This document shows, piece after piece, positions 1 to 64,000 of a DNA stretch of 64,000 nucleotides. Position 1 is the first letter of the stretch, and each line of letters starts with the position of its first letter. The notes under the pieces are model-generated. The model did not search any database, was not told the DNA's origin, and worked only from the letters and a program-made list of their open reading frames with translations. The stretch is from Dehalococcoidia bacterium (lineage in GTDB: Bacteria > Chloroflexota > Dehalococcoidia > Bin125): assembly GCA_022825265.1 (NCBI GenBank), contig JAJDXE010000011.1, positions 90,204 through 154,203 of the forward strand, written 5' to 3'. Made by a program: the position numbers and the translations under genes.

Positions 1-2202
1 GTCGTGAAGATCCCCCGCTGGCCGTTCGACAAGTTCGAGGCCGGCGACCGCGTGCTGGGCACGCAGATGAAGGCCACCGGCGAGGTGATGGCGATTGATC
101 GCACCTTTGAGGCCGCACTTCAGAAGGCGATTCGGTCTTTGGAGTTCGGCGGTCGCACGGTCCTGTGGGAAGACTCGGAAGCGGAAGCTGAGCCGATCAA
201 GGCCGCCGAGACCCCGACCGACATTCGGCTGTGGCACCTGCTCGGCGCGGTGCGCGCCGATATCTCGCTGGACGAGATAGCCCAGCGCTCCGGTGTCGAT
301 CCCTGGTTCCTGGAGCGACTGGAGACGATCGTCAAGATGGAGCGGCGACTGCTGGCTGAGCCGCTCACTCCGGACCTGATGCGCCGGGCCAAGCGTCTGG
401 GGTTCGCCGACGAGCAGATCGCCAACCTGGCGGGCAGTGTTGACGAACGAATCCGCGAGCAGCGGCTGGCCTGGGGCATCAAGCCCGTCTACAAGATGGT
501 CGACACGTGCGCCGCCGAGTTCGACGCAGTGACGCCATACTTCTACTCGACGTACGAGGTCGAGAACGAGGCCGAGCCGGAACAGGGCAAGCGTGCGCTG
601 GTCGTGGGCTCTGGCCCAATCCGAATCGGCCAGGGTATTGAGTTCGACTACGCCTCGGTCAAAGCTGCGCAGGCCCTGCGCTCGGCCGGCTGGGGCGCGG
701 TGATGGCCAACAGCAACCCGGAGACGGTTTCGACCGACTTCGATACGTCGGACCGCCTCTACTTTGAGCCGCTGGATGAGGAAGCTGTTCGAGACATACT
801 CGAGAACGAGGACGGCGGTCTCAATGGCAATGGCGGCAACGGCGAGGTGGCCTCGATCCTGCAGTTTGGTGGACAGACGGCCATCAACCTCGCCGGACCG
901 TTGACGTCGGCCGCGCGGCCGATCCTCGGCTCGTCGGCTGACGTGATCGACCTGGCAGAGGATCGAAAGCGATTCGAGCGATTTCTCGCCGACCTGGGGA
1001 TCCCTCAACCTCCGGGCACGGCGGTGAGCAGCGTGGACGAAGCGGTGCTGGCCGCCGATGCGATCGGCTATCCGGTGCTGGTGCGCCCGTCCTACGTGCT
1101 CGGTGGCCGAGCGATGGAGATCGTGCAAGGCGTCGGTGATCTCGCTCGCTATGTCACCCAGGCTCAAGCGGCGGCACCCGGCAAGCCGATCCTGATCGAC
1201 AAGTACCTGGCCGGCATCGAGGTCGAGGTCGACGCGATCTGCGGCGGAGTGGACGATGACGCCGTCCTGATCCCCGGGATCATGGAGCACATCGAGCGGG
1301 CCGGCGTGCACTCCGGAGACTCGATGGCGGTTTATCCCGCGCCCAACCTGCGTGAAGGCGAGATCGAGACGCTGATCGAGTACACGCGGCAGATCGGCAT
1401 TGGACTCGGCGTCGCCGGATTGATGAACATTCAGTACGTGATCATGCGCGAGTTAGAGGAACGAGATGGCGATGTGTTCGTGCTCGAGGTCAATCCTCGG
1501 GCCAGCCGCACGGTTCCATTCCTCAGCAAGGTCACCGGCGTGCCGATGGTCGAGGTTGCGGTGCGAGCGATGCTGGGCGAGAAGCTATCGGATCAGGGCT
1601 ATCCCAGCGGCCTCTGGCCATCGACACCGCTGGTCGCCATCAAGGCCCCGGTGTTCTCGATGTCGAAGCTATCCGGCGTTGATACTCACCTCGGTCCGGA
1701 GATGAAGTCGACCGGCGAAGTGATGGGTGTCGATACCGACTACGACAAGGCGCTGAACAAGGCCCTGATTGCAGCTGGGATGGCCGTCCCGGCGAAGGGT
1801 CGTGCGCTGCTCAGCATTGCCGACCAGGACAAGCCGCGCGCCATGACCCTGATTCGAGAACTTGGCGAGGCCGGCTACGAGCTCCATGCCACCGTCGGAA
1901 CCGCGAGCCTGATTCGCGGTCTGGGCTACGAAGTGCACGAAGCGCCCAAGCGTGAGGTTGGTGGCGATCCGGACGTGATCGACCTGATTCGCTCGGGGCA
2001 GATCGACATGGTGATCAACACGCCTGAGCAGATCAGCAGCAACATCCGCGACGGCTTCCACATCCGGCGTGCCGCGGCCGAGCAACGGATTCCCTGTTTC
2101 ACCTCGATTGACACTGCCCACCACGCGGTCGGAGCGATGCTTGAGGGCGGGGCTGACTACCACATTGCTCCGCTGCCCGATTACACCGCGGGACGCGTGT
2201 AG
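1..2202 (+). CDS. carB: Carbamoyl-phosphate synthase large subunit (5' part outside window)
   Basis: KIPRWPFDKF, LGTQMKATGEVM, GSGPIRIGQGIEFDY, RPSYVLGGRAM, EVNPRASRT and a C-terminal MGS-like domain. Confidence 0.98.
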   Translation, partial: VVKIPRWPFDKFEAGDRVLGTQMKATGEVMAIDRTFEAALQKAIRSLEFGGRTVLWEDSEAEAEPIKAAETPTDIRLWHLLGAVRADISLDEIAQRSGVDPWFLERLETIVKMERRLLAEPLTPDLMRRAKRLGFADEQIANLAGSVDERIREQRLAWGIKPVYKMVDTCAAEFDAVTPYFYSTYEVENEAEPEQGKRALVVGSGPIRIGQGIEFDYASVKAAQALRSAGWGAVMANSNPETVSTDFDTSDRLYFEPLDEEAVRDILENEDGGLNGNGGNGEVASILQFGGQTAINLAGPLTSAARPILGSSADVIDLAEDRKRFERFLADLGIPQPPGTAVSSVDEAVLAADAIGYPVLVRPSYVLGGRAMEIVQGVGDLARYVTQAQAAAPGKPILIDKYLAGIEVEVDAICGGVDDDAVLIPGIMEHIERAGVHSGDSMAVYPAPNLREGEIETLIEYTRQIGIGLGVAGLMNIQYVIMRELEERDGDVFVLEVNPRASRTVPFLSKVTGVPMVEVAVRAMLGEKLSDQGYPSGLWPSTPLVAIKAPVFSMSKLSGVDTHLGPEMKSTGEVMGVDTDYDKALNKALIAAGMAVPAKGRALLSIADQDKPRAMTLIRELGEAGYELHATVGTASLIRGLGYEVHEAPKREVGGDPDVIDLIRSGQIDMVINTPEQISSNIRDGFHIRRAAAEQRIPCFTSIDTAHHAVGAMLEGGADYHIAPLPDYTAGRV

Positions 2203-2214
2203 AGAGCTCGTCAG

Positions 2215-3021
2215 TTGCGCCGCGCCGTCGCCCGTGTGATCGAGACCGAGGAAATCTACCCCGGCACGTTTGTCACCTGGTACGACGCGCCCTCGCTGTC
2301 CCAGCATGCGCAGCCGGGACAGTTCGTGATGGTCGACCCCGGTGCGGAGCGCGGCGCGCTCGACCCGTTGCTGCCGCGCGCGTTTTCCTACTACCGCTTC
2401 CGCTATGCCTCGGCCAGGGATGCTGATCGCCAGTTTGCGTTGCTCTACACCGTGATCGGACGTGTCACAGAGCAAATGGCTTCGATGCAACCCGGCGATC
2501 GGGTCTGGATGACTGGTCCGCTTGGTCGAGGGTTCGATGTGCGCCGTTCGGCCTCGAACTTGCTGTTGGTCGGCGGCGGCGTGGGAATCGCGCCATTGGT
2601 GGCGCTGGCGGATGCGGAATCCGAGAAGGCAAGTCGCTCGCGGTCAATCGTGCTCTGTTTCGGCGCTCGCAGCGCTGACGGCGTCTACCCGGCCGAACTG
2701 TTGCCGCCGCAAGTCGAGTACCAGGTCTCGACCGAGGACGGCTCGATGGGTGCAGAGGGCTTCGTCACCGAGCTCTTCGCCGCGAATCTTTCCTGGGCCG
2801 ACCAGACCTTCGCCTGTGGTCCCGTCCCCATGTTTCGGGCGATGTCGCCGATTGTTCGCCGAGACGGCATGAACCGCCCGGTGCAAATCCTGATGGAAAC
2901 CGAAATGGCCTGCGGAACCGGCATTTGCTACGGCTGCGCCGTCTTCACGAAGCGAGGCGTCAAGCTCTGCTGCAAGGACGGTCCGAGGTTCGAGCTGCTG
3001 GACGTGTATCCGAACGGGTGA
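2215..3021 (+). CDS. pyrK: Dihydroorotate dehydrogenase electron-transfer subunit
   Basis: PGQFVM, RAFS FAD motif, GPLGRGF, GGGVGIAP, C-terminal MACGTGICYGC...C 2Fe-2S motif; directly after carB. Confidence 0.9.
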   Translation: MRRAVARVIETEEIYPGTFVTWYDAPSLSQHAQPGQFVMVDPGAERGALDPLLPRAFSYYRFRYASARDADRQFALLYTVIGRVTEQMASMQPGDRVWMTGPLGRGFDVRRSASNLLLVGGGVGIAPLVALADAESEKASRSRSIVLCFGARSADGVYPAELLPPQVEYQVSTEDGSMGAEGFVTELFAANLSWADQTFACGPVPMFRAMSPIVRRDGMNRPVQILMETEMACGTGICYGCAVFTKRGVKLCCKDGPRFELLDVYPNG

Positions 3022-3032
3022 GTTGACTTCCA

Positions 3033-3371
3033 ATGCCGCAGATTCCTGATGGCGGGCTGCGTGGAAATGGTTCTACAGACGACCATCTGTGGAAGCACGG
3101 ACTCGACTACCGGGATGCAGTGGTCGTGTGGGTCGGCCCAGCCAAGTACTTTGAACAGCAAGAAGCAGAGGAAAGCGGCGACGCCGGAAGGCTCCGGGTT
3201 CGGCCCGAACGGACCATCATGATTGGTCCCGATGCCAGTGGACGTCTACTGACATTCATCCTGGAGCTGCCCGACCACCACGAAGAGTCTCACGTCGTGA
3301 CAGGGTGGCCATCAACGATTGGGGAGCAATCCCGTTACCATCAACCAGGAGGAAGGATGCGCCGGACATGA
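3033..3371 (+). CDS. Putative BrnT-like type II toxin
   Basis: HLWKHGLDYRDAVVVW...RTIMIGPDASGRLLTFI...VVTGWP resembles the BrnT/DUF497 pattern; stop overlaps next start (ATGA 3368-3371). Confidence 0.55.
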   Translation: MPQIPDGGLRGNGSTDDHLWKHGLDYRDAVVVWVGPAKYFEQQEAEESGDAGRLRVRPERTIMIGPDASGRLLTFILELPDHHEESHVVTGWPSTIGEQSRYHQPGGRMRRT

Positions 3372-3628
3372 CCACACAAGGTGATGAGTGGCACAGGATG
3401 AATCCGCCGATTGAAGAGGCTGTCGAGATTCCCTACGACCCATCTAAGAGGGGCCCTGGTTCCTTCACCATCGAAGTGAAATTTGACCGCGCAGAGATTG
3501 ATCGGCTCTACAAAGGAATTCCGAGAGGTCCTGTAGGCATCACAAGATTCATCAAGGAAGCGGCTCTGGCTGAAGCGGATCGGCGGGCGGCGGACATTGA
3601 AGCCCAAGAACTCTTGGAGACTGACTAG
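3368..3628 (+). CDS. Putative ribbon-helix-helix (BrnA/CopG-like) antitoxin
   Basis: ATG 3368 with GGAGG upstream, coupled to toxin ORF; TIEVKFDRAEIDRL...ITRFIKEAALAEA resembles RHH. Confidence 0.55.
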   Translation: MTTQGDEWHRMNPPIEEAVEIPYDPSKRGPGSFTIEVKFDRAEIDRLYKGIPRGPVGITRFIKEAALAEADRRAADIEAQELLETD

Positions 3629-3643
3629 CCACGGAGGGTAGTC

Positions 3644-4489
3644 ATGGTCAGTAATGCTCGGTTAGTGCTGGACGAGTTGGTTTTCCCCGAGGGACCTCGA
3701 TGGTTTGAGGGGCGACTGTGGTTCTCCGACATGCATGCGCATGAAGTTGTTGCCGTTACGCCCGACGGCGAGCGAGAGACCATCGTCGAAGTTCCCAATC
3801 AGCCGTCCGGGCTCGGGTTCTTGCCCGACGGACGGCTGCTGATCGTCTCGATGACTGACCGCAAGCTGCTGCGGCTTGATCCAGATGGGCTGTGGGAGGT
3901 GGCAGATATCTCCGACAAGGCGCCCTACCACTGCAACGACATGGTCACCGACGCAGAGGGCAATTCCTACATCGGTAACTTCGGCTTCGACATCACCGAC
4001 GGCTCGCCGCCTCGCGCGACGACGTTGGTGATGGTCACACCCGACGGCGAGTCCTCGGTCGTGGCCGACGGCCTACAGTTTCCCAATGGCACCGTGATCA
4101 CACCCGATGGCAAGACGTTGGTCGTTGCCGAGAGCTGGGGACAGCGGCTGACCGCGTTTGACGTGACTGGCGACGGTTCGCTTTCCAATCAACGCGTCTG
4201 GGCCGACCTGGGATTCCCGCCTGACGGCATCGCTCTCGACGCCGAGGGCGCAATCTGGGTCGCCGTGCCGACCAATCCGGGCGCGCTGGTCAGGGTTGCC
4301 GAGGGTGGAGAGGTACTGGAGCGGATCGAGGTGCCCGACATGGGTGTCTACGCGTGCATGCTGGGCGGCGACGAGCGCAAGACGCTCTTCTCGCTCGAAG
4401 CGCCGACCTCGAATCCGCAACCAGGCGATCCCCGACGCGGCCGAATCCGCGCGTTCGACGTCGAGGTCGGTGGCGCCGGGCTTCCCTAG
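3644..4489 (+). CDS. SMP-30/gluconolactonase/LRE family protein
   Basis: FPEGPRW, CNDMVTD, FPNG, PDGIALDAEG motifs. Confidence 0.93.
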   Translation: MVSNARLVLDELVFPEGPRWFEGRLWFSDMHAHEVVAVTPDGERETIVEVPNQPSGLGFLPDGRLLIVSMTDRKLLRLDPDGLWEVADISDKAPYHCNDMVTDAEGNSYIGNFGFDITDGSPPRATTLVMVTPDGESSVVADGLQFPNGTVITPDGKTLVVAESWGQRLTAFDVTGDGSLSNQRVWADLGFPPDGIALDAEGAIWVAVPTNPGALVRVAEGGEVLERIEVPDMGVYACMLGGDERKTLFSLEAPTSNPQPGDPRRGRIRAFDVEVGGAGLP

Positions 4490-4503
4490 CGCTTCTGCAT
4501 GTC

Positions 4504-5067
4504 ATGACCAAGGTCGAGCTACGACGCAAACTGCGGAAGATTCGCGCGGGACTGCCGACGGAGCTGGTTGATGGCTGGTCGGCGGCGATTGCGGCTCGCT
4601 TAACCTCGCTCGAAGTCTTCCAGCGCGCCGAGGTGCTGCATTGCTACGCAAGTTCCTTGCCGGGCGAGGTCGGCACCGATCAGCTCATTGTTCGCGCCAT
4701 AAACCAGCGGATGAAGGTCATCTGTCCACGGGTCCGTCCGCACGGACAGCTTGAGCACCGCGAGATTTCACATCCGTCTCAACTCGTCGAGGCGGCATTC
4801 GGATTGCGTGAGCCGGATCCCGAAGTTGCATCTCCGGTTGATCCACGGCTGGCAGATTTGATTGTGGTACCGGGAATCGCTTTCACGCAGGATGGGAGGC
4901 GCCTGGGCATGGGAGGCGGGTACTACGATCGCTTCCTGGCCGACCATTCTGCACCGCGCATCGGCCTGGCTTACGAGTTGCAGTTGTTGGACACTTTGCC
5001 TCGCTCGGAGCACGACCAACCGGTCGATTTGATCGTGACCGAATTGCGAGTGATCCGGTGTCGGTGA
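4504..5067 (+). CDS. 5-formyltetrahydrofolate cyclo-ligase
   Basis: KVELRRKLR N-terminus, VPGIAF..GRRLGMGGGYYDRFL, EHDQPVD; start re-called to ATG 4504. Confidence 0.93.
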   Translation: MTKVELRRKLRKIRAGLPTELVDGWSAAIAARLTSLEVFQRAEVLHCYASSLPGEVGTDQLIVRAINQRMKVICPRVRPHGQLEHREISHPSQLVEAAFGLREPDPEVASPVDPRLADLIVVPGIAFTQDGRRLGMGGGYYDRFLADHSAPRIGLAYELQLLDTLPRSEHDQPVDLIVTELRVIRCR

Positions 5068-5516
5068 TTCGCTGGCTGCCGAGGCGCCGGACGGCCGTCT
5101 TCCATGCTGTGACGACACGCGACGAACTCGAGGGAGCCTTCGCGCAGATGTATCCCGGGATCTGGGATGCGCTGCAGGAGCAGGGTCCACCCGAGCTTGG
5201 AGAGGTCGTTGCTGTCTACCACTCGATCGGCGAGGGCGAGCTGGTGCTCTCGGCTGGGATGGAGGTCGGCGACGACTTTGAGCCGGCCGAGCCGCTGGCG
5301 TTACTCGAACTGGGTGGATGCGAGGCAGGCATGATCGATCACTTCGGCCCGTACCTGTTCGAAGACTTCCGCCGTACCCAGACGGACCTGGAGACAGAGC
5401 TCGCGGCTCAGGGTCGAACGCCAGCCGGAATGGTGATCGAGCGCTACTTGACGATGCCTGCAGCAGAACCCGACCAGTCGAAGTGGCACACGGAGCTCTG
5501 GCTGCCCTTGGCCTAG
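5058..5516 (+). CDS. GyrI-like (AraC effector-binding) small-molecule-binding protein, copy 1
   Basis: HFGPY...IERYLT..P..W.TE pattern; start may be GTG 5064. Confidence 0.8.
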   Translation: MSVIRWLPRRRTAVFHAVTTRDELEGAFAQMYPGIWDALQEQGPPELGEVVAVYHSIGEGELVLSAGMEVGDDFEPAEPLALLELGGCEAGMIDHFGPYLFEDFRRTQTDLETELAAQGRTPAGMVIERYLTMPAAEPDQSKWHTELWLPLA

Positions 5517-5551
5517 CATTTGACTGAATCAAGTGAGCGAGAGGAATCCCG

Positions 5552-6004
5552 ATGCCAGAAATCATCCAGCTGCCAGCTCGGCGCGCCGCCGTGATGCACG
5601 CAACTGCATCAACCGAGGAATTGCCCGAGACCTTCGCTCGGATTTTTCCGGCGGTCTTCGCTGCGCTGACCGAGCAAGGCGTCACTGACATGGGTCATGT
5701 GATCGCCGTCTATCACACGATGGATGCCAACCAGATGGAGCTATCCGCCGGAATTGAGATCGGCGACGGTGTGGAGCCGGCTGAGCCGCTCGAGCTTTGT
5801 GAGTTGCCCGCCTGCGACGCGATCAAGGCCGACCACTACGGTCCCTATGACGAGCTCTACCAGACGCACGAATCGATCTGGCCCATGGTCGAGGAACTGG
5901 GTCGCGCGCCGATTAGCGGTCCGATCGAGCGTTACATCACCGATCCTGAGGCTGAGCCGGACCCGTCCAAGTGGCACACCGAGATCTTGCTGCCACTGCA
6001 ATGA
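5552..6004 (+). CDS. GyrI-like small-molecule-binding protein, copy 2
   Basis: HYGPYDEL, PIERYITDPEAEPDPSKWHTEI; paralogue of upstream gene; RBS GAGGA. Confidence 0.88.
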   Translation: MPEIIQLPARRAAVMHATASTEELPETFARIFPAVFAALTEQGVTDMGHVIAVYHTMDANQMELSAGIEIGDGVEPAEPLELCELPACDAIKADHYGPYDELYQTHESIWPMVEELGRAPISGPIERYITDPEAEPDPSKWHTEILLPLQ

Positions 6005-6077
6005 CGAATGGGCGGAGGCGAGAAAGGGGCGACCAAAAGGGGTGCCCTGGCGCGTGTCCTGAACTCGGTGGTGTGTG

Positions 6078-6152
6078 TGGAGCGGGGGACGGGATTCGAA
6101 CCCGCGGCCACCTGCTTGGAAGGCAGGAGCTCTACCCCTGAGCTACCCCCGC
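6078..6152 (-). tRNA. tRNA-Gly (anticodon TCC)
   Basis: Reverse complement folds as a cloverleaf: acceptor GCGGGGG/CCCCCGC, anticodon stem CCTGC/GCAGG with loop CTTCCAA, TTCGAAT T-loop, discriminator T, encoded CCA. Confidence 0.97.
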
Positions 6153-6172
6153 GCGCTCATCAGCTTAGCGCG

Positions 6173-6205
6173 CAAGCGGCCGGTCCGATGAAGACCGGCC
6201 GCTTG
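6173..6205. terminator. 13-bp-stem hairpin between sigma gene and tRNA
   Basis: CAAGCGGCCGGTC-N7-GACCGGCCGCTTG; no clear U-tract. Confidence 0.5.
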
Positions 6206-6210
6206 GTTGG

Positions 6211-7833
<1,623 letters not shown>

Positions 7834-8074
7834 CCGATCCCCCTTTCTCTCAGTGCTACCGCGCTCGCCCGGTGCTCCGTGCACCAGCGAACCAGCGCGC
7901 TTAACGACAGTACGGAAATGAACATAGATTTGTTCCCGATCACAAGGGCGACTGCAATCCGGTGTACGCCGAGCATGCGTCCAGCGTGACGCGGGCAGCG
8001 CCAACGTCTACCAGTGACAGATGAGATGTGTTGCGGGCGACTGAGTCGCGGTCAGTCGCTCCATGCGTGTGCGG

Positions 8075-8674
8075 TTAATCCGCCAGGACGGCCGTTGCCG
8101 TTGCCGCTCGAGCCGGCGCATGACGCACATCGTCGGGCCGCATCGCGCGCGTCCAGGCAGCGAACTCGAGCATGATTCCGTCGGGATCGTAGAAGTAAAC
8201 GGAGCGCACGAAGACGCCGGGATGGTTCTCCCGCGCGATACCGCGCTCCGAGTCGTCGTGGTTCAGGATCGGTGTGCAACGCACCCCGGCCGCGATCAGC
8301 CGGTCGCGCATTTCCTCGATCTCGTCCGGATCCACGTCGAAGGCTACGTGATTCATCGACGCGATGGCCGTGACGAGTTCAGCGGAGGGATCGAAGAACG
8401 TGTTCGGGTCCGGCGAGGCGACGCCGGGCGCGGGCTCTGGCGCGTTGGGGAAGTTGAAGAAGGCGAGACAGTCGTTGTTGCCGATGTCGAAAAAGAAGTG
8501 CTGGCCCATGTCGCCGGGCAGCTCAATTGTCTTGACCAGCGGGAAGCCCAGCACCCCCTCGTAGAAATCCACCGTGCGCTGCATGTCGCGACAGACGAGG
8601 GCGAGATGGTTGATGCCGCCGACGTTGAATTTGCCGACTCGGTTCTTGACCGGCTGCTCGTTGGTGGTCGTCAT
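8075..8674 (-). CDS. VOC/glyoxalase family protein
   Basis: [29 protein letters not shown]; start ATG 8674 with AGGAG. Confidence 0.92.
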
Positions 8675-8814
8675 TGATCCTGCTCCTCGCCGATGTGCGG
8701 AGTCCAAGGATACGCTTCCGAGCTGGATGTCGCGCGGGACATACGCAGGGGCCACTTCTTATCGACTCGGTTACTTGCGATATCAAAATATTCTATCGTG
8801 CCTATCGAGAACTA

Positions 8815-8842
8815 TTGACGATGCCCGCATCTTCCTTACCTT
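8815..8842 (+). promoter_or_regulatory. Candidate sigma-70 promoter of aceBA
   Basis: TTGACG-N16-TACCTT in the AT-rich divergent intergenic region. Confidence 0.45.
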
Positions 8843-8951
8843 AATCCAACGTTCACAAACGATACTTCCTGTTGGTATCCACGACCTTCGTGAGAGGCCG
8901 CTGAATCCAACAGGGCGGCAGAAAGACCGCGAGCAGAGACCGAGCATACAC

Positions 8952-10547
8952 ATGACCCAGACCAGCGAGATCAGTGCACCCGACGGAGTGGAAGTCGTCG
9001 GCGCTCTCCAGGAGGGCTTCGACGAGATCCTGACCGCAGAGGCGCTCGCCTTTGTCGCGGGCCTGCACCGAGAGTTCGATGCTCGCCGCCGCGAGCTGTT
9101 GGCCCGCCGGATGGAGCGCCAGGTCGAGTTCGACAACGGCGCGCTGCCCGACTTCCTCTCCGACACCGAAGAGATCCGCTTCAGTTCCTGGCAGGTCGCG
9201 CCGACCCCCGAGGATTTGCAGCAGCGTTGGGCCGAGATCACCGGGCCTGTCGACCGCAAGATGATGATTGGCGCCCTGAACTCGGGCGCCGACGCGTTTA
9301 TGGCCGACTTCGAGGACGCGCTCTCGCCGACCTGGGACAACATCGTCAACGGTCAGATCAACGCGCGCGACGCCGTCCGCCGCGAGATCACGTTTGAGAA
9401 CCCCGACGGCTCGGTTCGCAGCCTGAACGAGAAGATTGCGACGCTGCTGATCCGTCCGCGCGGCTGGCACCTGGACGAGAAGCACGTGTTGGTCGATGGC
9501 GAGCCGATTTCCGCCTCGCTGTTCGACTTCGGCATGTACATGTTCCACAACGCCGCCGAGCGGGTCGCCCGCGGGACCGGACCTTACTTCTACCTGCCCA
9601 AGCTGGAGTCGCATCTCGAGGCGCGGCTCTGGAACGACGCCTTCGTCAAGGCGCAGGACGATCTCGGCGTGCCCCAGGGCAGCGTGCGTGCAACCGTCTT
9701 GATCGAGACGCTGCCGGCCGCGTTCGAGATGGAAGAAATCCTCTACGAGCTGCGCAACCACTCGGCCGGGCTCAACGCCGGGCGCTGGGACTACATTTTC
9801 TCGGCGGTCAAGCGATTCAAGACGCAGCCGACATTCACCCTGCCCGACCGCGTGCAGGTGACGATGACGACTCCGTTCATGCGCGCTTACACCGAGCTGC
9901 TGGTGCGCACCTGCCACAAGCGCGGCGCGCACGCGATGGGCGGCATGGCCGCCTTCATTCCTTCGCGCCGTGACCCTGAAATCAACGAAGTGGCCCTGAC
10001 CGGTGTGCGCGCCGACAAGGAGCGCGAATCGACCGACGGCTTCGACGGCACCTGGGTCGCCCACCCCGACCTGGTTTCCGTCGCGCGCGACATCTTCGAG
10101 AAGAACCTCAACGGCGCGCGCAACCAGCGTGAGCGCATGCGCGAGGACGTCGAAGTCAGCGCGGGCGAGCTGGTCTCGCTGGACGAATCCGGCGGCACCG
10201 TCTCTGAGGCAGGATTGCGGGCGAACATCTCGGTGGCGCTGCAGTACATCAACAGCTGGCTCAACGGTGTGGGCGCGGCGGGGATCAACAACCTGATGGA
10301 GGACGCCGCGACGGCGGAGATTTCCCGCGGCCAGATCTGGCAGTGGATTCGCCACGAGGCGGAACTCGACGACGGCCGAGCCGTCACCAGTGAGCTGTAC
10401 GAATCGCTGCGCGACGAGGAGCTCGCATCGCTGGGCGGCTCCGGGGAATCGCGCTACGGCGACGCGGTTGAGATTCTCGACCAACTGGTGCTCAACGACG
10501 AGTTCACCGAGTTCCTCACGCTGCCCGCATATGAGTATCTCGACTAG
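8952..10547 (+). CDS. aceB: Malate synthase A
   Basis: [59 protein letters not shown]; start re-called to ATG 8952. Confidence 0.97.
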
Positions 10548-10667
10548 ACGTACGGCACGAAACGGGACAGAGTGAGCGAATCCCCAACCACAGGCATCAC
10601 GGCTTGACAGCCGCAACGACGTGACCCGACGCCACGGATCGGACACGGACAGCCACGGAGGACCCAG

Positions 10668-11996
10668 ATGACGACGAACGGCACGAACGGGACCGGCAAC
10701 CCCCACGACAGCGCCGCCTCCTCACTCGAGCACGAGTGGGCGACGAATCCGCGCTGGGCGGGAGTACAGCGGAACTATTCCGCCGCCGACGTCCTGAAGC
10801 TGCGCCCCTCGCTGCTGCCCGAGTCGACGATCGCGCGCTACGGCGCCGAGCGGCTCTGGAACGCGATGCAGGAAACCGACTTCGTCCGTACCTTCGGCGC
10901 CGTCACCGGCGCACAGGCGGTGCAGATGGCCAAGGCCGGCCTGCAGTCGATCTACGTCTCCGGCTGGCAGGTCGCGGCCGACGCGAACACCGCCGCCCAC
11001 ACGTACCCTGACCAGTCGCTCTACCCGGTCAACAGCGTGCCCTCGCTGGTCAAGCGACTGAACAACGCGTTGATGCGCGCCGACCAGGTCGACCGCCTGG
11101 AGGACCGCGCCAGCGTCGACTACTACCTGCCGATTGTGGCCGACGCCGAGGCCGGTTTCGGTGGTCCGATCCACGCCTTCGAGCTGATGCGCAATATGAT
11201 CGAGTCGGGCGCCGCCGGCGTCCACTACGAGGACCAGCTTGCCGCAGAGAAGAAGTGCGGTCACATGGGCGGCAAGGTGCTGGTCCCGACGGCGCAGCAC
11301 GTCCGTACGCTGCAGGCCGCCCGGCTCGCCGCCGACGTGATGAACGTTCCGACGATCCTGATGGCCCGCACCGACGCGCTCTCGGCCACGCTGATGACCA
11401 CCGACATCGACGAGCGCGACCGCCCGTTCACGACCGGAGAGCGCACCGCTGAGGGCTACTTCGGCGTCACGGGCGGGATCGACTCGGCCATCGCCCGCGG
11501 ACTCGCCTTCGCTCCGCACGCGGACCTGATCTGGTGCGAGACCTCGGTGCCCGACATCGGTGAGGCACGCGACTTCGCCCAGGCGCTGCACGCCGAGTAC
11601 CCGAACAAGATGCTCGCCTACAACTGCTCACCCTCGTTCAACTGGAAGCGTCACCTTGACGACGCCACCATTGCGAACTTCCAGGAGCAGTTGGCGGACA
11701 TGGGCTACCGCTTCCAGTTCATCACCCTGGCCGGTTGGCACGGGATCAACTACCACACCTTCAACCTCGCCAGCGGCTACCGCGACCGCGGGATGGCTGC
11801 CTACGTCGAGCTGCAGGAAGGCGAGTTCGAGGCCGAGGCCCAGGGCTACACGGCGACCAAGCACCAGCGCGAAGCGGGCACGTCCTACTTCGACGAGATC
11901 CTGCTCACCGTCACCGGCGGCGACGCCGCGACCACCGCCCTCAGCGGCAGCACCGAGGCCGCTCAGTTCAGCGAGGAAACGGTCGGCGCTCACTAA
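10668..11996 (+). CDS. aceA: Isocitrate lyase
   Basis: Signature [30 protein letters not shown]. Confidence 0.98.
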
Positions 11997-12005
11997 ACTC
12001 ACTGC

Positions 12006-14608
12006 GTGCGACGGCTTCTGGTCCCGGCTCTTGGCTGCCTGATCGCAGTTTGCTGTGCGGTCGGACTGAGCTCCCTGGCCGCGGATGACAGCGAGCCGTC
12101 GCTGCCTGAGTCTGTCACGACCACGCTTCAGCCCGGCGCCAACCGGATTGGCTGGGTGGCCGAGCGGATGTCCTCGGAGGACCTGTTCGCGCAGCTTCCC
12201 CGGGTCGATTTGGTCTACTCCTGGGACGCGAACTCTGGACGCTACGAGGTCGCGGCGCCGCGTTTGCCATCGCGCTATTGGACGCTGCGGTTCCTCGAGC
12301 CCGGACGAGCGTACGTCCTACGGGTCGGCGGACCTGGCGAGGTCGTTTGGCGGCGATCAGTGCTTCCCGACGTCGGCCTGGTTCAGCTGCGCAGCGGCGT
12401 CAATTGGTCGGCGTGGGCCGGTCCGGACGATTCAGCCATTGCCGACGTCGCGAGAGGCATCGGTAGCTCGCTGCGTTCGATCCGCTCCGGCGATCTGTTC
12501 TATGACCCCTCCGCGCCTGAGACCAAGGACGGTTGGCCGGCTGTTCAACGCGGCGACGCGCTTCAAGTCGACGTCAGCCGCGATGTCAATTGGCTCCAGC
12601 CGACCTTCGTCACGCCCGAGATTCACTACGCCGGCAACGTCGATCACGGCGTGCGCCGGCTGATTGAGCGAGATCTGGCCGCGACGCTCGACTACAGCGC
12701 CAGCGAACTCGGAGTGCAGGCCGACCCGTTCTCACTCGTGGTTGTTGTCGCGGCCGACGCGAAGTCCGCGCATAACAAGACGACGGAACTGGGTCGTGCG
12801 TGGGATTGGGAGGCGTTCAGGAACTTCTGGCAACGGGCTGGTGGCTGGTACAGCAGCGATCAGGATGCGTTCTACCTGAAGAGCAGCTCGTGGGAGGGAC
12901 CTCGCTGGGGCCGTTACCACGAGGGTCGATATGTGGTGCTGCACGAGTACACTCATGCGTTGCAGTTCCAGCTCATGGGCGCCAACTACATCGATTTGAG
13001 CTGGCTGCTTGAAGGCTCCGCCAACTGGTTCGACAGCGATCTCTCAACCCAGGATCGCAACGGCTATCCGCTCAGCAGGAAGCTGATCGACGCACTCAAC
13101 CAGGCCTCGCAAGGTCCGCCGCTTGAAGAGATTGAGTCGAACAACGAGACTTGGCAGTATTCGTTCGGACTGGTGGCCGCCGACATGCTGGTCGAGCGCG
13201 CGGGCAAGAGCGCCGCGCTCGACTTCTATCGCGTACTGGTGCCCGGCAGAGCCGGGCCCGGGGGGCGCTGGGAAACCAGGCCCACGTTGCGCAGCGCGTT
13301 TGCGGCCGCCTTCAGACTAACCCTGGACCAGTTCTACGACGAGTTCGATGCGCTCATGACCAGGCGCCGGGGTAGCGCCAAACGCCGGCCCGCAGCGAAC
13401 CAGTTCGCCCTTGCGGGCACAATCGTCAACTCCGACGGTACGCCGCGCGTCGGCGCCGTGCTCGAGGCCCGGGAGTACCGGGATGGCCATCCGGCCGGCT
13501 GGGATCGTCGAGCGACCTCGAACGAAGACGGGACGTTCGAAGTCTTCGTCCGCAGGCGGGCCGACTACCGCATCTGGATCGAGCTGGGCGACGACGACCG
13601 GCACTGTCAGTTCTGGTGGTCGGAAGACAGCGATGAGGAATGGCCTGCCGATGATGAGGCCAGCCTGATTGAAATCGGCAGCAGACAACCGGATTCGATC
13701 AGAATCACAGTCAACGCCGATCAATGCCGCTGGCGCATCGCCGGTTCGCTGACCGGACCGGACAATCAGCCCCTGGCGGGCATTGAAGTCCAGGCGCAAG
13801 GGGAAGGCAGCTCGACCTCGGTCAGAACCGAACTCGACGGCTCGTTCGCATTCCTTGCGACCGAGCCTGGCCTCTACCAACTCTCCGCTGACCTGGGCGG
13901 ATGCCGACTCTATTGGAGCGCCGATGATCCAGCCTGGACCGAGGAACAGGCGGGGACGATCAACGTGGTCAACCGGGATGTCACTGACATCCAATTTCGA
14001 GCCGAAAAGGATCCGTGCATCAGGATCGCCGGATGGCTATTCAACTCAAATGGCGACGGTATCAAGAATGTCCAGATCAACGCTGTGGCGAACGACCTCA
14101 GCGCCAACGCTCACACCGATTCAACGGGCAGGTTCAGCGTCGCGCTGACCGAGGCGGGAGAATATCACCTTCCTGGCTGGGCGGGTGCCTGTTGTACCAC
14201 GGGCATGACGGAGCGACAGGAATCTGGCGCGAACGGAAGACGATTGACGTGACGCAGCACGATGTCTCCGGCCTCGTCTTCCAACTCCAGCCCGACCTGT
14301 GCACGCTGCGAATCACGGGCACGTTCCTCAACGCCGACGGCACTCCGAGGACGGGCACCTGGGTCGGCGTATCCGGCGACTCCGGTCGAGGCGGTGATTG
14401 GCCGACTGGCGACGGGACGTTCTCCTTTGCGGTCCCGGGACCGGGGGCGTATGACATGCGGGTCACTATCGACGGATGTGAGATTTACTACTCGGGTAGT
14501 GGCAAGACCGGAGCCAAGAGCGAACGCCGCTCCCTCAACCTCACCAACGCCGACATCACCGGCATCGAGTTCCGCCTGCCCGCGGATCCCGCATCCGTCT
14601 GCAACTGA
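12006..14608 (+). pseudogene. Secreted protein with HEXXH gluzincin-like domain and four carboxypeptidase-regulatory-like beta-sandwich repeats, frameshifted near 14170
   Basis: Signal peptide; VLHEYTHALQ..WLLEGSA; four repeats starting (L/I)(A/T)G.(I/L/F)...(D/N)G; repeat 3 continues in another frame (ORF 14015-14608: SWLGGCLLYH). Confidence 0.7.
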
Positions 14609-14669
14609 CCCTGCGCTACCCTGCCTCCAAACTCAGATCAGCAAGTCACCGCTCCGGCGGCGAAAGGAC

Positions 14670-15617
14670 ATGCACGTGACCAACAGCCCACATTTCGGCG
14701 TCATGGTTCCCCAGATCAAGCGCACCTGGCAGGAGACGCAGCGCGCGGCATCGGCCTTTGAGGAGATGGGTTTCGACTCGCTCTGGGTCAACGACCACCT
14801 CTACGGCCCGCAGTCGCCCGCGATCCCCATGCTCGAGGCCTGGACCCTCGCCGCCGGCATCGCCGCCGTCACCGAGACGCCGGAAATCGGCACGCTCGTC
14901 ACGCCGGTCGGCATGCGCAACCCGGCCCACACCGGCAAGATGATCGCCACCGTCGACAACATCGCCGGCGGACGCGTGATCCCCGGCTTCGGCTCCGGCT
15001 GGATGGCGCGCGAGTTCTCCGACTTCGGCATGCCCTTCGTCTCGACGCGCGACCGCCTGCGCCAACTCGAAGAGGGCCTGCAAATCTTCAAGGGCATGTT
15101 CGACGCGGACCAGGACGAGTTCTCCTTCGAGGGCGAGTTCTTCCACACCGAGAACCTCGTCACTCAGCCCAAGCCCCCGCGCGACATGCCGATCCTGGTC
15201 GGCGGCGGCGGCGAGCAGGTGACGATGCGCATCGCGGCGCAGTACGCCGACATCTGGAACAACTCCGCCGGCGCCCAGGACGACCTCGAGCACAAGGTCT
15301 CCGTCCTTCACGGTCACGCCGAGCGCCTCGGCCGCGACCCCTCCGAAATCCGCGTCTCGCAGCAGTGCCTGGTCACCATCGTCGAGGACGACGCCAAGGT
15401 CGGCCCGATGGTCGAGCGCGCCCAGAAGATCTTCGGGGGTCACATGGGCAACCCGGCCGGCGATATGGCCCTGACCGGAACCCCCTCGATGATCAAAGAG
15501 CGCATCGAGAAGCACGTTGAGCTCGGTTGCGACATGTTCATGATCGAGTTCTTCGGTCGAGACACGATCGAACCGGCCCAGATGTTCGCGGAGACGGTCA
15601 TCCCCGAGTTCCGCTAG
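14670..15617 (+). CDS. LLM-class (luciferase-like) flavin/F420-dependent oxidoreductase
   Basis: GFDSLWVNDHL, RNPA...KMIATVDNIAGGR, PILVGGGGE; start ATG 14670 after AAAGGA. Confidence 0.93.
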   Translation: MHVTNSPHFGVMVPQIKRTWQETQRAASAFEEMGFDSLWVNDHLYGPQSPAIPMLEAWTLAAGIAAVTETPEIGTLVTPVGMRNPAHTGKMIATVDNIAGGRVIPGFGSGWMAREFSDFGMPFVSTRDRLRQLEEGLQIFKGMFDADQDEFSFEGEFFHTENLVTQPKPPRDMPILVGGGGEQVTMRIAAQYADIWNNSAGAQDDLEHKVSVLHGHAERLGRDPSEIRVSQQCLVTIVEDDAKVGPMVERAQKIFGGHMGNPAGDMALTGTPSMIKERIEKHVELGCDMFMIEFFGRDTIEPAQMFAETVIPEFR

Positions 15618-15648
15618 GCGCCATGGGTTCTCAAAGAATGGCAAGCAA

Positions 15649-17358
15649 ATGACCCCAAGTGCATTTCGCAAACAGCTCAAGCGTGACTTTGACGGCCTAA
15701 AGGCCGATCCCCAGATACCTGTTAGCGACGATGCTCGCGCCTTTGAGTGGTGGTGTGCGAGCAAGTTCATCGAGGCGGAGTCCTCCTTTCTTCCGGATCC
15801 CGATGATGCAGTTGTCGGCGGCACTAAGGACCTCGGGATCGATGTTGTCTTGTACAACGAGGCAGCCGATGAGTACCTCATTTGCCAGTGCAAGTCGCTG
15901 ACAGGTAATGCGGCTACTTCGGATCGCGACATTGAGGCCTTCTTTTCCCTCCACACTAGGTTGAGGGATCCCGAGTACGTGCTCAAGAACGGGAATGCTA
16001 AGCTCGTTGATGCCCTTCCGCCATACGAAGTGTTTCGAGATCATCCTGACAGATTCACATACCGGTTTGTCACAACGGGTAAGATCAGCACGTCTTCAAG
16101 AAACCAATGGCCTACGCGTTCACCAGAGAGCGACGATCTGCGATGTGAACTTTGGGGTATTGAAGAGCTAAAGGCGTTCTATCAGGAGGCAGCTACATTG
16201 GTCCAACCGATACCAGAATCGGTAACTCTCGTTCTTCCACGAGGACGGTACTTTCGAGTGGAAGATCCTTATCCTGGTCTGGTCGCGGTCTTGAAGACGA
16301 ACGCTATTCGCGGCGTATGGCAGCAGCACAAGCAGAAGTTGTATGCCTACAACATCCGAGGATACCTAGGAGCTAGTGGCTTGAACGGTCGAATCAAGCA
16401 GACCCTTGAAGAGCGGGCTAGTGACTTCTTCTACTTCAATAACGGCATCTCAGCTGTCTGCACTGCGTTCGACATCGAGAACGACAAACTCGAAGCGCAG
16501 AACTTTCAGATCATAAATGGAGCACAAACCCTTAATGCGATTAGGTTAGCAGGGGAGCAAAATGAAGGCCGTGTACTGCTAAAGCTAACTCAGACTACCG
16601 CCGTCGAAACTGACTCGGGCATCAATGCGGATATCATTAGATTCAACAACTCTCAGAACGCAGTAAAGGACTCCGACTTCCGGTCAAATGATAACATTCA
16701 GCAATGGCTAGAAGGAAAGATAAAGAGGTGGAACAAGGATTGGAAGGCAGTTGCGCAGTTCAAGTACCGGAGGAAGCGGGCAGTGGGAAGGGGAGGAGGC
16801 AAAGGGAAGAGCTTGAAGTTAGAAGATGCGGCCAAGATCCTGTATGCTTGGCAAGCGGATCCCCATACAGTGACAGCTAAGCCTCGGTCCCTGTTTACGG
16901 ACGGCGATGCCGGTGGCTACTACGAACAAACATTTGGCGTCGATGGTGACATTACGAACAGGTGGAGTGATGAGCAACTCGAGTGGTTTTTGTTGGCGGT
17001 AGCATGTTATGACCGAATTGAGGAGATATTGGTCCAGTTCAGGGAGGACGATGAGGACAGGTTCAATTGGGTAAAGGGGCACAGGTGGCACGTGCTGGCC
17101 TTGGCTGGCTTATTTTACAGGGGGTTGGGCGAAAGCCCGAGTAGGTGGCTCAAGAGCGAGCGGCGTTTCAGAGAAACTTTCGATGATTTCTTCCGTAAGG
17201 CGTGGCCACTCGTGGAGGCTGCGGAACGGAAGCGGGCGAAGGAGGACAGGTCGAGTTGGAGAAACTGGAGGGCCAGTCCAGATGAGTGGAGAGATTTGAA
17301 GGCGGAGTTCGAAAGTGTGAGTAAGTCAGAGTCTGTGCTCGATCGGGTGCTGTCGTGA
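15649..17358 (+). CDS. AIPR (abortive infection phage resistance) family protein
   Basis: N-terminal D.GID..QCK nuclease-like segment, NIRGYLG, FFYFNNGI, QIINGAQT, NSQN.V..SDF.S; visibly lower GC. Confidence 0.88.
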   Translation: MTPSAFRKQLKRDFDGLKADPQIPVSDDARAFEWWCASKFIEAESSFLPDPDDAVVGGTKDLGIDVVLYNEAADEYLICQCKSLTGNAATSDRDIEAFFSLHTRLRDPEYVLKNGNAKLVDALPPYEVFRDHPDRFTYRFVTTGKISTSSRNQWPTRSPESDDLRCELWGIEELKAFYQEAATLVQPIPESVTLVLPRGRYFRVEDPYPGLVAVLKTNAIRGVWQQHKQKLYAYNIRGYLGASGLNGRIKQTLEERASDFFYFNNGISAVCTAFDIENDKLEAQNFQIINGAQTLNAIRLAGEQNEGRVLLKLTQTTAVETDSGINADIIRFNNSQNAVKDSDFRSNDNIQQWLEGKIKRWNKDWKAVAQFKYRRKRAVGRGGGKGKSLKLEDAAKILYAWQADPHTVTAKPRSLFTDGDAGGYYEQTFGVDGDITNRWSDEQLEWFLLAVACYDRIEEILVQFREDDEDRFNWVKGHRWHVLALAGLFYRGLGESPSRWLKSERRFRETFDDFFRKAWPLVEAAERKRAKEDRSSWRNWRASPDEWRDLKAEFESVSKSESVLDRVLS

Positions 17359-17493
17359 GCTTGGCGGGCGTGGCGACAGATGGTTGTTGCATTGGTTCGG
17401 ACGCAGGATGTTGTCGTGGCTCTAGGATGGGTTGGTCAAGTTGCGGCACATTGACTTGACATGCGGGCACTGCACGGCCTCAGATCGGGTGTG

Positions 17494-17709
17494 ATGCCGA
17501 CGACCTATCGACTGCCCTACATCCGGCATGAGCCCTCCGAAGAGACGGAGGACATGTACATGGGCGAGGTTCCCTTGCTGCCCGGCTGCCGTGCCTGGGG
17601 CGAAACCCCTGCGCTCGCGCTTGAGTACCTGGAGAGCGTCGCCGAGGCGTTCATCAGGTCTCATCGGAAGCACGGCGAACCGCTCCCCAAGCAAATCAGC
17701 CACGCATGA
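17494..17709 (+). CDS. HicB-family antitoxin (orphan)
   Basis: YMGEVPLLPGCRAWGETPALALEYL...GEPLP matches the HicB N-terminal domain pattern. Confidence 0.8.
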   Translation: MPTTYRLPYIRHEPSEETEDMYMGEVPLLPGCRAWGETPALALEYLESVAEAFIRSHRKHGEPLPKQISHA

Positions 17710-17783
17710 TTCTGCAACTGATCCCGCGACCCGCCCCGCTCTGACATCTCCGCCACACCCCGATCATCAGTCCTCTCCCAACC

Positions 17784-17804
17784 GCACAGCCGTTCTGTTA
17801 GGAT
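17784..17804 (+). promoter_or_regulatory. LexA-like box plus extended -10
   Basis: GCAC-AGCC-GTTC (one mismatch to GAAC-N4-GTTC) followed by TGT-TAGGAT. Confidence 0.45.
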
Positions 17805-17860
17805 CGGCGGCGCCCAACACGAGCAGCCAGCCGGAGCGACCCGACATGACTTCCCAAACC

Positions 17861-17962
17861 CAATCCGGACACTCCTGGAAACCCCCGGACTCAGCCGCTC
17901 TCAGCGAGACAAACACTCCCAAAATCTGGACAGATCTGGACAAATCCGGACAGATCCGGACG
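17861..17962 (+). repeat. 10-bp-period repeat block of dispersed element 1
   Basis: AATCTGGACA/GATCTGGACA/AATCCGGACA/GATCCGGACG (17923-17962) plus degenerate units at 17861-17890. Confidence 0.8.
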
Positions 17963-18032
17963 TTTTTCCGCAGGAAACTCAATCCACAGCAGCAAAACCG
18001 TCAAAATGTCGCAGAATTCTTCCCCCGAAGAC

Positions 18033-18683
18033 TCACTCCGGCTTCGGCGTCCTCGACTGCACCACGTACATCGGGTCGCTCTGGCCTTTGGCGGGGGAGA
18101 TGTCGTGCCATTGGGGTGGGTCGAACGCGCCCGAGTAGTGGAAGTAGGCGCCGACCATCTGCACGTGGCCCTCGTCGCCCATGCCCTGCCAGAGCCAGAC
18201 GGCCTTGGTCGGGAAGCAACGGTTCGAGAACGACACGATGCAGCCTCCGCCGGGCCTCAGTACCCGTGCGATTTCCCGAAAGACCTCGATCGGCTTCGTG
18301 ATGTACTGCACCGAGACCGCGATCGTGACCACGTCGAACTCACCGTCGCCAAACGGCAGCGCCGGGTCCGCATTCAGATCGTGCACGACCCATTCGGTCA
18401 GCTGCGGATTCTCGGCCAGCTCCTCGGCGTTCATCCCCAACCCGGCAACCCGATCCGATTCGAGGTCGTCGGGATAGTGCGAGACCCATGACGACATCAG
18501 GTCGAGCAGCCGGCCCTGTTTCGGCAGGAACTTAGTGTAGTGCTCGCGCAGCGCGCCGATCGCCGCGTCGTCGATGTGCGTGACGAGCCGCGGTTCGACG
18601 TAGAAGTTGGCGTCATCCGACTCGTCGGCACGCCGAAAGTGACCCTCCTCGAACGGCGGGTCACTCGGGGTATCGTCGGGCAT
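18033..18683 (-). CDS. Class I SAM-dependent methyltransferase (type 11)
   Basis: FY..PRLVTHIDD, LLDLMSSWVSH, GLGMN..EL..N, FSNRCFPTKAV. Confidence 0.92.
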   Translation of the reverse strand: MPDDTPSDPPFEEGHFRRADESDDANFYVEPRLVTHIDDAAIGALREHYTKFLPKQGRLLDLMSSWVSHYPDDLESDRVAGLGMNAEELAENPQLTEWVVHDLNADPALPFGDGEFDVVTIAVSVQYITKPIEVFREIARVLRPGGGCIVSFSNRCFPTKAVWLWQGMGDEGHVQMVGAYFHYSGAFDPPQWHDISPAKGQSDPMYVVQSRTPKPE

Positions 18684-18689
18684 CGGCGA

Positions 18690-18887
18690 TCAGAACTTGG
18701 GCGGCTTGGGCAGGATGTAGGCGGCCGACAGTCCAAGCAAAATCGCCGCCATCGCAATCCCAATCACGATGGCCACGATCTGGCCGGTGTGTAACCCGCC
18801 ACTGCCGCCCTCACCGGCAGCCATCGCCGCGCCGCCCAACAGGACGGCGGCGATGATTGCAACGGCCAGAGTCAGGGTGCGCAACAT
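18690..18887 (-). CDS. Small membrane protein (signal peptide, Gly-rich linker, one TM helix)
   Basis: 65 aa ORF filling the gap between two co-oriented genes; two hydrophobic segments. Confidence 0.65.
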   Translation of the reverse strand: MLRTLTLAVAIIAAVLLGGAAMAAGEGGSGGLHTGQIVAIVIGIAMAAILLGLSAAYILPKPPKF

Positions 18888-18905
18888 GGCGCTTGGGTCC
18901 TTCGA

Positions 18906-19352
18906 CTACATCGGGTTCAGAATCTGAGCCGCGTGGTCGGCCAGGTGCCAGGTGGCCATGGCCATCAACGCACCTGCAGGGGCCGCTGCCATGCCTTCCC
19001 CACCGGCCGACTTGCCCAATTCCTCGTCCTGCACGTAGTTGACCTTGGAGTCGAACGCCGCAGCGATGGCGTCGAGTGCGGCCAGCGCGTCAGCCGGGTC
19101 AGAGAAGTCGGTGCTGCTCAGCGGGTTCTCCGGGCCGTCGTAGCCGCAGGCCGCGCAGATGCCGTTGGCGAACATCATCTCCGCCGGAATCACGTGCTCG
19201 GCGACCTGGCGCGGCGACCAGCCGGCCTCGCCGTCGTCCGCCGTTCCCTTCGCCGTCTCCCAGTTGCCGTGCGCCGCGGCGCCGGCGATCGCGACCTTGA
19301 GCGCCGCGCGGGCGCCGGAGATTCCGGCGCGCAGATCGTCTGCTTGTGACAT
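18906..19352 (-). CDS. DinB-like four-helix protein
   Basis: WSPRQVAEHV and WHLADHAAQI His motifs; start ATG 19352 after AAGGAG. Confidence 0.8.
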   Translation of the reverse strand: MSQADDLRAGISGARAALKVAIAGAAAHGNWETAKGTADDGEAGWSPRQVAEHVIPAEMMFANGICAACGYDGPENPLSSTDFSDPADALAALDAIAAAFDSKVNYVQDEELGKSAGGEGMAAAPAGALMAMATWHLADHAAQILNPM

Positions 19353-19475
19353 GGTCTCTACTCCTTGGTTGGGGTGGATTCGAATTGTTCTCAAGCAGCA
19401 TAGGACAGCCCCCGACTACCCTGACCCTGACTTCGCAAACCTGAACGACCAGTCATGTAACGGGAGGAACCGGCC

Positions 19476-20513
19476 ATGGCATTCGGCATCGGACTGATCG
19501 GCGCGGGCGGGAACCAGAAGCTGCGCCACATCCCCGGCTTCCGCGAGATCGACGACGTGGAGATCTTCAACGTCGTCAACCGCTCCCGTGAATCGGGCGA
19601 GCGCGTCGCCGCCGAGTGGGACATCCCCCGTGTTTCGGAATCGGTCGAGGAGTTGCTCGCCGACCCCGACGTGGACGCCGTCAGCATCGGCACCTGGCCC
19701 TACAAGCACCTCGAGTACACGCGCGCGGCGCTCGAAGCAGGCAAGCACGTGCTCTGCGAGGCGCGCATGGCGAGGAACGCGCAGGAGGCGGAGGAGATGC
19801 TCGCCGTCAGCCGCGCGCATCCCGACCTGGTCTCGCAGCTGGTGCCCGCGCCCTTCGACTTCCGCCTGGGCAAGACGATCAAGCGGCTCTGCGAGGACGG
19901 CTCGCTGGGCAGCATCATCGAGGTCCACCTGACCCTGCTCAACGGTTCGGGTCTGGACGACTCGGGACCGCTGCACTGGCGTCACCGAAGCGACTACTCC
20001 GGACATAACATGATGCAGCTCGGCATCTTTAACGAGACCATTCAGCGCTGGCTCGGAGACACGGCCCGCGTCACCGCACACACTCGCACGTTCGTGCCCT
20101 CGCGTGTGGACGAAGAGACCGGCGAACGCTACAACATCACCATCCCCGACAGCCTGGGCATCTTCGCCGACATGGCCAACGGCGCGCGCTGCACATATCG
20201 GGTCAGCGCCGTCACCGAGGGAGCGCCGCAGCCGCCGAGCATCGACATCTACGGCTCCGAGGGCCGCCTCCACTGGCGCTTCGGCGATACCGGCGAGTGG
20301 GCCCACCACGGCGAGGATTTGCAGACCATCCATCCCGATCCCGGTACCGCGCACGACTGGCAAGTCGAGGCCGACTTCATGAACTCGGTCCGCAATGGAG
20401 CCCCGGTCGAACTCACGAACTTCGCCGACGGAGTCCGCTACATGCGCTTCACCGACGCCGTCTGGGATTCGTGGAACAGCGGTCAGAGCCGGGAGATCGA
20501 GCCGCTGACCTGA
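19476..20513 (+). CDS. Gfo/Idh/MocA family oxidoreductase
   Basis: IGLIGAG, DPDVDAVSI, GKHVLCEARM. Confidence 0.92.
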   Translation: MAFGIGLIGAGGNQKLRHIPGFREIDDVEIFNVVNRSRESGERVAAEWDIPRVSESVEELLADPDVDAVSIGTWPYKHLEYTRAALEAGKHVLCEARMARNAQEAEEMLAVSRAHPDLVSQLVPAPFDFRLGKTIKRLCEDGSLGSIIEVHLTLLNGSGLDDSGPLHWRHRSDYSGHNMMQLGIFNETIQRWLGDTARVTAHTRTFVPSRVDEETGERYNITIPDSLGIFADMANGARCTYRVSAVTEGAPQPPSIDIYGSEGRLHWRFGDTGEWAHHGEDLQTIHPDPGTAHDWQVEADFMNSVRNGAPVELTNFADGVRYMRFTDAVWDSWNSGQSREIEPLT

Positions 20514-20525
20514 CCAACGTGGTCG

Positions 20526-21479
20526 CTAAAGCTCCAATAGCCAGTCTACGAGGATCCGATTCAGCTCTTTCGGCTCTTCCTGCTGGGTCCAGTGGCCGCA
20601 CTCTTCGATGTGACCTCGGGAAAGGTTGGGGATCCACTCCTCCATGCCCTCGGACATGGAGGGCAGCAGGACTCCGTCCTTGCCTGCGGTGACCATCAGC
20701 GCGGGCTGGGTGATGTCCTGGCCGTCGACGGCGGCGCCCCACTCCCAGTTGCGGCCGTGGTTGCGGTACCAGTTGAGTCCGCCGCGGAAGCCGGTCTGTT
20801 CGAACGCGCTGACAAAGGCGTCGAGGTCTTCCTCGGTCAGCATGATCGAGCGTTCGGCGTCGTCGGGCAGGCCGACCAACAGGCCGCCGCGTTCGCGCAC
20901 GCCGGAGGTCATCCCGATCACGTCGAGCCGGTCCTCGGGCTTGGAGGTCCGCAGCATCAGGGTCATGGTGCGCCTCGCGTTGCCGCCGAGTTCCGCCTCG
21001 GCGACGCCCTCGTCCTGGAAGTAGAGCTGATAGTCGAAGCGGCCCGGGTCGATCTTCATCGCCTCGAGCGGGTTGATCGGCGGTCGACGGCCGGCCGGCG
21101 TGTTGATCCCGGCGACGGCGTTGCAGCGCGTCGGATGGTGCTGGGCCATGTTCCAGACCACCGCGCCGCCCCAGTCGTGTCCGACGAAGACGGCGCTCTC
21201 GATCTCCAGCGCGTCGAGCAGCGCGACCATGTCGGCGCAGATCCGCTCCTGGGTGTAGTCCTCGATGTTGGGCGGTGCGTCAGTGTCGCCGTAGCCGCGC
21301 ATGTCGGGTGCGATGGCGCGGAAGCCCGCCTCGGCGACGGCCGGCAGTTGGTGCCGCCACGAGTACCAGAGCTCGGGGAAGCCGTGGCAGAAGACCACGG
21401 CCGGACCCTCGCCGGCCTCGGCGACGTGCATGCTGATTCCGGTGGAGAGGTCGATTTGGGAGTGAGTGATGTTGGTCAT
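20526..21479 (-). CDS. Epoxide hydrolase-like alpha/beta hydrolase
   Basis: HGFPELWYSWRHQ, GHDWG nucleophile Asp, LNWYRN, GHWTQQE. Confidence 0.92.
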   Translation of the reverse strand: MTNITHSQIDLSTGISMHVAEAGEGPAVVFCHGFPELWYSWRHQLPAVAEAGFRAIAPDMRGYGDTDAPPNIEDYTQERICADMVALLDALEIESAVFVGHDWGGAVVWNMAQHHPTRCNAVAGINTPAGRRPPINPLEAMKIDPGRFDYQLYFQDEGVAEAELGGNARRTMTLMLRTSKPEDRLDVIGMTSGVRERGGLLVGLPDDAERSIMLTEEDLDAFVSAFEQTGFRGGLNWYRNHGRNWEWGAAVDGQDITQPALMVTAGKDGVLLPSMSEGMEEWIPNLSRGHIEECGHWTQQEEPKELNRILVDWLLEL

Positions 21480-21588
21480 GGCCGTCCTCAGGTGCTGTCA
21501 AATGGGCGCAGAGACTAGGTCTGGCACTCGCCTGATCATACGTAGTGTCAGGGCCTGCGGATACCGTAAGCCCAACAGGAGAACGCCG

Positions 21589-23568
21589 ATGACCATTGAC
21601 ACACCAAACTGGGCCAACACCAACCCCGGCGACATTGAGCGCGGCGTCAACGACGCGATTCGCACGGTCGAGCGATTGGCCGACGAACTGGTTTCCGTGC
21701 CTGACGGTCGGCGCAGTTTCGAGAACACGGTGCAGCCCCTGGATGAGATCAGCAACGTCTTCACGCTGGCCTCCGGCCGCTACGGATTTCTCTCGCAGGT
21801 CTCAGCCGACGAAGAACTGCGCAACGTGGCCCATCAGCAGGAGGAACGCCTGAGCGTGTTCGCAGCCGGCCTCGGATTCCGCGAGGACATCGACCGGGCG
21901 CTCAAGGCGTACGCGTCGCGGGCTGAGCTGGAGGCGCTGCCCGATGACGCGCGCCGGCTGCTGGAGTTCGCCTTGCGCGACTACCGGCGCAACGGCCTCG
22001 ACCTTCCCAAGCAGACGAGAGACGAACTGAAATCGCTGCAGGAGCGCTTGGTCGGTCTGGGCATTCAGTTCCGCAAGAACATTGACGACTATGAGGACCA
22101 CATCGAAGTCAGCCGCGATGAACTCGACGGGCTGCCCGATTCCTACATTGAGCGACTGCGCACAGTGGAAGACGGCGGCGCCGTTCGCTACAAGATCGGT
22201 CTCGACTATCCGGAGTTGCACCCGTTCCTCGATAGCGCGCACGACGGGGAGCTTCGGAGAGAGCTGTTCCGCAAGAATCACAACAAGTCGGCGGACACCA
22301 ACATCGAGCTCCTGGAAGAAGCGCTGGGCGTTCGTTCGTCGATGGCCGCGCTACTCGGCTACGAGTCGTGGGCGGCCTACGCACTCGAAGTCAAGATGGC
22401 GAAACAGTCAGACGCCGTCCTGGAGTTCCTGCTTGATCTTGAAGAACGGCTGCAGCCGAAACTGGCGAGCGACCTTGCCAGGCTTTCAGATGAACAAGAA
22501 CGCCGCACCGGCGTGGGCGGCCCGGTCGACATCGCCGACTGGCGCTACTACACGAACCAGGTGATCCAGGAGCAATACCAGGTCGACCCGTTCGAGGTGG
22601 CGGCGTACTTCCCGCTCGATGCCGTGCTCGATGGGATGTTTCGCGTCTACGAGGAGTTGGTCGGCGTGCGATTCGTCCGCCGCCCCGACGTGGTTGATTC
22701 AGCTTGGAACGAGGATGCTCAGCCGTTTGACATCGTCGATCCGTCCGGCGGAGAAGCGTTGGCGCGGTTCTACATGGACCTCTACCCACGGCCGGGAAAG
22801 TTCGGACACGCGGCGGCGTTCACCCTGCGCGGCGGACGACGCCTGGCCGAAGGTGGATACCAGCGACCGATCTCGGCGATCGTCGCCAACTTCACCAAGC
22901 CGACAGAATCATCTCCCTCGCTGCTGAGACACACGGAAGTGGTGACGTTGTTCCACGAGTTCGGTCACATCCTGCACCAGACGCTGACGACTTCGCGTTA
23001 CACGCGGTTCAGCGGGACGCGCGTGGAGCGCGACTTCGTCGAGGCGCCGTCGCAGATGCTGGAGCACTGGTGCTGGCAGCCTGACATGTTGAGCAGCTTC
23101 AGCCGTCACTACGAGACCGGTGATCCGCTGCCGAAATCGTTGATCGATCGGATGATCGAAGCCAAGCACACTTCGTCGGCGATTGCGACGCTGCGGCAGG
23201 TCTACTTCTCCCGGCTCGATCTCGCCTACCACTCCGAGTCGGGACGCAGCACCGACGAGCTCGCGCGCGAGCTTCATCCGATCACGGGCTTTCCGTTTCC
23301 GGAGGACACGCACTTCCAGGCCGGGTTCGGACATCTCTTCGGCTATGACGCAGGGTACTACGGCTATCTCTGGTCGCGTGTGTTCGGCGACGACATGTTC
23401 ACCCGCTTCGAGGCCCCGGGCACGTCGGTGTCGGGCATCGGCTCGGAGTATCGACAGCACATCCTCGAACCGGGCGGCACCGCCGATGCTGATCGGTTGA
23501 TCCACCGCTTCCTCGGTCGCGAACCGAACGCCGATGCATTTCTGCGCGAACTCGGCCTCTCGACGTAA
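21589..23568 (+). CDS. M3A (thimet-like) Zn oligopeptidase
   Basis: FHEFGH, DFVEAPSQMLE, GYYGYLWS; start re-called to ATG 21589. Confidence 0.94.
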   Translation: MTIDTPNWANTNPGDIERGVNDAIRTVERLADELVSVPDGRRSFENTVQPLDEISNVFTLASGRYGFLSQVSADEELRNVAHQQEERLSVFAAGLGFREDIDRALKAYASRAELEALPDDARRLLEFALRDYRRNGLDLPKQTRDELKSLQERLVGLGIQFRKNIDDYEDHIEVSRDELDGLPDSYIERLRTVEDGGAVRYKIGLDYPELHPFLDSAHDGELRRELFRKNHNKSADTNIELLEEALGVRSSMAALLGYESWAAYALEVKMAKQSDAVLEFLLDLEERLQPKLASDLARLSDEQERRTGVGGPVDIADWRYYTNQVIQEQYQVDPFEVAAYFPLDAVLDGMFRVYEELVGVRFVRRPDVVDSAWNEDAQPFDIVDPSGGEALARFYMDLYPRPGKFGHAAAFTLRGGRRLAEGGYQRPISAIVANFTKPTESSPSLLRHTEVVTLFHEFGHILHQTLTTSRYTRFSGTRVERDFVEAPSQMLEHWCWQPDMLSSFSRHYETGDPLPKSLIDRMIEAKHTSSAIATLRQVYFSRLDLAYHSESGRSTDELARELHPITGFPFPEDTHFQAGFGHLFGYDAGYYGYLWSRVFGDDMFTRFEAPGTSVSGIGSEYRQHILEPGGTADADRLIHRFLGREPNADAFLRELGLST

Positions 23569-23656
23569 TCCAACCGTAGTCGACTCGGCCGATTCCTGAC
23601 TTGCGCAGCAGGTACACTGCCGACGAAACTGGGACGCAGTTGCTTCGGCGAGGAGA

Positions 23657-24877
23657 ATGAACATGCCCGACATTGGCTCGATCGAGCAAGCCAAGCAGCG
23701 CTTTGGCGAACTGCTCGAGGCTCAACAGACACGGGTGGACGCGATCAAGGCAGAGGGCGAGCCGACCGACTTCACCAAGCTCGATCACATTGAGATCGGC
23801 GTGCTCGGTGGCGACGGGATCGGCCCGTCAATCGCTCACGAATCACAGCGAGTGCTTGAGACATTGCTGGAGGATCAGGTCGCATCGGGCCGAGTCAGCT
23901 TTCGCACCATCGATGGTCTGACGATCGAGCGTCGAGCTGACGAAATGGCCGCGATTCCGGAGGGCGTGCTCAAAGAGATCCACGAGTGTGATGTCACCCT
24001 CAAGGGTCCGACCACGACGCCGGAGCAGGGCGACGGCTGGCCGAACATCGAGTCGGCCAACGTGGCGATGCGCAAGGTGCTTGACCTGTACGCGAACGTC
24101 CGGCCGGTGCGGGTGCCGGCAGAAGGGATCGACTGGACCTTCTTCCGTGAGAACACCGAAGATCTGTACGCAGTCGGCTCCGAGGGTTTCTCGCTGGGCG
24201 ACCTGAACATTGACTTCAAAATCCTCTCGAATCCAGGCTCCGAACGGATCATCCGCGCCGCCTTTGAGTATGCCAAGAACAATGGCAAGGACTCGGTCAC
24301 GATTGTGACCAAGGCCAACGTGGTCAAGACGACCGACGGCGCGTTCCTCGACGCGGCGCGCAAAGTGGCCGAGGACTTTGAAGGGATCGAATGGGAGGGC
24401 TGGTACATCGACATCATGACTGCGAAGCTGGTCGACCCCAAACGTCGGACCAACTTCCAGGTCTTCGCGCTGCCCAACCTCTACGGCGACATCCTGACCG
24501 ACGAGGCAGCGGAGTTCCAGGGCGGCGTCGGCACGGCCGGCGCAGGCAACATCGGTACCAAGACGGCGATGTTCGAGGCGATCCACGGCTCGGCCCCGCG
24601 CATGGTCCGCGAGGGCCGCGATATCTACGCCGACCCGTCTTCGATGCTGCGGGCCGGAGCGATGATGCTCTCGCACATCGGCTTCCCCGAGCTCGGCGGC
24701 AAGCTCGACAAAGCGATGGACCTTTGCGGCCAGTACGAGAAGAAACTCGTGATGACCGGCCGAGACACCGGCGCGACGACGGCCGAGTTCGGAGACTACG
24801 TACTGGCGACGGTGAACGACTCCACGCTGGACGACCGCTGGACGACCGCGATCGAGGCCGTCCGCGCCGGGTCGTAG
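23657..24877 (+). CDS. Isocitrate/isopropylmalate dehydrogenase family protein (possibly isocitrate dehydrogenase)
   Basis: GDGIGP, KGPTTTP, SANVAMR, RENTEDLY, KANVVK, NLYGDILTD, FEAIHGSAP. Confidence 0.88.
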   Translation: MNMPDIGSIEQAKQRFGELLEAQQTRVDAIKAEGEPTDFTKLDHIEIGVLGGDGIGPSIAHESQRVLETLLEDQVASGRVSFRTIDGLTIERRADEMAAIPEGVLKEIHECDVTLKGPTTTPEQGDGWPNIESANVAMRKVLDLYANVRPVRVPAEGIDWTFFRENTEDLYAVGSEGFSLGDLNIDFKILSNPGSERIIRAAFEYAKNNGKDSVTIVTKANVVKTTDGAFLDAARKVAEDFEGIEWEGWYIDIMTAKLVDPKRRTNFQVFALPNLYGDILTDEAAEFQGGVGTAGAGNIGTKTAMFEAIHGSAPRMVREGRDIYADPSSMLRAGAMMLSHIGFPELGGKLDKAMDLCGQYEKKLVMTGRDTGATTAEFGDYVLATVNDSTLDDRWTTAIEAVRAGS

Positions 24878-24885
24878 GTCGACCC

Positions 24886-25512
24886 ATGACCGACCAGCTT
24901 CGAGTTGAACGAGCTCGGGCGGAGCGTGCCGAGGCGGGGCGCAAGGCGGCCGTCGCGCGCGCCGACACGCTCGAAGATCGAGCGAAAAAGGCCGAAAAAC
25001 AATCACGCGATTTGCGGGCCCACCTGGATCGGCTCGCCAATCGGCTCTCGACCGCGGGCGAGGAGGTCGAGCCGCTGCGCAACGAGCTGCGCGACGTGAA
25101 GACCGAGTTGGCATCAGTCAAGCAGGCGGCAGAGGCGGCCACGGCGTCCGCGGAATCGGCGACTTCGGAGCTGACCGAGCTACGGACGCGAGCCGGATCG
25201 GCTGAGCAGGAGCGCGATCGGCTGCGTACCGAACACCACGCCCTGACCGAGAAATCGACCTTCTACGAGCAGGCTGCGAAGGAAGCCTCGTCCTCCCTGG
25301 CGGCTGCCTCGGCAGCGCAGGCGGAGGCCGAGAGCAAGGCGTCGGAGCTGAGCAAGACGCTCGACGAGCGGCACGAGGAGTTCCGCCAGGAACGAAACCG
25401 GCTCAGCCGCGAGAACGAACGGCTGCAAAAGCAGGTACAGCAGTTAGAGTCGGATCTTGAGGCTTCGAAGGCCGGAATCGGCGGCGCTCTGAGACGCCGG
25501 TTCGGCGGTTAG
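24886..25512 (+). CDS. Coiled-coil protein of unknown function
   Basis: ~208 aa E/A/R/K-rich heptad pattern; ATG 8 nt after the upstream stop; C-terminus GIGGALRRRFGG. Confidence 0.75.
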   Translation: MTDQLRVERARAERAEAGRKAAVARADTLEDRAKKAEKQSRDLRAHLDRLANRLSTAGEEVEPLRNELRDVKTELASVKQAAEAATASAESATSELTELRTRAGSAEQERDRLRTEHHALTEKSTFYEQAAKEASSSLAAASAAQAEAESKASELSKTLDERHEEFRQERNRLSRENERLQKQVQQLESDLEASKAGIGGALRRRFGG

Positions 25513-25579
25513 CTTTCACGATCCGCGAAAGTGTCACGACGATACTGCCGAGCCTCGCCTCGCTGGATACGATCAACGG

Positions 25580-28500
25580 ATGCAACGCCCTACCCTGCGC
25601 ACCGCTGCCGCTGAGCGTGTCATCGTCCTCGATGGCGCGACGGGTACAGGTTTGCAACTGTTGGACCTGTCGTTGTCGGACTTCGACGGACTCGAAGGCT
25701 GCAACGAAATTCTGAACGTCTCGCGGCCCGACGCGGTGGTGTCGTTGCATGAGTCCTACCTCGATGCCGGCGCCGACGCGGTTCTGACCAACACGTTCGG
25801 CGGCTCTTCGATCACGCTGGGCGAGTACGACCTGTCCGAGCGAACCCGCGAAATCAATCGGGCGTCGGCTGAGATCGCACGTCGCGTCGCTGACGGGTAT
25901 TCGACGCCGCAGTGGCCCAGATTCGTGATTGGCTCACTGGGTCCTGGGACAAAGCTCCCGTCCCTGGGCCACGTCGATTTCGATGAGTTGCATGCCGCCT
26001 ACCTCGAACAGGCTCGCGGTCTGCTGGCCGGTGGCGTCGACGCGCTGCTGGTCGAGACGGTGTACGACCTGTTGCAGGGCAAGGCCGCGATCCTGGCCTG
26101 CAAGGACGCTCTGGCCGAGTTCAGGAGCGACACGCCGCTGTTCGCGACCGTGACGATTGAGACGACCGGCCAGATGCTGGTCGGGAGCGAGATTAGCGCG
26201 GCGTTCACTGCATTGTCGCCGCTTGGTCTGGATGGCATCGGACTCAACTGCGCAACCGGCCCGGATCTCATGCATGAGCCGCTGCGCTACCTCGCCGGAA
26301 GCGCCGACACGACCCTGCTCTGCTCGCCCAATGCCGGACTGCCCAGGACCGAGGGCGGCCAGATGATTTACGATCTGCAGCCCTCGGAACTGTCCGACGC
26401 ACACCGGACCTTCGTCAACGAGTACGGCGTCGGGATCGTCGGCGGATGCTGCGGGACCACTCCGGAGCACGTCCGAGCGATGCGCGAAGCGATGGACGGC
26501 CTGCGGCCGATCAAGCGCAGTCCTGAGCCGGAACCTGCGGCTGCCTCGTTGTTCGTCTCGGCTCCCTATCGACAGGACGCCTCGTTCCTGATCGTGGGCG
26601 AACGAGCCAACGCCAATGGCTCGCGCCGCTTCAAGCGACTGCTGCAGAACGAGGAATGGGAGCAGATGGCGAATGTCGTTCGCGACCAGGCCTCCGAAGG
26701 CGCGCATATCGCCGACATCTGCGTCGATTTCGTCGGCCGAGATGGCACGCCGGACATGGCGGAGCTGGTTTCGCGCGCGCGCGGCCTGTCGACGCTGCCG
26801 CTGATGCTCGACTCGACCGAGCCGGCGGTGCTCGAAGCCGGGCTGAAGCAGCTCGGCGGCAAGGCGATCGTCAACTCGATCAACCTGGAAGACGGCGGCA
26901 CGCGGCTCGATCAGACACTATCCGCTGCCATCCGCTTCGGCGCCGGCGTGGTAGCGCTGGTGATCGACGAAGAAGGACAGGCCCGGACCTGCGACCGCAA
27001 ACTCGAGATCGCTCGACGCCTCTACCGGATCGCGACGGAAGACTACGGCCTCGCCCCCGAGGATCTTTTTTTCGACGCCCTCACGCTCCCGGTCAGCACC
27101 GGTCAGGAAGACTTACGGCGCGATGGGCTGGAAACGCTGGATGCGGTCGAGGTGATCAGCAACGAGTTCCCTCGCGCGCAGACGATCCTCGGAATCTCCA
27201 ATATCTCGTTCGGCCTCAACCCAGCCGCTCGACAGGTGCTGAACTCAGTCTTTCTGCACGATGCTGTGGATCGCGGGCTCAAGGCCGCAATCGTCCATGC
27301 TGCGCAGATCCTGCCGATCAATCGGATTCCCGACGAGCAGCTCGTTGTGGCTCGACGCCTGATCTTCAACGAGTGGATCGAGGGACCCGACGGCCTGATC
27401 GACCCACTACCCGCGTTCATGGCCCTGTTCGAGGACCAACAGGCGGCGACGCAGCAGCGTGAGAGTCTCGACGACCTGCCGCTCGAAGACCGGCTGCACC
27501 GACGGATCGTTGACGGTCAACGGGAAGGTCTGGAGCGCGACCTCGACGACGCGCTCGTCAAGCGCGAGGCGATCCCGATCATCAACGAGCTGTTGCTGCC
27601 CGCAATGCAGGAAGTGGGCGACCTGTTCGGTGCCGGTGACATGCAGTTGCCGTTCGTCCTGCAGTCGGCCGAAACGATGAAGAAGGCTGTGGCTCATCTG
27701 GAGCCGCACATGGACAAGCTGGACGCAGCCAGTAAGGGCTCGATTGTCTTGGCCACCGTGCGCGGCGATGTGCATGACATCGGCAAGAACCTGGTCGAGA
27801 TCATCCTCTCCAACAACGGGTTCACGACAATCAACCTGGGCATCAAGCAGCCGATCTCCAACGTGATCGAAGCGGCGCTGGAGCACAATGCCGACGCAAT
27901 CGGACTGTCCGGGCTGCTGGTCAAGTCAACGTTGGTGATGAAGGAAGATCTGGAAGAGCTCAACCGGCGCGAGTTGGCGGATCGTTGGCCGGTGCTGCTC
28001 GGCGGAGCCGCGCTGACGCGCAAGTACGTCGAGTGGGACCTACGCAACACCTTCCACGGCGACGTGTTCTACGGCCAGGATGCGTTCGACGGCCTGCGGA
28101 TCATGAACGCGCTGAGCGACGGAATCGATCTGGATCGCGCACCCGTTGAGCCGATGCTCGCACCTGCAACGGCCTCTTCGGCAGCGACGGCGACCGCCGT
28201 CCGCTCGACACTCGCTCCGGCGGCGTCGATTCCTGATGCTCCGTTCCTCGGGACTCGGGTGATTCGCGGTCTGCCGTTGACCGACGTGTTTCCTTACATC
28301 AACCGCACCGCACTCTTGCGTGGTCAGTGGGGATTCAAGGGCCGCGACGCGGAAACGGCGGCTCGCGCGGAAATGGCGCTCTCGCAGATTCAGCAGGAGG
28401 CGTTGCGCGACGGCATCCTTGAGCCCGCGGTCGTCTACGGCTACTTCCCGGCGCAGTCTCGGGGAGATGACTTGATCGTCTATGAGCCGGATGGGTCCGG

Positions 28501-29002
28501 CAGGGAAGCGGTTCGATTTGCGTTTCCCCGGCAACAGGGCAAGCAAGGACGCTGCCTGGCCGACTACTTCCGCTCCACAGACTCGGGCGAGATGGACGTG
28601 ATCGGCCTCCATGTAGTCACAATGGGATCGCGAGTTGGCGAATACGCACAGGAACTGTACGAGGCGAACCGATACCAGGATTACCTCTACTGGCACGGGT
28701 TCGGCGTCGAGATCGCCGAAGCGCTGGCCGAATACTGGCACCGTCGGATCCGGCAGGAGCTGAGAATCGACAGCGCTGACGGCGCGACGCCCGAGGATCT
28801 GATCAAGACCAACTATCAGGGCGCTCGCTATTCCTTCGGCTATCCGGCCTGTCCCAATCTGGAAGATCAGGTCCTGCTCTGGCAATTGCTGGAGCCGGAG
28901 CGCATTGGCGTCACCCTGAGCGACGAGTTCCAGATGCATCCCGAACAGTCGACCTCGGCGCTGATCGTGCATCATCCCGAAGCCCGCTACTTCAGCATCT
29001 GA
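25580..29002 (+). CDS. metH: Cobalamin-dependent methionine synthase
   Basis: LDGATGT, GLNC, GGCCGT, GERANANGS, DVHDIGKN, RYSFGYPACP. Confidence 0.97.
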   Translation: MQRPTLRTAAAERVIVLDGATGTGLQLLDLSLSDFDGLEGCNEILNVSRPDAVVSLHESYLDAGADAVLTNTFGGSSITLGEYDLSERTREINRASAEIARRVADGYSTPQWPRFVIGSLGPGTKLPSLGHVDFDELHAAYLEQARGLLAGGVDALLVETVYDLLQGKAAILACKDALAEFRSDTPLFATVTIETTGQMLVGSEISAAFTALSPLGLDGIGLNCATGPDLMHEPLRYLAGSADTTLLCSPNAGLPRTEGGQMIYDLQPSELSDAHRTFVNEYGVGIVGGCCGTTPEHVRAMREAMDGLRPIKRSPEPEPAAASLFVSAPYRQDASFLIVGERANANGSRRFKRLLQNEEWEQMANVVRDQASEGAHIADICVDFVGRDGTPDMAELVSRARGLSTLPLMLDSTEPAVLEAGLKQLGGKAIVNSINLEDGGTRLDQTLSAAIRFGAGVVALVIDEEGQARTCDRKLEIARRLYRIATEDYGLAPEDLFFDALTLPVSTGQEDLRRDGLETLDAVEVISNEFPRAQTILGISNISFGLNPAARQVLNSVFLHDAVDRGLKAAIVHAAQILPINRIPDEQLVVARRLIFNEWIEGPDGLIDPLPAFMALFEDQQAATQQRESLDDLPLEDRLHRRIVDGQREGLERDLDDALVKREAIPIINELLLPAMQEVGDLFGAGDMQLPFVLQSAETMKKAVAHLEPHMDKLDAASKGSIVLATVRGDVHDIGKNLVEIILSNNGFTTINLGIKQPISNVIEAALEHNADAIGLSGLLVKSTLVMKEDLEELNRRELADRWPVLLGGAALTRKYVEWDLRNTFHGDVFYGQDAFDGLRIMNALSDGIDLDRAPVEPMLAPATASSAATATAVRSTLAPAASIPDAPFLGTRVIRGLPLTDVFPYINRTALLRGQWGFKGRDAETAARAEMALSQIQQEALRDGILEPAVVYGYFPAQSRGDDLIVYEPDGSGREAVRFAFPRQQGKQGRCLADYFRSTDSGEMDVIGLHVVTMGSRVGEYAQELYEANRYQDYLYWHGFGVEIAEALAEYWHRRIRQELRIDSADGATPEDLIKTNYQGARYSFGYPACPNLEDQVLLWQLLEPERIGVTLSDEFQMHPEQSTSALIVHHPEARYFSI

Positions 29003-29073
29003 ACAGTACCTAGGTGTTGATCGCGGTAGGCTGCGTTCGGTTGAGGGTGCATCAAGGGTGAAGACGAAGGCGC

Positions 29074-30426
29074 ATGGCTGATCTCTTCCGACCGCGCTGG
29101 CGCGAGGGCAACGACCCGTTCCGCCGGATCGTCGTGCAGACGACGCTGCGTTTCATGGAGGTCGAGGCGGCCGGCGGGATCGTCCTGGTCATTGCGGCCG
29201 CAATCGCGTTGATCTGGGCGAATGTCGACATTGGCTCCTACGACTCGTTCTGGCACGCGCACATCAAGCTCGACCTCGCCATCTGGTCATTCGATCAGTC
29301 GCTGCAGCATGTCGTCAACGACGTGCTCATGGTCGTTTTCTTCCTCGTCGTCGGAGCCGAGATCAAGCGCGAGGTCACCCACGGCGAACTGCGTGACCCG
29401 CGCCAGGCCGCCTTGCCGATTTTCGCCGCGTTGGGCGGCATGCTGGTCCCGGCGGCGGTGTATGCCGCGCTCAACGCCGGCGGCGAGGGCAGCTCCGGCT
29501 GGGGCATCCCCGTCGCGACCGACATTGCCTTCGCGCTCGGCGTGTTGGCACTGGTCGGTCGCGGCGTGCCGGTCCAGCTCAAGGTGTTCCTGCTCACCCT
29601 GGCCGTCGCCGACGATGTCGGCGGCATACTGATCATCGCGATCTTCTATTCCGACTCAATCCAGTACGAATGGCTTCTGGGCATGGTCGGAGCGGTGGCC
29701 TTCCTCCTGCTCGTCAAGCAGTTCGGCTTTCGGCATTTCGGCATCCATGCGATCGGCGGCGTGTTTCTCTGGCTGACCCTGTGGGAAGCCGGGGTGCATG
29801 CCACACTTGCCGGAGTCATCCTCGGCCTGATCGTCCCCGCTAATGCCCTGTATGACCGCGAGGGATCAAGCCGACGGCTCGATTACCTGTTGCAGCGGCT
29901 GCGTCATATCGAGGATGATCCCGATCCGTCCGTCCGGGAGGAAGACGCGCACGATGCCTTGCGCAACATCCGTCATGTCGCGCATGAAGGTCTGAGCCCG
30001 CTGGAACACCTGGAGGAGGCGATGGCGCCGATTTCGGCGTTCATTGTTGTGCCGGTCTTCGCCCTGGCCAACGCCGGCATTCACATCACGGGCGACAGTA
30101 TCGACGCTGCCCTCAGCTCCAACATCGCCTGGGGTATCTTCCTCGGCCTCTTGCTGGGCAAGTTCGTCGGAATCGTCGCTGCGTCGGCGTTGGCCGTTCG
30201 TTTGGGCATCGCGTTCAAACCGCAGCAGCTTCGCTGGCCCCACCTTGGAGGCGCGGCCCTATTGGCCGGAATTGGATTCACCGTGGCCATCTTCATTGCC
30301 AACCTGAGTTTCGAGGCAGGGCAGACCGACCTGCTGGAAGCGGCGAAGATCGGCATCTTCGCTGCATCGATCGTTGCCGCAGTGCTGGGTTTCGCAATAT
30401 TGCGAGCCGTCAGGCCGCGCTTCTAA
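29074..30426 (+). CDS. nhaA: Na+/H+ antiporter NhaA
   Basis: VNDVLMVVFF, EIKRE, ATDIAF, AVADD, GIGFT. Confidence 0.95.
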   Translation: MADLFRPRWREGNDPFRRIVVQTTLRFMEVEAAGGIVLVIAAAIALIWANVDIGSYDSFWHAHIKLDLAIWSFDQSLQHVVNDVLMVVFFLVVGAEIKREVTHGELRDPRQAALPIFAALGGMLVPAAVYAALNAGGEGSSGWGIPVATDIAFALGVLALVGRGVPVQLKVFLLTLAVADDVGGILIIAIFYSDSIQYEWLLGMVGAVAFLLLVKQFGFRHFGIHAIGGVFLWLTLWEAGVHATLAGVILGLIVPANALYDREGSSRRLDYLLQRLRHIEDDPDPSVREEDAHDALRNIRHVAHEGLSPLEHLEEAMAPISAFIVVPVFALANAGIHITGDSIDAALSSNIAWGIFLGLLLGKFVGIVAASALAVRLGIAFKPQQLRWPHLGGAALLAGIGFTVAIFIANLSFEAGQTDLLEAAKIGIFAASIVAAVLGFAILRAVRPRF

Positions 30427-30571
30427 GGCTCTCCATTGCGGAACACGGTGTGCGTTACACTTTTTGCGGCTAGCCGCCCTACGGGACTCTTCGTCCCTGA
30501 CCCGGGCTGGCGACATTTGAGCGATTTGTCAGGGAGCGCCGCGAGGCGCTGATTTTGAGGAGGCGGACTAC

Positions 30572-31438
30572 GTGCAAGCGGTGAAATATGCCCGCGCCGG
30601 AAGCGTGGAAGAGGCGGTCAGCCTGCTGCAAGACGGAGGCGACGGCGCACGGCCGCTGGCCGGTGGTACCGACGTCATCGTCCAGGCCCGCGAGCGGACT
30701 CGTGACATTGACCTGTTCGTCGACATCAAGCACATTCCCGAAGTGGTCGGCATCTCGCATGGCGACGACGGCAGTCTGACGATCGGCGCGGCGACGCCGT
30801 GCTACCAGATCTACGGCGACGAAACGATCGCTGCGAACTACCCGATCCTGGTCGATTCGACTTCTCTGATTGGTGGAACCGCGATTCAGGGCCGAGCTTC
30901 GCTCGGCGGGAACCTGTGCAACTCCTCACCGGCAGCAGACGGAATTCCGTCGCTGATCGTGCTCGAGGCGCAGGTCGAGATCGCCGGCCCGAACGGCCGC
31001 CGCACAGTTGCGGTGGAGGACTTCTGCACTGCTCCGGGTCGGAACGTGCTGGGCGCCGGCGAGTTTGCCATCTCCCTGCATTTCCCTGCTCCGGCTGAAG
31101 GCTCCGGCGCACGGTTCCTGCGCTTCATCCCACGCAACGAGATGGACATCGCAGTGACCAACGCTGCGACCCAACTTCGGCTCGACGGCGATGGAAACGT
31201 CACCTGGGCGCGCGTCGCGATTGGAGCGGTTGCACCGACGCCATTGCTGGTTTCAGCCGCAGCCGACGCGATTGTCGGACAACCGCTGAGCGAAGAGACA
31301 ATCGCTGCGGCGGCGGCTGCATCGAGCGCCGCCGCTAACCCGATTACCGACATGCGCGGGAGTGTCCGCCAGCGAGTCCACCTCGCCGGCGTGCTGACCG
31401 AACGCACCATCCGCCAGGCCGCAGAACGTGCTGCCTGA
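30572..31438 (+). CDS. Xanthine dehydrogenase/CoxM-family FAD subunit
   Basis: LAGGTDV, RASLGGNLCNSSPAAD; GTG start after GAGGAGG. Confidence 0.93.
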   Translation: MQAVKYARAGSVEEAVSLLQDGGDGARPLAGGTDVIVQARERTRDIDLFVDIKHIPEVVGISHGDDGSLTIGAATPCYQIYGDETIAANYPILVDSTSLIGGTAIQGRASLGGNLCNSSPAADGIPSLIVLEAQVEIAGPNGRRTVAVEDFCTAPGRNVLGAGEFAISLHFPAPAEGSGARFLRFIPRNEMDIAVTNAATQLRLDGDGNVTWARVAIGAVAPTPLLVSAAADAIVGQPLSEETIAAAAAASSAAANPITDMRGSVRQRVHLAGVLTERTIRQAAERAA

Positions 31439-31476
31439 ACCAATCGATCTGATCGATCAACGGAGGAACATCTTCC

Positions 31477-31956
31477 ATGGCAAGTGAACACATCGTCGTT
31501 AGCTGCACCATCAATGGGGAGCAGCAGGTCTTCCTGGCCAACGAGCGCGACTCGTTGCTCGAGGCGCTGCGCGACCGGATCGGTCTGACCGGCGCCAAGG
31601 AAGGCTGCAACAACGGCAACTGCGGCGCCTGTTGCGTCAACATGGATGGCCGGATCGTCAACAGCTGCCTGGTCATGGCGGCCGAGTGTGAAGGCTCCGA
31701 GATTCGCACGGTTGAGGGGCTTGCCTCCGGCGACCAACTCTCGCCGTTGCAGAACGCTTTCCTCGAGCAGGCCGCGCTGCAATGCGGTATCTGCACGCCT
31801 GGTTTCCTCGTCGCAGCGGAGGCGCTGTTGGAGCAGAACCCTGATCCATCAGAGCATGAGATCCGCTACTGGCTAGCGGGCAATCTCTGCCGTTGCACTG
31901 GCTACGACAAGATCATCAAGGCGGTCCAGCAGGCCGCCGGACAGAGCGTCGTCTAA
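31477..31956 (+). CDS. Xanthine dehydrogenase/CoxS-family 2x[2Fe-2S] subunit
   Basis: GCNNGNCGAC, QCGICTPG, NLCRCTGY. Confidence 0.95.
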   Translation: MASEHIVVSCTINGEQQVFLANERDSLLEALRDRIGLTGAKEGCNNGNCGACCVNMDGRIVNSCLVMAAECEGSEIRTVEGLASGDQLSPLQNAFLEQAALQCGICTPGFLVAAEALLEQNPDPSEHEIRYWLAGNLCRCTGYDKIIKAVQQAAGQSVV

Positions 31957-32008
31957 CCACTTCAATCCTGCACAGCGCGCAATCGCCCATTCGAGAGGAC
32001 ACACTCAC

Positions 32009-34300
32009 ATGGTCACCGCTCAGTCACCAGAGACCGAGAAGTACAACGTCATCGGGACGCGCCCGATCCGTCACGACGGCGTAGACAAAGTCACCGGCGC
32101 AGCGCAATACGGAGCCGACATCAGCTTGCCCGGCATGCTTGCCGGCCGCGTTCTGCGGAGCCCGCATGCGCACGCCAGAATCGTCAGCATTGACACGTCC
32201 AAGGCCGAAGCCCTGGACGGCGTGCTCGCGGTGATCACGAACGCGGATTTCCCCCGGGCCAGTGATGAGGTGATCGACACCGGCGAAGGCACTGCGCAGC
32301 TCAACTGGGTGCTGGACAACGTCATCGCCTCTGACAAAGTCCTCTACAAGGGTCATGCCGTTGCCGCCGTGGCTGCGACCGACCACCACATCGCCGAGGA
32401 TGCGATCGAGCTGATCGAGGTCGAGTACGACGTGCTCATCCCGGTCCTCGATGTGCGCGACGCCATGGTCGACGGCTCGCCGTTGCTTCATGACAGCCTG
32501 CACACGGGCGAGATGGACGGTTCAAAGAGCGACAATCCGAGCAACACAGCTTCGCACCTGCAGTTCACCAAGGGCGACCTTGACGCCGGCTTCGCCGACG
32601 CAGATGTCGTGATCGAGCGGGAATTCGAGACCTCGATGGCTCACCAGGGCTACATCGAGCCTCACAACGGAACTGCCTACTATCGCGCGGATGGCACGCT
32701 CGACGTTTGGACCTCGACGCAAGGCGCGTTCGTCGTCCGCGACTCGGTCGCGCCGCTCCTGCAGCTCTCCCCGTCGCAGGTCAAGGTCACGCCGATGGAG
32801 ATCGGCGGCGGCTTCGGCGGCAAGATTCCCGTCTACCTCGAGCCGCTGGCCGCCCTGCTCTCGCAGAAGACCGGCCGCCCGGTCAAGCTAACCATGAACC
32901 GCGAGGAAGTGCTGCTCGCAACCGGCCCGACCTCGGGCACCTACATGCGCGTCCGCATGGGCGCCAAGCGCGACGGCACGATCACGGCCGCCGACGTGCA
33001 TCTGGCTTTCGAGGCCGGCGCCTACCCTGGTTCGCCGGTCGGCGCCGGCGCCATGTGCGCGCTGGCCCCGTACGACATCCCCAACCAGCGGATCGATGGC
33101 TACGACGTGGTCGTCAACAAGCCGAAGACCGCCGCCTACCGAGCGCCCGGTGCGCCGCAGTCAGAGTTCGCCACTGAATCGGTGTTGAACGAACTCGCGG
33201 AAGAACTCGGTCTCGATCCGCTTGAGATGCGTCTGCAGAACGCTTGCGTCGAGGGTGCCCAGCGCGCTGACGGCTTCACCTATGGCGTGATTGGCAACGT
33301 CGAGTGCTTGCAGGCGGCGCAGGACTCGCCGCACTGGCAATCGGAGCTCCAAGGACCGAACAGAGGTCGTGGCATCGCCCAGGGCTTCTGGTTCAACATC
33401 GGTTTCGAATCCTCCGCCTACGCCCAGGTCAACGGTGATGGCACAGTACCTCTGGTGCTCGGCTCGACCGACATCGGCGGCACCCGCGCGTCGATCGCGA
33501 TGCAGCTCGCCGAGACCCTCGGCATTTCCGCCGAGGATGTCCACCCCCACGTTGTCGACACCAATTCAGTCGGTTACACACAGGTCACCGGCGGGAGTCG
33601 CACGACCTTCGCCGGCGGCTGGGCTGCCTACGAGACCGCAATGGACATCCGCCGCCAGATGGAGGAGCGCGCCGCCCAAATCTGGGAGTGCGACACATCC
33701 GACGTCAGTTACGGCGACGACGCCATCATCCGCGGACCTCAGGATGAAGACGGCAACGACCAGCAGTTCACGTTCAAGGAACTGGCTGCTCAGCTCGTTA
33801 CCTCAGGTGGGCACATCGTCGGCCGCGCCGATGTGAACAAGACCTCCTCCGGTCCCGCGTTTGCGACGCACATTGTCGACGTTGAGGTCGACCCCGACAC
33901 CGGCAAGGTGGACGTGCTTCGCTACACGGCCGTCCAGGACGCTGGCACCGCGATTCACCCCGCCTACGTTGAGGGACAGATGCAGGGCGGCGTCTCACAG
34001 GGCGTCGGCATGGCGCTCAACGAGGAGTACTACTACGACGAATCCGGCGACCTCAAGAACGCCAGTCTGCTCGATTACCGCATGCCGACGGCGCTCGACC
34101 TACCGATGATCGAGCCGATCATCGTCGAGGTCCCGAACCCCGGACACCCATATGGCGTCCGAGGCGTCGGCGAAGTGCCGATCATTCCACCGGCGCCCGC
34201 CGTCCGCGCAGCAATTGCAAACGCGATCGGCGTGCACATGACCGAGCTGCCGATGTCGCCGCGAGCCATCCTCGACGCGACCGTACTCGAGGACGAATAA
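32009..34300 (+). CDS. Xanthine dehydrogenase-family molybdopterin-binding subunit
   Basis: RSPHAHARI, GGGFGGK, AYRAPG, VEGQMQGG, GVGE. Confidence 0.94.
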   Translation: MVTAQSPETEKYNVIGTRPIRHDGVDKVTGAAQYGADISLPGMLAGRVLRSPHAHARIVSIDTSKAEALDGVLAVITNADFPRASDEVIDTGEGTAQLNWVLDNVIASDKVLYKGHAVAAVAATDHHIAEDAIELIEVEYDVLIPVLDVRDAMVDGSPLLHDSLHTGEMDGSKSDNPSNTASHLQFTKGDLDAGFADADVVIEREFETSMAHQGYIEPHNGTAYYRADGTLDVWTSTQGAFVVRDSVAPLLQLSPSQVKVTPMEIGGGFGGKIPVYLEPLAALLSQKTGRPVKLTMNREEVLLATGPTSGTYMRVRMGAKRDGTITAADVHLAFEAGAYPGSPVGAGAMCALAPYDIPNQRIDGYDVVVNKPKTAAYRAPGAPQSEFATESVLNELAEELGLDPLEMRLQNACVEGAQRADGFTYGVIGNVECLQAAQDSPHWQSELQGPNRGRGIAQGFWFNIGFESSAYAQVNGDGTVPLVLGSTDIGGTRASIAMQLAETLGISAEDVHPHVVDTNSVGYTQVTGGSRTTFAGGWAAYETAMDIRRQMEERAAQIWECDTSDVSYGDDAIIRGPQDEDGNDQQFTFKELAAQLVTSGGHIVGRADVNKTSSGPAFATHIVDVEVDPDTGKVDVLRYTAVQDAGTAIHPAYVEGQMQGGVSQGVGMALNEEYYYDESGDLKNASLLDYRMPTALDLPMIEPIIVEVPNPGHPYGVRGVGEVPIIPPAPAVRAAIANAIGVHMTELPMSPRAILDATVLEDE

Positions 34301-34337
34301 GCGTCATCGCCGCTGGACGGCGTCAAGGACGGCGCAG

Positions 34338-34601
34338 ATGGTCACCGTCCTCATTCCCCAGCCGCTCAGGACGCTCACCGACGGTGAGTCAGTTCTGACG
34401 GCTGAGGGTCACAACATCAGGGCAGTCATCCGAGACCTCGGCCGGCGCTATCCCGAACTAGCCGAGCGCTTGGTCAATGGAAGCCGCATCGGCCGGGGCA
34501 TCTCGCTGGCAATCAACGGTGACGTGGTCTCGACGGGTCTGATCACCAAGGTCCCTGAGGGTGCCGAGATCGCGATCGTCCCCCAGATCAGCGGCGGTTA
34601 A
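34338..34601 (+). CDS. MoaD/ThiS-family sulfur carrier
   Basis: 87 aa ubiquitin-like, C-terminal ISGG. Confidence 0.9.
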   Translation: MVTVLIPQPLRTLTDGESVLTAEGHNIRAVIRDLGRRYPELAERLVNGSRIGRGISLAINGDVVSTGLITKVPEGAEIAIVPQISGG

Positions 34602-34606
34602 TCGGG

Positions 34607-35836
34607 CTACTTCTCTGCGGTCAGCACTGCAATCGATGCGGTGAAGCCGTGGAGGTAGTTCTCGCCTCCGACCGGGCCGATCTCTCCGTTGCAGAAGAAA
34701 CCGGCGGTGGGGACGGGGCCGAAGATTTCGGAGAGGGCGGCTGCGTCGTGGTCGGGTTCTCCGAAGAGGCCGCGGCCTCGGCCGTTGCATGAGCAGAGCA
34801 GGGCTCCGAGTACCTCCTCGTCGGGCTGGAGTGCGTCCCTGAGACCCGACAGGCGGGTTCTCAGGTCATCGTCGGCGGCCTGGGCGTCGCGGAACTGGAA
34901 CTGGAAAGTCTGGCCGACCCTGGGGATCGCGTTGATGGCGACCACGCCTGACTCACGATCGGCGCCCATCACGTTGCGGATCAGGAAATCGCCTCGCTCG
35001 TGGGTTTCCTTGTACTCGTTCATCGCGAGCCCAACGAGCAGATTGCGTACCGCCCGTTCGCGAGTGTCGTCGTCCAACTCCATCAGGGTTTCCTGGAGCA
35101 CCTCAAGGGCCGGTCGGGAGCCGAGGGTCTTGACCGTGTTGGCTTCGCAATCGGTCACGATCCACGGTTGTCCCAGCGGCTCGGCGCCCTGGGCGACGAC
35201 CGGCTTGACCGACACGCCCTTCAGCCCCATCATCGCCGCGCCGCCCATCAATGCGCGATCGTCGATGAACACGGCGCATCCTTGTTGTTGCTGATGAGAG
35301 GATGCCATGCCGCCGAGCAGCGTGACCTCGGGACGAAGCTGCTGCAGGTGAGAGACGAGTTGGTCGGTCATGATCGTGAAGGGATTACTGAACAGCAGCC
35401 AGACCTCGGGACCCTCCTGAACCGGACTGAAGAGGTCGTCCGGCATGGACTGCGGGTCGATGGCGATTGGCGTCAACTCAGCGCCCGGCAAGGAGAGGCC
35501 GAGGACCGCGATGGCGGAGCCCTCTTCGGCCTCGAGTGATGAGCCGATCACGCTTTGTCCCGACGCCCCGATCAGGTGGCGAGCGCCGGTCTGTTCTCGG
35601 AGATGGGTGATGATCTCGTCGTAATGGCCGGCGAAGCGAGAGTCGACGAACACCAGCAGCAGGTCGGGAGTCTCGCTCAAGTCCATTGCGCGGAGAGCTG
35701 AGTCGCAGGCAGTCTCCCACTCCGCTTCGAATCCGACAGCGGCCGAGGCGCTCGCGGTGGCGGTCTGCACGGTGGCCTGGCCGGGTCCGCTCGAGCGACG
35801 GAACGTGTCATCCGATGTTGCCGATAGGTTAGACAT
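34607..35836 (-). CDS. FIST N/C-domain sensory protein
   Basis: LLGGMAS, VAQGAEPLG, CNGRG..LF, AGFFCNGEIGP; start uncertain (ATG 35836 used). Confidence 0.88.
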   Translation of the reverse strand: MSNLSATSDDTFRRSSGPGQATVQTATASASAAVGFEAEWETACDSALRAMDLSETPDLLLVFVDSRFAGHYDEIITHLREQTGARHLIGASGQSVIGSSLEAEEGSAIAVLGLSLPGAELTPIAIDPQSMPDDLFSPVQEGPEVWLLFSNPFTIMTDQLVSHLQQLRPEVTLLGGMASSHQQQQGCAVFIDDRALMGGAAMMGLKGVSVKPVVAQGAEPLGQPWIVTDCEANTVKTLGSRPALEVLQETLMELDDDTRERAVRNLLVGLAMNEYKETHERGDFLIRNVMGADRESGVVAINAIPRVGQTFQFQFRDAQAADDDLRTRLSGLRDALQPDEEVLGALLCSCNGRGRGLFGEPDHDAAALSEIFGPVPTAGFFCNGEIGPVGGENYLHGFTASIAVLTAEK

Positions 35837-35892
35837 TTGAACAGTTCCTTCATCGAGGGTGCGGGTAGCAGTGCAAAGGGTAACCTGCTGGC

Positions 35893-36891
35893 ATGAGCAA
35901 CATGACTGATACTTCTCTGGCAAGCGACAAATCTGATCTATCCGAGACCACCGATCTATCGAATGACGAGATCGCGCATCTAGCGGACGCGGCGCGTTCG
36001 CTGGCTCAGCGCGGCGGCGACATTCTGATGGATCGCTTTCACGCGACGATCGAGATCTCGTTCAAGGGACAGAACGCACACGACCCCGTGACCGAAGTCG
36101 ATCATGCGATCGAAGACCTCATTCGGGAAGAGGTTCACCGCCAGTTTCCGAACCATGGCGTGCTCGGTGAGGAACGCGACAACGGTGGACCCACCGACGC
36201 CGACATCGTCTGGGTGATCGATCCGCTGGACGGTACGTCGAACTTTATCAACGGAATCGGCATGTTCGCATGCTCGATCGGGATCCTCAGCCGCGGCGTT
36301 CCGATCGCAGGAGCGATGTGGTTGCCTTCCAACCGGTTCCTGACTCCGGGCGTGTATCACGCGAGAGCTGACCGGCAGTTGATGTTCAATGACGACGAGG
36401 TCGACTGCGGCGCGCCGGCACTGCAGCCGGCGTCTCGACTGAGCACGGTTCCGGCCGGCACCGGTGGGGTGACCGGACCCGCGGGACGGCGTTTCGGCAT
36501 TGCCCGGACCTTTGGCAGCACCGCGACTGAGCTGGCGCTGGCGGCGGAGGGTTCGGTGCAGATGGCGATCTTCGACGGATCGCGGATCTGGGACGTGGCC
36601 GGCGGCGTCGCGCTGTGCTTGGCCGCAGGCCGCGCGATTTACACGAAGCCGAGGCACGGAGATGCGGGCTGGCGGCCGTTCACGCACTTCTGCGATCGAG
36701 TCGAGGGACCGATCACCATGACCAAGCTGCGCGCCTGGAGCGATCCGCTCGTCGCCGGCGACGCAACGGTCTTGCCCAGCTCGGCGACTGACCTGAAGCG
36801 TGAGCAGAGTGTCGCGGCGACCGCCAAGCGCGCCGCTGTGAAGAGCGTGAAGCGGGCCTTCCCGAACCTGCCGCTGCCGTCGTATCCGTAA
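35893..36891 (+). CDS. Inositol monophosphatase family protein
   Basis: VTEVD, GEE, WVIDPLDGTSNF, IWDVAGG. Confidence 0.92.
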   Translation: MSNMTDTSLASDKSDLSETTDLSNDEIAHLADAARSLAQRGGDILMDRFHATIEISFKGQNAHDPVTEVDHAIEDLIREEVHRQFPNHGVLGEERDNGGPTDADIVWVIDPLDGTSNFINGIGMFACSIGILSRGVPIAGAMWLPSNRFLTPGVYHARADRQLMFNDDEVDCGAPALQPASRLSTVPAGTGGVTGPAGRRFGIARTFGSTATELALAAEGSVQMAIFDGSRIWDVAGGVALCLAAGRAIYTKPRHGDAGWRPFTHFCDRVEGPITMTKLRAWSDPLVAGDATVLPSSATDLKREQSVAATAKRAAVKSVKRAFPNLPLPSYP

Positions 36892-36904
36892 TCTGCGGCG
36901 CTGC

Positions 36905-37828
36905 TCAAGCGTGGACGACCGGTAGCACCTCGTCGAACAGGCGCTGCGACTGGTACATGATGGCGTCGTCGCCGCGGGCGACCGGGCGCATGATGAACTT
37001 GCTCACGCCTGCGGTGCGGTACTCGTTGACACGGCGCAGAATGTCTTCCGCTGTACCGACCGAGTAGAAAGTGCCCGGGTCAACATCGGGCAGCCGACGC
37101 TTGATCCCGGCGATGCTGTCCTGGACATCGGCGTCGTCCCAGGAGCCGAAGTGGTATGCGAAACCGGCTCCGAAGTGGTCGGGTTCGTAGTCGGTGCGTC
37201 CAGCTTCGGCGAGCGCCGCTTTGATCTGTTGGATCACGGGACCGACTTCATGCGCCGACTGGACGCCGGCGACCCAGCCTGTGCCGATTCTCGCCGTCCG
37301 GCGGATGGCGGCCTTGCTGTGTCCGCCGATCCAGAGCGGCAACGGGTCCTGTACCGGGCGCGGTGAGATGGTGGCGTTGTCGTAGGTGAAGTGTTCGCCG
37401 TGGTAGGTGAACGACTCCTCGTTCCAGAGTCCCTGGATGATGTCCAGCATCTCGTCGGCGATCGGCGCGCGGCCGCGTAGCTGACGATTGGTGACGTTCC
37501 ACTCGGGCGCGAAGCCGCCGCCGACGCCGAACGCGGGCAGCATCCGGCCGTTGGAGAGGAAGTCGATTGTGGCGCACTGCTTGGCCAGGACGAGCGGGTC
37601 GCGGAAGCCCACGACGACCACGTTCATGCCAAACTTGAGCTTCTCGGTGCGAGCAGCGAGGGCCGCCATGAAGGTCATCGATTCGAGGATCGGCTCGCGT
37701 GAGATCAGCCGATCGGTCTGCCAGATCGAATCGACATCGTTGTCTTCGCAGAGGTCGATCCAGCGCCACATGGTGTCAACGTCGGAGAAGGGGAAGTTGG
37801 CCAGGCCCATGCCAATTTTGTCGCTCAT
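36905..37828 (-). CDS. LLM-class flavin-dependent oxidoreductase
   Basis: DSIWQTDRL, RDPLVLAKQCATIDFLSNGR, PLWIGG. Confidence 0.92.
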   Translation of the reverse strand: MSDKIGMGLANFPFSDVDTMWRWIDLCEDNDVDSIWQTDRLISREPILESMTFMAALAARTEKLKFGMNVVVVGFRDPLVLAKQCATIDFLSNGRMLPAFGVGGGFAPEWNVTNRQLRGRAPIADEMLDIIQGLWNEESFTYHGEHFTYDNATISPRPVQDPLPLWIGGHSKAAIRRTARIGTGWVAGVQSAHEVGPVIQQIKAALAEAGRTDYEPDHFGAGFAYHFGSWDDADVQDSIAGIKRRLPDVDPGTFYSVGTAEDILRRVNEYRTAGVSKFIMRPVARGDDAIMYQSQRLFDEVLPVVHA

Positions 37829-37855
37829 GTTCAGTTCCTCCGCCAGATAGCTCGC

Positions 37856-38503
37856 TTATGTGCCCAGCTTAAACGGTGGGTAGCGGTCGGTGATGAGGAG
37901 GAAGCCGTAGGCGCTGATCCTGAGCCAGTAGCGGCTGACGCCGACGATGAAATCGAAGAGCGGTCGCGGGTACCTGGCGGTGAAGAGGATGGCGAACCAT
38001 GCACCGACGATGGCGAGGATCGAGAGTACGAGCAGCACGACGCCGACGATGTAGTGGGGAATCAGCAGCAACCACTTGATAATCGGCAGGAAGCGGTTGA
38101 GCTCCTCGGCTTGCGGGTAGTCGAGTTCGAGATGCACCGCCTGCTCTTCTTCAGTCGAGGGATACTTGTCGGTCAGCAGGTCGAGATAGGCAGCCACCCG
38201 AGCCTGAAAGCGCGTCAACTCGAGCAGGAAGTCGAACCACCAGCGCGGATACTTGCGCCGGAACAAGAGCATCAGCACCAGCGGGAGGAAAAAGGCGGCG
38301 CCGAAGACGCCGTTTGCCGAATCTCCATCGATCAAGCCCTCGGCGGCCAGTGAAATGAAGACGGCGGGCGCTACGGGTAAGAGTGCGGCAAGGATCCAGA
38401 TGGGGATGCTGAAGGGAATGCGCAGCAAGGTGGACAGCCGATCGAGTCGATCCGGGTAGTCGACCTCAAGTCGTGCGGGATATGCGTCGGGTTGATACTC
38501 CAT
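37856..38503 (-). CDS. DUF4389 membrane protein (two internal repeats)
   Basis: Duplicated LF..KYPR..FDF....R..RV.AY..LLTD.YP. Confidence 0.88.
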   Translation of the reverse strand: MEYQPDAYPARLEVDYPDRLDRLSTLLRIPFSIPIWILAALLPVAPAVFISLAAEGLIDGDSANGVFGAAFFLPLVLMLLFRRKYPRWWFDFLLELTRFQARVAAYLDLLTDKYPSTEEEQAVHLELDYPQAEELNRFLPIIKWLLLIPHYIVGVVLLVLSILAIVGAWFAILFTARYPRPLFDFIVGVSRYWLRISAYGFLLITDRYPPFKLGT

Positions 38504-38560
38504 GTGTCGCCTCCAGTTCGCGCAAGGCTACCGCTTGTCCAAAGACCGGTTGGCAGTCGA

Positions 38561-38717
38561 TGTTCGGTGTTCAGTGTTCAGGCGAATTTTTTTCTTCGGC
38601 CCAGAAATCCGCTGATCCCCAGTGTTTTACGAGAGACGTGTGTTCAGGTTGTTCAGGTTTGTTCAGCCATGTTCAGCGGCATCTAACCTTGATCAGCCAT
38701 GTTCAAGGCGTGTTCAG
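38561..38717 (-). repeat. Periodic TGTTCAG repeat block of dispersed element 2
   Basis: TGTTCAG-like units at 38641, 38650, 38660, 38670, 38690, 38700, 38711 and a 7-bp-period triplet at 38561-38581. Confidence 0.8.
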
Positions 38718-38836
38718 CCGACATGTTGCGGTCCTGTTCGGTGGTGAACGGAACCGTGGGGACCTGGCTTGCGGCTGCTTCGCGTCGGCTGGAGGACATC
38801 GACACCGCTTTCGTTGTTCGTGAACAGGCCGCTCTT

Positions 38837-38873
38837 AGCGTATACGAACTCACGTTCATTCGTACTAACGTTC
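38837..38873 (-). promoter_or_regulatory. Tandem LexA (Cheo-type) boxes adjoining a -10 element
   Basis: GAAC-TCAC-GTTC (38846-38857), GTAC-TAAC-GTTC (38862-38873), minus-strand TACGCT at 38842-38837. Confidence 0.65.
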
Positions 38874-38906
38874 AGTGGCGCGGGCAACAGAGCGCGCCAA
38901 GCGCAG

Positions 38907-39425
38907 TTAGTCCAGGCGCATCGGCCGCTGCCAGATGCCGACGTCCCAATACTGGTCGAACTTGCGCCCGCATTCCTTCCAGACGCCTGAGAGGGTGTAG
39001 CCGACCTTCTCGGTCATCCCGACCGATGCGTCGTTGGGCAATGTGATCAGCGCGAAGATTTGATGCAGGTCATCGACCTTGACCAGTTCGTCGTAGAGCG
39101 CATACCAGAGACGAGTTCCAAGTCCGCGCCCGACTTCGCCCTCGCGCAGATAGACGCTGGTCGCGACGCTGCTGTCGTAGGCGGCCTTGGGGTAGAGGGC
39201 GCTGGAGTACGAGTGTCCGACGATCTGGCCGTCCGGTTCGACCGCGACCATCACGCGGAACGGGCCCGAGTCGGAGTACCTGGAGAACCACTCCCGCTTC
39301 TCTTCGACCGAGTGCGGCTCGAGGTCGAAGGTGGCCGCGGTGTTGATGATGTAGTGGTTGTAGATGTCGGCGAGCTGTGGGACGTCGTCGTCGGTCGCCG
39401 AGCGGATGATCAGGTCGTCGGTCAT
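38907..39425 (-). CDS. GNAT N-acetyltransferase (phosphinothricin/YncA-like)
   Basis: IYNHYI..T.ATFD, AAYD, GRGLG, PNDAS, G.KFD.YWDV. Confidence 0.92.
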   Translation of the reverse strand: MTDDLIIRSATDDDVPQLADIYNHYIINTAATFDLEPHSVEEKREWFSRYSDSGPFRVMVAVEPDGQIVGHSYSSALYPKAAYDSSVATSVYLREGEVGRGLGTRLWYALYDELVKVDDLHQIFALITLPNDASVGMTEKVGYTLSGVWKECGRKFDQYWDVGIWQRPMRLD

Positions 39426-39454
39426 GGTTCGCCCTCTCAGGCGTTGGAAATGCG

Positions 39455-39482
39455 AAGCGGCGGCTCGATCGAGCCGCCGCTT
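39455..39482. terminator. Perfect 28-bp palindrome downstream of SDR
   Basis: AAGCGGCGGCTCGA-TCGAGCCGCCGCTT. Confidence 0.5.
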
Positions 39483-39508
39483 GAGCGTATCGAAGCGAAG
39501 TGGGGGGG

Positions 39509-40414
39509 TTAGCCGAAGAGTCGGCTGCCTTCCACGGCAGGCTTGAAGACTCGCTCGATCTCCTCAGCCGCGCGCTCGACGGTCCAGGCTTCGTTGCCGG
39601 ACAGATTGCGAATCACCTCGTACTGGTTGTAGAGGCCGATGTCGAAGCCCATGGCCTGGATGACCTGGCCGTTGAGCCAGTCGGAGGCCTCGGAGGCCAT
39701 GTAGACGATCGGCACGGCGACGTTGGCCGGCGAGCGGCGCGGGTCGACAGTGGTCTCGGAGTCTTCGTCGAAGCCGCGACTGCGTCGATCGGTCGGGACG
39801 GTGTCGGTCATCCGTGTCGATGCGCCCGGGCCGATCGCGTTCGAGGTCACGCCGTAGCGACCCAGGGCGTTGGCGCAGCTATAGGTGAAACCGACGATGC
39901 CCAGCTTGGCCGCGGCGTAGTTGGGCTGTCCCGGCGCGCCGTGCAGGCCCGATCCCGACGTGAAGTTGATCAGCCGGTAGTGACCCTCGCGGTTCGCCCG
40001 CCAGTAGATCGAGGCGTACTTGGTCGTGTTGAAGGTGCCCTTCATGTGCACCGCCACGACCGCGTCCCACTCTTCCTCGGTCATGTTGAAGACCATGCGG
40101 TCGCGCAGGTTGCCGGCCACGTTGACGAGGATGTCGAGGCGACCGTACTCGTCCAGCGCCTGCTGGATGATGCCCTCTGCGCCGTTGTAGTCGGCGACCG
40201 AGGTGTAGTTGGCGACGGCGTTGCCGCCGGCGTCGCGGATAGTCGCGACGGTCTCGTCGGCCGGGCCGGCCTCGCCGCCGGTGCCGTCGACGGCGCCACC
40301 GAGGTCGTTGACGACGACGCTGGCGCCGTTGGCTGCGAACAGCTTGGCGACCTCGGAGCCGATGCCGCGTCCTGCGCCGGTGACGATCGCGACGCGATTG
40401 TCAAGCATTCCCAT
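39509..40414 (-). CDS. Short-chain dehydrogenase/reductase, copy 2
   Basis: TGAGRGIG, VVVNDLGG, LRDRM.FNM, NYAAAK. Confidence 0.94.
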   Translation of the reverse strand: MGMLDNRVAIVTGAGRGIGSEVAKLFAANGASVVVNDLGGAVDGTGGEAGPADETVATIRDAGGNAVANYTSVADYNGAEGIIQQALDEYGRLDILVNVAGNLRDRMVFNMTEEEWDAVVAVHMKGTFNTTKYASIYWRANREGHYRLINFTSGSGLHGAPGQPNYAAAKLGIVGFTYSCANALGRYGVTSNAIGPGASTRMTDTVPTDRRSRGFDEDSETTVDPRRSPANVAVPIVYMASEASDWLNGQVIQAMGFDIGLYNQYEVIRNLSGNEAWTVERAAEEIERVFKPAVEGSRLFG

Positions 40415-40437
40415 GTTGTTGAGTTCCTTTCTGCCCC

Positions 40438-40464
40438 GGCACCTCCCCGTTTGGGGGAGGTGCC
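40438..40464. terminator. 11-bp-stem hairpin between the tandem SDR genes
   Basis: GGCACCTCCCC-GTTTG-GGGGAGGTGCC. Confidence 0.45.
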
Positions 40465-40482
40465 ACGAAGTGACGGAGGGGA

Positions 40483-41385
40483 CTAGCCGAAGGAGCCACC
40501 GCCGCCGGTGACGGCCGGCTTGAACAGTTCTTCGATCTGCTGGGCTGCGCCCTGGGGGGTCCAGCGTTCGGTGCCGCGCACCTGGCGGATGACGGCGGGC
40601 TTGTTGAAGAGCTGCAGCTCGTAGCCCGACGCGCCGACGATTTGGCCCGTCAGCCAGTCGGACTGCTCGGAGGCCAGGTAGACCAGCGGCACGGCGACAT
40701 TGGCCGGCGAGCGCTGCGGGTCTTCCTCGGACGAGTCGACGTTGGTCGCGGAACGCCGCTCCTCGGGCACGGTGTCAGTCATGCGGGTCGAGGCGCCGGG
40801 CGAGATCGCGTTGGCGGTCGCGCCGTAGCGGCCGAGCGCGTTGGCACAGCTGTAGGTGAAGCCGACGATGCCCATCTTGGCCGCTGCGTAGTTGGGCTGG
40901 CCGGGCGCGCCGAAGATGCCGGAGACCGAAGAGAAGTTGATCAGTCGATAGTGGCCCTTGCGCTCGGAGCGCCAGTGGATCGAGGCGTACTTGGTCAGGT
41001 TGAAGTGGCCCTTGAGGTGGACGTCGAGGACGGCGTCCCACTCGGCCTCGGTCATGTTGAAGATCATCCGGTCGCGAAGGATGCCGGCGGTGTTGACGAC
41101 GATGTCGAGGTCGCCGAAGTTGTCCAGCGCGTCCTTGACGATGCCTTCGGCTGCGTTGTAGTCGGAGACCGAGGAGTAGTTGGCCACGGCTTCGCCGCCG
41201 GCGTCGCGGATCGCCGCGACGACCTCATCGGCCGGAGCCGCCGCTGCGCCGGAGCCGTCAACCGCGCCGCCGAGGTCGTTGACGACGACCCTGGCACCCT
41301 CGGAGGCGAACAGCTTGGCCGTCTCAGCGCCGATCCCACGTCCCGCGCCGGTGACGATTGCCACTCGGCCATCAAGCATTCCCAT
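40483..41385 (-). CDS. Short-chain dehydrogenase/reductase, copy 1
   Basis: Same motifs; clear paralogue of 39509-40414. Confidence 0.94.
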   Translation of the reverse strand: MGMLDGRVAIVTGAGRGIGAETAKLFASEGARVVVNDLGGAVDGSGAAAAPADEVVAAIRDAGGEAVANYSSVSDYNAAEGIVKDALDNFGDLDIVVNTAGILRDRMIFNMTEAEWDAVLDVHLKGHFNLTKYASIHWRSERKGHYRLINFSSVSGIFGAPGQPNYAAAKMGIVGFTYSCANALGRYGATANAISPGASTRMTDTVPEERRSATNVDSSEEDPQRSPANVAVPLVYLASEQSDWLTGQIVGASGYELQLFNKPAVIRQVRGTERWTPQGAAQQIEELFKPAVTGGGGSFG

Positions 41386-41514
41386 GTGTGATTCCTCTCA
41401 GCCCGCACCGCCGTCACGTCAGGCGTGCGGGAAAAATTTCACAGGTGGGCACAGGCTATCACCGCGCCTGGCTAGCTTCCGACCGCCAAGGCCTCCCCCA
41501 AGCGGGAGAACTCT

Positions 41515-41874
41515 CTAGTGTCGAGGGCCCCGGCGATTCGGGTCTGGGGCGGTATCGATCAGTTCTCGACTCGCTGCCGTCTCGTTGATCACCGGTTCGT
41601 AGAGACCGAGTTGCGGTGGGCCTGTGAGTACTCCGGCAACTGTTCCCTGGGCGTGGCCTTTGCGGAAGGCCTCGGACTGGGTCCAGGCGTGGAAGGCGGC
41701 CTGGTCCTCCCAGACCGAATAGGAGATGTAGTCGCCGGGCTCCGCGCCTCGGAGGAGCATGAACTGGACGAAGCCGGGTACCTCCTGGAGATAGGTCTCG
41801 CGATTCTTCCAAATCGCTTCCCACTCGGCTTCGCGCTCGACATTGACACTGAAGCGGTTCATGGCCAGGTACAT
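41515..41874 (-). CDS. ABM-family monooxygenase, IsdG/HmoA-like (possible heme degradation)
   Basis: AMNRF, W..R...L..VPGF, W.D..AF.AWT.SEAFRKGH; start re-called to ATG 41874. Confidence 0.8.
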   Translation of the reverse strand: MYLAMNRFSVNVEREAEWEAIWKNRETYLQEVPGFVQFMLLRGAEPGDYISYSVWEDQAAFHAWTQSEAFRKGHAQGTVAGVLTGPPQLGLYEPVINETAASRELIDTAPDPNRRGPRH

Positions 41875-41972
41875 GTTGCTGCCCTCGCACGGTGTGAGCT
41901 GCTGGTCGGTTGCTGAATTGCTGTCAGATCGCGCAGTGTCTTTCGATGAAACTGCGCGTAAGCTCAGTTTAG

Positions 41973-42476
41973 ATGAGACGACCACCAATCCTCCTGGCGA
42001 TTGCGCTGCTGATGACGCTGGCGATTGGCCTGAGCGCCTGTCGCGCGCCGAATGTCAACGACATCGATGATCTGCAGGTGGAGGCTGCGCGTGCAAATGA
42101 ATCGGCCCAATGGGCGCAGATACTCGCCGCGCTCGAACCGCTCGATCCGCTGCGTTATCACGAGCACGATGCGACGATCCGCAACGACGGCCATATCCCG
42201 GCCGAGGCGGTGATCTGGGCGAGGCGAGCGCGCGAGGTGCTTGACTGGGTCGACTGGCCGCCGGAGCTCGACGGGCACGTTGAGCAGTACGGCGAGTGGC
42301 TGGACGCGCTGCTGGCGGCGTTCCACGAGGATGACGCAATCGCCGCGGACGAACCGTCGCGGATCGTCCACGCGCTGGCGCACACATTCGAGGCGACGCT
42401 GGAAGCGTGGCTGAGCAACGAATCGCTGCCGGCCGTCCCGGCGCTGGCCGGTCTGGAGCCGCCCGCCCATCACTAG
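41973..42476 (+). CDS. His-rich lipoprotein of unknown function
   Basis: Lipobox LSAC; YHEHD, VHALAH, C-terminal HH; first gene of the cop cluster. Confidence 0.75.
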   Translation: MRRPPILLAIALLMTLAIGLSACRAPNVNDIDDLQVEAARANESAQWAQILAALEPLDPLRYHEHDATIRNDGHIPAEAVIWARRAREVLDWVDWPPELDGHVEQYGEWLDALLAAFHEDDAIAADEPSRIVHALAHTFEATLEAWLSNESLPAVPALAGLEPPAHH

Positions 42477-42477
42477 G

Positions 42478-43143
42478 ATGAGCGAAATGACCATGCCTAC
42501 GCGGCTGCCGGCCTTACTCGCACTGGCCGCGGCCGTGCTCTGGTTCTCCACGACCGATACCGATGCTCACGCGGCGTACGAGTCCTCCTCGCCAGCGTTC
42601 GCGGAGGTACTCGACAAATCGCCGTCCGAGATCAGCATCCGCTTCACGCAGGAGTTGTTTCGTCGAGAGGGCGGGAACGAGCTATGGGTTGAGAGCGCTC
42701 GTGGGGGCGATATCTCGCAGTACCTGTTGCCAATCGTGATCAGCAACGAGGATCGGCACGTGATGCGCGCCGAGCTTGATTTCGAGCTTCGCCCGGGTCG
42801 GTACCTCGTGAGTTGGGTGAATCTCTCGGCGGAGGACGGCGACACGGACAGCGGGTCGATCCCCTTCTATGTAGCCACAGAACCAACGATGTCGGAAATC
42901 GAGGTCGATCGGACAATGGCGCAGGAACTGCTGATCATTTATCCCGGCGACGAACCGGAGGAGCCCGAGGCCGTCGAGACCGTGGCGCCCTTGACGCCTG
43001 CCGTGGTACGTGCTGATCAGAGCGACGACGCCTCGCTCGGCGCCGGACCGATCATCTGGCTGGCCGCGGGAGGGCTCGCGGCACTCTTTGTCGTCGGAGC
43101 GATGGGTGTTCGTCTCGGCAGTCGCAGGCGGCACGATCCGTGA
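42478..43143 (+). CDS. CopC-family protein with C-terminal TM anchor
   Basis: Signal peptide then HAAYESSSP, PGRY.V.W..LSAEDGD..SG. Confidence 0.82.
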   Translation: MSEMTMPTRLPALLALAAAVLWFSTTDTDAHAAYESSSPAFAEVLDKSPSEISIRFTQELFRREGGNELWVESARGGDISQYLLPIVISNEDRHVMRAELDFELRPGRYLVSWVNLSAEDGDTDSGSIPFYVATEPTMSEIEVDRTMAQELLIIYPGDEPEEPEAVETVAPLTPAVVRADQSDDASLGAGPIIWLAAGGLAALFVVGAMGVRLGSRRRHDP

Positions 43144-44147
43144 GACGTATGGTCGTCTTCTGCTTCGGGTTCCTGGCACTTGCCCTTGCCGCGTGCGGCG
43201 GAGGGAGCGCGGACCAGGCAGAGCGCCGCATCCCGGCGCCGGGAACGTTCGTCTTTACGCAGGGCGTCGACCTCTGGATCCAGGACGAGGATGGCGCCCG
43301 CCTGCTGATCGCGGCCGAGCAGGATCAGCAACTGCTGCATCCGGCGATCTCTCCCGACGGTAGGCGAGTCGCTTACGTCGTGTTCCAGCTCACGCAGGCC
43401 GAGGGCACGACGATTGGCACCGACCTGGCTATCGCAGAACTTGACGACCCAAAGCAAGAGCTTCTGACCCAGCACACCAGGCAGGCGGAGTTCGTCTGGA
43501 CTCCTCGCTGGACTCCCGACGGTCGATCCCTGATCTTCACCCACGAACCTGGCGAACTCGTGATCCGAGTCGCCAAACTGGATCTGCTGCGACGCGAGAT
43601 CGAGATCCTACGAGAAGACGCGCGCGACGCAGACATCTCGCCCGACGGCTCAACCCTGGTCTTTGTCAACGCTCCCTATAGCGGCGACCCGCATCTCGTC
43701 TTGAGAGACCTGGCTGACGGTTCAGAGACCGTTCTTGACCCGGAACGAGCGTGGCAGCCCAGACCTTTCCGTATCCCCCGATTCTCCGCCGACGGGGAGG
43801 CTGTCATCTTCTCCGCCGGCCAGTTCCTGCCGCAGGTATCCGCCATCGCGCTCGGCCTCAACGGGCCGGAAGACATCTGGCGCTACGACCTCGCCACCAG
43901 AGACCTCACACAGCTCGCTGCGATCGGTGAGGACCAGCCGGACTTCGCCCTCTCGGATGATGGTCGGCACGTGCTGATCTTCGGCACGTTTGGAATCTAT
44001 CTGGTCGCAGATCCCGCTACCGACCCACCGTTCGCCATCGCGCCGGGCGAGTTCCACGGCAGCCTCGACTGGATCGGCAGCGTGAGCGAGGCGGAATGGT
44101 CGGAGATTCGCGGATTGGTCTACGAGATTCCGGAAACGACCCAATGA
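43140..44147 (+). CDS. TolB-like (PD40) beta-propeller lipoprotein
   Basis: Lipobox LAAC; repeats PAISPDG, PRWTPDG, DISPDG, PRFSADG, ALSDDG. Confidence 0.85.
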   Translation: MRRMVVFCFGFLALALAACGGGSADQAERRIPAPGTFVFTQGVDLWIQDEDGARLLIAAEQDQQLLHPAISPDGRRVAYVVFQLTQAEGTTIGTDLAIAELDDPKQELLTQHTRQAEFVWTPRWTPDGRSLIFTHEPGELVIRVAKLDLLRREIEILREDARDADISPDGSTLVFVNAPYSGDPHLVLRDLADGSETVLDPERAWQPRPFRIPRFSADGEAVIFSAGQFLPQVSAIALGLNGPEDIWRYDLATRDLTQLAAIGEDQPDFALSDDGRHVLIFGTFGIYLVADPATDPPFAIAPGEFHGSLDWIGSVSEAEWSEIRGLVYEIPETTQ

Positions 44148-46342
44148 AGGCCGCGCTGGTTGGTTTGTTGGCGCTGACCGCAGTTCTGGCGACTGTGCTC
44201 TGGCCGCAGCCTGCCGATGCCCATGCGCTGCTGGCCCGCGCCGACCCGCCGATCAACGCCTCCCTGCGCGAATCTCCGACCAGGATCACGCTGTTCATGA
44301 CCGAGCAGCTGCAGCGCAGCCACAGCTCCGTCGAAGTCCTCGACAGCGCCGGACAGCGCCGCGACATCGGCGAGACCGAGTTCTCGGACGAGGTGCCGAC
44401 CCAGATGGGCGTGCGCGTGCTAAAGCTCGACCCGGGCGTCTACACCGTTGTCTGGGAGACGCTCTCCGAGGTCGACGGTCACACCTGGTCCGGGTCTTAC
44501 GTGTTCTCGGTGCTGAATCCCGACGGCTCCGCTCCCGCCGGCGGCGGCGTAGAGATCGACCTCAGTCGACCGGGACCACCCGTCGCGGCCGACGCCATCG
44601 TCAAAGCAGTCGGACTTGGGTCGCTCGCGCTCTTCGTAGGCGCCGTCTTCATCTCGGTCTTGCTCCGACCCTCGCCGATACCCACGCTGCTCCCGCTGAT
44701 GGCGGCGACGGTCGTGATCGGAATCGCAGCCACCGGCTACGAAGCGATCGCCGGCGCACTTCGCCTCGGAGACATCGGATTCCTCGGCGACGTCCTCTTC
44801 GACACGCGCAACGGCCTCTGGCTGCAACAACGCTGGTACGCGCTGATCGTGGCGGCAGCCGCAATCAGCGTTCGCTTGCTCAGACCGACGTGGATTCCCG
44901 AGCGACACCTGCTCACCGCGCTCGGCGTCCTCGGAATCGCCTGGCTGGCGTCCGCCTCGGCGATTTCCCACGGGGCTGCGATCGGCTCGGGCTGGATCTG
45001 GGGCACGCTGTTCGACGCCCTGCATCTGACGGCCGCCGCGCTCTGGATCGGAGGCCTGATCAGCCTGCTCATCGCCCTGCGCAGCCGACCCAATGACCGC
45101 ATCGAATCGGTCCGACGATTCTCCGTCGTCGCCGCGCTCTCGGTTCCCGTGCTGATCGCGGCCGGGCTGCTTTCGGCACTGATCCAGATTCCCAACGTCG
45201 GCGGCATCGTCGAGACCGACTGGGGCATCGCGTTCCTCATCAAGATCGTGATTCTGGCCGGAGTCTTCGCAGCCGCCGGAGCGAACGCATTCTTCTTACG
45301 ACCACGCGATGCTGCAACCGAGGGCAAGGATGAGACGCTGACCAGGCGGTTCAAGCACATGATGCGCGTTGAGGCGGCATTAGGACTAGCCGTGATCGCC
45401 GCGTCGGCTGCGTTGACCCAACTGCCATCGCCCGCCAGCGCACAGCCCGAGGTGGAGCAGAAGGACAACACGGTCGTCGAGACGGTCACGCGAGGTCCAA
45501 TCGTCGCCTCGCTTGAGATCACCCCGAACCTGGTCGGATTCAATACCTGGACTGCAACGATTGACGGCGTACAAGGCAATCCGGTCGAGGCGCTGCTCCT
45601 GCGATTCCGCTACGCCGACCGCAGCGTCGGTCCGGTCACCGTGCCGACGACCGCGATCTCGGAGAACCAGTTCCAGCTCGAAGGCGCGTACTTCGGCTTG
45701 CCAGGTCTCTGGACGGTCGAGTTGGAACTGCGCAGGGCGGCCGGAGACGATCTGCTCGTCGCCGTCCAGACCGACGTGGAATCGGGCTTCCAGGCGTCGC
45801 CGTTTGCCGCCGACCGAGGCGGCGCGCTGGCGCTTCCGCTGACCCAGATGGACTGGAATGGCGTCGGTGCGCTCTGGGCGTTCGTGCTCGGAGGATTGGC
45901 CTGGATCAACCGACCGCGGATCCGCCGGACCTGGGGTCCGCGAGGCGGCGATGCGGCCTTCGTGACCGGCTTGCTCGGGCTGATCGTGGCTATTGTCTTG
46001 CTGACCGGGCTGCATGTGGAGCCCGGACGGACGCTGGCCAATCCGGTGCAACGAACAGCGGAGTCAATCGATCGCGGCGCCGTGCTGTTCGCGGCCAACT
46101 GCGCCTCCTGCCACGGCGAGACCGGCGCCGGCGACGGCCCATTGGCCGATTCGCTGCCGGCCCCTCCGGCCAACTTCACCGTCCACGTCCCATTTCACCC
46201 CGACGGCGTGCTCTTTGCCTGGATCACGGATGGCATTCGCGGCACCGGCATGCCTGCCTGGTCGCCTCAGTTGTCGGACCAGGAACGGTGGGACCTGGTC
46301 AACTTCCTCAGGGCCAACTTTGATATCGCCGCTGTCCAGTGA
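44144..46342 (+). CDS. CopC-CopD-Ig-like-cytochrome c fusion protein
   Basis: HALLARADP...EVDGH (CopC); SHGAA, HLTAAALWIGGL (CopD); CASCH..GMP cytochrome c; ATGA overlap at 44144-44147. Confidence 0.88.
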   Translation: MKAALVGLLALTAVLATVLWPQPADAHALLARADPPINASLRESPTRITLFMTEQLQRSHSSVEVLDSAGQRRDIGETEFSDEVPTQMGVRVLKLDPGVYTVVWETLSEVDGHTWSGSYVFSVLNPDGSAPAGGGVEIDLSRPGPPVAADAIVKAVGLGSLALFVGAVFISVLLRPSPIPTLLPLMAATVVIGIAATGYEAIAGALRLGDIGFLGDVLFDTRNGLWLQQRWYALIVAAAAISVRLLRPTWIPERHLLTALGVLGIAWLASASAISHGAAIGSGWIWGTLFDALHLTAAALWIGGLISLLIALRSRPNDRIESVRRFSVVAALSVPVLIAAGLLSALIQIPNVGGIVETDWGIAFLIKIVILAGVFAAAGANAFFLRPRDAATEGKDETLTRRFKHMMRVEAALGLAVIAASAALTQLPSPASAQPEVEQKDNTVVETVTRGPIVASLEITPNLVGFNTWTATIDGVQGNPVEALLLRFRYADRSVGPVTVPTTAISENQFQLEGAYFGLPGLWTVELELRRAAGDDLLVAVQTDVESGFQASPFAADRGGALALPLTQMDWNGVGALWAFVLGGLAWINRPRIRRTWGPRGGDAAFVTGLLGLIVAIVLLTGLHVEPGRTLANPVQRTAESIDRGAVLFAANCASCHGETGAGDGPLADSLPAPPANFTVHVPFHPDGVLFAWITDGIRGTGMPAWSPQLSDQERWDLVNFLRANFDIAAVQ

Positions 46343-46422
46343 AGAGTCGCTAGCTGATACGCTGATTGCATCCGAACCAAGTGGCAGCGCGTCCTCCGCC
46401 GCCCTTCTGATAGGAATCCAAC

Positions 46423-47457
46423 ATGGTCACCGCGATTGAGAACCCGGGCCTCAACCTTGACTGGCTGAACCTGGAAACCGATGACGAGTTCGAGATCAAG
46501 GCCGGTCGCAAGGGTGTCACCCTGCAGTCGATCAACCAGCGCATGGCCGGCGTCGAAGGAGTCGATCAGGCCGACTGGCGCTCCTTCGCGCCGCGCGGCA
46601 TCGAGGCCGACCCGCGCTCCAATGCCCACGCGCGACAGTACCGCGACAAGGGCGATGTCTGGTCCGAGTCGGCGATGTTGCTCTACGAAGAGGCGCTGCA
46701 GCGGCAGTGGTCCTCGGCGCGCGACATCCCCTGGGACACGATCGGCGACCAGCCGGACGACATCGAGAAGGCGATGTGCACCCTGTGCACCTTCCTGACC
46801 CAGGTCGAGTTCATCGCCGGCGACGTGCCCGGCCGCTTCCTCGAGTCGGTCCACCCTGACTTCTTCGAGTCGCAGCTCTTCCTCGGCACACAGCTCATGG
46901 ACGAAGCGCGTCACCTCGACGTGTTCCGCAAGCGCGTGTTGGTCAACGGCGGCGGCATGTCGCCGGCCGGACTCGGCGCCGTCGGGCTGCTCGCCATCGA
47001 CGACTTCACCGAGATGACCGCCATCCTTCACCTTTTCGCCGAGGGTCTGGTTCAGTCGCTCTTCCGCATGGGCGAGCTGATCGGTCAGAACGAGGCCGAG
47101 AAGCGCATGTTCCGCCTCTCCGCGCAGGACGAGTCCCGCCACCTCGCGTTCGGCGTCACGCACACCAAGTACACCGTCGAGACGCAGCCCTGGCGCAAGG
47201 AAGAACTGCACCACTACCTCGACATCAACGAGACCGTGCAGAACACCCAGGCCGGCCTGACCACGAACCCGATCACGGGCGAGGCCCTGGCCGTGCTCGC
47301 TGGCGGCGGCATCGAATACCTCGACGAGGGCTACAACCTGCTCATGCTGATGCGCAAGAAGCAGATCAATGAGTACTACCACCGCCTCCAGGTGGTCGGC
47401 CTCGGCGACCGGCTCGACCGGATGGCGCCTGAGTTGCGTGAGCTGATCACCGTCTAG
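46423..47457 (+). CDS. Ferritin-like diiron protein with intact carboxylate ligands
   Basis: E(QVEF), DEARH, E(FAEG), DESRH. Confidence 0.85.
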   Translation: MVTAIENPGLNLDWLNLETDDEFEIKAGRKGVTLQSINQRMAGVEGVDQADWRSFAPRGIEADPRSNAHARQYRDKGDVWSESAMLLYEEALQRQWSSARDIPWDTIGDQPDDIEKAMCTLCTFLTQVEFIAGDVPGRFLESVHPDFFESQLFLGTQLMDEARHLDVFRKRVLVNGGGMSPAGLGAVGLLAIDDFTEMTAILHLFAEGLVQSLFRMGELIGQNEAEKRMFRLSAQDESRHLAFGVTHTKYTVETQPWRKEELHHYLDINETVQNTQAGLTTNPITGEALAVLAGGGIEYLDEGYNLLMLMRKKQINEYYHRLQVVGLGDRLDRMAPELRELITV

Positions 47458-47479
47458 AGCCCCGCCTGGCGGGACGCGA

Positions 47480-47622
47480 CCAGGACAGTCCAGGACCATT
47501 CATGCGGATTCTCGGAGTCACACTGCCGAAATCTGGATGAGTCTGGACAATTCTGGACGAATCTGGACAAACCTGAACACCTGAAGGCGCGATCCGGCCC
47601 CGCCGACCTGAACCACACGGGA
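47480..47622 (+). repeat. 10-bp-period repeat block of dispersed element 3 (truncated)
   Basis: ATCTGGATGA/GTCTGGACAA/TTCTGGACGA/ATCTGGACAA/ACCTGAACAC (47531-47580), CCAGGAC x2 at 47480/47490, ACACGGGA at 47615-47622. Confidence 0.78.
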
Positions 47623-47629
47623 GATTCCC

Positions 47630-48904
47630 ATGCCAGCCCTCTCACCCGCCCAGAAAATGCGCGCCCAGGTGCGCGGTTGGTCCCCTGAACTGGTTGAGCG
47701 TGCGGAACAGTCCGCTGCATCTGGCCGGCAGATCGACAACATCCTCAACGTGTCGATCGAGCCCAACCGAATCGCCAAGTGGCTCGACTTCATCGAGTCC
47801 AATCCCGATCACCCCTCTGCGCAAGCGCAGTTCATCATGTTCGAGGACGGCGGCGAGACGGGCCTCAAGCCGACACCGTCCGAGGACGGTATGCGTCTCA
47901 GCGATGTCGACATCGGCTCCTACGGTCACGTGCCCGACGTGTGGAACTACCGCAACGACCTGCCCCGAGGCACGCGGCCCGTTCCCGGCATGTACATGCC
48001 GGCCGGCTACGCGATCTACGACCGCACAGAGGTCTGGGCCGACGGCGTCGCCGACCTCTACGAGGACGCCATCCGCGACCGCTGGATCCCGGCTACCGAC
48101 CTCGACTGGGAGAACCGCGAGGAACTCTCGCCCGAGGTTGAGCGGGCCACCGGGCAGCTCTGCGCGATTTACTCGACGTACGGCATCGCCGAGCAGAAGA
48201 TCATTTCCAAGTGGCTGGAGGAGATCTCCTACGGCTTCCACGAGGTCAAGCTCTTCCTGGCGACGCAGGTCTACGACGCCGGCCGCAAGGTCGAAGTGCT
48301 GCGCAAGCGCGCGCTGCATGGCTCCGGGGTCATCGGCAAGGCGCCGCTCTCGGACGTTTCCGAGACTTGGTACAGCGCGCTCACCTTCACCGACATGATC
48401 ATCGCGCTCGATGTGGTCTACAAGTCCTACGAGCTGACGGCCTTTGAGTGCGCGACCGACTGGGCCCGCTCAGACTTCGACCGCGATCTCTTCGCCCGCC
48501 TGGCCGAGGACAGCAAGCGGCATCTCCAGTACGGACTCAAGCACCTCGAGTGGTACAACCGCTACGCAGAGCGCGCCGACCTCGAGTTGCCGATCTTCTT
48601 CATCAAGGCTGAAGGCGGTCTCTCGTCCGAGCTGGCGCAGTCGCCGCTCGAGCGCGAGGCGCTGGCAGTGCTTTACGCCGACGGCGTCGAGCGACTCGAT
48701 GCCGGCGTGGAAGGGCTGCGCAAGCTGCGCGAGAAGCAGTACCACGACTACCTGCACCGATTGCACGAGCACGGCTTCGACCGGATCGGCGAGACGGCCA
48801 GCATCCTCGGTCTCGTGACTCAGGACCCGCTGCTCAAGGCGCTCAACCCAGAGGCGCTGGTCGAGGGCGCGGCCGCCGGTACGACCGCGACCGACCGCGA
48901 CTAA
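47630..48904 (+). CDS. Ferritin-like paralogue with degenerate metal site
   Basis: Aligns to 46423-47457 (LYE.A....W, LFL.TQ..D..R, LRKR) but has DAGRK and DSKRH. Confidence 0.82.
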   Translation: MPALSPAQKMRAQVRGWSPELVERAEQSAASGRQIDNILNVSIEPNRIAKWLDFIESNPDHPSAQAQFIMFEDGGETGLKPTPSEDGMRLSDVDIGSYGHVPDVWNYRNDLPRGTRPVPGMYMPAGYAIYDRTEVWADGVADLYEDAIRDRWIPATDLDWENREELSPEVERATGQLCAIYSTYGIAEQKIISKWLEEISYGFHEVKLFLATQVYDAGRKVEVLRKRALHGSGVIGKAPLSDVSETWYSALTFTDMIIALDVVYKSYELTAFECATDWARSDFDRDLFARLAEDSKRHLQYGLKHLEWYNRYAERADLELPIFFIKAEGGLSSELAQSPLEREALAVLYADGVERLDAGVEGLRKLREKQYHDYLHRLHEHGFDRIGETASILGLVTQDPLLKALNPEALVEGAAAGTTATDRD

Positions 48905-48941
48905 CCGATTCCGCAATCAGCCTCGCCCGTATCATTGCGTG

Positions 48942-49736
48942 GTGACCTCGCCTGAAATCGGACTGAACCATGAGATCGACGGGCCGTCCGACGGGCGGCC
49001 CGTGCTGTTTGTGCACGGAATCCTGACCTGCCGCGCCCATTGGCTGCTCAATCTGCCCGCCTTTCACGACGCCGGATTCCGCAGCATCACGGTCGACCTT
49101 CTGGGCCACGGCTCCTCGCCGTCCCCCGAGGATGAGGCGTCCTACCATCCCGACCGATACATCGATCACTTCACTGCGCTCAGGGAGTTGGTCGGCGCTG
49201 AGCGCTGGTATGTCGTTGGACAGTCGCTGGGAGCGGCGTTGACGCTCAACTACGCCATGTCGCGTCCCGAGGAGGTCATCGCCCACGTCGTGACCAACTC
49301 ACACTCGGCCTTTGGCGAACTCGAGCGAATCCGCAACCCTGAGGCGGCGCAAGCACGAGCGCAGGGGATGATGGACGGCGGGATCGACGCGGTGATGCGC
49401 CACCCGCTCAATCCCCGCCGAGCGCGGGCGTTCAGCGATGCTCAGCGCGCCGAGTTTGACGACGCGATGCTGCTCAGCGATTCCACAGGGATCGCCCGGA
49501 CGATGATGTGGACTTCGCCGCACACGCCGCTGCGTCATCGACTGCCCTCGAATCCGGTCGACACCCTGCTGGTCGCTGGTGATCGCGAGGAGGCATTCGT
49601 CTCGGCCCGGGAATGGGTCGAGGAGAACGCCGCCAACTTCCAGATCGAACGGGTTTCCGCTACCCACGCCGTCAACATCAGCGCCGCCCAAGATTTCAAT
49701 AGGATCGCAATAGAGTTTCTCAATCAGTACTCATAG
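48942..49736 (+). CDS. Alpha/beta hydrolase
   Basis: FVHG, DLLGHG.S, GQSLG, THAVN; start GTG 48942 follows TATCAT-N6. Confidence 0.88.
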   Translation: MTSPEIGLNHEIDGPSDGRPVLFVHGILTCRAHWLLNLPAFHDAGFRSITVDLLGHGSSPSPEDEASYHPDRYIDHFTALRELVGAERWYVVGQSLGAALTLNYAMSRPEEVIAHVVTNSHSAFGELERIRNPEAAQARAQGMMDGGIDAVMRHPLNPRRARAFSDAQRAEFDDAMLLSDSTGIARTMMWTSPHTPLRHRLPSNPVDTLLVAGDREEAFVSAREWVEENAANFQIERVSATHAVNISAAQDFNRIAIEFLNQYS

Positions 49737-49763
49737 TGAGCGTGAGCGTGCGGAGGGTGAACA

Positions 49764-51698
49764 GTGGAGGAGGCGCTTGACTTCACGCCACTCCTACTCG
49801 TCAGCATCCTCGCAGTCGCGGTTCCATTTGTCGCCTGGAGACTGACCGGCGGTCTGGTTCCAGCGGTTGTCGGGGAAGTGCTGGTTGGCATCCTCTTTGG
49901 CGAGCCGGTCCTGGGGATCATTACGCGCGACAACGAGTGGCTGACGTTTCTCGGACTGTTCGGGTTCGCCTATCTCATGTTCCTCTCCGGACTTGAAATC
50001 AACCTCGGTCTGCTGGGTCAGTCGCCAGGCCGACGTTGGTACGTCCCAAGAATTGCGCTGCGGCATCCACTGATCTCGGGCATGGTGTTGCTCGTCCTGG
50101 TCGTGGTCTTTACGTACCTGGGCTTGCATCTGATGAGCACCGTGGACTTGATCGACACCGGCCAGATTCCAATGTTGCTGTTCATCCTGATCGCCACCGC
50201 GGTCGGGGTCATCGTTCCGGTGCTGAAGGATCGGCCTGACCTGGGGCGGATGGGCCAGTCGCTGTTGGTCGGTGGGTTTTTGCTGGAGTTTGTCGCCATT
50301 GTTGGTGTCGGGGTGGTTGCAGGACTTGAGCGAGAGGGGATCAGTTGGAAGATCTTCCTCATCCTCTCGGTTCCTGCTGCGTTGGTGTTGATGGTCTGGC
50401 TATCGCGATATGGCAGTGGTCGATTCCCGATCATTCCGCGCACGATGCATGAGTTGGCGCAGACTTCATCTCAGCTGAAGATTCGCGCGTCGCTGGCCTT
50501 GCTGGTCGTCTTTGTTGCCCTGTCTCAGGTGGCAGGGACGGAGATGGTGTTGGGGGCGTTCGTGGCCGGCCTGGCGGTGACGGTGGTGTCGCCACGTCAT
50601 GGGTCTTCGCTGCGAGGCAAGCTTGATGCATTGGGCTACGGCTTCTTCGTGCCGATCTTTTTCATCCACGCCGGCGCGACCCTGCATCTGGGAGAGGTCT
50701 TCAACTCGGTTGACTCGCTGATCCTCGTACCGGTGCTGCTTCTGGTCGCGTTTGGGGCCAAGCTGGCGCCAGCACTGATCAGCCTGGTGCCCGCGTGGGG
50801 CGTACGCCCGGGGTTGGCGGGCGGCTTCCTGTTGAGCGCCAACCTCTCGTTGGTGCTCGCAGCCGGCGCGATCGCAGAGGACCTTGGCGTCATTGACGAC
50901 GGGCTGCACGGCGCGTTGCTGCTGATGGCGTTGTTGACGACGGTGCTTGCTCCCTTGATGTTCTCTTCAATCGCCGGTCGGGCGCCGGTGCAGGTGGATG
51001 GGCACACATTGATCGTGGGCGGAGGGGATCTGGCGAAGACGCTGGTGGAGCGCTTGATGGCTGCCGGGCGTCGAGTGATTGTGTTGGATCGGGATTCGGA
51101 CGCGGCAGCGAAGTGGGATCCGGTTGGAGTTGAGAGCGTGGTTGGCGATCCTAGCGACGCGCTGACCCTGATCAGCGTGCGGTTGTTGCAGACTGACGTC
51201 GCGGTGATCGTTGATTTCGATCACTCGGATCAGGTCGTCGAGTATGCGCGGTCGATGCGGCGCATCCACCCCACGTTGCGCGTGGTGACGTGGGTTTCGG
51301 AGCCAGACGGCCGGTTTGACCATGTCGAGATCGATGCGTACTCGCTGTCCGATGTGACGGCGCTGGCGCTTGAGGAGGCTGTGCTGCGTCCGGGGTTGCA
51401 TGCCGCTCGGAACGACCCGGAGTCCGGTTTGGTGGAGGTGGAGATGCTGAATCGGGAGATGGATGGTCAGACGTTGCGCGACATCGACTTTGAGGGGGAC
51501 GTTCGCGTGCTGGTTGTGATGCGCGATGGGGAGTCGTCGGTGGCGACTGGCGACACCACGATCTTCCTGCGCGATCGACTGACGTTGGCCGGCGCACCTG
51601 AGGCAGTTTCGGCGATGAGCAGCCGGTTCCAGCAGCGCAGCCGGCATCGTTGGCTGATTGATGTTCGGACGGCTCGCCGATCAGATGGTGAGATCTAG
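49764..51698 (+). CDS. CPA2 cation:proton antiporter with TrkA-N/TrkA-C domains
   Basis: LMFLSGLEI, LGAFVAG, GYGFFVPIFF, C-terminal IVGGG Rossmann and RCK-C. Confidence 0.9.
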   Translation: MEEALDFTPLLLVSILAVAVPFVAWRLTGGLVPAVVGEVLVGILFGEPVLGIITRDNEWLTFLGLFGFAYLMFLSGLEINLGLLGQSPGRRWYVPRIALRHPLISGMVLLVLVVVFTYLGLHLMSTVDLIDTGQIPMLLFILIATAVGVIVPVLKDRPDLGRMGQSLLVGGFLLEFVAIVGVGVVAGLEREGISWKIFLILSVPAALVLMVWLSRYGSGRFPIIPRTMHELAQTSSQLKIRASLALLVVFVALSQVAGTEMVLGAFVAGLAVTVVSPRHGSSLRGKLDALGYGFFVPIFFIHAGATLHLGEVFNSVDSLILVPVLLLVAFGAKLAPALISLVPAWGVRPGLAGGFLLSANLSLVLAAGAIAEDLGVIDDGLHGALLLMALLTTVLAPLMFSSIAGRAPVQVDGHTLIVGGGDLAKTLVERLMAAGRRVIVLDRDSDAAAKWDPVGVESVVGDPSDALTLISVRLLQTDVAVIVDFDHSDQVVEYARSMRRIHPTLRVVTWVSEPDGRFDHVEIDAYSLSDVTALALEEAVLRPGLHAARNDPESGLVEVEMLNREMDGQTLRDIDFEGDVRVLVVMRDGESSVATGDTTIFLRDRLTLAGAPEAVSAMSSRFQQRSRHRWLIDVRTARRSDGEI

Positions 51699-52549
51699 GC
51701 GGAGCGGATCGTGGCTTGCTCGGAGCCGATGCCGGCGAGGTGTCCGAGGTAGATCGGGACGAGCGGCAATACGCAGGGGCTGATGAAGCTGACGAATCCG
51801 CCGGCGAAGGCGATTGCGGCGGAGCCTGCGTTGAGGTCGAGCATCTGGGTGGAGGAGCCGTCTGAGCCGGCGAGGACATCGACTCCGAAGCTGCCGAGGG
51901 CCTCGTTGAGGACGACGACGCGGTCGAGCGCGATGAGCATGCCGACGAAGACGAGCAGCACGCCGGAGACGACTCCGATCAGCGGCATCCAGCGGTTGAG
52001 CTTGCGCAGGAACTGGGTTGAGGCTCCGAAGGTGGCACCGACGATCAGGAAGGGGATGCCGAGTCCGGCGGCGTAGCAGATGAGCAGGATGATGGCCTGA
52101 ATCAGCGAGGCCGAGTCGAGGGCGAGCACGAGGATGCCAGCGAGGATGGGTCCGACGCAGGGAGTCCAGCCGACGGAAAAGGCGACGCCAACGACGAGCG
52201 AGCGTCCGTAGTCGGCGGCCGCGCGAGCGCGAGACGTTTCTCCTGCCGGGGCGGCAGACGATGCGCCGCCGCCGGGTCCGCTGCTGGGTCCACCGACCTG
52301 GAAGCTGCGGTAGAGCAATGGGATGGTGATCACCTCGGCCAGGTGCAGACCCAGGATGACCAGTAGCACTCCGGCGACGCGCTGGAACCAGATCAGCTCT
52401 TCCTGGAAGGCAGAGCCGAGCGCACCCAGCAGTGCTCCCAAGGCGACGAAGACGACGCTGAATCCGAGAACGAACGAGGCCGAGTGGAGGAACACGACTC
52501 TGCGGGCTGTGTTCTGTCCGCCGCCTACGGTGCCGGTCGCAATCGCCAT
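51695..52549 (-). CDS. ccdA: Cytochrome c biogenesis protein CcdA, circularly permuted
   Basis: FVLGFSVVFVALG, GWTPCVGPIL, YAAGLGIPF; the AF.GG.VSFISPCVLPLVP.Y motif is at the C-terminus. Confidence 0.88.
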   Translation of the reverse strand: MAIATGTVGGGQNTARRVVFLHSASFVLGFSVVFVALGALLGALGSAFQEELIWFQRVAGVLLVILGLHLAEVITIPLLYRSFQVGGPSSGPGGGASSAAPAGETSRARAAADYGRSLVVGVAFSVGWTPCVGPILAGILVLALDSASLIQAIILLICYAAGLGIPFLIVGATFGASTQFLRKLNRWMPLIGVVSGVLLVFVGMLIALDRVVVLNEALGSFGVDVLAGSDGSSTQMLDLNAGSAAIAFAGGFVSFISPCVLPLVPIYLGHLAGIGSEQATIRSA

Positions 52550-52608
52550 GTGCTCAAGTGTAGGTCAACTCTGGGCACGATGAGGCTGCTCACGCATCTC
52601 GCGAGGGT

Positions 52609-53487
52609 TTAGTGTGACACGCCGGCGTCCTCCTCGGCTGAGAGCAAGGTGGCCATGACGGACTTCATCCCGTAGCCGCGGTTCCTGGCGCGGTTGAGCA
52701 TGTCGCTGGCGGCGGAGGCCATCGGCGATGGGATGCCCTGCTCGCGCGCGACCTGGACGGCGAGGGAGACGTCCTTGGCGGCCCACTGGAGGAAAAACGA
52801 GGCGTCGTCGAAGTCGCGCTCGAGGAGCGTGGGCATGTTGCGGACGTAGTTCTGGGCCGAGGCGACGCTCATCACCTCGTAGGCCTTGTGGGCGTCCAGG
52901 CCTGCAGCTTCGGCGATCACGGTGGCTTCGATCAGGAGCTGGATGGAGCTGATGCTGACCATGTTGTTGGTGATCTTGGTGAGCGCGCCCATGCCGAGCT
53001 CGCCCATGTGGAAGACGTTGTTTCCGATGCACTCGAGTACGGGCCTGTACTTCTCGAAGGCGGCCTCATCACCGCCGACCATGACGGCGAGGGTGGCGTC
53101 GATGGCACCCTGCACGCCGTTGGAGACGGGTGAGTCGAGGAAGGTGACGCCGTGTTCGGCGGCTCGCTCGGCGAGCAGCCTGACGGTCGAGGGCAGGTTG
53201 GTGGAGAGGTCGAAGCAGACGAGTCCTGGTTCTGCGCCTTCGAGGATGCCGTCGGCGCCGCGGAGGACGGCGGTGACTTCGGGCGGACCGGGCAAGGAGG
53301 TGAGGACGACCTCGGACTGTGCGGCGACCTGGGCGGGGGATTCGGCCCAGATTGCGCCGAGTTCGATCAGGTTGGCGGCGTGTTCCTCGACGAGGTCGTG
53401 GACGACGACTCGGTGTCCGCCCTTGAGCACATTCGCGCACATCGGGTTGCCGATCTTGCCTACGCCGATGAAACCCACGTCAGACAT
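52609..53487 (-). CDS. 3-hydroxyisobutyrate dehydrogenase-family NAD(P) oxidoreductase
   Basis: GFIGVGKIGNPM, FLDSPVSNG, LAVMVGG, KITNN, KD. Confidence 0.92.
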   Translation of the reverse strand: MSDVGFIGVGKIGNPMCANVLKGGHRVVVHDLVEEHAANLIELGAIWAESPAQVAAQSEVVLTSLPGPPEVTAVLRGADGILEGAEPGLVCFDLSTNLPSTVRLLAERAAEHGVTFLDSPVSNGVQGAIDATLAVMVGGDEAAFEKYRPVLECIGNNVFHMGELGMGALTKITNNMVSISSIQLLIEATVIAEAAGLDAHKAYEVMSVASAQNYVRNMPTLLERDFDDASFFLQWAAKDVSLAVQVAREQGIPSPMASAASDMLNRARNRGYGMKSVMATLLSAEEDAGVSH

Positions 53488-53568
53488 GTCCCACTCCTGA
53501 GTGATTGACCGAACGGAGAGTTGCTGAGGCGCAGGCTAAGGGCTGTTCGGGCATCGCTGAGGCGGCGG

Positions 53569-53755
53569 GTTCAGGTTTCAGCAAGAATTTTTTTCGGGCC
53601 GATCAGCGGGGCGTGTTGCACATGAAGTCCCGTGTTTTACTGGTGATCGTGGGTCTTGAGGCGACATAACGCTTTCAGCTTTTTTCAGGTTTTTTCGGGT
53701 TTCTTCAGTCGATCGTTGTTCGGGTTTGTTCGGATCTGTTCGATTTTGTTCGGAG
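53569..53755 (-). repeat. 10-bp-period repeat block of dispersed element 4
   Basis: TTTCAG/TTTCGG at 53673, 53683, 53693; TGTTCG at 53717, 53727, 53737, 53747; shares GAATTTTTTT and GTGTTTTAC with element 2. Confidence 0.8.
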
Positions 53756-54009
53756 TTGAACGGTCCATGTCCTGGTTTTTCGGCGCGAAATCGTGCGATG
53801 TTGGTGGTGTGTTCGATGCGGCGCGCCTGAGCATTGGGCTTCCGTTCAGCGACGCCTTCGTCGGGCGTCGGCGTCTTCTAAGGAACAGCGTACAGGCGTA
53901 CGGAATACACTGAGAGTCAAGTGGATTGCAGTACCGACGGCGCGGGTCAGACGGGTCGAACAGGTCGTGTGGAGGATTCGTAGTCGAGAGTCACGGGTAT
54001 CCTGCGTCG

Positions 54010-55236
54010 GTGAGTGAGCGAGAGCCAGCACCAGCACCACCAGCAGCAGCACCAGCAGCAGCGGGGCCGTTGGACGGCGTGCGTGTCGTTGAGCTGTCGG
54101 AGACTCCGGCGGGCGCGTACTGTGGTCGGCTGCTGGCCGGGTTCGGCGCGGCGGTGACGATGGTTGAGGGGGCTTGCGGCTCTGCGGTCAGGCGCCAGGG
54201 TCCGTTTCGCGAGGATGTGCCCGACATCGAGGGCGGGGCGACGCATTTGCATCTGAACCGGAGGAAGGGTTCGATTCGGTTGAATCTGGAAAGTGCGGCC
54301 GGTCGGCGACTGCTTGAGGGGATCTTGAGTGAAGCTGATGCGTTGGTCGTCGATGTTCCTCGGCGGCGATGGAATGACCTGGGGATCGACCCCAGTGGTG
54401 TTGGCGCTCGGCATCCGGGTTTGCAGGTCTGCACGATTACGCCTTATGGGACTGCGGGCCCGAAGTCGGAGTGGGTTGGTTCGGAGTTGACGCTCTATGC
54501 GGCGGGCGGGTACTTGCGGATCGGGGGCGAGCCGGATCGGGAGCCGGTCAAGGCGTGGGGCGAGCAGGGGCATATCCAGGCGGGGTTGCAGGCGGCGCTT
54601 GGGATTGTGTCGGCGTTGTATGCCGATCGTGGGGGGCAGCAAATCGATACGGCGATTTTCGAGGCAGTGGCGTTCCTGCTCGGCGGCGGGTATCAGCATG
54701 CGTGGTTCCGGGATCGTGAGCCGAAGCGCAATGGCGCCCGGCTGGTTGGGTTTGGTCCGGGGCATCTGTATCCGTCGACGATTCGTCCTTGTCTCGACGG
54801 CTGGGTCCATGCGCACTGCAACAATCGGTATCCCGAGGCGATGGCGGTGCTGTTCGAGGAGCCTCGGCTAGCGGAGGAGGAACTGGTTGGTTCGCTGATG
54901 GGTCGCGCGGACGAGGTTGACGAGCTGATGGCTCCGATGCTGATGCGGACGGCTCGGCGGGAGATCGTGAAGCAGGCGCAGGAGTTGCGGATTCCGTTTA
55001 CCGAGGTGCTGGCGCCGTCGGAGGTGATGGCGGATGCGGATGGGCATCACGCGTCGCGGGATTTCTGGCAGACGACGGCGCATCCGCGCGGCGGCGATTA
55101 CCTGGCGCCGGGCCCGGCGGTTCGATTTGGTCGGACGGCGTGGGTGGATGGCGTGGCGCCTCGGCTGGGAGCGGACAATGCGCATCTTGGGTCGGCGCAG
55201 GATCGGGTTCGCTGGAGGCGCGCCGGTGTTGCCTGA
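54010..55236 (+). CDS. Family III (CaiB/BaiF) CoA-transferase subunit lacking the catalytic Asp
   Basis: PLDGVRVVEL, LNRRKGSI.LNL, ITPYGTAGP; QGHIQAG at the Asp position; start GTG 54010 after TATCCT-N6. Confidence 0.88.
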   Translation: MSEREPAPAPPAAAPAAAGPLDGVRVVELSETPAGAYCGRLLAGFGAAVTMVEGACGSAVRRQGPFREDVPDIEGGATHLHLNRRKGSIRLNLESAAGRRLLEGILSEADALVVDVPRRRWNDLGIDPSGVGARHPGLQVCTITPYGTAGPKSEWVGSELTLYAAGGYLRIGGEPDREPVKAWGEQGHIQAGLQAALGIVSALYADRGGQQIDTAIFEAVAFLLGGGYQHAWFRDREPKRNGARLVGFGPGHLYPSTIRPCLDGWVHAHCNNRYPEAMAVLFEEPRLAEEELVGSLMGRADEVDELMAPMLMRTARREIVKQAQELRIPFTEVLAPSEVMADADGHHASRDFWQTTAHPRGGDYLAPGPAVRFGRTAWVDGVAPRLGADNAHLGSAQDRVRWRRAGVA

Positions 55237-56512
55237 GGCTCGGTTGGTTCCGTTTGCGGGGAGCGACTGTCGGCCGCTCGACGGTGTGCGGGTGCTCGAT
55301 ATGACGACGGCGGTGGCTGGGCCGGTGGCGACGACGCTGCTGGGCGCGTTGGGCGCTGAAGTGTTGCGGATCGAGACTCCGTGGGGGAAGCCGAGGCATC
55401 CGTCGTCGGCGCTGCCGTTGCAGGTCGAGGGTCCGGACGAACCGTGGAATCGGGAGCCTCGTCAGAATGAGCTGGCGCATAGCAAGCGCTCGGTTGCGTT
55501 GAATCTGACCATGGATGATGGCCGTGCGGTGTTTCTCGACCTGGTCGAACGATCGGACGTGGTGCTGGAGAATTACTCGCCTCGGGTGATGGGTAATTTT
55601 GGTCTGGAATGGGATGTGTTGAGCGGGCGGAATCCGCAGATCATCCATGTTTCGATGCCGGCGTTCGGCAAGTCGGGGCCGTGGCGCGACCGGATTTCCT
55701 ATGGGCCGGGGATCGATGCGATGAGCGGGATGTCTTGGCTGACGGGGTACGTGGATGGGTCGCCGTTGAAGCCGGGGAATTTCTACTGCGACCAGAATGC
55801 GGGGTTGACGGCTGCGCTGTCGACGGTTGGGGCCTTGATGGCTCGGGCGCGGGTTGGCGGGCAGACGGTCGAGCTGGCGATGCTGGAGGGTGAGCTGCAG
55901 TTGATCGGCGAGGCGATGGTCGGTCAGCAGCTTTCGGGTCGAGAGCCGACGCGGATGGGGAACGAACATTCGTCGGCGGCTCCGCATGGGGTGTATCCGG
56001 CGGCGCCGGTCCTGGGGGATGCGGACTCGTGGATTGCGATGGCGTGTCGCGATGATGCGGAGTGGGACGGGCTTCTGAGTGTTTGGTGTGATGATGTGGT
56101 GGCTGGCGATGGTCGATTTTCGACTGGGTTGCGTCGATGGCGGCATCGGGGCATTTTGGATGAAATGCTGGCTGAGTGGACCGCGAGTCTTGATCCGATT
56201 GAGCTGGCTGAGCGCTTGCAGGCTGCGGGAGTTCCCGCCTCTGCGGTGATGGGGGCTCGGACGTTGCTTCGCGACGAGCAGGTGCTGGCGCGCGGATCTG
56301 TGGGCGGCTTGATGCATCCTCAGGTTGGGTTGTCGCCGGCGCCGCAGGCGGCGTTTCGGTTGTCGCTGACTCCGGCACCTCCGAAGCATGCGGCTCCGCT
56401 GTTTGCCGCCGATACTGTTCCCGTGATGCGGGAGATATTGGGATACTCGGAGGAGCGAATCGCGGCGCTGCTTGCGTCTGGGGCGGCCAGCGATCGTTTG
56501 CAAGAGCGCTGA
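55226..56512 (+). CDS. Family III CoA-transferase, catalytic subunit
   Basis: PLDGVRVLDM...AGP, ENYSP, FGKSGP, YCDQNAG; GTG 55226 after GGAGG. Confidence 0.9.
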   Translation: MLPEARLVPFAGSDCRPLDGVRVLDMTTAVAGPVATTLLGALGAEVLRIETPWGKPRHPSSALPLQVEGPDEPWNREPRQNELAHSKRSVALNLTMDDGRAVFLDLVERSDVVLENYSPRVMGNFGLEWDVLSGRNPQIIHVSMPAFGKSGPWRDRISYGPGIDAMSGMSWLTGYVDGSPLKPGNFYCDQNAGLTAALSTVGALMARARVGGQTVELAMLEGELQLIGEAMVGQQLSGREPTRMGNEHSSAAPHGVYPAAPVLGDADSWIAMACRDDAEWDGLLSVWCDDVVAGDGRFSTGLRRWRHRGILDEMLAEWTASLDPIELAERLQAAGVPASAVMGARTLLRDEQVLARGSVGGLMHPQVGLSPAPQAAFRLSLTPAPPKHAAPLFAADTVPVMREILGYSEERIAALLASGAASDRLQER

Positions 56513-56531
56513 TGGCGACGATTGGGAGGTG

Positions 56532-56945
56532 ATGATGCCGATTCGGAAACCGTGGATTCAGCCGACGGCGGAGTCGATCCGTGCGATTCCGGCGGTGGTC
56601 GGCGTGTATGAGATCGCGGATGCGGAGGGCAACCTGCTGTACATCGGTCAGGCCGGGGGTCGAGAGCCGTTTGGGCTGCGGACTCGGATTGCGCTGCACT
56701 TTGGCTTTGATCCAGGTGGCGATGATCCGAATGCGGTCCTGCGCGAACGGGCGGCGCAGTTTCGCTGGGAGGCGAACCAGCAGTACACGACCAAGCGTCT
56801 GGAGATGCTGATGAAGTTCCAGCGCGACCACAGCGATGACGGGGGCACCGAGTGGCCGCCGGCGCATCCGGCGGGCGACTGGCGGGACACGCCACAGCTT
56901 GGTCGGCTTCGGCGCTCACGGCCGGTTGCGCGATCGAGCGGCTGA
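56532..56945 (+). CDS. Small GIY-YIG-like protein
   Basis: GVYEIAD..GNLLYIGQA...LRTRI..H; RBS GGGAGG. Confidence 0.7.
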   Translation: MMPIRKPWIQPTAESIRAIPAVVGVYEIADAEGNLLYIGQAGGREPFGLRTRIALHFGFDPGGDDPNAVLRERAAQFRWEANQQYTTKRLEMLMKFQRDHSDDGGTEWPPAHPAGDWRDTPQLGRLRRSRPVARSSG

Positions 56946-56957
56946 GGGAGGAATCTG

Positions 56958-58127
56958 ATGGACGTCTTGATGTCGGAAGAGCAGCGGATGATCACTCAGG
57001 CGGTGAAGCGGTTCGTGCGCGAAGAGGTGCAGCCGCTCGAACGCGATCTCGATCCGGATGCGGTCGAGTTGCCGCCGGGCGAGCTGGACCGGCTGAAGGG
57101 CATTGTCCAGCAGATGGGGTTGTATCACATCGATGTGCCGGAGGACTATGGCGGTCCGGGGCTGCCGCTGACGACGCGGGGACTGGTTGCTGAGGAGATG
57201 TCGCAGCATCGAGCGGGGCTGTACCTGCCTTGTTACGGGGCGTTTGGATCGGCCGGGTTGGCGCAGTTGTATGCGGCCTCGGATGACCAGAAACAGCGGT
57301 ATCTCTATCCGATGTTGGAGGGCGAGAAGCGGGCGTTCTTTGGATTGACCGAGCCGTCGGGCGGGTCAGATCCGGCGCGAGCGATTCAGACCAAGGCGGT
57401 CAAGGATGGCGACGACTGGATTCTGAACGGTTCGAAGCTGTTCAGCTCTGGCGCCGACCGAGCCGATTTTGGACTTGTGTTTGCTCGGACTGATCCATCG
57501 AAGGGGCGGCGCGGGATCTCGGCGTTCCTGGTCGATACGGACTCTCCGGGGTTTGAGGTTCGGCGGGTCGTGCACACGCTGCGCTCGGCGAACTATGGGA
57601 CCGAGCTGTCATTTGACGACGTGCGGGTTCCGGCGGCGAATCTTGTCGGAGAAGAGGGCGGCGGGTTCGCGCTGGCGAACAACAACCTGACTCGACAGCG
57701 GATTCCTTACTCGGCGACGTGTGTGGGGATTGCGGTGGCGGCTCAAGAGATGGCGATTTCTTACTCGCAGCAACGGGAGACGTTTGGCGCGGCGCTGGCA
57801 TCGCGGCAGGCGATCCAGTGGATGATCGTCGACAACGAGATCGATATCCGAACCGGACGGATGATGTATCTGGCTGCGGCGGAGAAGGCGGAGCAGGGCG
57901 ATCCGTTCCGGTTTGAGGCGGCGATGGCCAAGCTGACCACGACCGAAGGCGCGAGCCGAGTTGTGGACCGAGCGATCCAGATTCACGGCGGCATCGGCGT
58001 GACCAAGGATTTGCCGCTGGAGCGCTGGTATCGGGAGATGCGGATCCGCCGGATCGGCGAGGGTCCGTCGGAGGTGCAGCGGATCATCATGGCCCGCGAC
58101 CTGCTCGGTCGGGGGAGCAGCGGGTAG
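56958..58127 (+). CDS. Acyl-CoA dehydrogenase
   Basis: FGLTEPSGGSD, LNGSK, R.TFG, QIHGGIG, RIGEGPSEVQR. Confidence 0.95.
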   Translation: MDVLMSEEQRMITQAVKRFVREEVQPLERDLDPDAVELPPGELDRLKGIVQQMGLYHIDVPEDYGGPGLPLTTRGLVAEEMSQHRAGLYLPCYGAFGSAGLAQLYAASDDQKQRYLYPMLEGEKRAFFGLTEPSGGSDPARAIQTKAVKDGDDWILNGSKLFSSGADRADFGLVFARTDPSKGRRGISAFLVDTDSPGFEVRRVVHTLRSANYGTELSFDDVRVPAANLVGEEGGGFALANNNLTRQRIPYSATCVGIAVAAQEMAISYSQQRETFGAALASRQAIQWMIVDNEIDIRTGRMMYLAAAEKAEQGDPFRFEAAMAKLTTTEGASRVVDRAIQIHGGIGVTKDLPLERWYREMRIRRIGEGPSEVQRIIMARDLLGRGSSG

Positions 58128-58163
58128 TCTGCGCGGGTTGGCGGAACAGATGAGGAGTTTGCG

Positions 58164-58925
58164 ATGAGCGAGATCATTGAGGTTGCCATTGACGGAGCGG
58201 TGCGCACCGTCACGCTGAATCGACCGGAGAAGCGGAACGCGCTGAACAGCGAGATGCTGTCGGCGCTGCACTCGGCGTTCTCGGGTGAGCCGTCGTCGGA
58301 GGAGCGGGTCGCGGTGATCCGCGCGAACGGTCCGGTGTTCTGCGCGGGTCTCGACCTTCGTGAGCGTGAAGAGGGCTTGCCCGGCGGGGATGTCTCGATT
58401 GAGCAGATGCTCGACGCGATCCAGCACTGGCCGCTGCCGGTGGTCGCGGTCGTGCAGGGCGACGCGATTGCTGGCGGGAACGAGTTGGCCCTGCACTGCG
58501 ACTTTGTGGTCGCGAGCGTCGACGCGAAGTTCGGAATGTCGCTGGCTCAGATCGGCCTGGCGCCGTCGTGGTTCCTGGCCAAGAAGCTGCTTGAGGTTGC
58601 GGGACCAGTGGCGACTCGGGAGATCCTGCTGCTCGGCGATCGGATTCCGGCGTGGCGGATGCATGAGTGGGGCGTGATTGCTCGGGTGGCGAACTCGGAG
58701 GAGCTTGACGACGCGGCGGAGGCGGTGATCGATCGGCTGAGCAGGAATGCTCCGCTGAGCTTGCGGGCGATGAAGGCGCTGATCGTGCGCGAGATGGACT
58801 TCCGCGATCACATCCCGCACGGGGATGTCGACGAACTCGTCGCCGCCGCCAGGAACTCCAACGACGCCAAAGAGGGCATCCGAGCCCTCTTCGAGCGCCG
58901 CCCGCCGGCATTCGCCGGCGAGTAG
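58164..58925 (+). CDS. Enoyl-CoA hydratase/isomerase
   Basis: TLNRPEKRNALN, FCAGLDL, AIAGGNELALHCD. Confidence 0.93.
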   Translation: MSEIIEVAIDGAVRTVTLNRPEKRNALNSEMLSALHSAFSGEPSSEERVAVIRANGPVFCAGLDLREREEGLPGGDVSIEQMLDAIQHWPLPVVAVVQGDAIAGGNELALHCDFVVASVDAKFGMSLAQIGLAPSWFLAKKLLEVAGPVATREILLLGDRIPAWRMHEWGVIARVANSEELDDAAEAVIDRLSRNAPLSLRAMKALIVREMDFRDHIPHGDVDELVAAARNSNDAKEGIRALFERRPPAFAGE

Positions 58926-58937
58926 CCGAGCGGTTCG

Positions 58938-60830
58938 CTAGCGCGACATCGGCGCGTCGGCCGGGCGGCGGAAGGCGAAGCCTCCTGATTCTCCGTTGAA
59001 GCCTCCCTCGACGACCTGGGCTGTTGGCGTCACCGACTCGTTGATGATCGGCAGGAGCAGGCGTGATGCTCTCTCACCTCCGAGGCCGAGCGTGAGCGTG
59101 GCTTCGTCTCCCTGGGTGGGGACGACGAGGTTATCGGAGTCGGCTGCGGCGATCGTGAGGCGCAGGCGGTCTCCGGCTCGGATGATGCTGGAGATTGGAT
59201 ACATCTCAACCTGGAGGTCCATTTGCTCTCCGGCATTGACGGGCGCGAGGTCTGCCTTGCTCCAGCTATGCCAGACCGGACCCTCGTGGCCGCCAGGGTC
59301 GTCTCCGGTTCGGCGATGGGCGAAGTTGAGGAAGCCCTCGGACAGGTAGGCGGCGGAGCCGTCGGCGGCGATCTGCTCCAACGTCACGACGACCGCGCCG
59401 CGGTCCGAGGAGGTTGAGAGCTCAAGCCGGAGGGCCGGCCATCCGGTGACTTCGATGTCTTCCGCCAACGGCTCGCTGGTGAAGCTCAGGCAGTCCTCGG
59501 CGCGCGCGTTGAGGTCAACCGTGTTGATGTACAGGTCCTGGCTGTAGTAGCTGTGCCGGCTCAGGGTGCCGAGGCTCACCTCGTGGTCCACCTCGTAGGA
59601 CATCGCCGATCGGTCGGCGGGACGAGTGGCGGTCAATCCGCCGTCGGCGCTCAGCCACTGCGTCCGGTTCCGTGCCTCGGGCAGCGGTAGGCGCGGCGCC
59701 GACTTCCACTGCGTCGCACCCGACGGCTCGCTTGCGCCGTAGTGGACCTGCGGATCGTCCATCACGCCGTTGTCGACGTCCCTGAGCCAGTAGTCAAACC
59801 AGCGCAGCAGCTCGGGGTCGCCGCCCTGTCCGTGATTCCAGGGACCGATAAGCAGCTTCTTGGGCACGTCCAGACGATTGAACGCATCGATCAGGTATCC
59901 GGGAAAGGTCAGGTCCCACCAGCCGGTAACGAGATAGGTGGGGACGCCGCTCGCGTTGATCATATCGGTGGAGTCGAACCAGCCGCTGGCGACCTCGCCC
60001 AGGCCGATGTCGGGTCGCGGCTTGCGACGCATCAGGCCATCGTACGACGACATCCGCGTGACATCGCGTGGATCCATCTCCGAGAACGCTTCGACCCAGC
60101 GATACCCGTCGGGCGAGTGCGAGTCCATTGCGTCTCGTTGCAGGGCGTCGCCGTCGGGACCGTCAACGGGGGCGGACGGTTCGTGTTCGGAGAGGCCCTT
60201 GTGCAACTGTTCCCAGACGCGGGCGAAGCTGCTGATGGCCAGCCCACCGTCGACATAACACTGCGGCAGCCCCGGGTACTGCGGAGCGATGCACTTGAGC
60301 CCCTCGGGCTGGTGCGCGGCCGTGAAGAACTGGATCATCCCCTCATAGGAAATGCCGACCATACCGACTCGGCCAGTCGACCAGTCCTGTGCGCAGATCC
60401 ACTCGATGACTTCGGCAATGTCATGGCCGGCCAGCCACGAGTCGTTGTACAGCTCGCCGAACGAGGCGCCGGTGCCGCGCAGGTCGAGCGAGACAAAGCG
60501 ATAGCCGTGGTGGATGAGGTCGCGCGCAATGGGGCGCTCCTCGTACTGCGTGACCAGTTCGCCCGGCTCCATCGCGCGCAGCTCTTGCTGGTAGCGCGCA
60601 GCCGACGTCCCCTCGCCGGTCAGGATGAACGAGCGGCGGTACGGCGTGCAGTGCAGCACGGTCGGCGACGGAGACTCGATCCGCCGACCGTCGAGCGCGG
60701 GATGCAGGACGTCGACAGCGATCCGGCAGCCGTCCTGCATCGTCAGGTACAGCGACTCTCGCTGGTATCCGTCGGCGACGACATCTGTAAAGCTCTCATA
60801 GACGCCGAGTAGTGATCGTGGACTCGTCAT
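58938..60830 (-). CDS. CocE/NonD family serine hydrolase
   Basis: TPY, DLRGTGASFG, GISYEG, GWWD, IGPWNH, C-terminal jelly-roll. Confidence 0.92.
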   Translation of the reverse strand: MTSPRSLLGVYESFTDVVADGYQRESLYLTMQDGCRIAVDVLHPALDGRRIESPSPTVLHCTPYRRSFILTGEGTSAARYQQELRAMEPGELVTQYEERPIARDLIHHGYRFVSLDLRGTGASFGELYNDSWLAGHDIAEVIEWICAQDWSTGRVGMVGISYEGMIQFFTAAHQPEGLKCIAPQYPGLPQCYVDGGLAISSFARVWEQLHKGLSEHEPSAPVDGPDGDALQRDAMDSHSPDGYRWVEAFSEMDPRDVTRMSSYDGLMRRKPRPDIGLGEVASGWFDSTDMINASGVPTYLVTGWWDLTFPGYLIDAFNRLDVPKKLLIGPWNHGQGGDPELLRWFDYWLRDVDNGVMDDPQVHYGASEPSGATQWKSAPRLPLPEARNRTQWLSADGGLTATRPADRSAMSYEVDHEVSLGTLSRHSYYSQDLYINTVDLNARAEDCLSFTSEPLAEDIEVTGWPALRLELSTSSDRGAVVVTLEQIAADGSAAYLSEGFLNFAHRRTGDDPGGHEGPVWHSWSKADLAPVNAGEQMDLQVEMYPISSIIRAGDRLRLTIAAADSDNLVVPTQGDEATLTLGLGGERASRLLLPIINESVTPTAQVVEGGFNGESGGFAFRRPADAPMSR

Positions 60831-60958
60831 TGGCCGCCTCGTTTCTGCCTAGCGCTATGCAGATGAGTCTTGTCTCGTTGGCGCTGAGGATACTCGCGAC
60901 GCAAGATCGATACGCTGAACCTGGCGGAGAGGCCTGCGGATTTGGACGGGAGTCAGCC

Positions 60959-62230
60959 ATGACGACAATGACGAGCACCCTGGAGCACATCGACCTGGTC
61001 ACGCCGGAACTCTATGGCAGCCGCGGCTATCCCTACGCGGAGTGGGCGCAGTTACGGCGCGAGGCGCCGGTCTACTGGTACGACCGGCCCGGCGTGACGC
61101 CGTTCTGGGCGATCACGAAGTGGGACGACATCCAGCAGATCTCCAGGGACCCGGAGACGTTCATCAGCAGCCAGCGGCTGGTCATCCGTTCCGCCGGTTC
61201 AGGCGACGGCGGTGCGTCCGATCCCAGTTACGCCATTCCCAACCTGATCAACATGGACCCGCCCGAGCACGGTAAGTACCGCTCGGCGACCAACCGGCGG
61301 TTCTCTCCTCGCGGGATGCGGCTGCTGGAGGATCGGATTGATGAGATTGCCGAAGAGGTGATCGACGATGCGGCGGCTCACCTGGTCAGCCAGTTGACCG
61401 ATCGGCGGGAGGCGGACTTTGTGCGCGATGTGGCGGCGCGGATGCCGCTGGCGGCGATCTGCGAGCTGCTGGCGGTTGACCGAGAGTCGTGGGACGACCT
61501 GTTTCACTGGACGAACGAGTTCCTTGGCTCGGAGGATCCGGAGTACCAGCAGGGGCGGACGCGTCGGGAGACGTGGCAGTCGGGGATTCGCGGGCTGCAG
61601 GGTTACTTCATGGCGCACATTGAGCGCAAGCGCCGCGAGCCGGACAACAGCGTGATGACGGCGCTGGTTGAGGCCGAGATCGACGGCGAGCCGATGCCGG
61701 ATCAGGACATCCTCTCGTATGCGATCCTGCTGATCCTGGCCGGCAACGAGACGACTCGGAACGCGACGTCGGGTGGAATGCAGGCGTTGATCGAGCATCC
61801 GGAGCAGTTTGAACTGCTGCGTGATCAGCAGGACCTATTGGACAGCGCGGTGGAGGAGATGCTGCGCTGGACATCGCCGGTTGTGCATTTTGCTCGGACG
61901 GTGACACAGGACACGGAGATTCGCGGGGTGCCGATTAAGGCGGGTGAGACGTTGGCGATGTGGTATCCGTCGGCGAACCGCGATGAGGATGTGTTTGAGC
62001 ACCCAGACGAGTTCGATATCCGTCGGACGCCGAACGAGCACCTGGCCTTTGGCGGCTTTGGCGAGCACTTCTGTCTCGGGGCGAACCTGGCACGGCTGGA
62101 GATGCGGTCGATCTTCCGTCACCTGATCGGGAGGCTGGATGGCTTCCAGATTGAGGGTGAGGTTGAGCGGCTGTCGTCGGGGTTGATCGGTGGGATCAAG
62201 CGGTTGCCGGTGTCGTACACGGTTCGCTAG
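60959..62230 (+). CDS. Cytochrome P450 (CYP125/142-like)
   Basis: MDPPEH..YR, AGNETTRN, EEMLR, HLAFGGFGEHFCLG; start re-called to ATG 60959. Confidence 0.95.
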   Translation: MTTMTSTLEHIDLVTPELYGSRGYPYAEWAQLRREAPVYWYDRPGVTPFWAITKWDDIQQISRDPETFISSQRLVIRSAGSGDGGASDPSYAIPNLINMDPPEHGKYRSATNRRFSPRGMRLLEDRIDEIAEEVIDDAAAHLVSQLTDRREADFVRDVAARMPLAAICELLAVDRESWDDLFHWTNEFLGSEDPEYQQGRTRRETWQSGIRGLQGYFMAHIERKRREPDNSVMTALVEAEIDGEPMPDQDILSYAILLILAGNETTRNATSGGMQALIEHPEQFELLRDQQDLLDSAVEEMLRWTSPVVHFARTVTQDTEIRGVPIKAGETLAMWYPSANRDEDVFEHPDEFDIRRTPNEHLAFGGFGEHFCLGANLARLEMRSIFRHLIGRLDGFQIEGEVERLSSGLIGGIKRLPVSYTVR

Positions 62231-62242
62231 CCGGCAACCTGC

Positions 62243-63004
62243 TCAGAGCGTTGCGCCGCCGTCGACGGTGATGGTTTGGCCGGTGACGAAGATGTTTCTT
62301 TCGATGAGGGCGACGATGGCGTCGGCGCAGGTTTCCGGGGTGGCGACTCCTCGCAGGGGGGCGGTTTCACCGAGGCGCTTGCGGCCTGCCTCGTAGGTGT
62401 CTTCTCCGAGTCCGCCTCGGAGCCAGCGTCCTTCGATAAACCCCGGCGCAATCGTATTGATCCGGATCTCCGGCCCCAGCACGCGAGCTAACGACTTGGT
62501 GATGACGTTGACGCCGGCCTTGCTCGCGGCGTAGGGGATGCAGGAGCCTCCGCCGCCGGCTCCAGCGACGCTTGAGACGTTGACGACCGCGCCCTCGCCC
62601 GCGACTCGCATGTGAGGCGCGGCGGCTCGGGTGCAGTTGAAGACGCCTCGGAGGTTGGCTCCGATGATGTCGTCCCAGACGTCGTCGGTGACGGCTTCGA
62701 GGTCGTCGTGGGCGATGAAGTGGGTCATGCCGGCGTTGTTGACGAGGATTTCGAGGTGGCCGTATTCGTCGATGGCGGCCTGGATCAGGTTGCGGCAGTC
62801 GGCGTCGGCGCGGGTGTCGGCCTGGACGGCGATGGCGGAGCCTCCGGCGGCCTGGATTTCGTCGACGACTCGCTGTCCAGACTCGGCGCCTCGGAAGTAG
62901 TTGACGACGACTGAGGCTCCGAGCGAGGCGAGGAGTTTTGCGGTGGCTGCTCCGACGCCTGATGATGATCCGGTGACGACTGCGACTTTGCCGTTGATGT
63001 CCAT
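62243..63004 (-). CDS. Short-chain dehydrogenase/reductase
   Basis: TGSSSGVG, LVNNAG, YAASK; start ATG 63004 after AAGGA. Confidence 0.93.
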   Translation of the reverse strand: MDINGKVAVVTGSSSGVGAATAKLLASLGASVVVNYFRGAESGQRVVDEIQAAGGSAIAVQADTRADADCRNLIQAAIDEYGHLEILVNNAGMTHFIAHDDLEAVTDDVWDDIIGANLRGVFNCTRAAAPHMRVAGEGAVVNVSSVAGAGGGGSCIPYAASKAGVNVITKSLARVLGPEIRINTIAPGFIEGRWLRGGLGEDTYEAGRKRLGETAPLRGVATPETCADAIVALIERNIFVTGQTITVDGGATL

Positions 63005-63033
63005 GGTGTTCCTTGGTTTGTGGGACGCAGAAG

Positions 63034-63058
63034 GGGCGCCCACAAGGGGCGCCCCTAC
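63034..63058 (-). repeat. GTAG-type REP element
   Basis: GTAGGGGCGCCCCTTGTGGGCGCCC: GTAG tetranucleotide followed by GGGCGCCC-N5-GGGCGCCC hairpin. Confidence 0.7.
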
Positions 63059-63084
63059 ATCTTGCTCCGTGGCGGATGCGCGGT

Positions 63085-64000
63085 CTAGTCGCCGCCGCCG
63101 GCGGCGGCTGCTGCGGCCAGGCCGGCGGGCATGACTTCGGGGATGTCGATGTTGTAGAGCCTGGCCGAGTTTTCCCAGAGGATCTTTCGGCGGACTTCCT
63201 CGGACTGTCCCTCGAGGCCGTCTTCGATGGTTTCCTGCACGTTGCCGTAGAGGCAGGTGGGGTGGGGGAAATCGGTTTCGAAGAGGATGTTGTCGGCTCC
63301 GATGTCGTCGATCAGCTTGCGCGGGGCGACCTTCTCGAACCAGTAGCAGGCGTAGACCTGTCGGCGGAAGTAGTCGGAGGGCATCATCTCGAACTCGGGG
63401 CGGGCCTTGCGGATGTCGGCTGCCATGAAGTGGTAGTCGCAGCTTTCGAGGCAGAAGGGGACCCAGCCGATGCCGGATTCGACCGAGATGAACTTGAGGT
63501 CGGGGAAGCGCGGGAGGACGCCGGAGAGGAGCAGGTCGGTCATCTGGAGGCCGTTGGCCATGAAGAGGACGGTGGAGGTTCGCGCGTAGGTGACCTCGGG
63601 GCCGTCGACGGCGAGGCGCTCGGGGGTGAAGCCGTCGGTGAAGTCGCCGGAGCCGATGTGGAATGAGATCGGGAGACCGGCGTCGGTGGCGATGTTCCAC
63701 AGGGGATCCCAGTGGTGGTCGCCGAGGAAGGGTTCGCCGTGCGACTGTGGATCGCCGGTGAAGAGGATGCCGCGCATACCCTTTGGCGCGACGCGCTCGA
63801 TCTCCTTGACGGAGGCTTCGACGTCCCAGAAGGGGATCGAGATGTTGGCGACGAAGCGCTCGGGGGCGACGGAGATCCAGTCGAGCTGGAAGTCGTTCCA
63901 GGCGCGGACGCATTCGAGCATGAGCTCGGGGTCCTTGAGTGAGAGGAAGCGCTGGGAGGCGAATCCGGCGACGTTGGGGTAGAGGACCTGGGCGTAGACG
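63085..64000 (-). CDS. Amidohydrolase-2 family protein (5' part outside window)
   Basis: RAWNDF, PISFHIG, RFPDLKFISVESGIGW, LFETDFPHP. Confidence 0.92.
   Translation of the reverse strand, partial: VYAQVLYPNVAGFASQRFLSLKDPELMLECVRAWNDFQLDWISVAPERFVANISIPFWDVEASVKEIERVAPKGMRGILFTGDPQSHGEPFLGDHHWDPLWNIATDAGLPISFHIGSGDFTDGFTPERLAVDGPEVTYARTSTVLFMANGLQMTDLLLSGVLPRFPDLKFISVESGIGWVPFCLESCDYHFMAADIRKARPEFEMMPSDYFRRQVYACYWFEKVAPRKLIDDIGADNILFETDFPHPTCLYGNVQETIEDGLEGQSEEVRRKILWENSARLYNIDIPEVMPAGLAAAAAAGGGD

Follow-up and report, generated by a model that had tools for sequence, protein, structure and literature searches.

Results

Four repeat-bearing intergenic loci

Within the window, by which we mean the whole 64,000-nucleotide stretch of DNA analysed here, four intergenic regions carry short direct repeats with a period of about 10 bp. 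Heads of these elements were scored for a LexA-type box, which was called strict when it matched G[AT]AC-N4-GT[AT]C, and relaxed when at least 7 of 8 positions matched and TAnnnT followed. The features, each with the evidence for it, are as follows.

17784-17804, plus strand: head of copy 1, a 7-of-8 box GCACAGCCGTTC (17784-17795), then TAGGAT (17799-17804); read from the sequence and scored
17846-18030, plus strand: body of copy 1; sequence and Tandem Repeats Finder
38836-38873, minus strand: head of copy 2, two strict boxes, GAACGTTAGTAC (38873-38862) and GAACGTGAGTTC (38857-38846), then GTATACGCT; sequence, scored
38683-38799, minus strand: short ORF of copy 2, 38 codons, start at 38799 and stop TAG within the arrays; read from the sequence, unconserved among copies
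38641-38719, minus strand: phased CTGAAC(A) arrays of copy 2, period 9-10; Tandem Repeats Finder (38641-38666 and 38660-38719)
38561-38637, minus strand: module core of copy 2; nhmmer E=1.1e-22, alignment A5
37856-38503, minus strand: gene served by copy 2, a DUF4389 protein, start 60 bp 3' of the module; Pfam and distance
47530-47627, plus strand: copy 3, a short form; sequence, Tandem Repeats Finder, partial nhmmer match at E=5e-5
53890-53920, minus strand: head of copy 4, a strict box GTACGCCTGTAC (53901-53890) with TTGACT (53920-53915) upstream of it; sequence, scored
53673-53758, minus strand: arrays of copy 4, CCGAACA units (53716-53758), then CTGAAA units (53673-53708); Tandem Repeats Finder
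53569-53651, minus strand: module core of copy 4; nhmmer E=6.5e-16, alignment A5
52609-53487, minus strand: gene served by copy 4, a 3-hydroxyisobutyrate-dehydrogenase-like protein, start 66 bp 3' of the module; Pfam and distance

The core of copy 2 comprises a degenerate palindrome (38614-38637), an A-run on the element strand (about 38584-38596) and the mini-array CTGAACACTGAACACCGAACA (38561-38581), and the corresponding parts of copy 4 lie at 53627-53651, about 53584-53598 and 53569-53583. Copy 1 has an ATG at 17846, its degenerate TCCGGAC units begin at about 17862, and four TCYGGACA units lie at 17922-17961 (3.8 copies, 89% matches in Tandem Repeats Finder). Beyond this array are decayed remnants, palindrome-like at about 17987-18002 and A-run-like at about 18011-18022, and the stop codon of a convergently oriented methyltransferase gene marks the end of the copy. 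We read it as probably a decayed copy, reduced to its arrays and lacking a co-oriented gene downstream. In copy 3 the array at 47530-47568 (3.9 copies in Tandem Repeats Finder) belongs to a run in which TCTGGAC units pass into CCTGAAC across 47530-47578. A second CCTGAAC follows at 47606-47613, and a remnant of the right palindrome arm, ACACGGGAGATTC, stands immediately 5' of an ATG at 47630, where the GGGAGA of the palindrome occupies the position of a ribosome-binding site. Box scoring of the copy 3 locus found no head box.

The preliminary description of this DNA had reported 10-bp-periodic arrays at all four loci, which Tandem Repeats Finder bears out, and the cores are also as claimed, with TCYGGAC in copies 1 and 3, CTGAAC/CCGAAC (element strand) in copies 2 and 4, and both types mixed in copy 3. 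The distal motifs that it saw in both copies 2 and 4 are real and represent the palindrome, A-run and mini-array of a genome-wide module, and the ORFs that follow the heads are indeed unconserved between copies. As to its statement that copies 1, 2 and 4 are headed by a box and a -10 element, boxes are found in all three, that of copy 1 matching 7 of 8 positions, and a simple sigma-70 consensus scan returned 0 promoter-like sites in these three heads.

A genome-wide family of oriented cassettes

The HMM scan for further genomic copies that the same description had proposed, run on the 2.89-Mb genome, gave 53 nhmmer matches at E<=1e-3; 42 of these cover at least 80 model positions. The four window loci are members of a lineage-restricted family of about 35-40 non-coding cassettes per genome, with about 40 copies in the genome of this uncultured Chloroflexota bacterium. 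From 5' to 3', a full cassette consists of a head, a short ORF, arrays, a palindrome, an A-run, a two-unit mini-array and then a co-oriented gene. The arrays consist of decamers rich in A and C that recur once per helical turn, with units TCYGGACA, CCGAACA and CTGAAM, and in full copies the CCGAAC and CTGAAM types lie upstream of a 25-bp palindrome of 10-5-10 form, GATCTCCAGT-AAAAC-ACTGGAGATC. Its central five bases are inverted, with the arms intact, in 4 of 32 copies. Two module subtypes can be distinguished in the nhmmer set (alignment A5), such that the upstream and downstream repeats switch together between CTGAAC and CTGAAA. The short ORFs 3' of the heads have a ribosome-binding site and are unconserved from copy to copy, and we saw no common theme among the host genes 3' of the cassettes. 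The cassettes are located among other repeats.

A co-directional gene lies downstream of 35 of the 42 modules, mostly 24-176 bp away. When both flanking genes run in the same direction, 22 modules are sense and 2 antisense (19 versus 1 without the modules carried by genes). The sense strand is rich in A (33%) and C (31%) relative to G (21%) and T (15%), whereas control 5' regions have 19% A, 18% T, 31% G and 32% C, and the predicted folding is weak (-0.23 kcal per nt versus -0.36 in control 5' regions). Three CTGAAM units at 10-nt spacing place a TGA in every frame. RNAalifold on the module alignment yielded no consensus base pair, and there is no stem covariation, given that 78% of stem cells pair versus 77% in shuffles; the earlier suggestion of an ncRNA is thus unsupported by covariation. 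Rfam gave 0 matches at E<=0.1 for the fifteen sources tested, and in the window a single tRNA was the sole match at gathering score. That no Rfam family was found supports the original view of a dispersed multicopy element that no standard class explains.

The module within an HTH/SEC-C-motif gene family

The same module DNA, read in frame, forms the disordered-linker-coding stretch of a multicopy gene whose product contains an HTH, a helical domain and a SEC-C motif, with weak Pfam and PHROG matches. Full-length copies with a real gene, which the preliminary description had thought worth seeking, are therefore to be found in this family. The genome holds eight copies, six complete paralogs and two cut by contig ends, and all have the module in frame. 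The module matches the middle of the gene, where the linker joins the N-terminal DNA-binding domain to the SEC-C-motif tail, and the homologues retain NLKKPE...IPSKT-EI...EKNS-ENL in this stretch. In the AlphaFold model, a helical HTH domain (residues 1-136, pLDDT above 90) is followed by the disordered linker (pLDDT about 50) and two C-terminal helices. A fold search gave no significant match for the product, small terminases and initiators included, and no longer fused form of the gene was found. The ESM Atlas clusters closest to the N-terminal domain (score 0.91) are made up mostly of viral proteins whose function is unknown, which we take as a lead only. The genes adjoining the six full copies are housekeeping genes, and no attached transposase, recombinase or RAYT could be recognised.

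The best reading is that the cassettes are probably truncated relatives of this gene family. Cassette heads and gene heads in this genome have no detectable homology, so that the evidence for this relation comes from the module and from the sister genus G103. There, the paralogs have a linker with a different repeat, CCGAACAACC, and a different core, CCGACCAGATAAG, and the same repeat occurs both in the gene linker and in dispersed cassettes (93 BLAST matches, distributed over about 35 loci of the G103 genome). The kinship between gene linker and cassette changes in step between two genera. A G103 head pattern occurs 27 times versus 0 for a reversed control, 4 times before full genes and 23 times before cassettes, at least 19 of which have arrays just 3'. 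These cassettes keep the gene head, the ATG and the first 17 coding bases. They also have a single common deletion junction and near-identical heads, and therefore appear to have multiplied as cassettes. We treat G103 as an independent replicate of the gene-cassette link.

Distribution, gain and loss, and conservation

In a sample of 151 genomes from the class, 6 yielded the module and 5 the gene family, each restricted to one and the same taxonomic family; part of this co-distribution is trivial, since the module is contained in the genes, and related genomes do not count as independent samples. A search for the exact palindrome across 185,579 species genomes located 38 stretches, every one in a Dehalococcoidia/Chloroflexota MAG.

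The cassettes are multicopy and are present or absent at orthologous sites. Empty sites, another feature that the preliminary description had proposed to look for, exist for copies 2, 3 and 4, for a copy upstream of uvrB and for one full gene copy. The spacing between the DUF4389 gene and the upstream GNAT gene at the copy 2 site is only 6-38 bp in 6 of 18 genus members. At the copy 3 site the gap is aligned throughout in 10 genus members and shorter (32-115 bp) in 8, and at the copy 4 site it measures 54-102 bp in 9 of 20 members and otherwise about 440-570 bp. A single gap, flanked throughout by the same two genes, is empty in some species and in others is occupied by an HTH paralog (in either orientation), by a different HTH paralog or by an unrelated gene that is small and box-headed. 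Comparison with empty sites at three loci gives inferred element ends with no terminal inverted repeats. The possible target duplications there are all diverged and inconsistent, at 5 bp for copy 2, about 10 bp for copy 4 and about 11 bp for uvrB.

Orthologous uvrB leaders from seven species retain the arrays, palindrome, A-run and mini-array, with spacers that vary between them. Six of the seven also have the box and -10, and five an ATG/GTG start. We count this motif-by-motif conservation as a probable sign of selection, although gene conversion (concerted evolution) could keep modules alike without function.

Heads and the LexA-type box

The palindrome GAAC-N4-GTTC, or Cheo-box, is the LexA operator of Gram-positive bacteria and of Dehalococcoides, and uvrB is a textbook SOS gene. 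For the Cheo-box type the defining form is the palindrome CGAAC-N4-GTTCG in a promoter region. The C. difficile regulon is reportedly the subject of PMC4234289. The enrichment of boxes upstream, on which the preliminary description had staked its proposal, is borne out statistically: 10 strict boxes lie in the 35 element-bearing intergenic regions (19.3 kb) versus 17 in 1,068 others (316 kb). A relaxed box with TAnnnT tops 13 of 38 distinct heads versus 31 of 762 oriented control regions (mean of 1.6 for shuffled heads). By these counts the box is about 10-fold enriched at elements, yet it stands atop only about one third of copies. It sits mostly atop accessory cassettes, its position relative to the -10 varies among loci and genera, many boxes have a degenerate second half-site (GTAC or GTGC), and the phased arrays themselves are not LexA sites.

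The genome has a lexA gene (LexA_DNA_bind match at C2:83110-83280) with its own box, GAACGTTCGTTC, 60 bp upstream and of the same form as the element boxes. At uvrB the box is supplied by the cassette head, where it is kept with a TAnnAT -10 in the six of seven aligned species, and in G032 and G014 a similar box stands immediately 5' of uvrB without a module. Upstream of recA there is only a 6-of-8 match, and no box was found in the upstream regions of uvrA and dinB in this genome. SOS control of the cassettes is a plausible possibility.

Discussion

The anatomy, copy number and orientation bias of the cassettes are direct observations. New here are the finding that the same module DNA encodes the HTH/SEC-C linker, its replicate in G103, the co-distribution of gene and module, and the presence and absence of copies together with their conservation at uvrB. 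We propose, with a probability of roughly one half, that the cassettes are gain-and-loss-prone units that provide a promoter, a leader and a protein-docking site, and that they are truncated relatives of the HTH gene family. An inserted cassette would give the downstream gene its own promoter, possibly a damage-responsive one, and would add a long leader whose duplex form could serve as a phased docking platform. With a palindrome for a dimer, direct repeats on the same face of the helix and an A-tract bend, such a platform would have the HTH paralogs as its most likely binding partners, and scattered genes, uvrB included, would come under common control.

The cassettes might instead be purely selfish, MITE-like non-autonomous elements. 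They would have arisen by deletion from a small mobile HTH gene unit, would spread in a way that depends on the host or on the HTH protein, and would have no role in the cell, their orientation and position reflecting tolerated insertions only. Such a history would account for copies that come and go at orthologous sites, for the one gap with varied occupants, for the common junction and near-identical heads in G103, and for the setting amid other repeats. We nevertheless consider it unlikely, given that the uvrB copy is kept by motif in seven species as its spacers diverge, that 19 of the 20 copies free to lie either way run in the sense of their flanking genes, that inverted termini, a consistent target duplication and a transposase-like domain were not found, and that heads in this genome are unrelated except for short motifs. 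A role at the RNA level seems to us quite unlikely. Under that hypothesis the long, unstructured A/C-rich leader would act as a ribosome standby site, a translation enhancer or a platform for an RNA-binding protein, while the CTGAAM arrays would stop upstream translation in all three frames. Against the strand asymmetry, sense orientation, weak predicted folding, location mostly about 25-175 bp from start codons, TGA codons in all frames and well-placed GGGAGA of copy 3, all of which it would explain, must be set the lack of covariation and of an Rfam family and a composition that could be inherited from linker-coding DNA. The phasing at exactly 10 bp, and a palindrome that is conserved in sequence and includes copies with inverted centres, speak for recognition of duplex DNA, and we count them in favour of a palindrome that acts at the DNA rather than the RNA level.

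We judge it improbable that the element as a whole is under LexA control, inducible by DNA damage and part of the SOS regulon, even with the enrichment of the box at heads, the box at the lexA promoter, a cassette serving uvrB with its head kept in six of seven species, the like box in G032 and G014, and other small box-headed genes in the same hot spot of relatives. A good box followed by a -10 is present in just 13 of 38 heads, many boxes have GTAC half-sites, recA (6 of 8), uvrA and dinB lack a box, and the placement of box and -10 differs among loci and genera; the box might be the site of a different dimeric HTH protein, for which the paralogs are also candidates. The observation in the preliminary description is confirmed, and its interpretation as a damage-inducible multicopy element is supported in part. 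Highly improbable, in our estimation, is that the modules are assembly sites for replication, partition or packaging (iteron/ori-like or pac-like), with an initiator- or small-terminase-like HTH protein whose own gene carries one site. The idea draws on phased repeats, palindrome and A-tract inside the linker-coding part of a gene for a DNA-binding protein, on the mostly viral ESM Atlas neighbours (a lead only) and on parallels in plasmid iterons and in ori lambda, which lies within the O gene (PMC5043065). It must contend with about 40 oriented copies just 5' of unrelated genes, with the absence of replication, partition or phage genes beside full copies, with 0 matches in the genome to terminase_6C (Terminase_6C), HK97 capsid (Phage_capsid) or Phage_portal, and with fold searches in which neither small terminases nor initiators matched the protein significantly.

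Comparison with known systems

REP/BIME elements are dispersed intergenic palindromes with RAYT transposases. The cassettes likewise bear dispersed intergenic palindromic units, perhaps partnered by one protein family, but their palindrome is part of a larger, oriented unit dominated by direct repeats, and the Y1 (RAYT) transposase PF01797 has 0 matches in this genome (98.8% complete). The BOX elements of Streptococcus pneumoniae are built of boxA, a variable boxB and boxC, and Correia, ERIC and RUP are comparable modular intergenic repeats. As in these, the cassettes are modular with a variable number of internal units, lie between genes near gene starts and have no protein-coding capacity. 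Their units, however, are 10 bp long and helically phased rather than tens of bases, they are tied to a protein gene with the same DNA in frame, and they show no stem covariation.

Iterons and ori lambda, as described in PMC5043065, resemble the modules in having helix-phased binding sites beside an A+T-rich stretch inside the gene of the DNA-binding protein itself. The cassettes differ in occurring as some 40 chromosomal copies that face genes, with no replication genes nearby and a protein outside the known initiator families. The boxes described here have the palindromic form of Cheo-box LexA operators, are found at lexA and before uvrB, and adjoin a -10. They differ in that their second half-site is degenerate (GTAC, GTGC), that they are not at recA, uvrA or dinB and that they are mostly on accessory cassettes.

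Like MITEs and other non-autonomous derivatives of small mobile elements, the cassettes are short, non-coding and multicopy, are kin to a longer gene-bearing unit with a common 5' end and internal repeats (clearest in G103), and are present or absent at orthologous sites. In contrast to MITEs, the cassettes lack terminal inverted repeats and a consistent target duplication, their parent gene has no recognisable transposase domain, and they retain a phased array and palindrome with a strong sense orientation to the next gene. The putative mobile promoters, or promoter reuse in prokaryotes, of PMC3575422 are reportedly similar promoter-headed sequences upstream of unrelated genes with possible regulatory rewiring. 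In the genome analysed here, the conserved repeat is instead the leader module, the heads having only the box and -10 in common, and the cassettes are far longer and internally repetitive.

A genome-wide family of phased-repeat modules

The preliminary description had drawn attention to four intergenic gaps carrying direct repeats of about 10-bp period with TC(C/T)GGAC or C(C/T)GAAC cores, and this observation was right. All four gaps hold tandem arrays of that period in which the two cores can be read, and the distal motifs said to be common to copies 2 and 4 are a palindrome, an A-run and a short second array. The arrays are as follows.

17922-17961, plus strand: period-10 tandem array of copy 1
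38641-38719, minus strand: period-10 tandem arrays of copy 2
47530-47570, plus strand: period-10 tandem array of copy 3
53673-53708 and 53716-53758, minus strand: period-10 tandem arrays of copy 4

Read on the element strand, the complete module starts with CCGAACA units and continues with CTGAAC or CTGAAA units, often with CTGAACAAACCTGAACAACCTGAACAC as their end. The palindrome GATCTCCAGT-AAAAC-ACTGGAGATC follows and, past approximately 20 variable bases, the module closes with GAAAAAAATTC and then CCTGAAMACCTGAAM. There are two subtypes, CTGAAC and CTGAAA, in which the downstream and upstream repeats switch together, and copies 1 and 3 are members of a TCTGGACA-type subfamily that has AAACCTGAACACCTG as its end.

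The suggested scan for further copies with a nucleotide model revealed a genome-wide family. An nhmmer model of the 125-nt core yields 53 matches at E<=1e-3 in this genome (2.89 Mb, 64% G+C, 16 contigs, with the window at C10:90204-154203), and 42 of these span at least 80 model positions. Chaining CYGRAC cores at approximately 10 bp gives 48 clusters of at least three units, and a search around the palindrome centre recovers 26 full modules.

Judged against our own crude gene calls (2,467 ORFs, 88% coding), 35 of 42 modules are followed by a gene that reads in their own direction, at a distance of mostly 24-176 bp. Where both neighbours point in the same direction, modules lie in the sense orientation 22 times and antisense twice (19 vs 1 without the gene-borne rows). 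The sense strand is A/C-rich, and its predicted folding as RNA is weak (-0.23 kcal per nt vs -0.36 in control 5' regions). A domain scan of 20 of the 24 genes located no more than 200 bp downstream, together with two genes in the window, returned diverse products, including UvrB, an HhH-GPD glycosylase, a DinB_2 protein, thymidylate kinase, aminotransferases, luciferase-like monooxygenases, transporters and NuoB, among others. A common functional theme is ruled out for these genes, whose roles are in repair and in nucleotide, amino-acid, lipid, transport and respiratory functions.

Several other features of the window were recorded. Just upstream of copy 1, and near a tRNA-Leu (GAG) gene called by ARAGORN (18775-18846, minus strand), lies a gene (15649-17358, plus strand) whose 569-aa product, an AIPR protein of abortive-infection type, includes an Mrr-like nuclease domain. 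This stretch is lower in GC (0.545 over 16-18 kb), and the locus looks like a small defence islet. At 54026-54062, 12 copies of a CAG/CAC triplet occupy the 5' end of a called CoA-transferase open frame; relatives match this frame only from approximately 54061, and the repeat therefore probably lies ahead of the true start.

Cassette heads and the LexA-type box

In many gaps a strict box, G[AT]AC-N4-GT[AT]C, which resembles the LexA operator, stands beside a TAnnnT sequence approximately 100-400 bp 5' of the module, and is followed after approximately 35-50 nt by a GGAG-like site and then ATG. The genome has 63 strict boxes, 27 of them intergenic, and the 35 gaps with an element account for 10 of these 27. 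Run on the heads (the 5' ends of the cassettes), Gibbs sampling locked onto the arrays and gave no head motif, and the box was then scored by fixed pattern. A box matching at least 7 of 8 positions with a following -10 is present in 13 of 38 heads vs 31 of 762 controls, with 1.6 in shuffles.

The lexA gene is present and its own promoter region carries GAACGTTCGTTC; recA has a weak box match, and no box was found before uvrA or dinB in this genome. A simple consensus scan found no sigma-70 promoters in the heads of copies 1, 2 and 4, and terminator-like matches in these three copies are at chance level. On the strength of the box counts, the findings for lexA, recA, uvrA and dinB, and the sigma-70 result, LexA control of the heads is a reasonable but unproven proposal that applies to about a third of the copies.

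Boxes of this kind also occur elsewhere in the genome. A canonical GAACGGTCGTTC box, with TAATAC after it, lies between the gene for a large serine recombinase and a divergent XRE-type HTH gene at C12:334438-337000; this locus is probably an integrated element that carries an SOS-type switch. A gene of 111-116 aa is likewise small, multicopy and headed by a box: it has three copies (C9:92522-92872, C6:137894-138244 and C12:50085-50420), two of which start MSALNATNAI, and a strict box lies 45-52 bp ahead of each.

An HTH/SEC-C gene family carries the module in frame

Full-length copies with a real gene, which the preliminary description had recommended seeking, do exist. At six loci the module is in frame within an ORF of 224-285 aa, and two further copies are cut by contig ends. 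The encoded protein has an N-terminal HTH (M-I-S/T-P-R-R-R-R ... ATVHADL-K/R-LLE) and a middle encoded by the module, in which the arrays give NLKKPE or LNKPE, the palindrome IPSKTLEI, the A-run EKNS, and the mini-array ENLK or EHLN. In three of the six full proteins a SEC-C zinc motif and then C-terminal helices follow. A tRNA gene is convergent to three of the six full copies, and housekeeping genes make up the rest of their neighbours. When the gene starts were modelled with nhmmer, the model matched the eight gene copies alone and no cassette head of this genome.

Searches of Pfam and PHROG gave only weak HTH matches for these proteins. A profile search recovered 245 relatives at E<=0.001, whose names say no more than SEC-C or HTH domain protein of Chloroflexi, and the module-encoded stretch is kept in them. 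An AlphaFold model built on a 76-row alignment predicts a confident helical domain at residues 1-136, a disordered middle (pLDDT of approximately 50) and two confident C-terminal helices. Against PDB and BFVD the model has no fold match at E<=0.001; the alignments are local and cover only the HTH of approximately 50 residues. No longer fused relatives of the HTH domain were found, the ESM Atlas gave leads only, and no structure accounts for the family. The genome has no matches to the RAYT, terminase_6C, HK97 capsid, portal or RuvA_N families.

A second multicopy HTH family (C3:143552-144925, C3:179610-180695, C13:27439-28398 and C11:15129-16154) has an N-terminus like PNPARRARILQAQELRQQGLTLRQIA and a long tail of low complexity. 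For the copy at C3:143552, the DNA that codes for this tail is made up of CCGAAC-type 10-bp arrays and a half-palindrome, and therefore more than one HTH family has cassette-like DNA in frame.

Among 151 genomes sampled from the class, the module model matches six: the genome under study, all four other genus members (1 to at least 22 matches each) and, weakly, one sister-genus genome. The protein family is found in five of these six, a co-distribution that is partly trivial because the genes contain the module, and whose counts come from kin genomes that are not independent samples. Only one module is present in the one genus member that lacks the gene. Across the species collection, 38 stretches contain the exact palindrome, every one of them from Dehalococcoidia/Chloroflexota MAGs.

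A parallel system in the sister genus

The sister-genus genome (G103) offers an independent replicate, in which the paralogs have a different linker repeat (CCGAACAACC) and a different core (CCGACCAGATAAG). A 131-nt stretch of linker DNA gives 93 BLAST matches at approximately 35 loci in that genome, with the same layout of head, ATG, arrays and a core repeated one to four times; a co-oriented gene lies beyond the locus in four of the seven inspected. The head GTGATACCRT-N-AGAAC occurs 27 times vs 0 for the reversed control, 4 times before full genes and 23 times before cassettes, at least 19 of which have arrays just downstream. A 3' tail motif is present at only 5 of the 27 loci. In the cassettes, the ATGCCCACCTCC start shared with the gene is followed by a leader that the cassettes have in common among themselves, and then by the arrays. 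The G103 cassettes are therefore truncated relatives of the full gene, and have multiplied in cassette form. In the genome under study the heads have diverged too far to reveal such a relation.

Gain, loss and conservation at orthologous sites

Empty orthologous sites, which the preliminary description had likewise proposed seeking, were found. At the copy 2 site, the gap between the GNAT and DUF4389 genes is 6-38 bp in 6 of 18 genus members and 590-1,095 bp in 7 of 18; of three filled sites read, two have other module-type cassettes and one has unrelated DNA. The copy 4 site is a gap of 54-102 bp in 9 of 20 members, and 7 of 20 have approximately 530-605 bp of DNA unlike the copy 4 cassette. 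For copy 3, the alignment crosses the gap in 10 genus members, with a short gap in 8. No inverted termini were seen at cassette ends when empty sites were compared at three loci, and the candidate target duplications differ in length among the three.

The site of one full gene copy (C15:187444-188133) is a gap of 7-9 bp in four species. In other species the site is filled by the orthologue, which may face either way, by a different HTH paralog, or by an unrelated gene of approximately 105 aa (MPNPYHFRA... to ...EDDDDPL). This last gene is found in four species (loci L203-L206), reversed in one, with a strict or near-strict GAAC-N4-GTWC box at its head, and searches of Pfam and PHROG gave no family for it. 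Many long intergenic gaps are also crowded with dispersed palindromic repeats of other families (such as the CCCCGTGCTTGACACGGGG and GGGGGGAGATG...GAGGGGG types), for example at C14:6064-6748, C6:54505-55532 and C15:187294-187440, and in relatives such repeats lie even within the small box-headed gene.

The uvrB cassette is present in seven species; the uvrB gap is 30-54 bp in nine species read, one of which (G014) has a box directly before uvrB. In one relative, an IS1595-like transposase ORF (approximately 135-1217, minus strand, of locus L102, G008 C1:2308543-2312411) lies just upstream of the cassette head. When the seven orthologous leaders are aligned, the arrays, palindrome, A-run and mini-array are kept, the palindrome is the best-kept block, and the spacers vary freely. 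The heads read yAGAACnCATGTnC then TAnnAT in six of seven, with ATG or GTG approximately 35 nt later in five of seven. Preservation of the motifs while the spacers vary argues that the uvrB cassette, at least, is functional.

Interpretation and significance

The cassettes are an undescribed family of phased-repeat promoter-leader elements tied to an orphan HTH/SEC-C gene family. Searches of article full texts found no description of the cassettes or the protein family, and Rfam has no match to the cassettes. A gathering-score scan of the window gave tRNA-Gly at 6081-6152 alone, without the tRNA-Leu that ARAGORN calls. We favour a mechanism in which each cassette would serve as a regulated promoter and a protein-docking leader for the next gene.

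An RNA-level role for the cassettes is a live alternative, left open by the strand asymmetry and orientation of the module. The 10-5-10 palindrome is conserved in sequence and not by compensation, with 78% of cells pairing vs 77% in shuffles, and no covariation was found in it. RNAalifold gave no consensus base pairs in the module, and the RNA model derived from it (R1) is therefore sequence-only. Four of the 32 copies aligned have intact arms around inverted central bases. Taken with the exact helical phasing and the A-tract, this lack of compensation and these inverted centres give the module the look of a duplex site at which a dimer would dock, with same-face repeats. Selfish spread is another live reading of cassettes that differ in presence among orthologous sites, and it has to be set beside the motif conservation at uvrB. 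SOS control is likewise live for the box-bearing heads, with the box missing before uvrA and dinB.

A bolder version of the promoter-leader reading joins gene and cassette into one two-part system of a novel kind, to which we assign a rough probability of one in five. The module DNA that encodes the linker of the HTH/SEC-C paralogs would be recognised by these same proteins, which have no known recombinase domain and might also assist in its copying. The cassettes would install damage-responsive promoters and docking arrays before host genes such as uvrB, forming a transposase-less or domesticated mobile regulatory network that changes in step with the protein across genera.

These findings flag a source of false ORF calls and contig breaks in these genomes. 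If the promoter-leader reading holds, the module DNA would be both protein linker and binding-site array in one sequence, changing together between genera, and would offer a candidate target for an orphan family whose 245 relatives carry generic annotation only. For scattered genes, the repair gene uvrB among them, promoter and leader would come from a portable cassette related to DNA that codes for a DNA-binding protein. This would provide a concrete and testable case of mobile non-coding DNA that rewires regulation, in a Chloroflexota lineage that is abundant, uncultured and associated with sponges.
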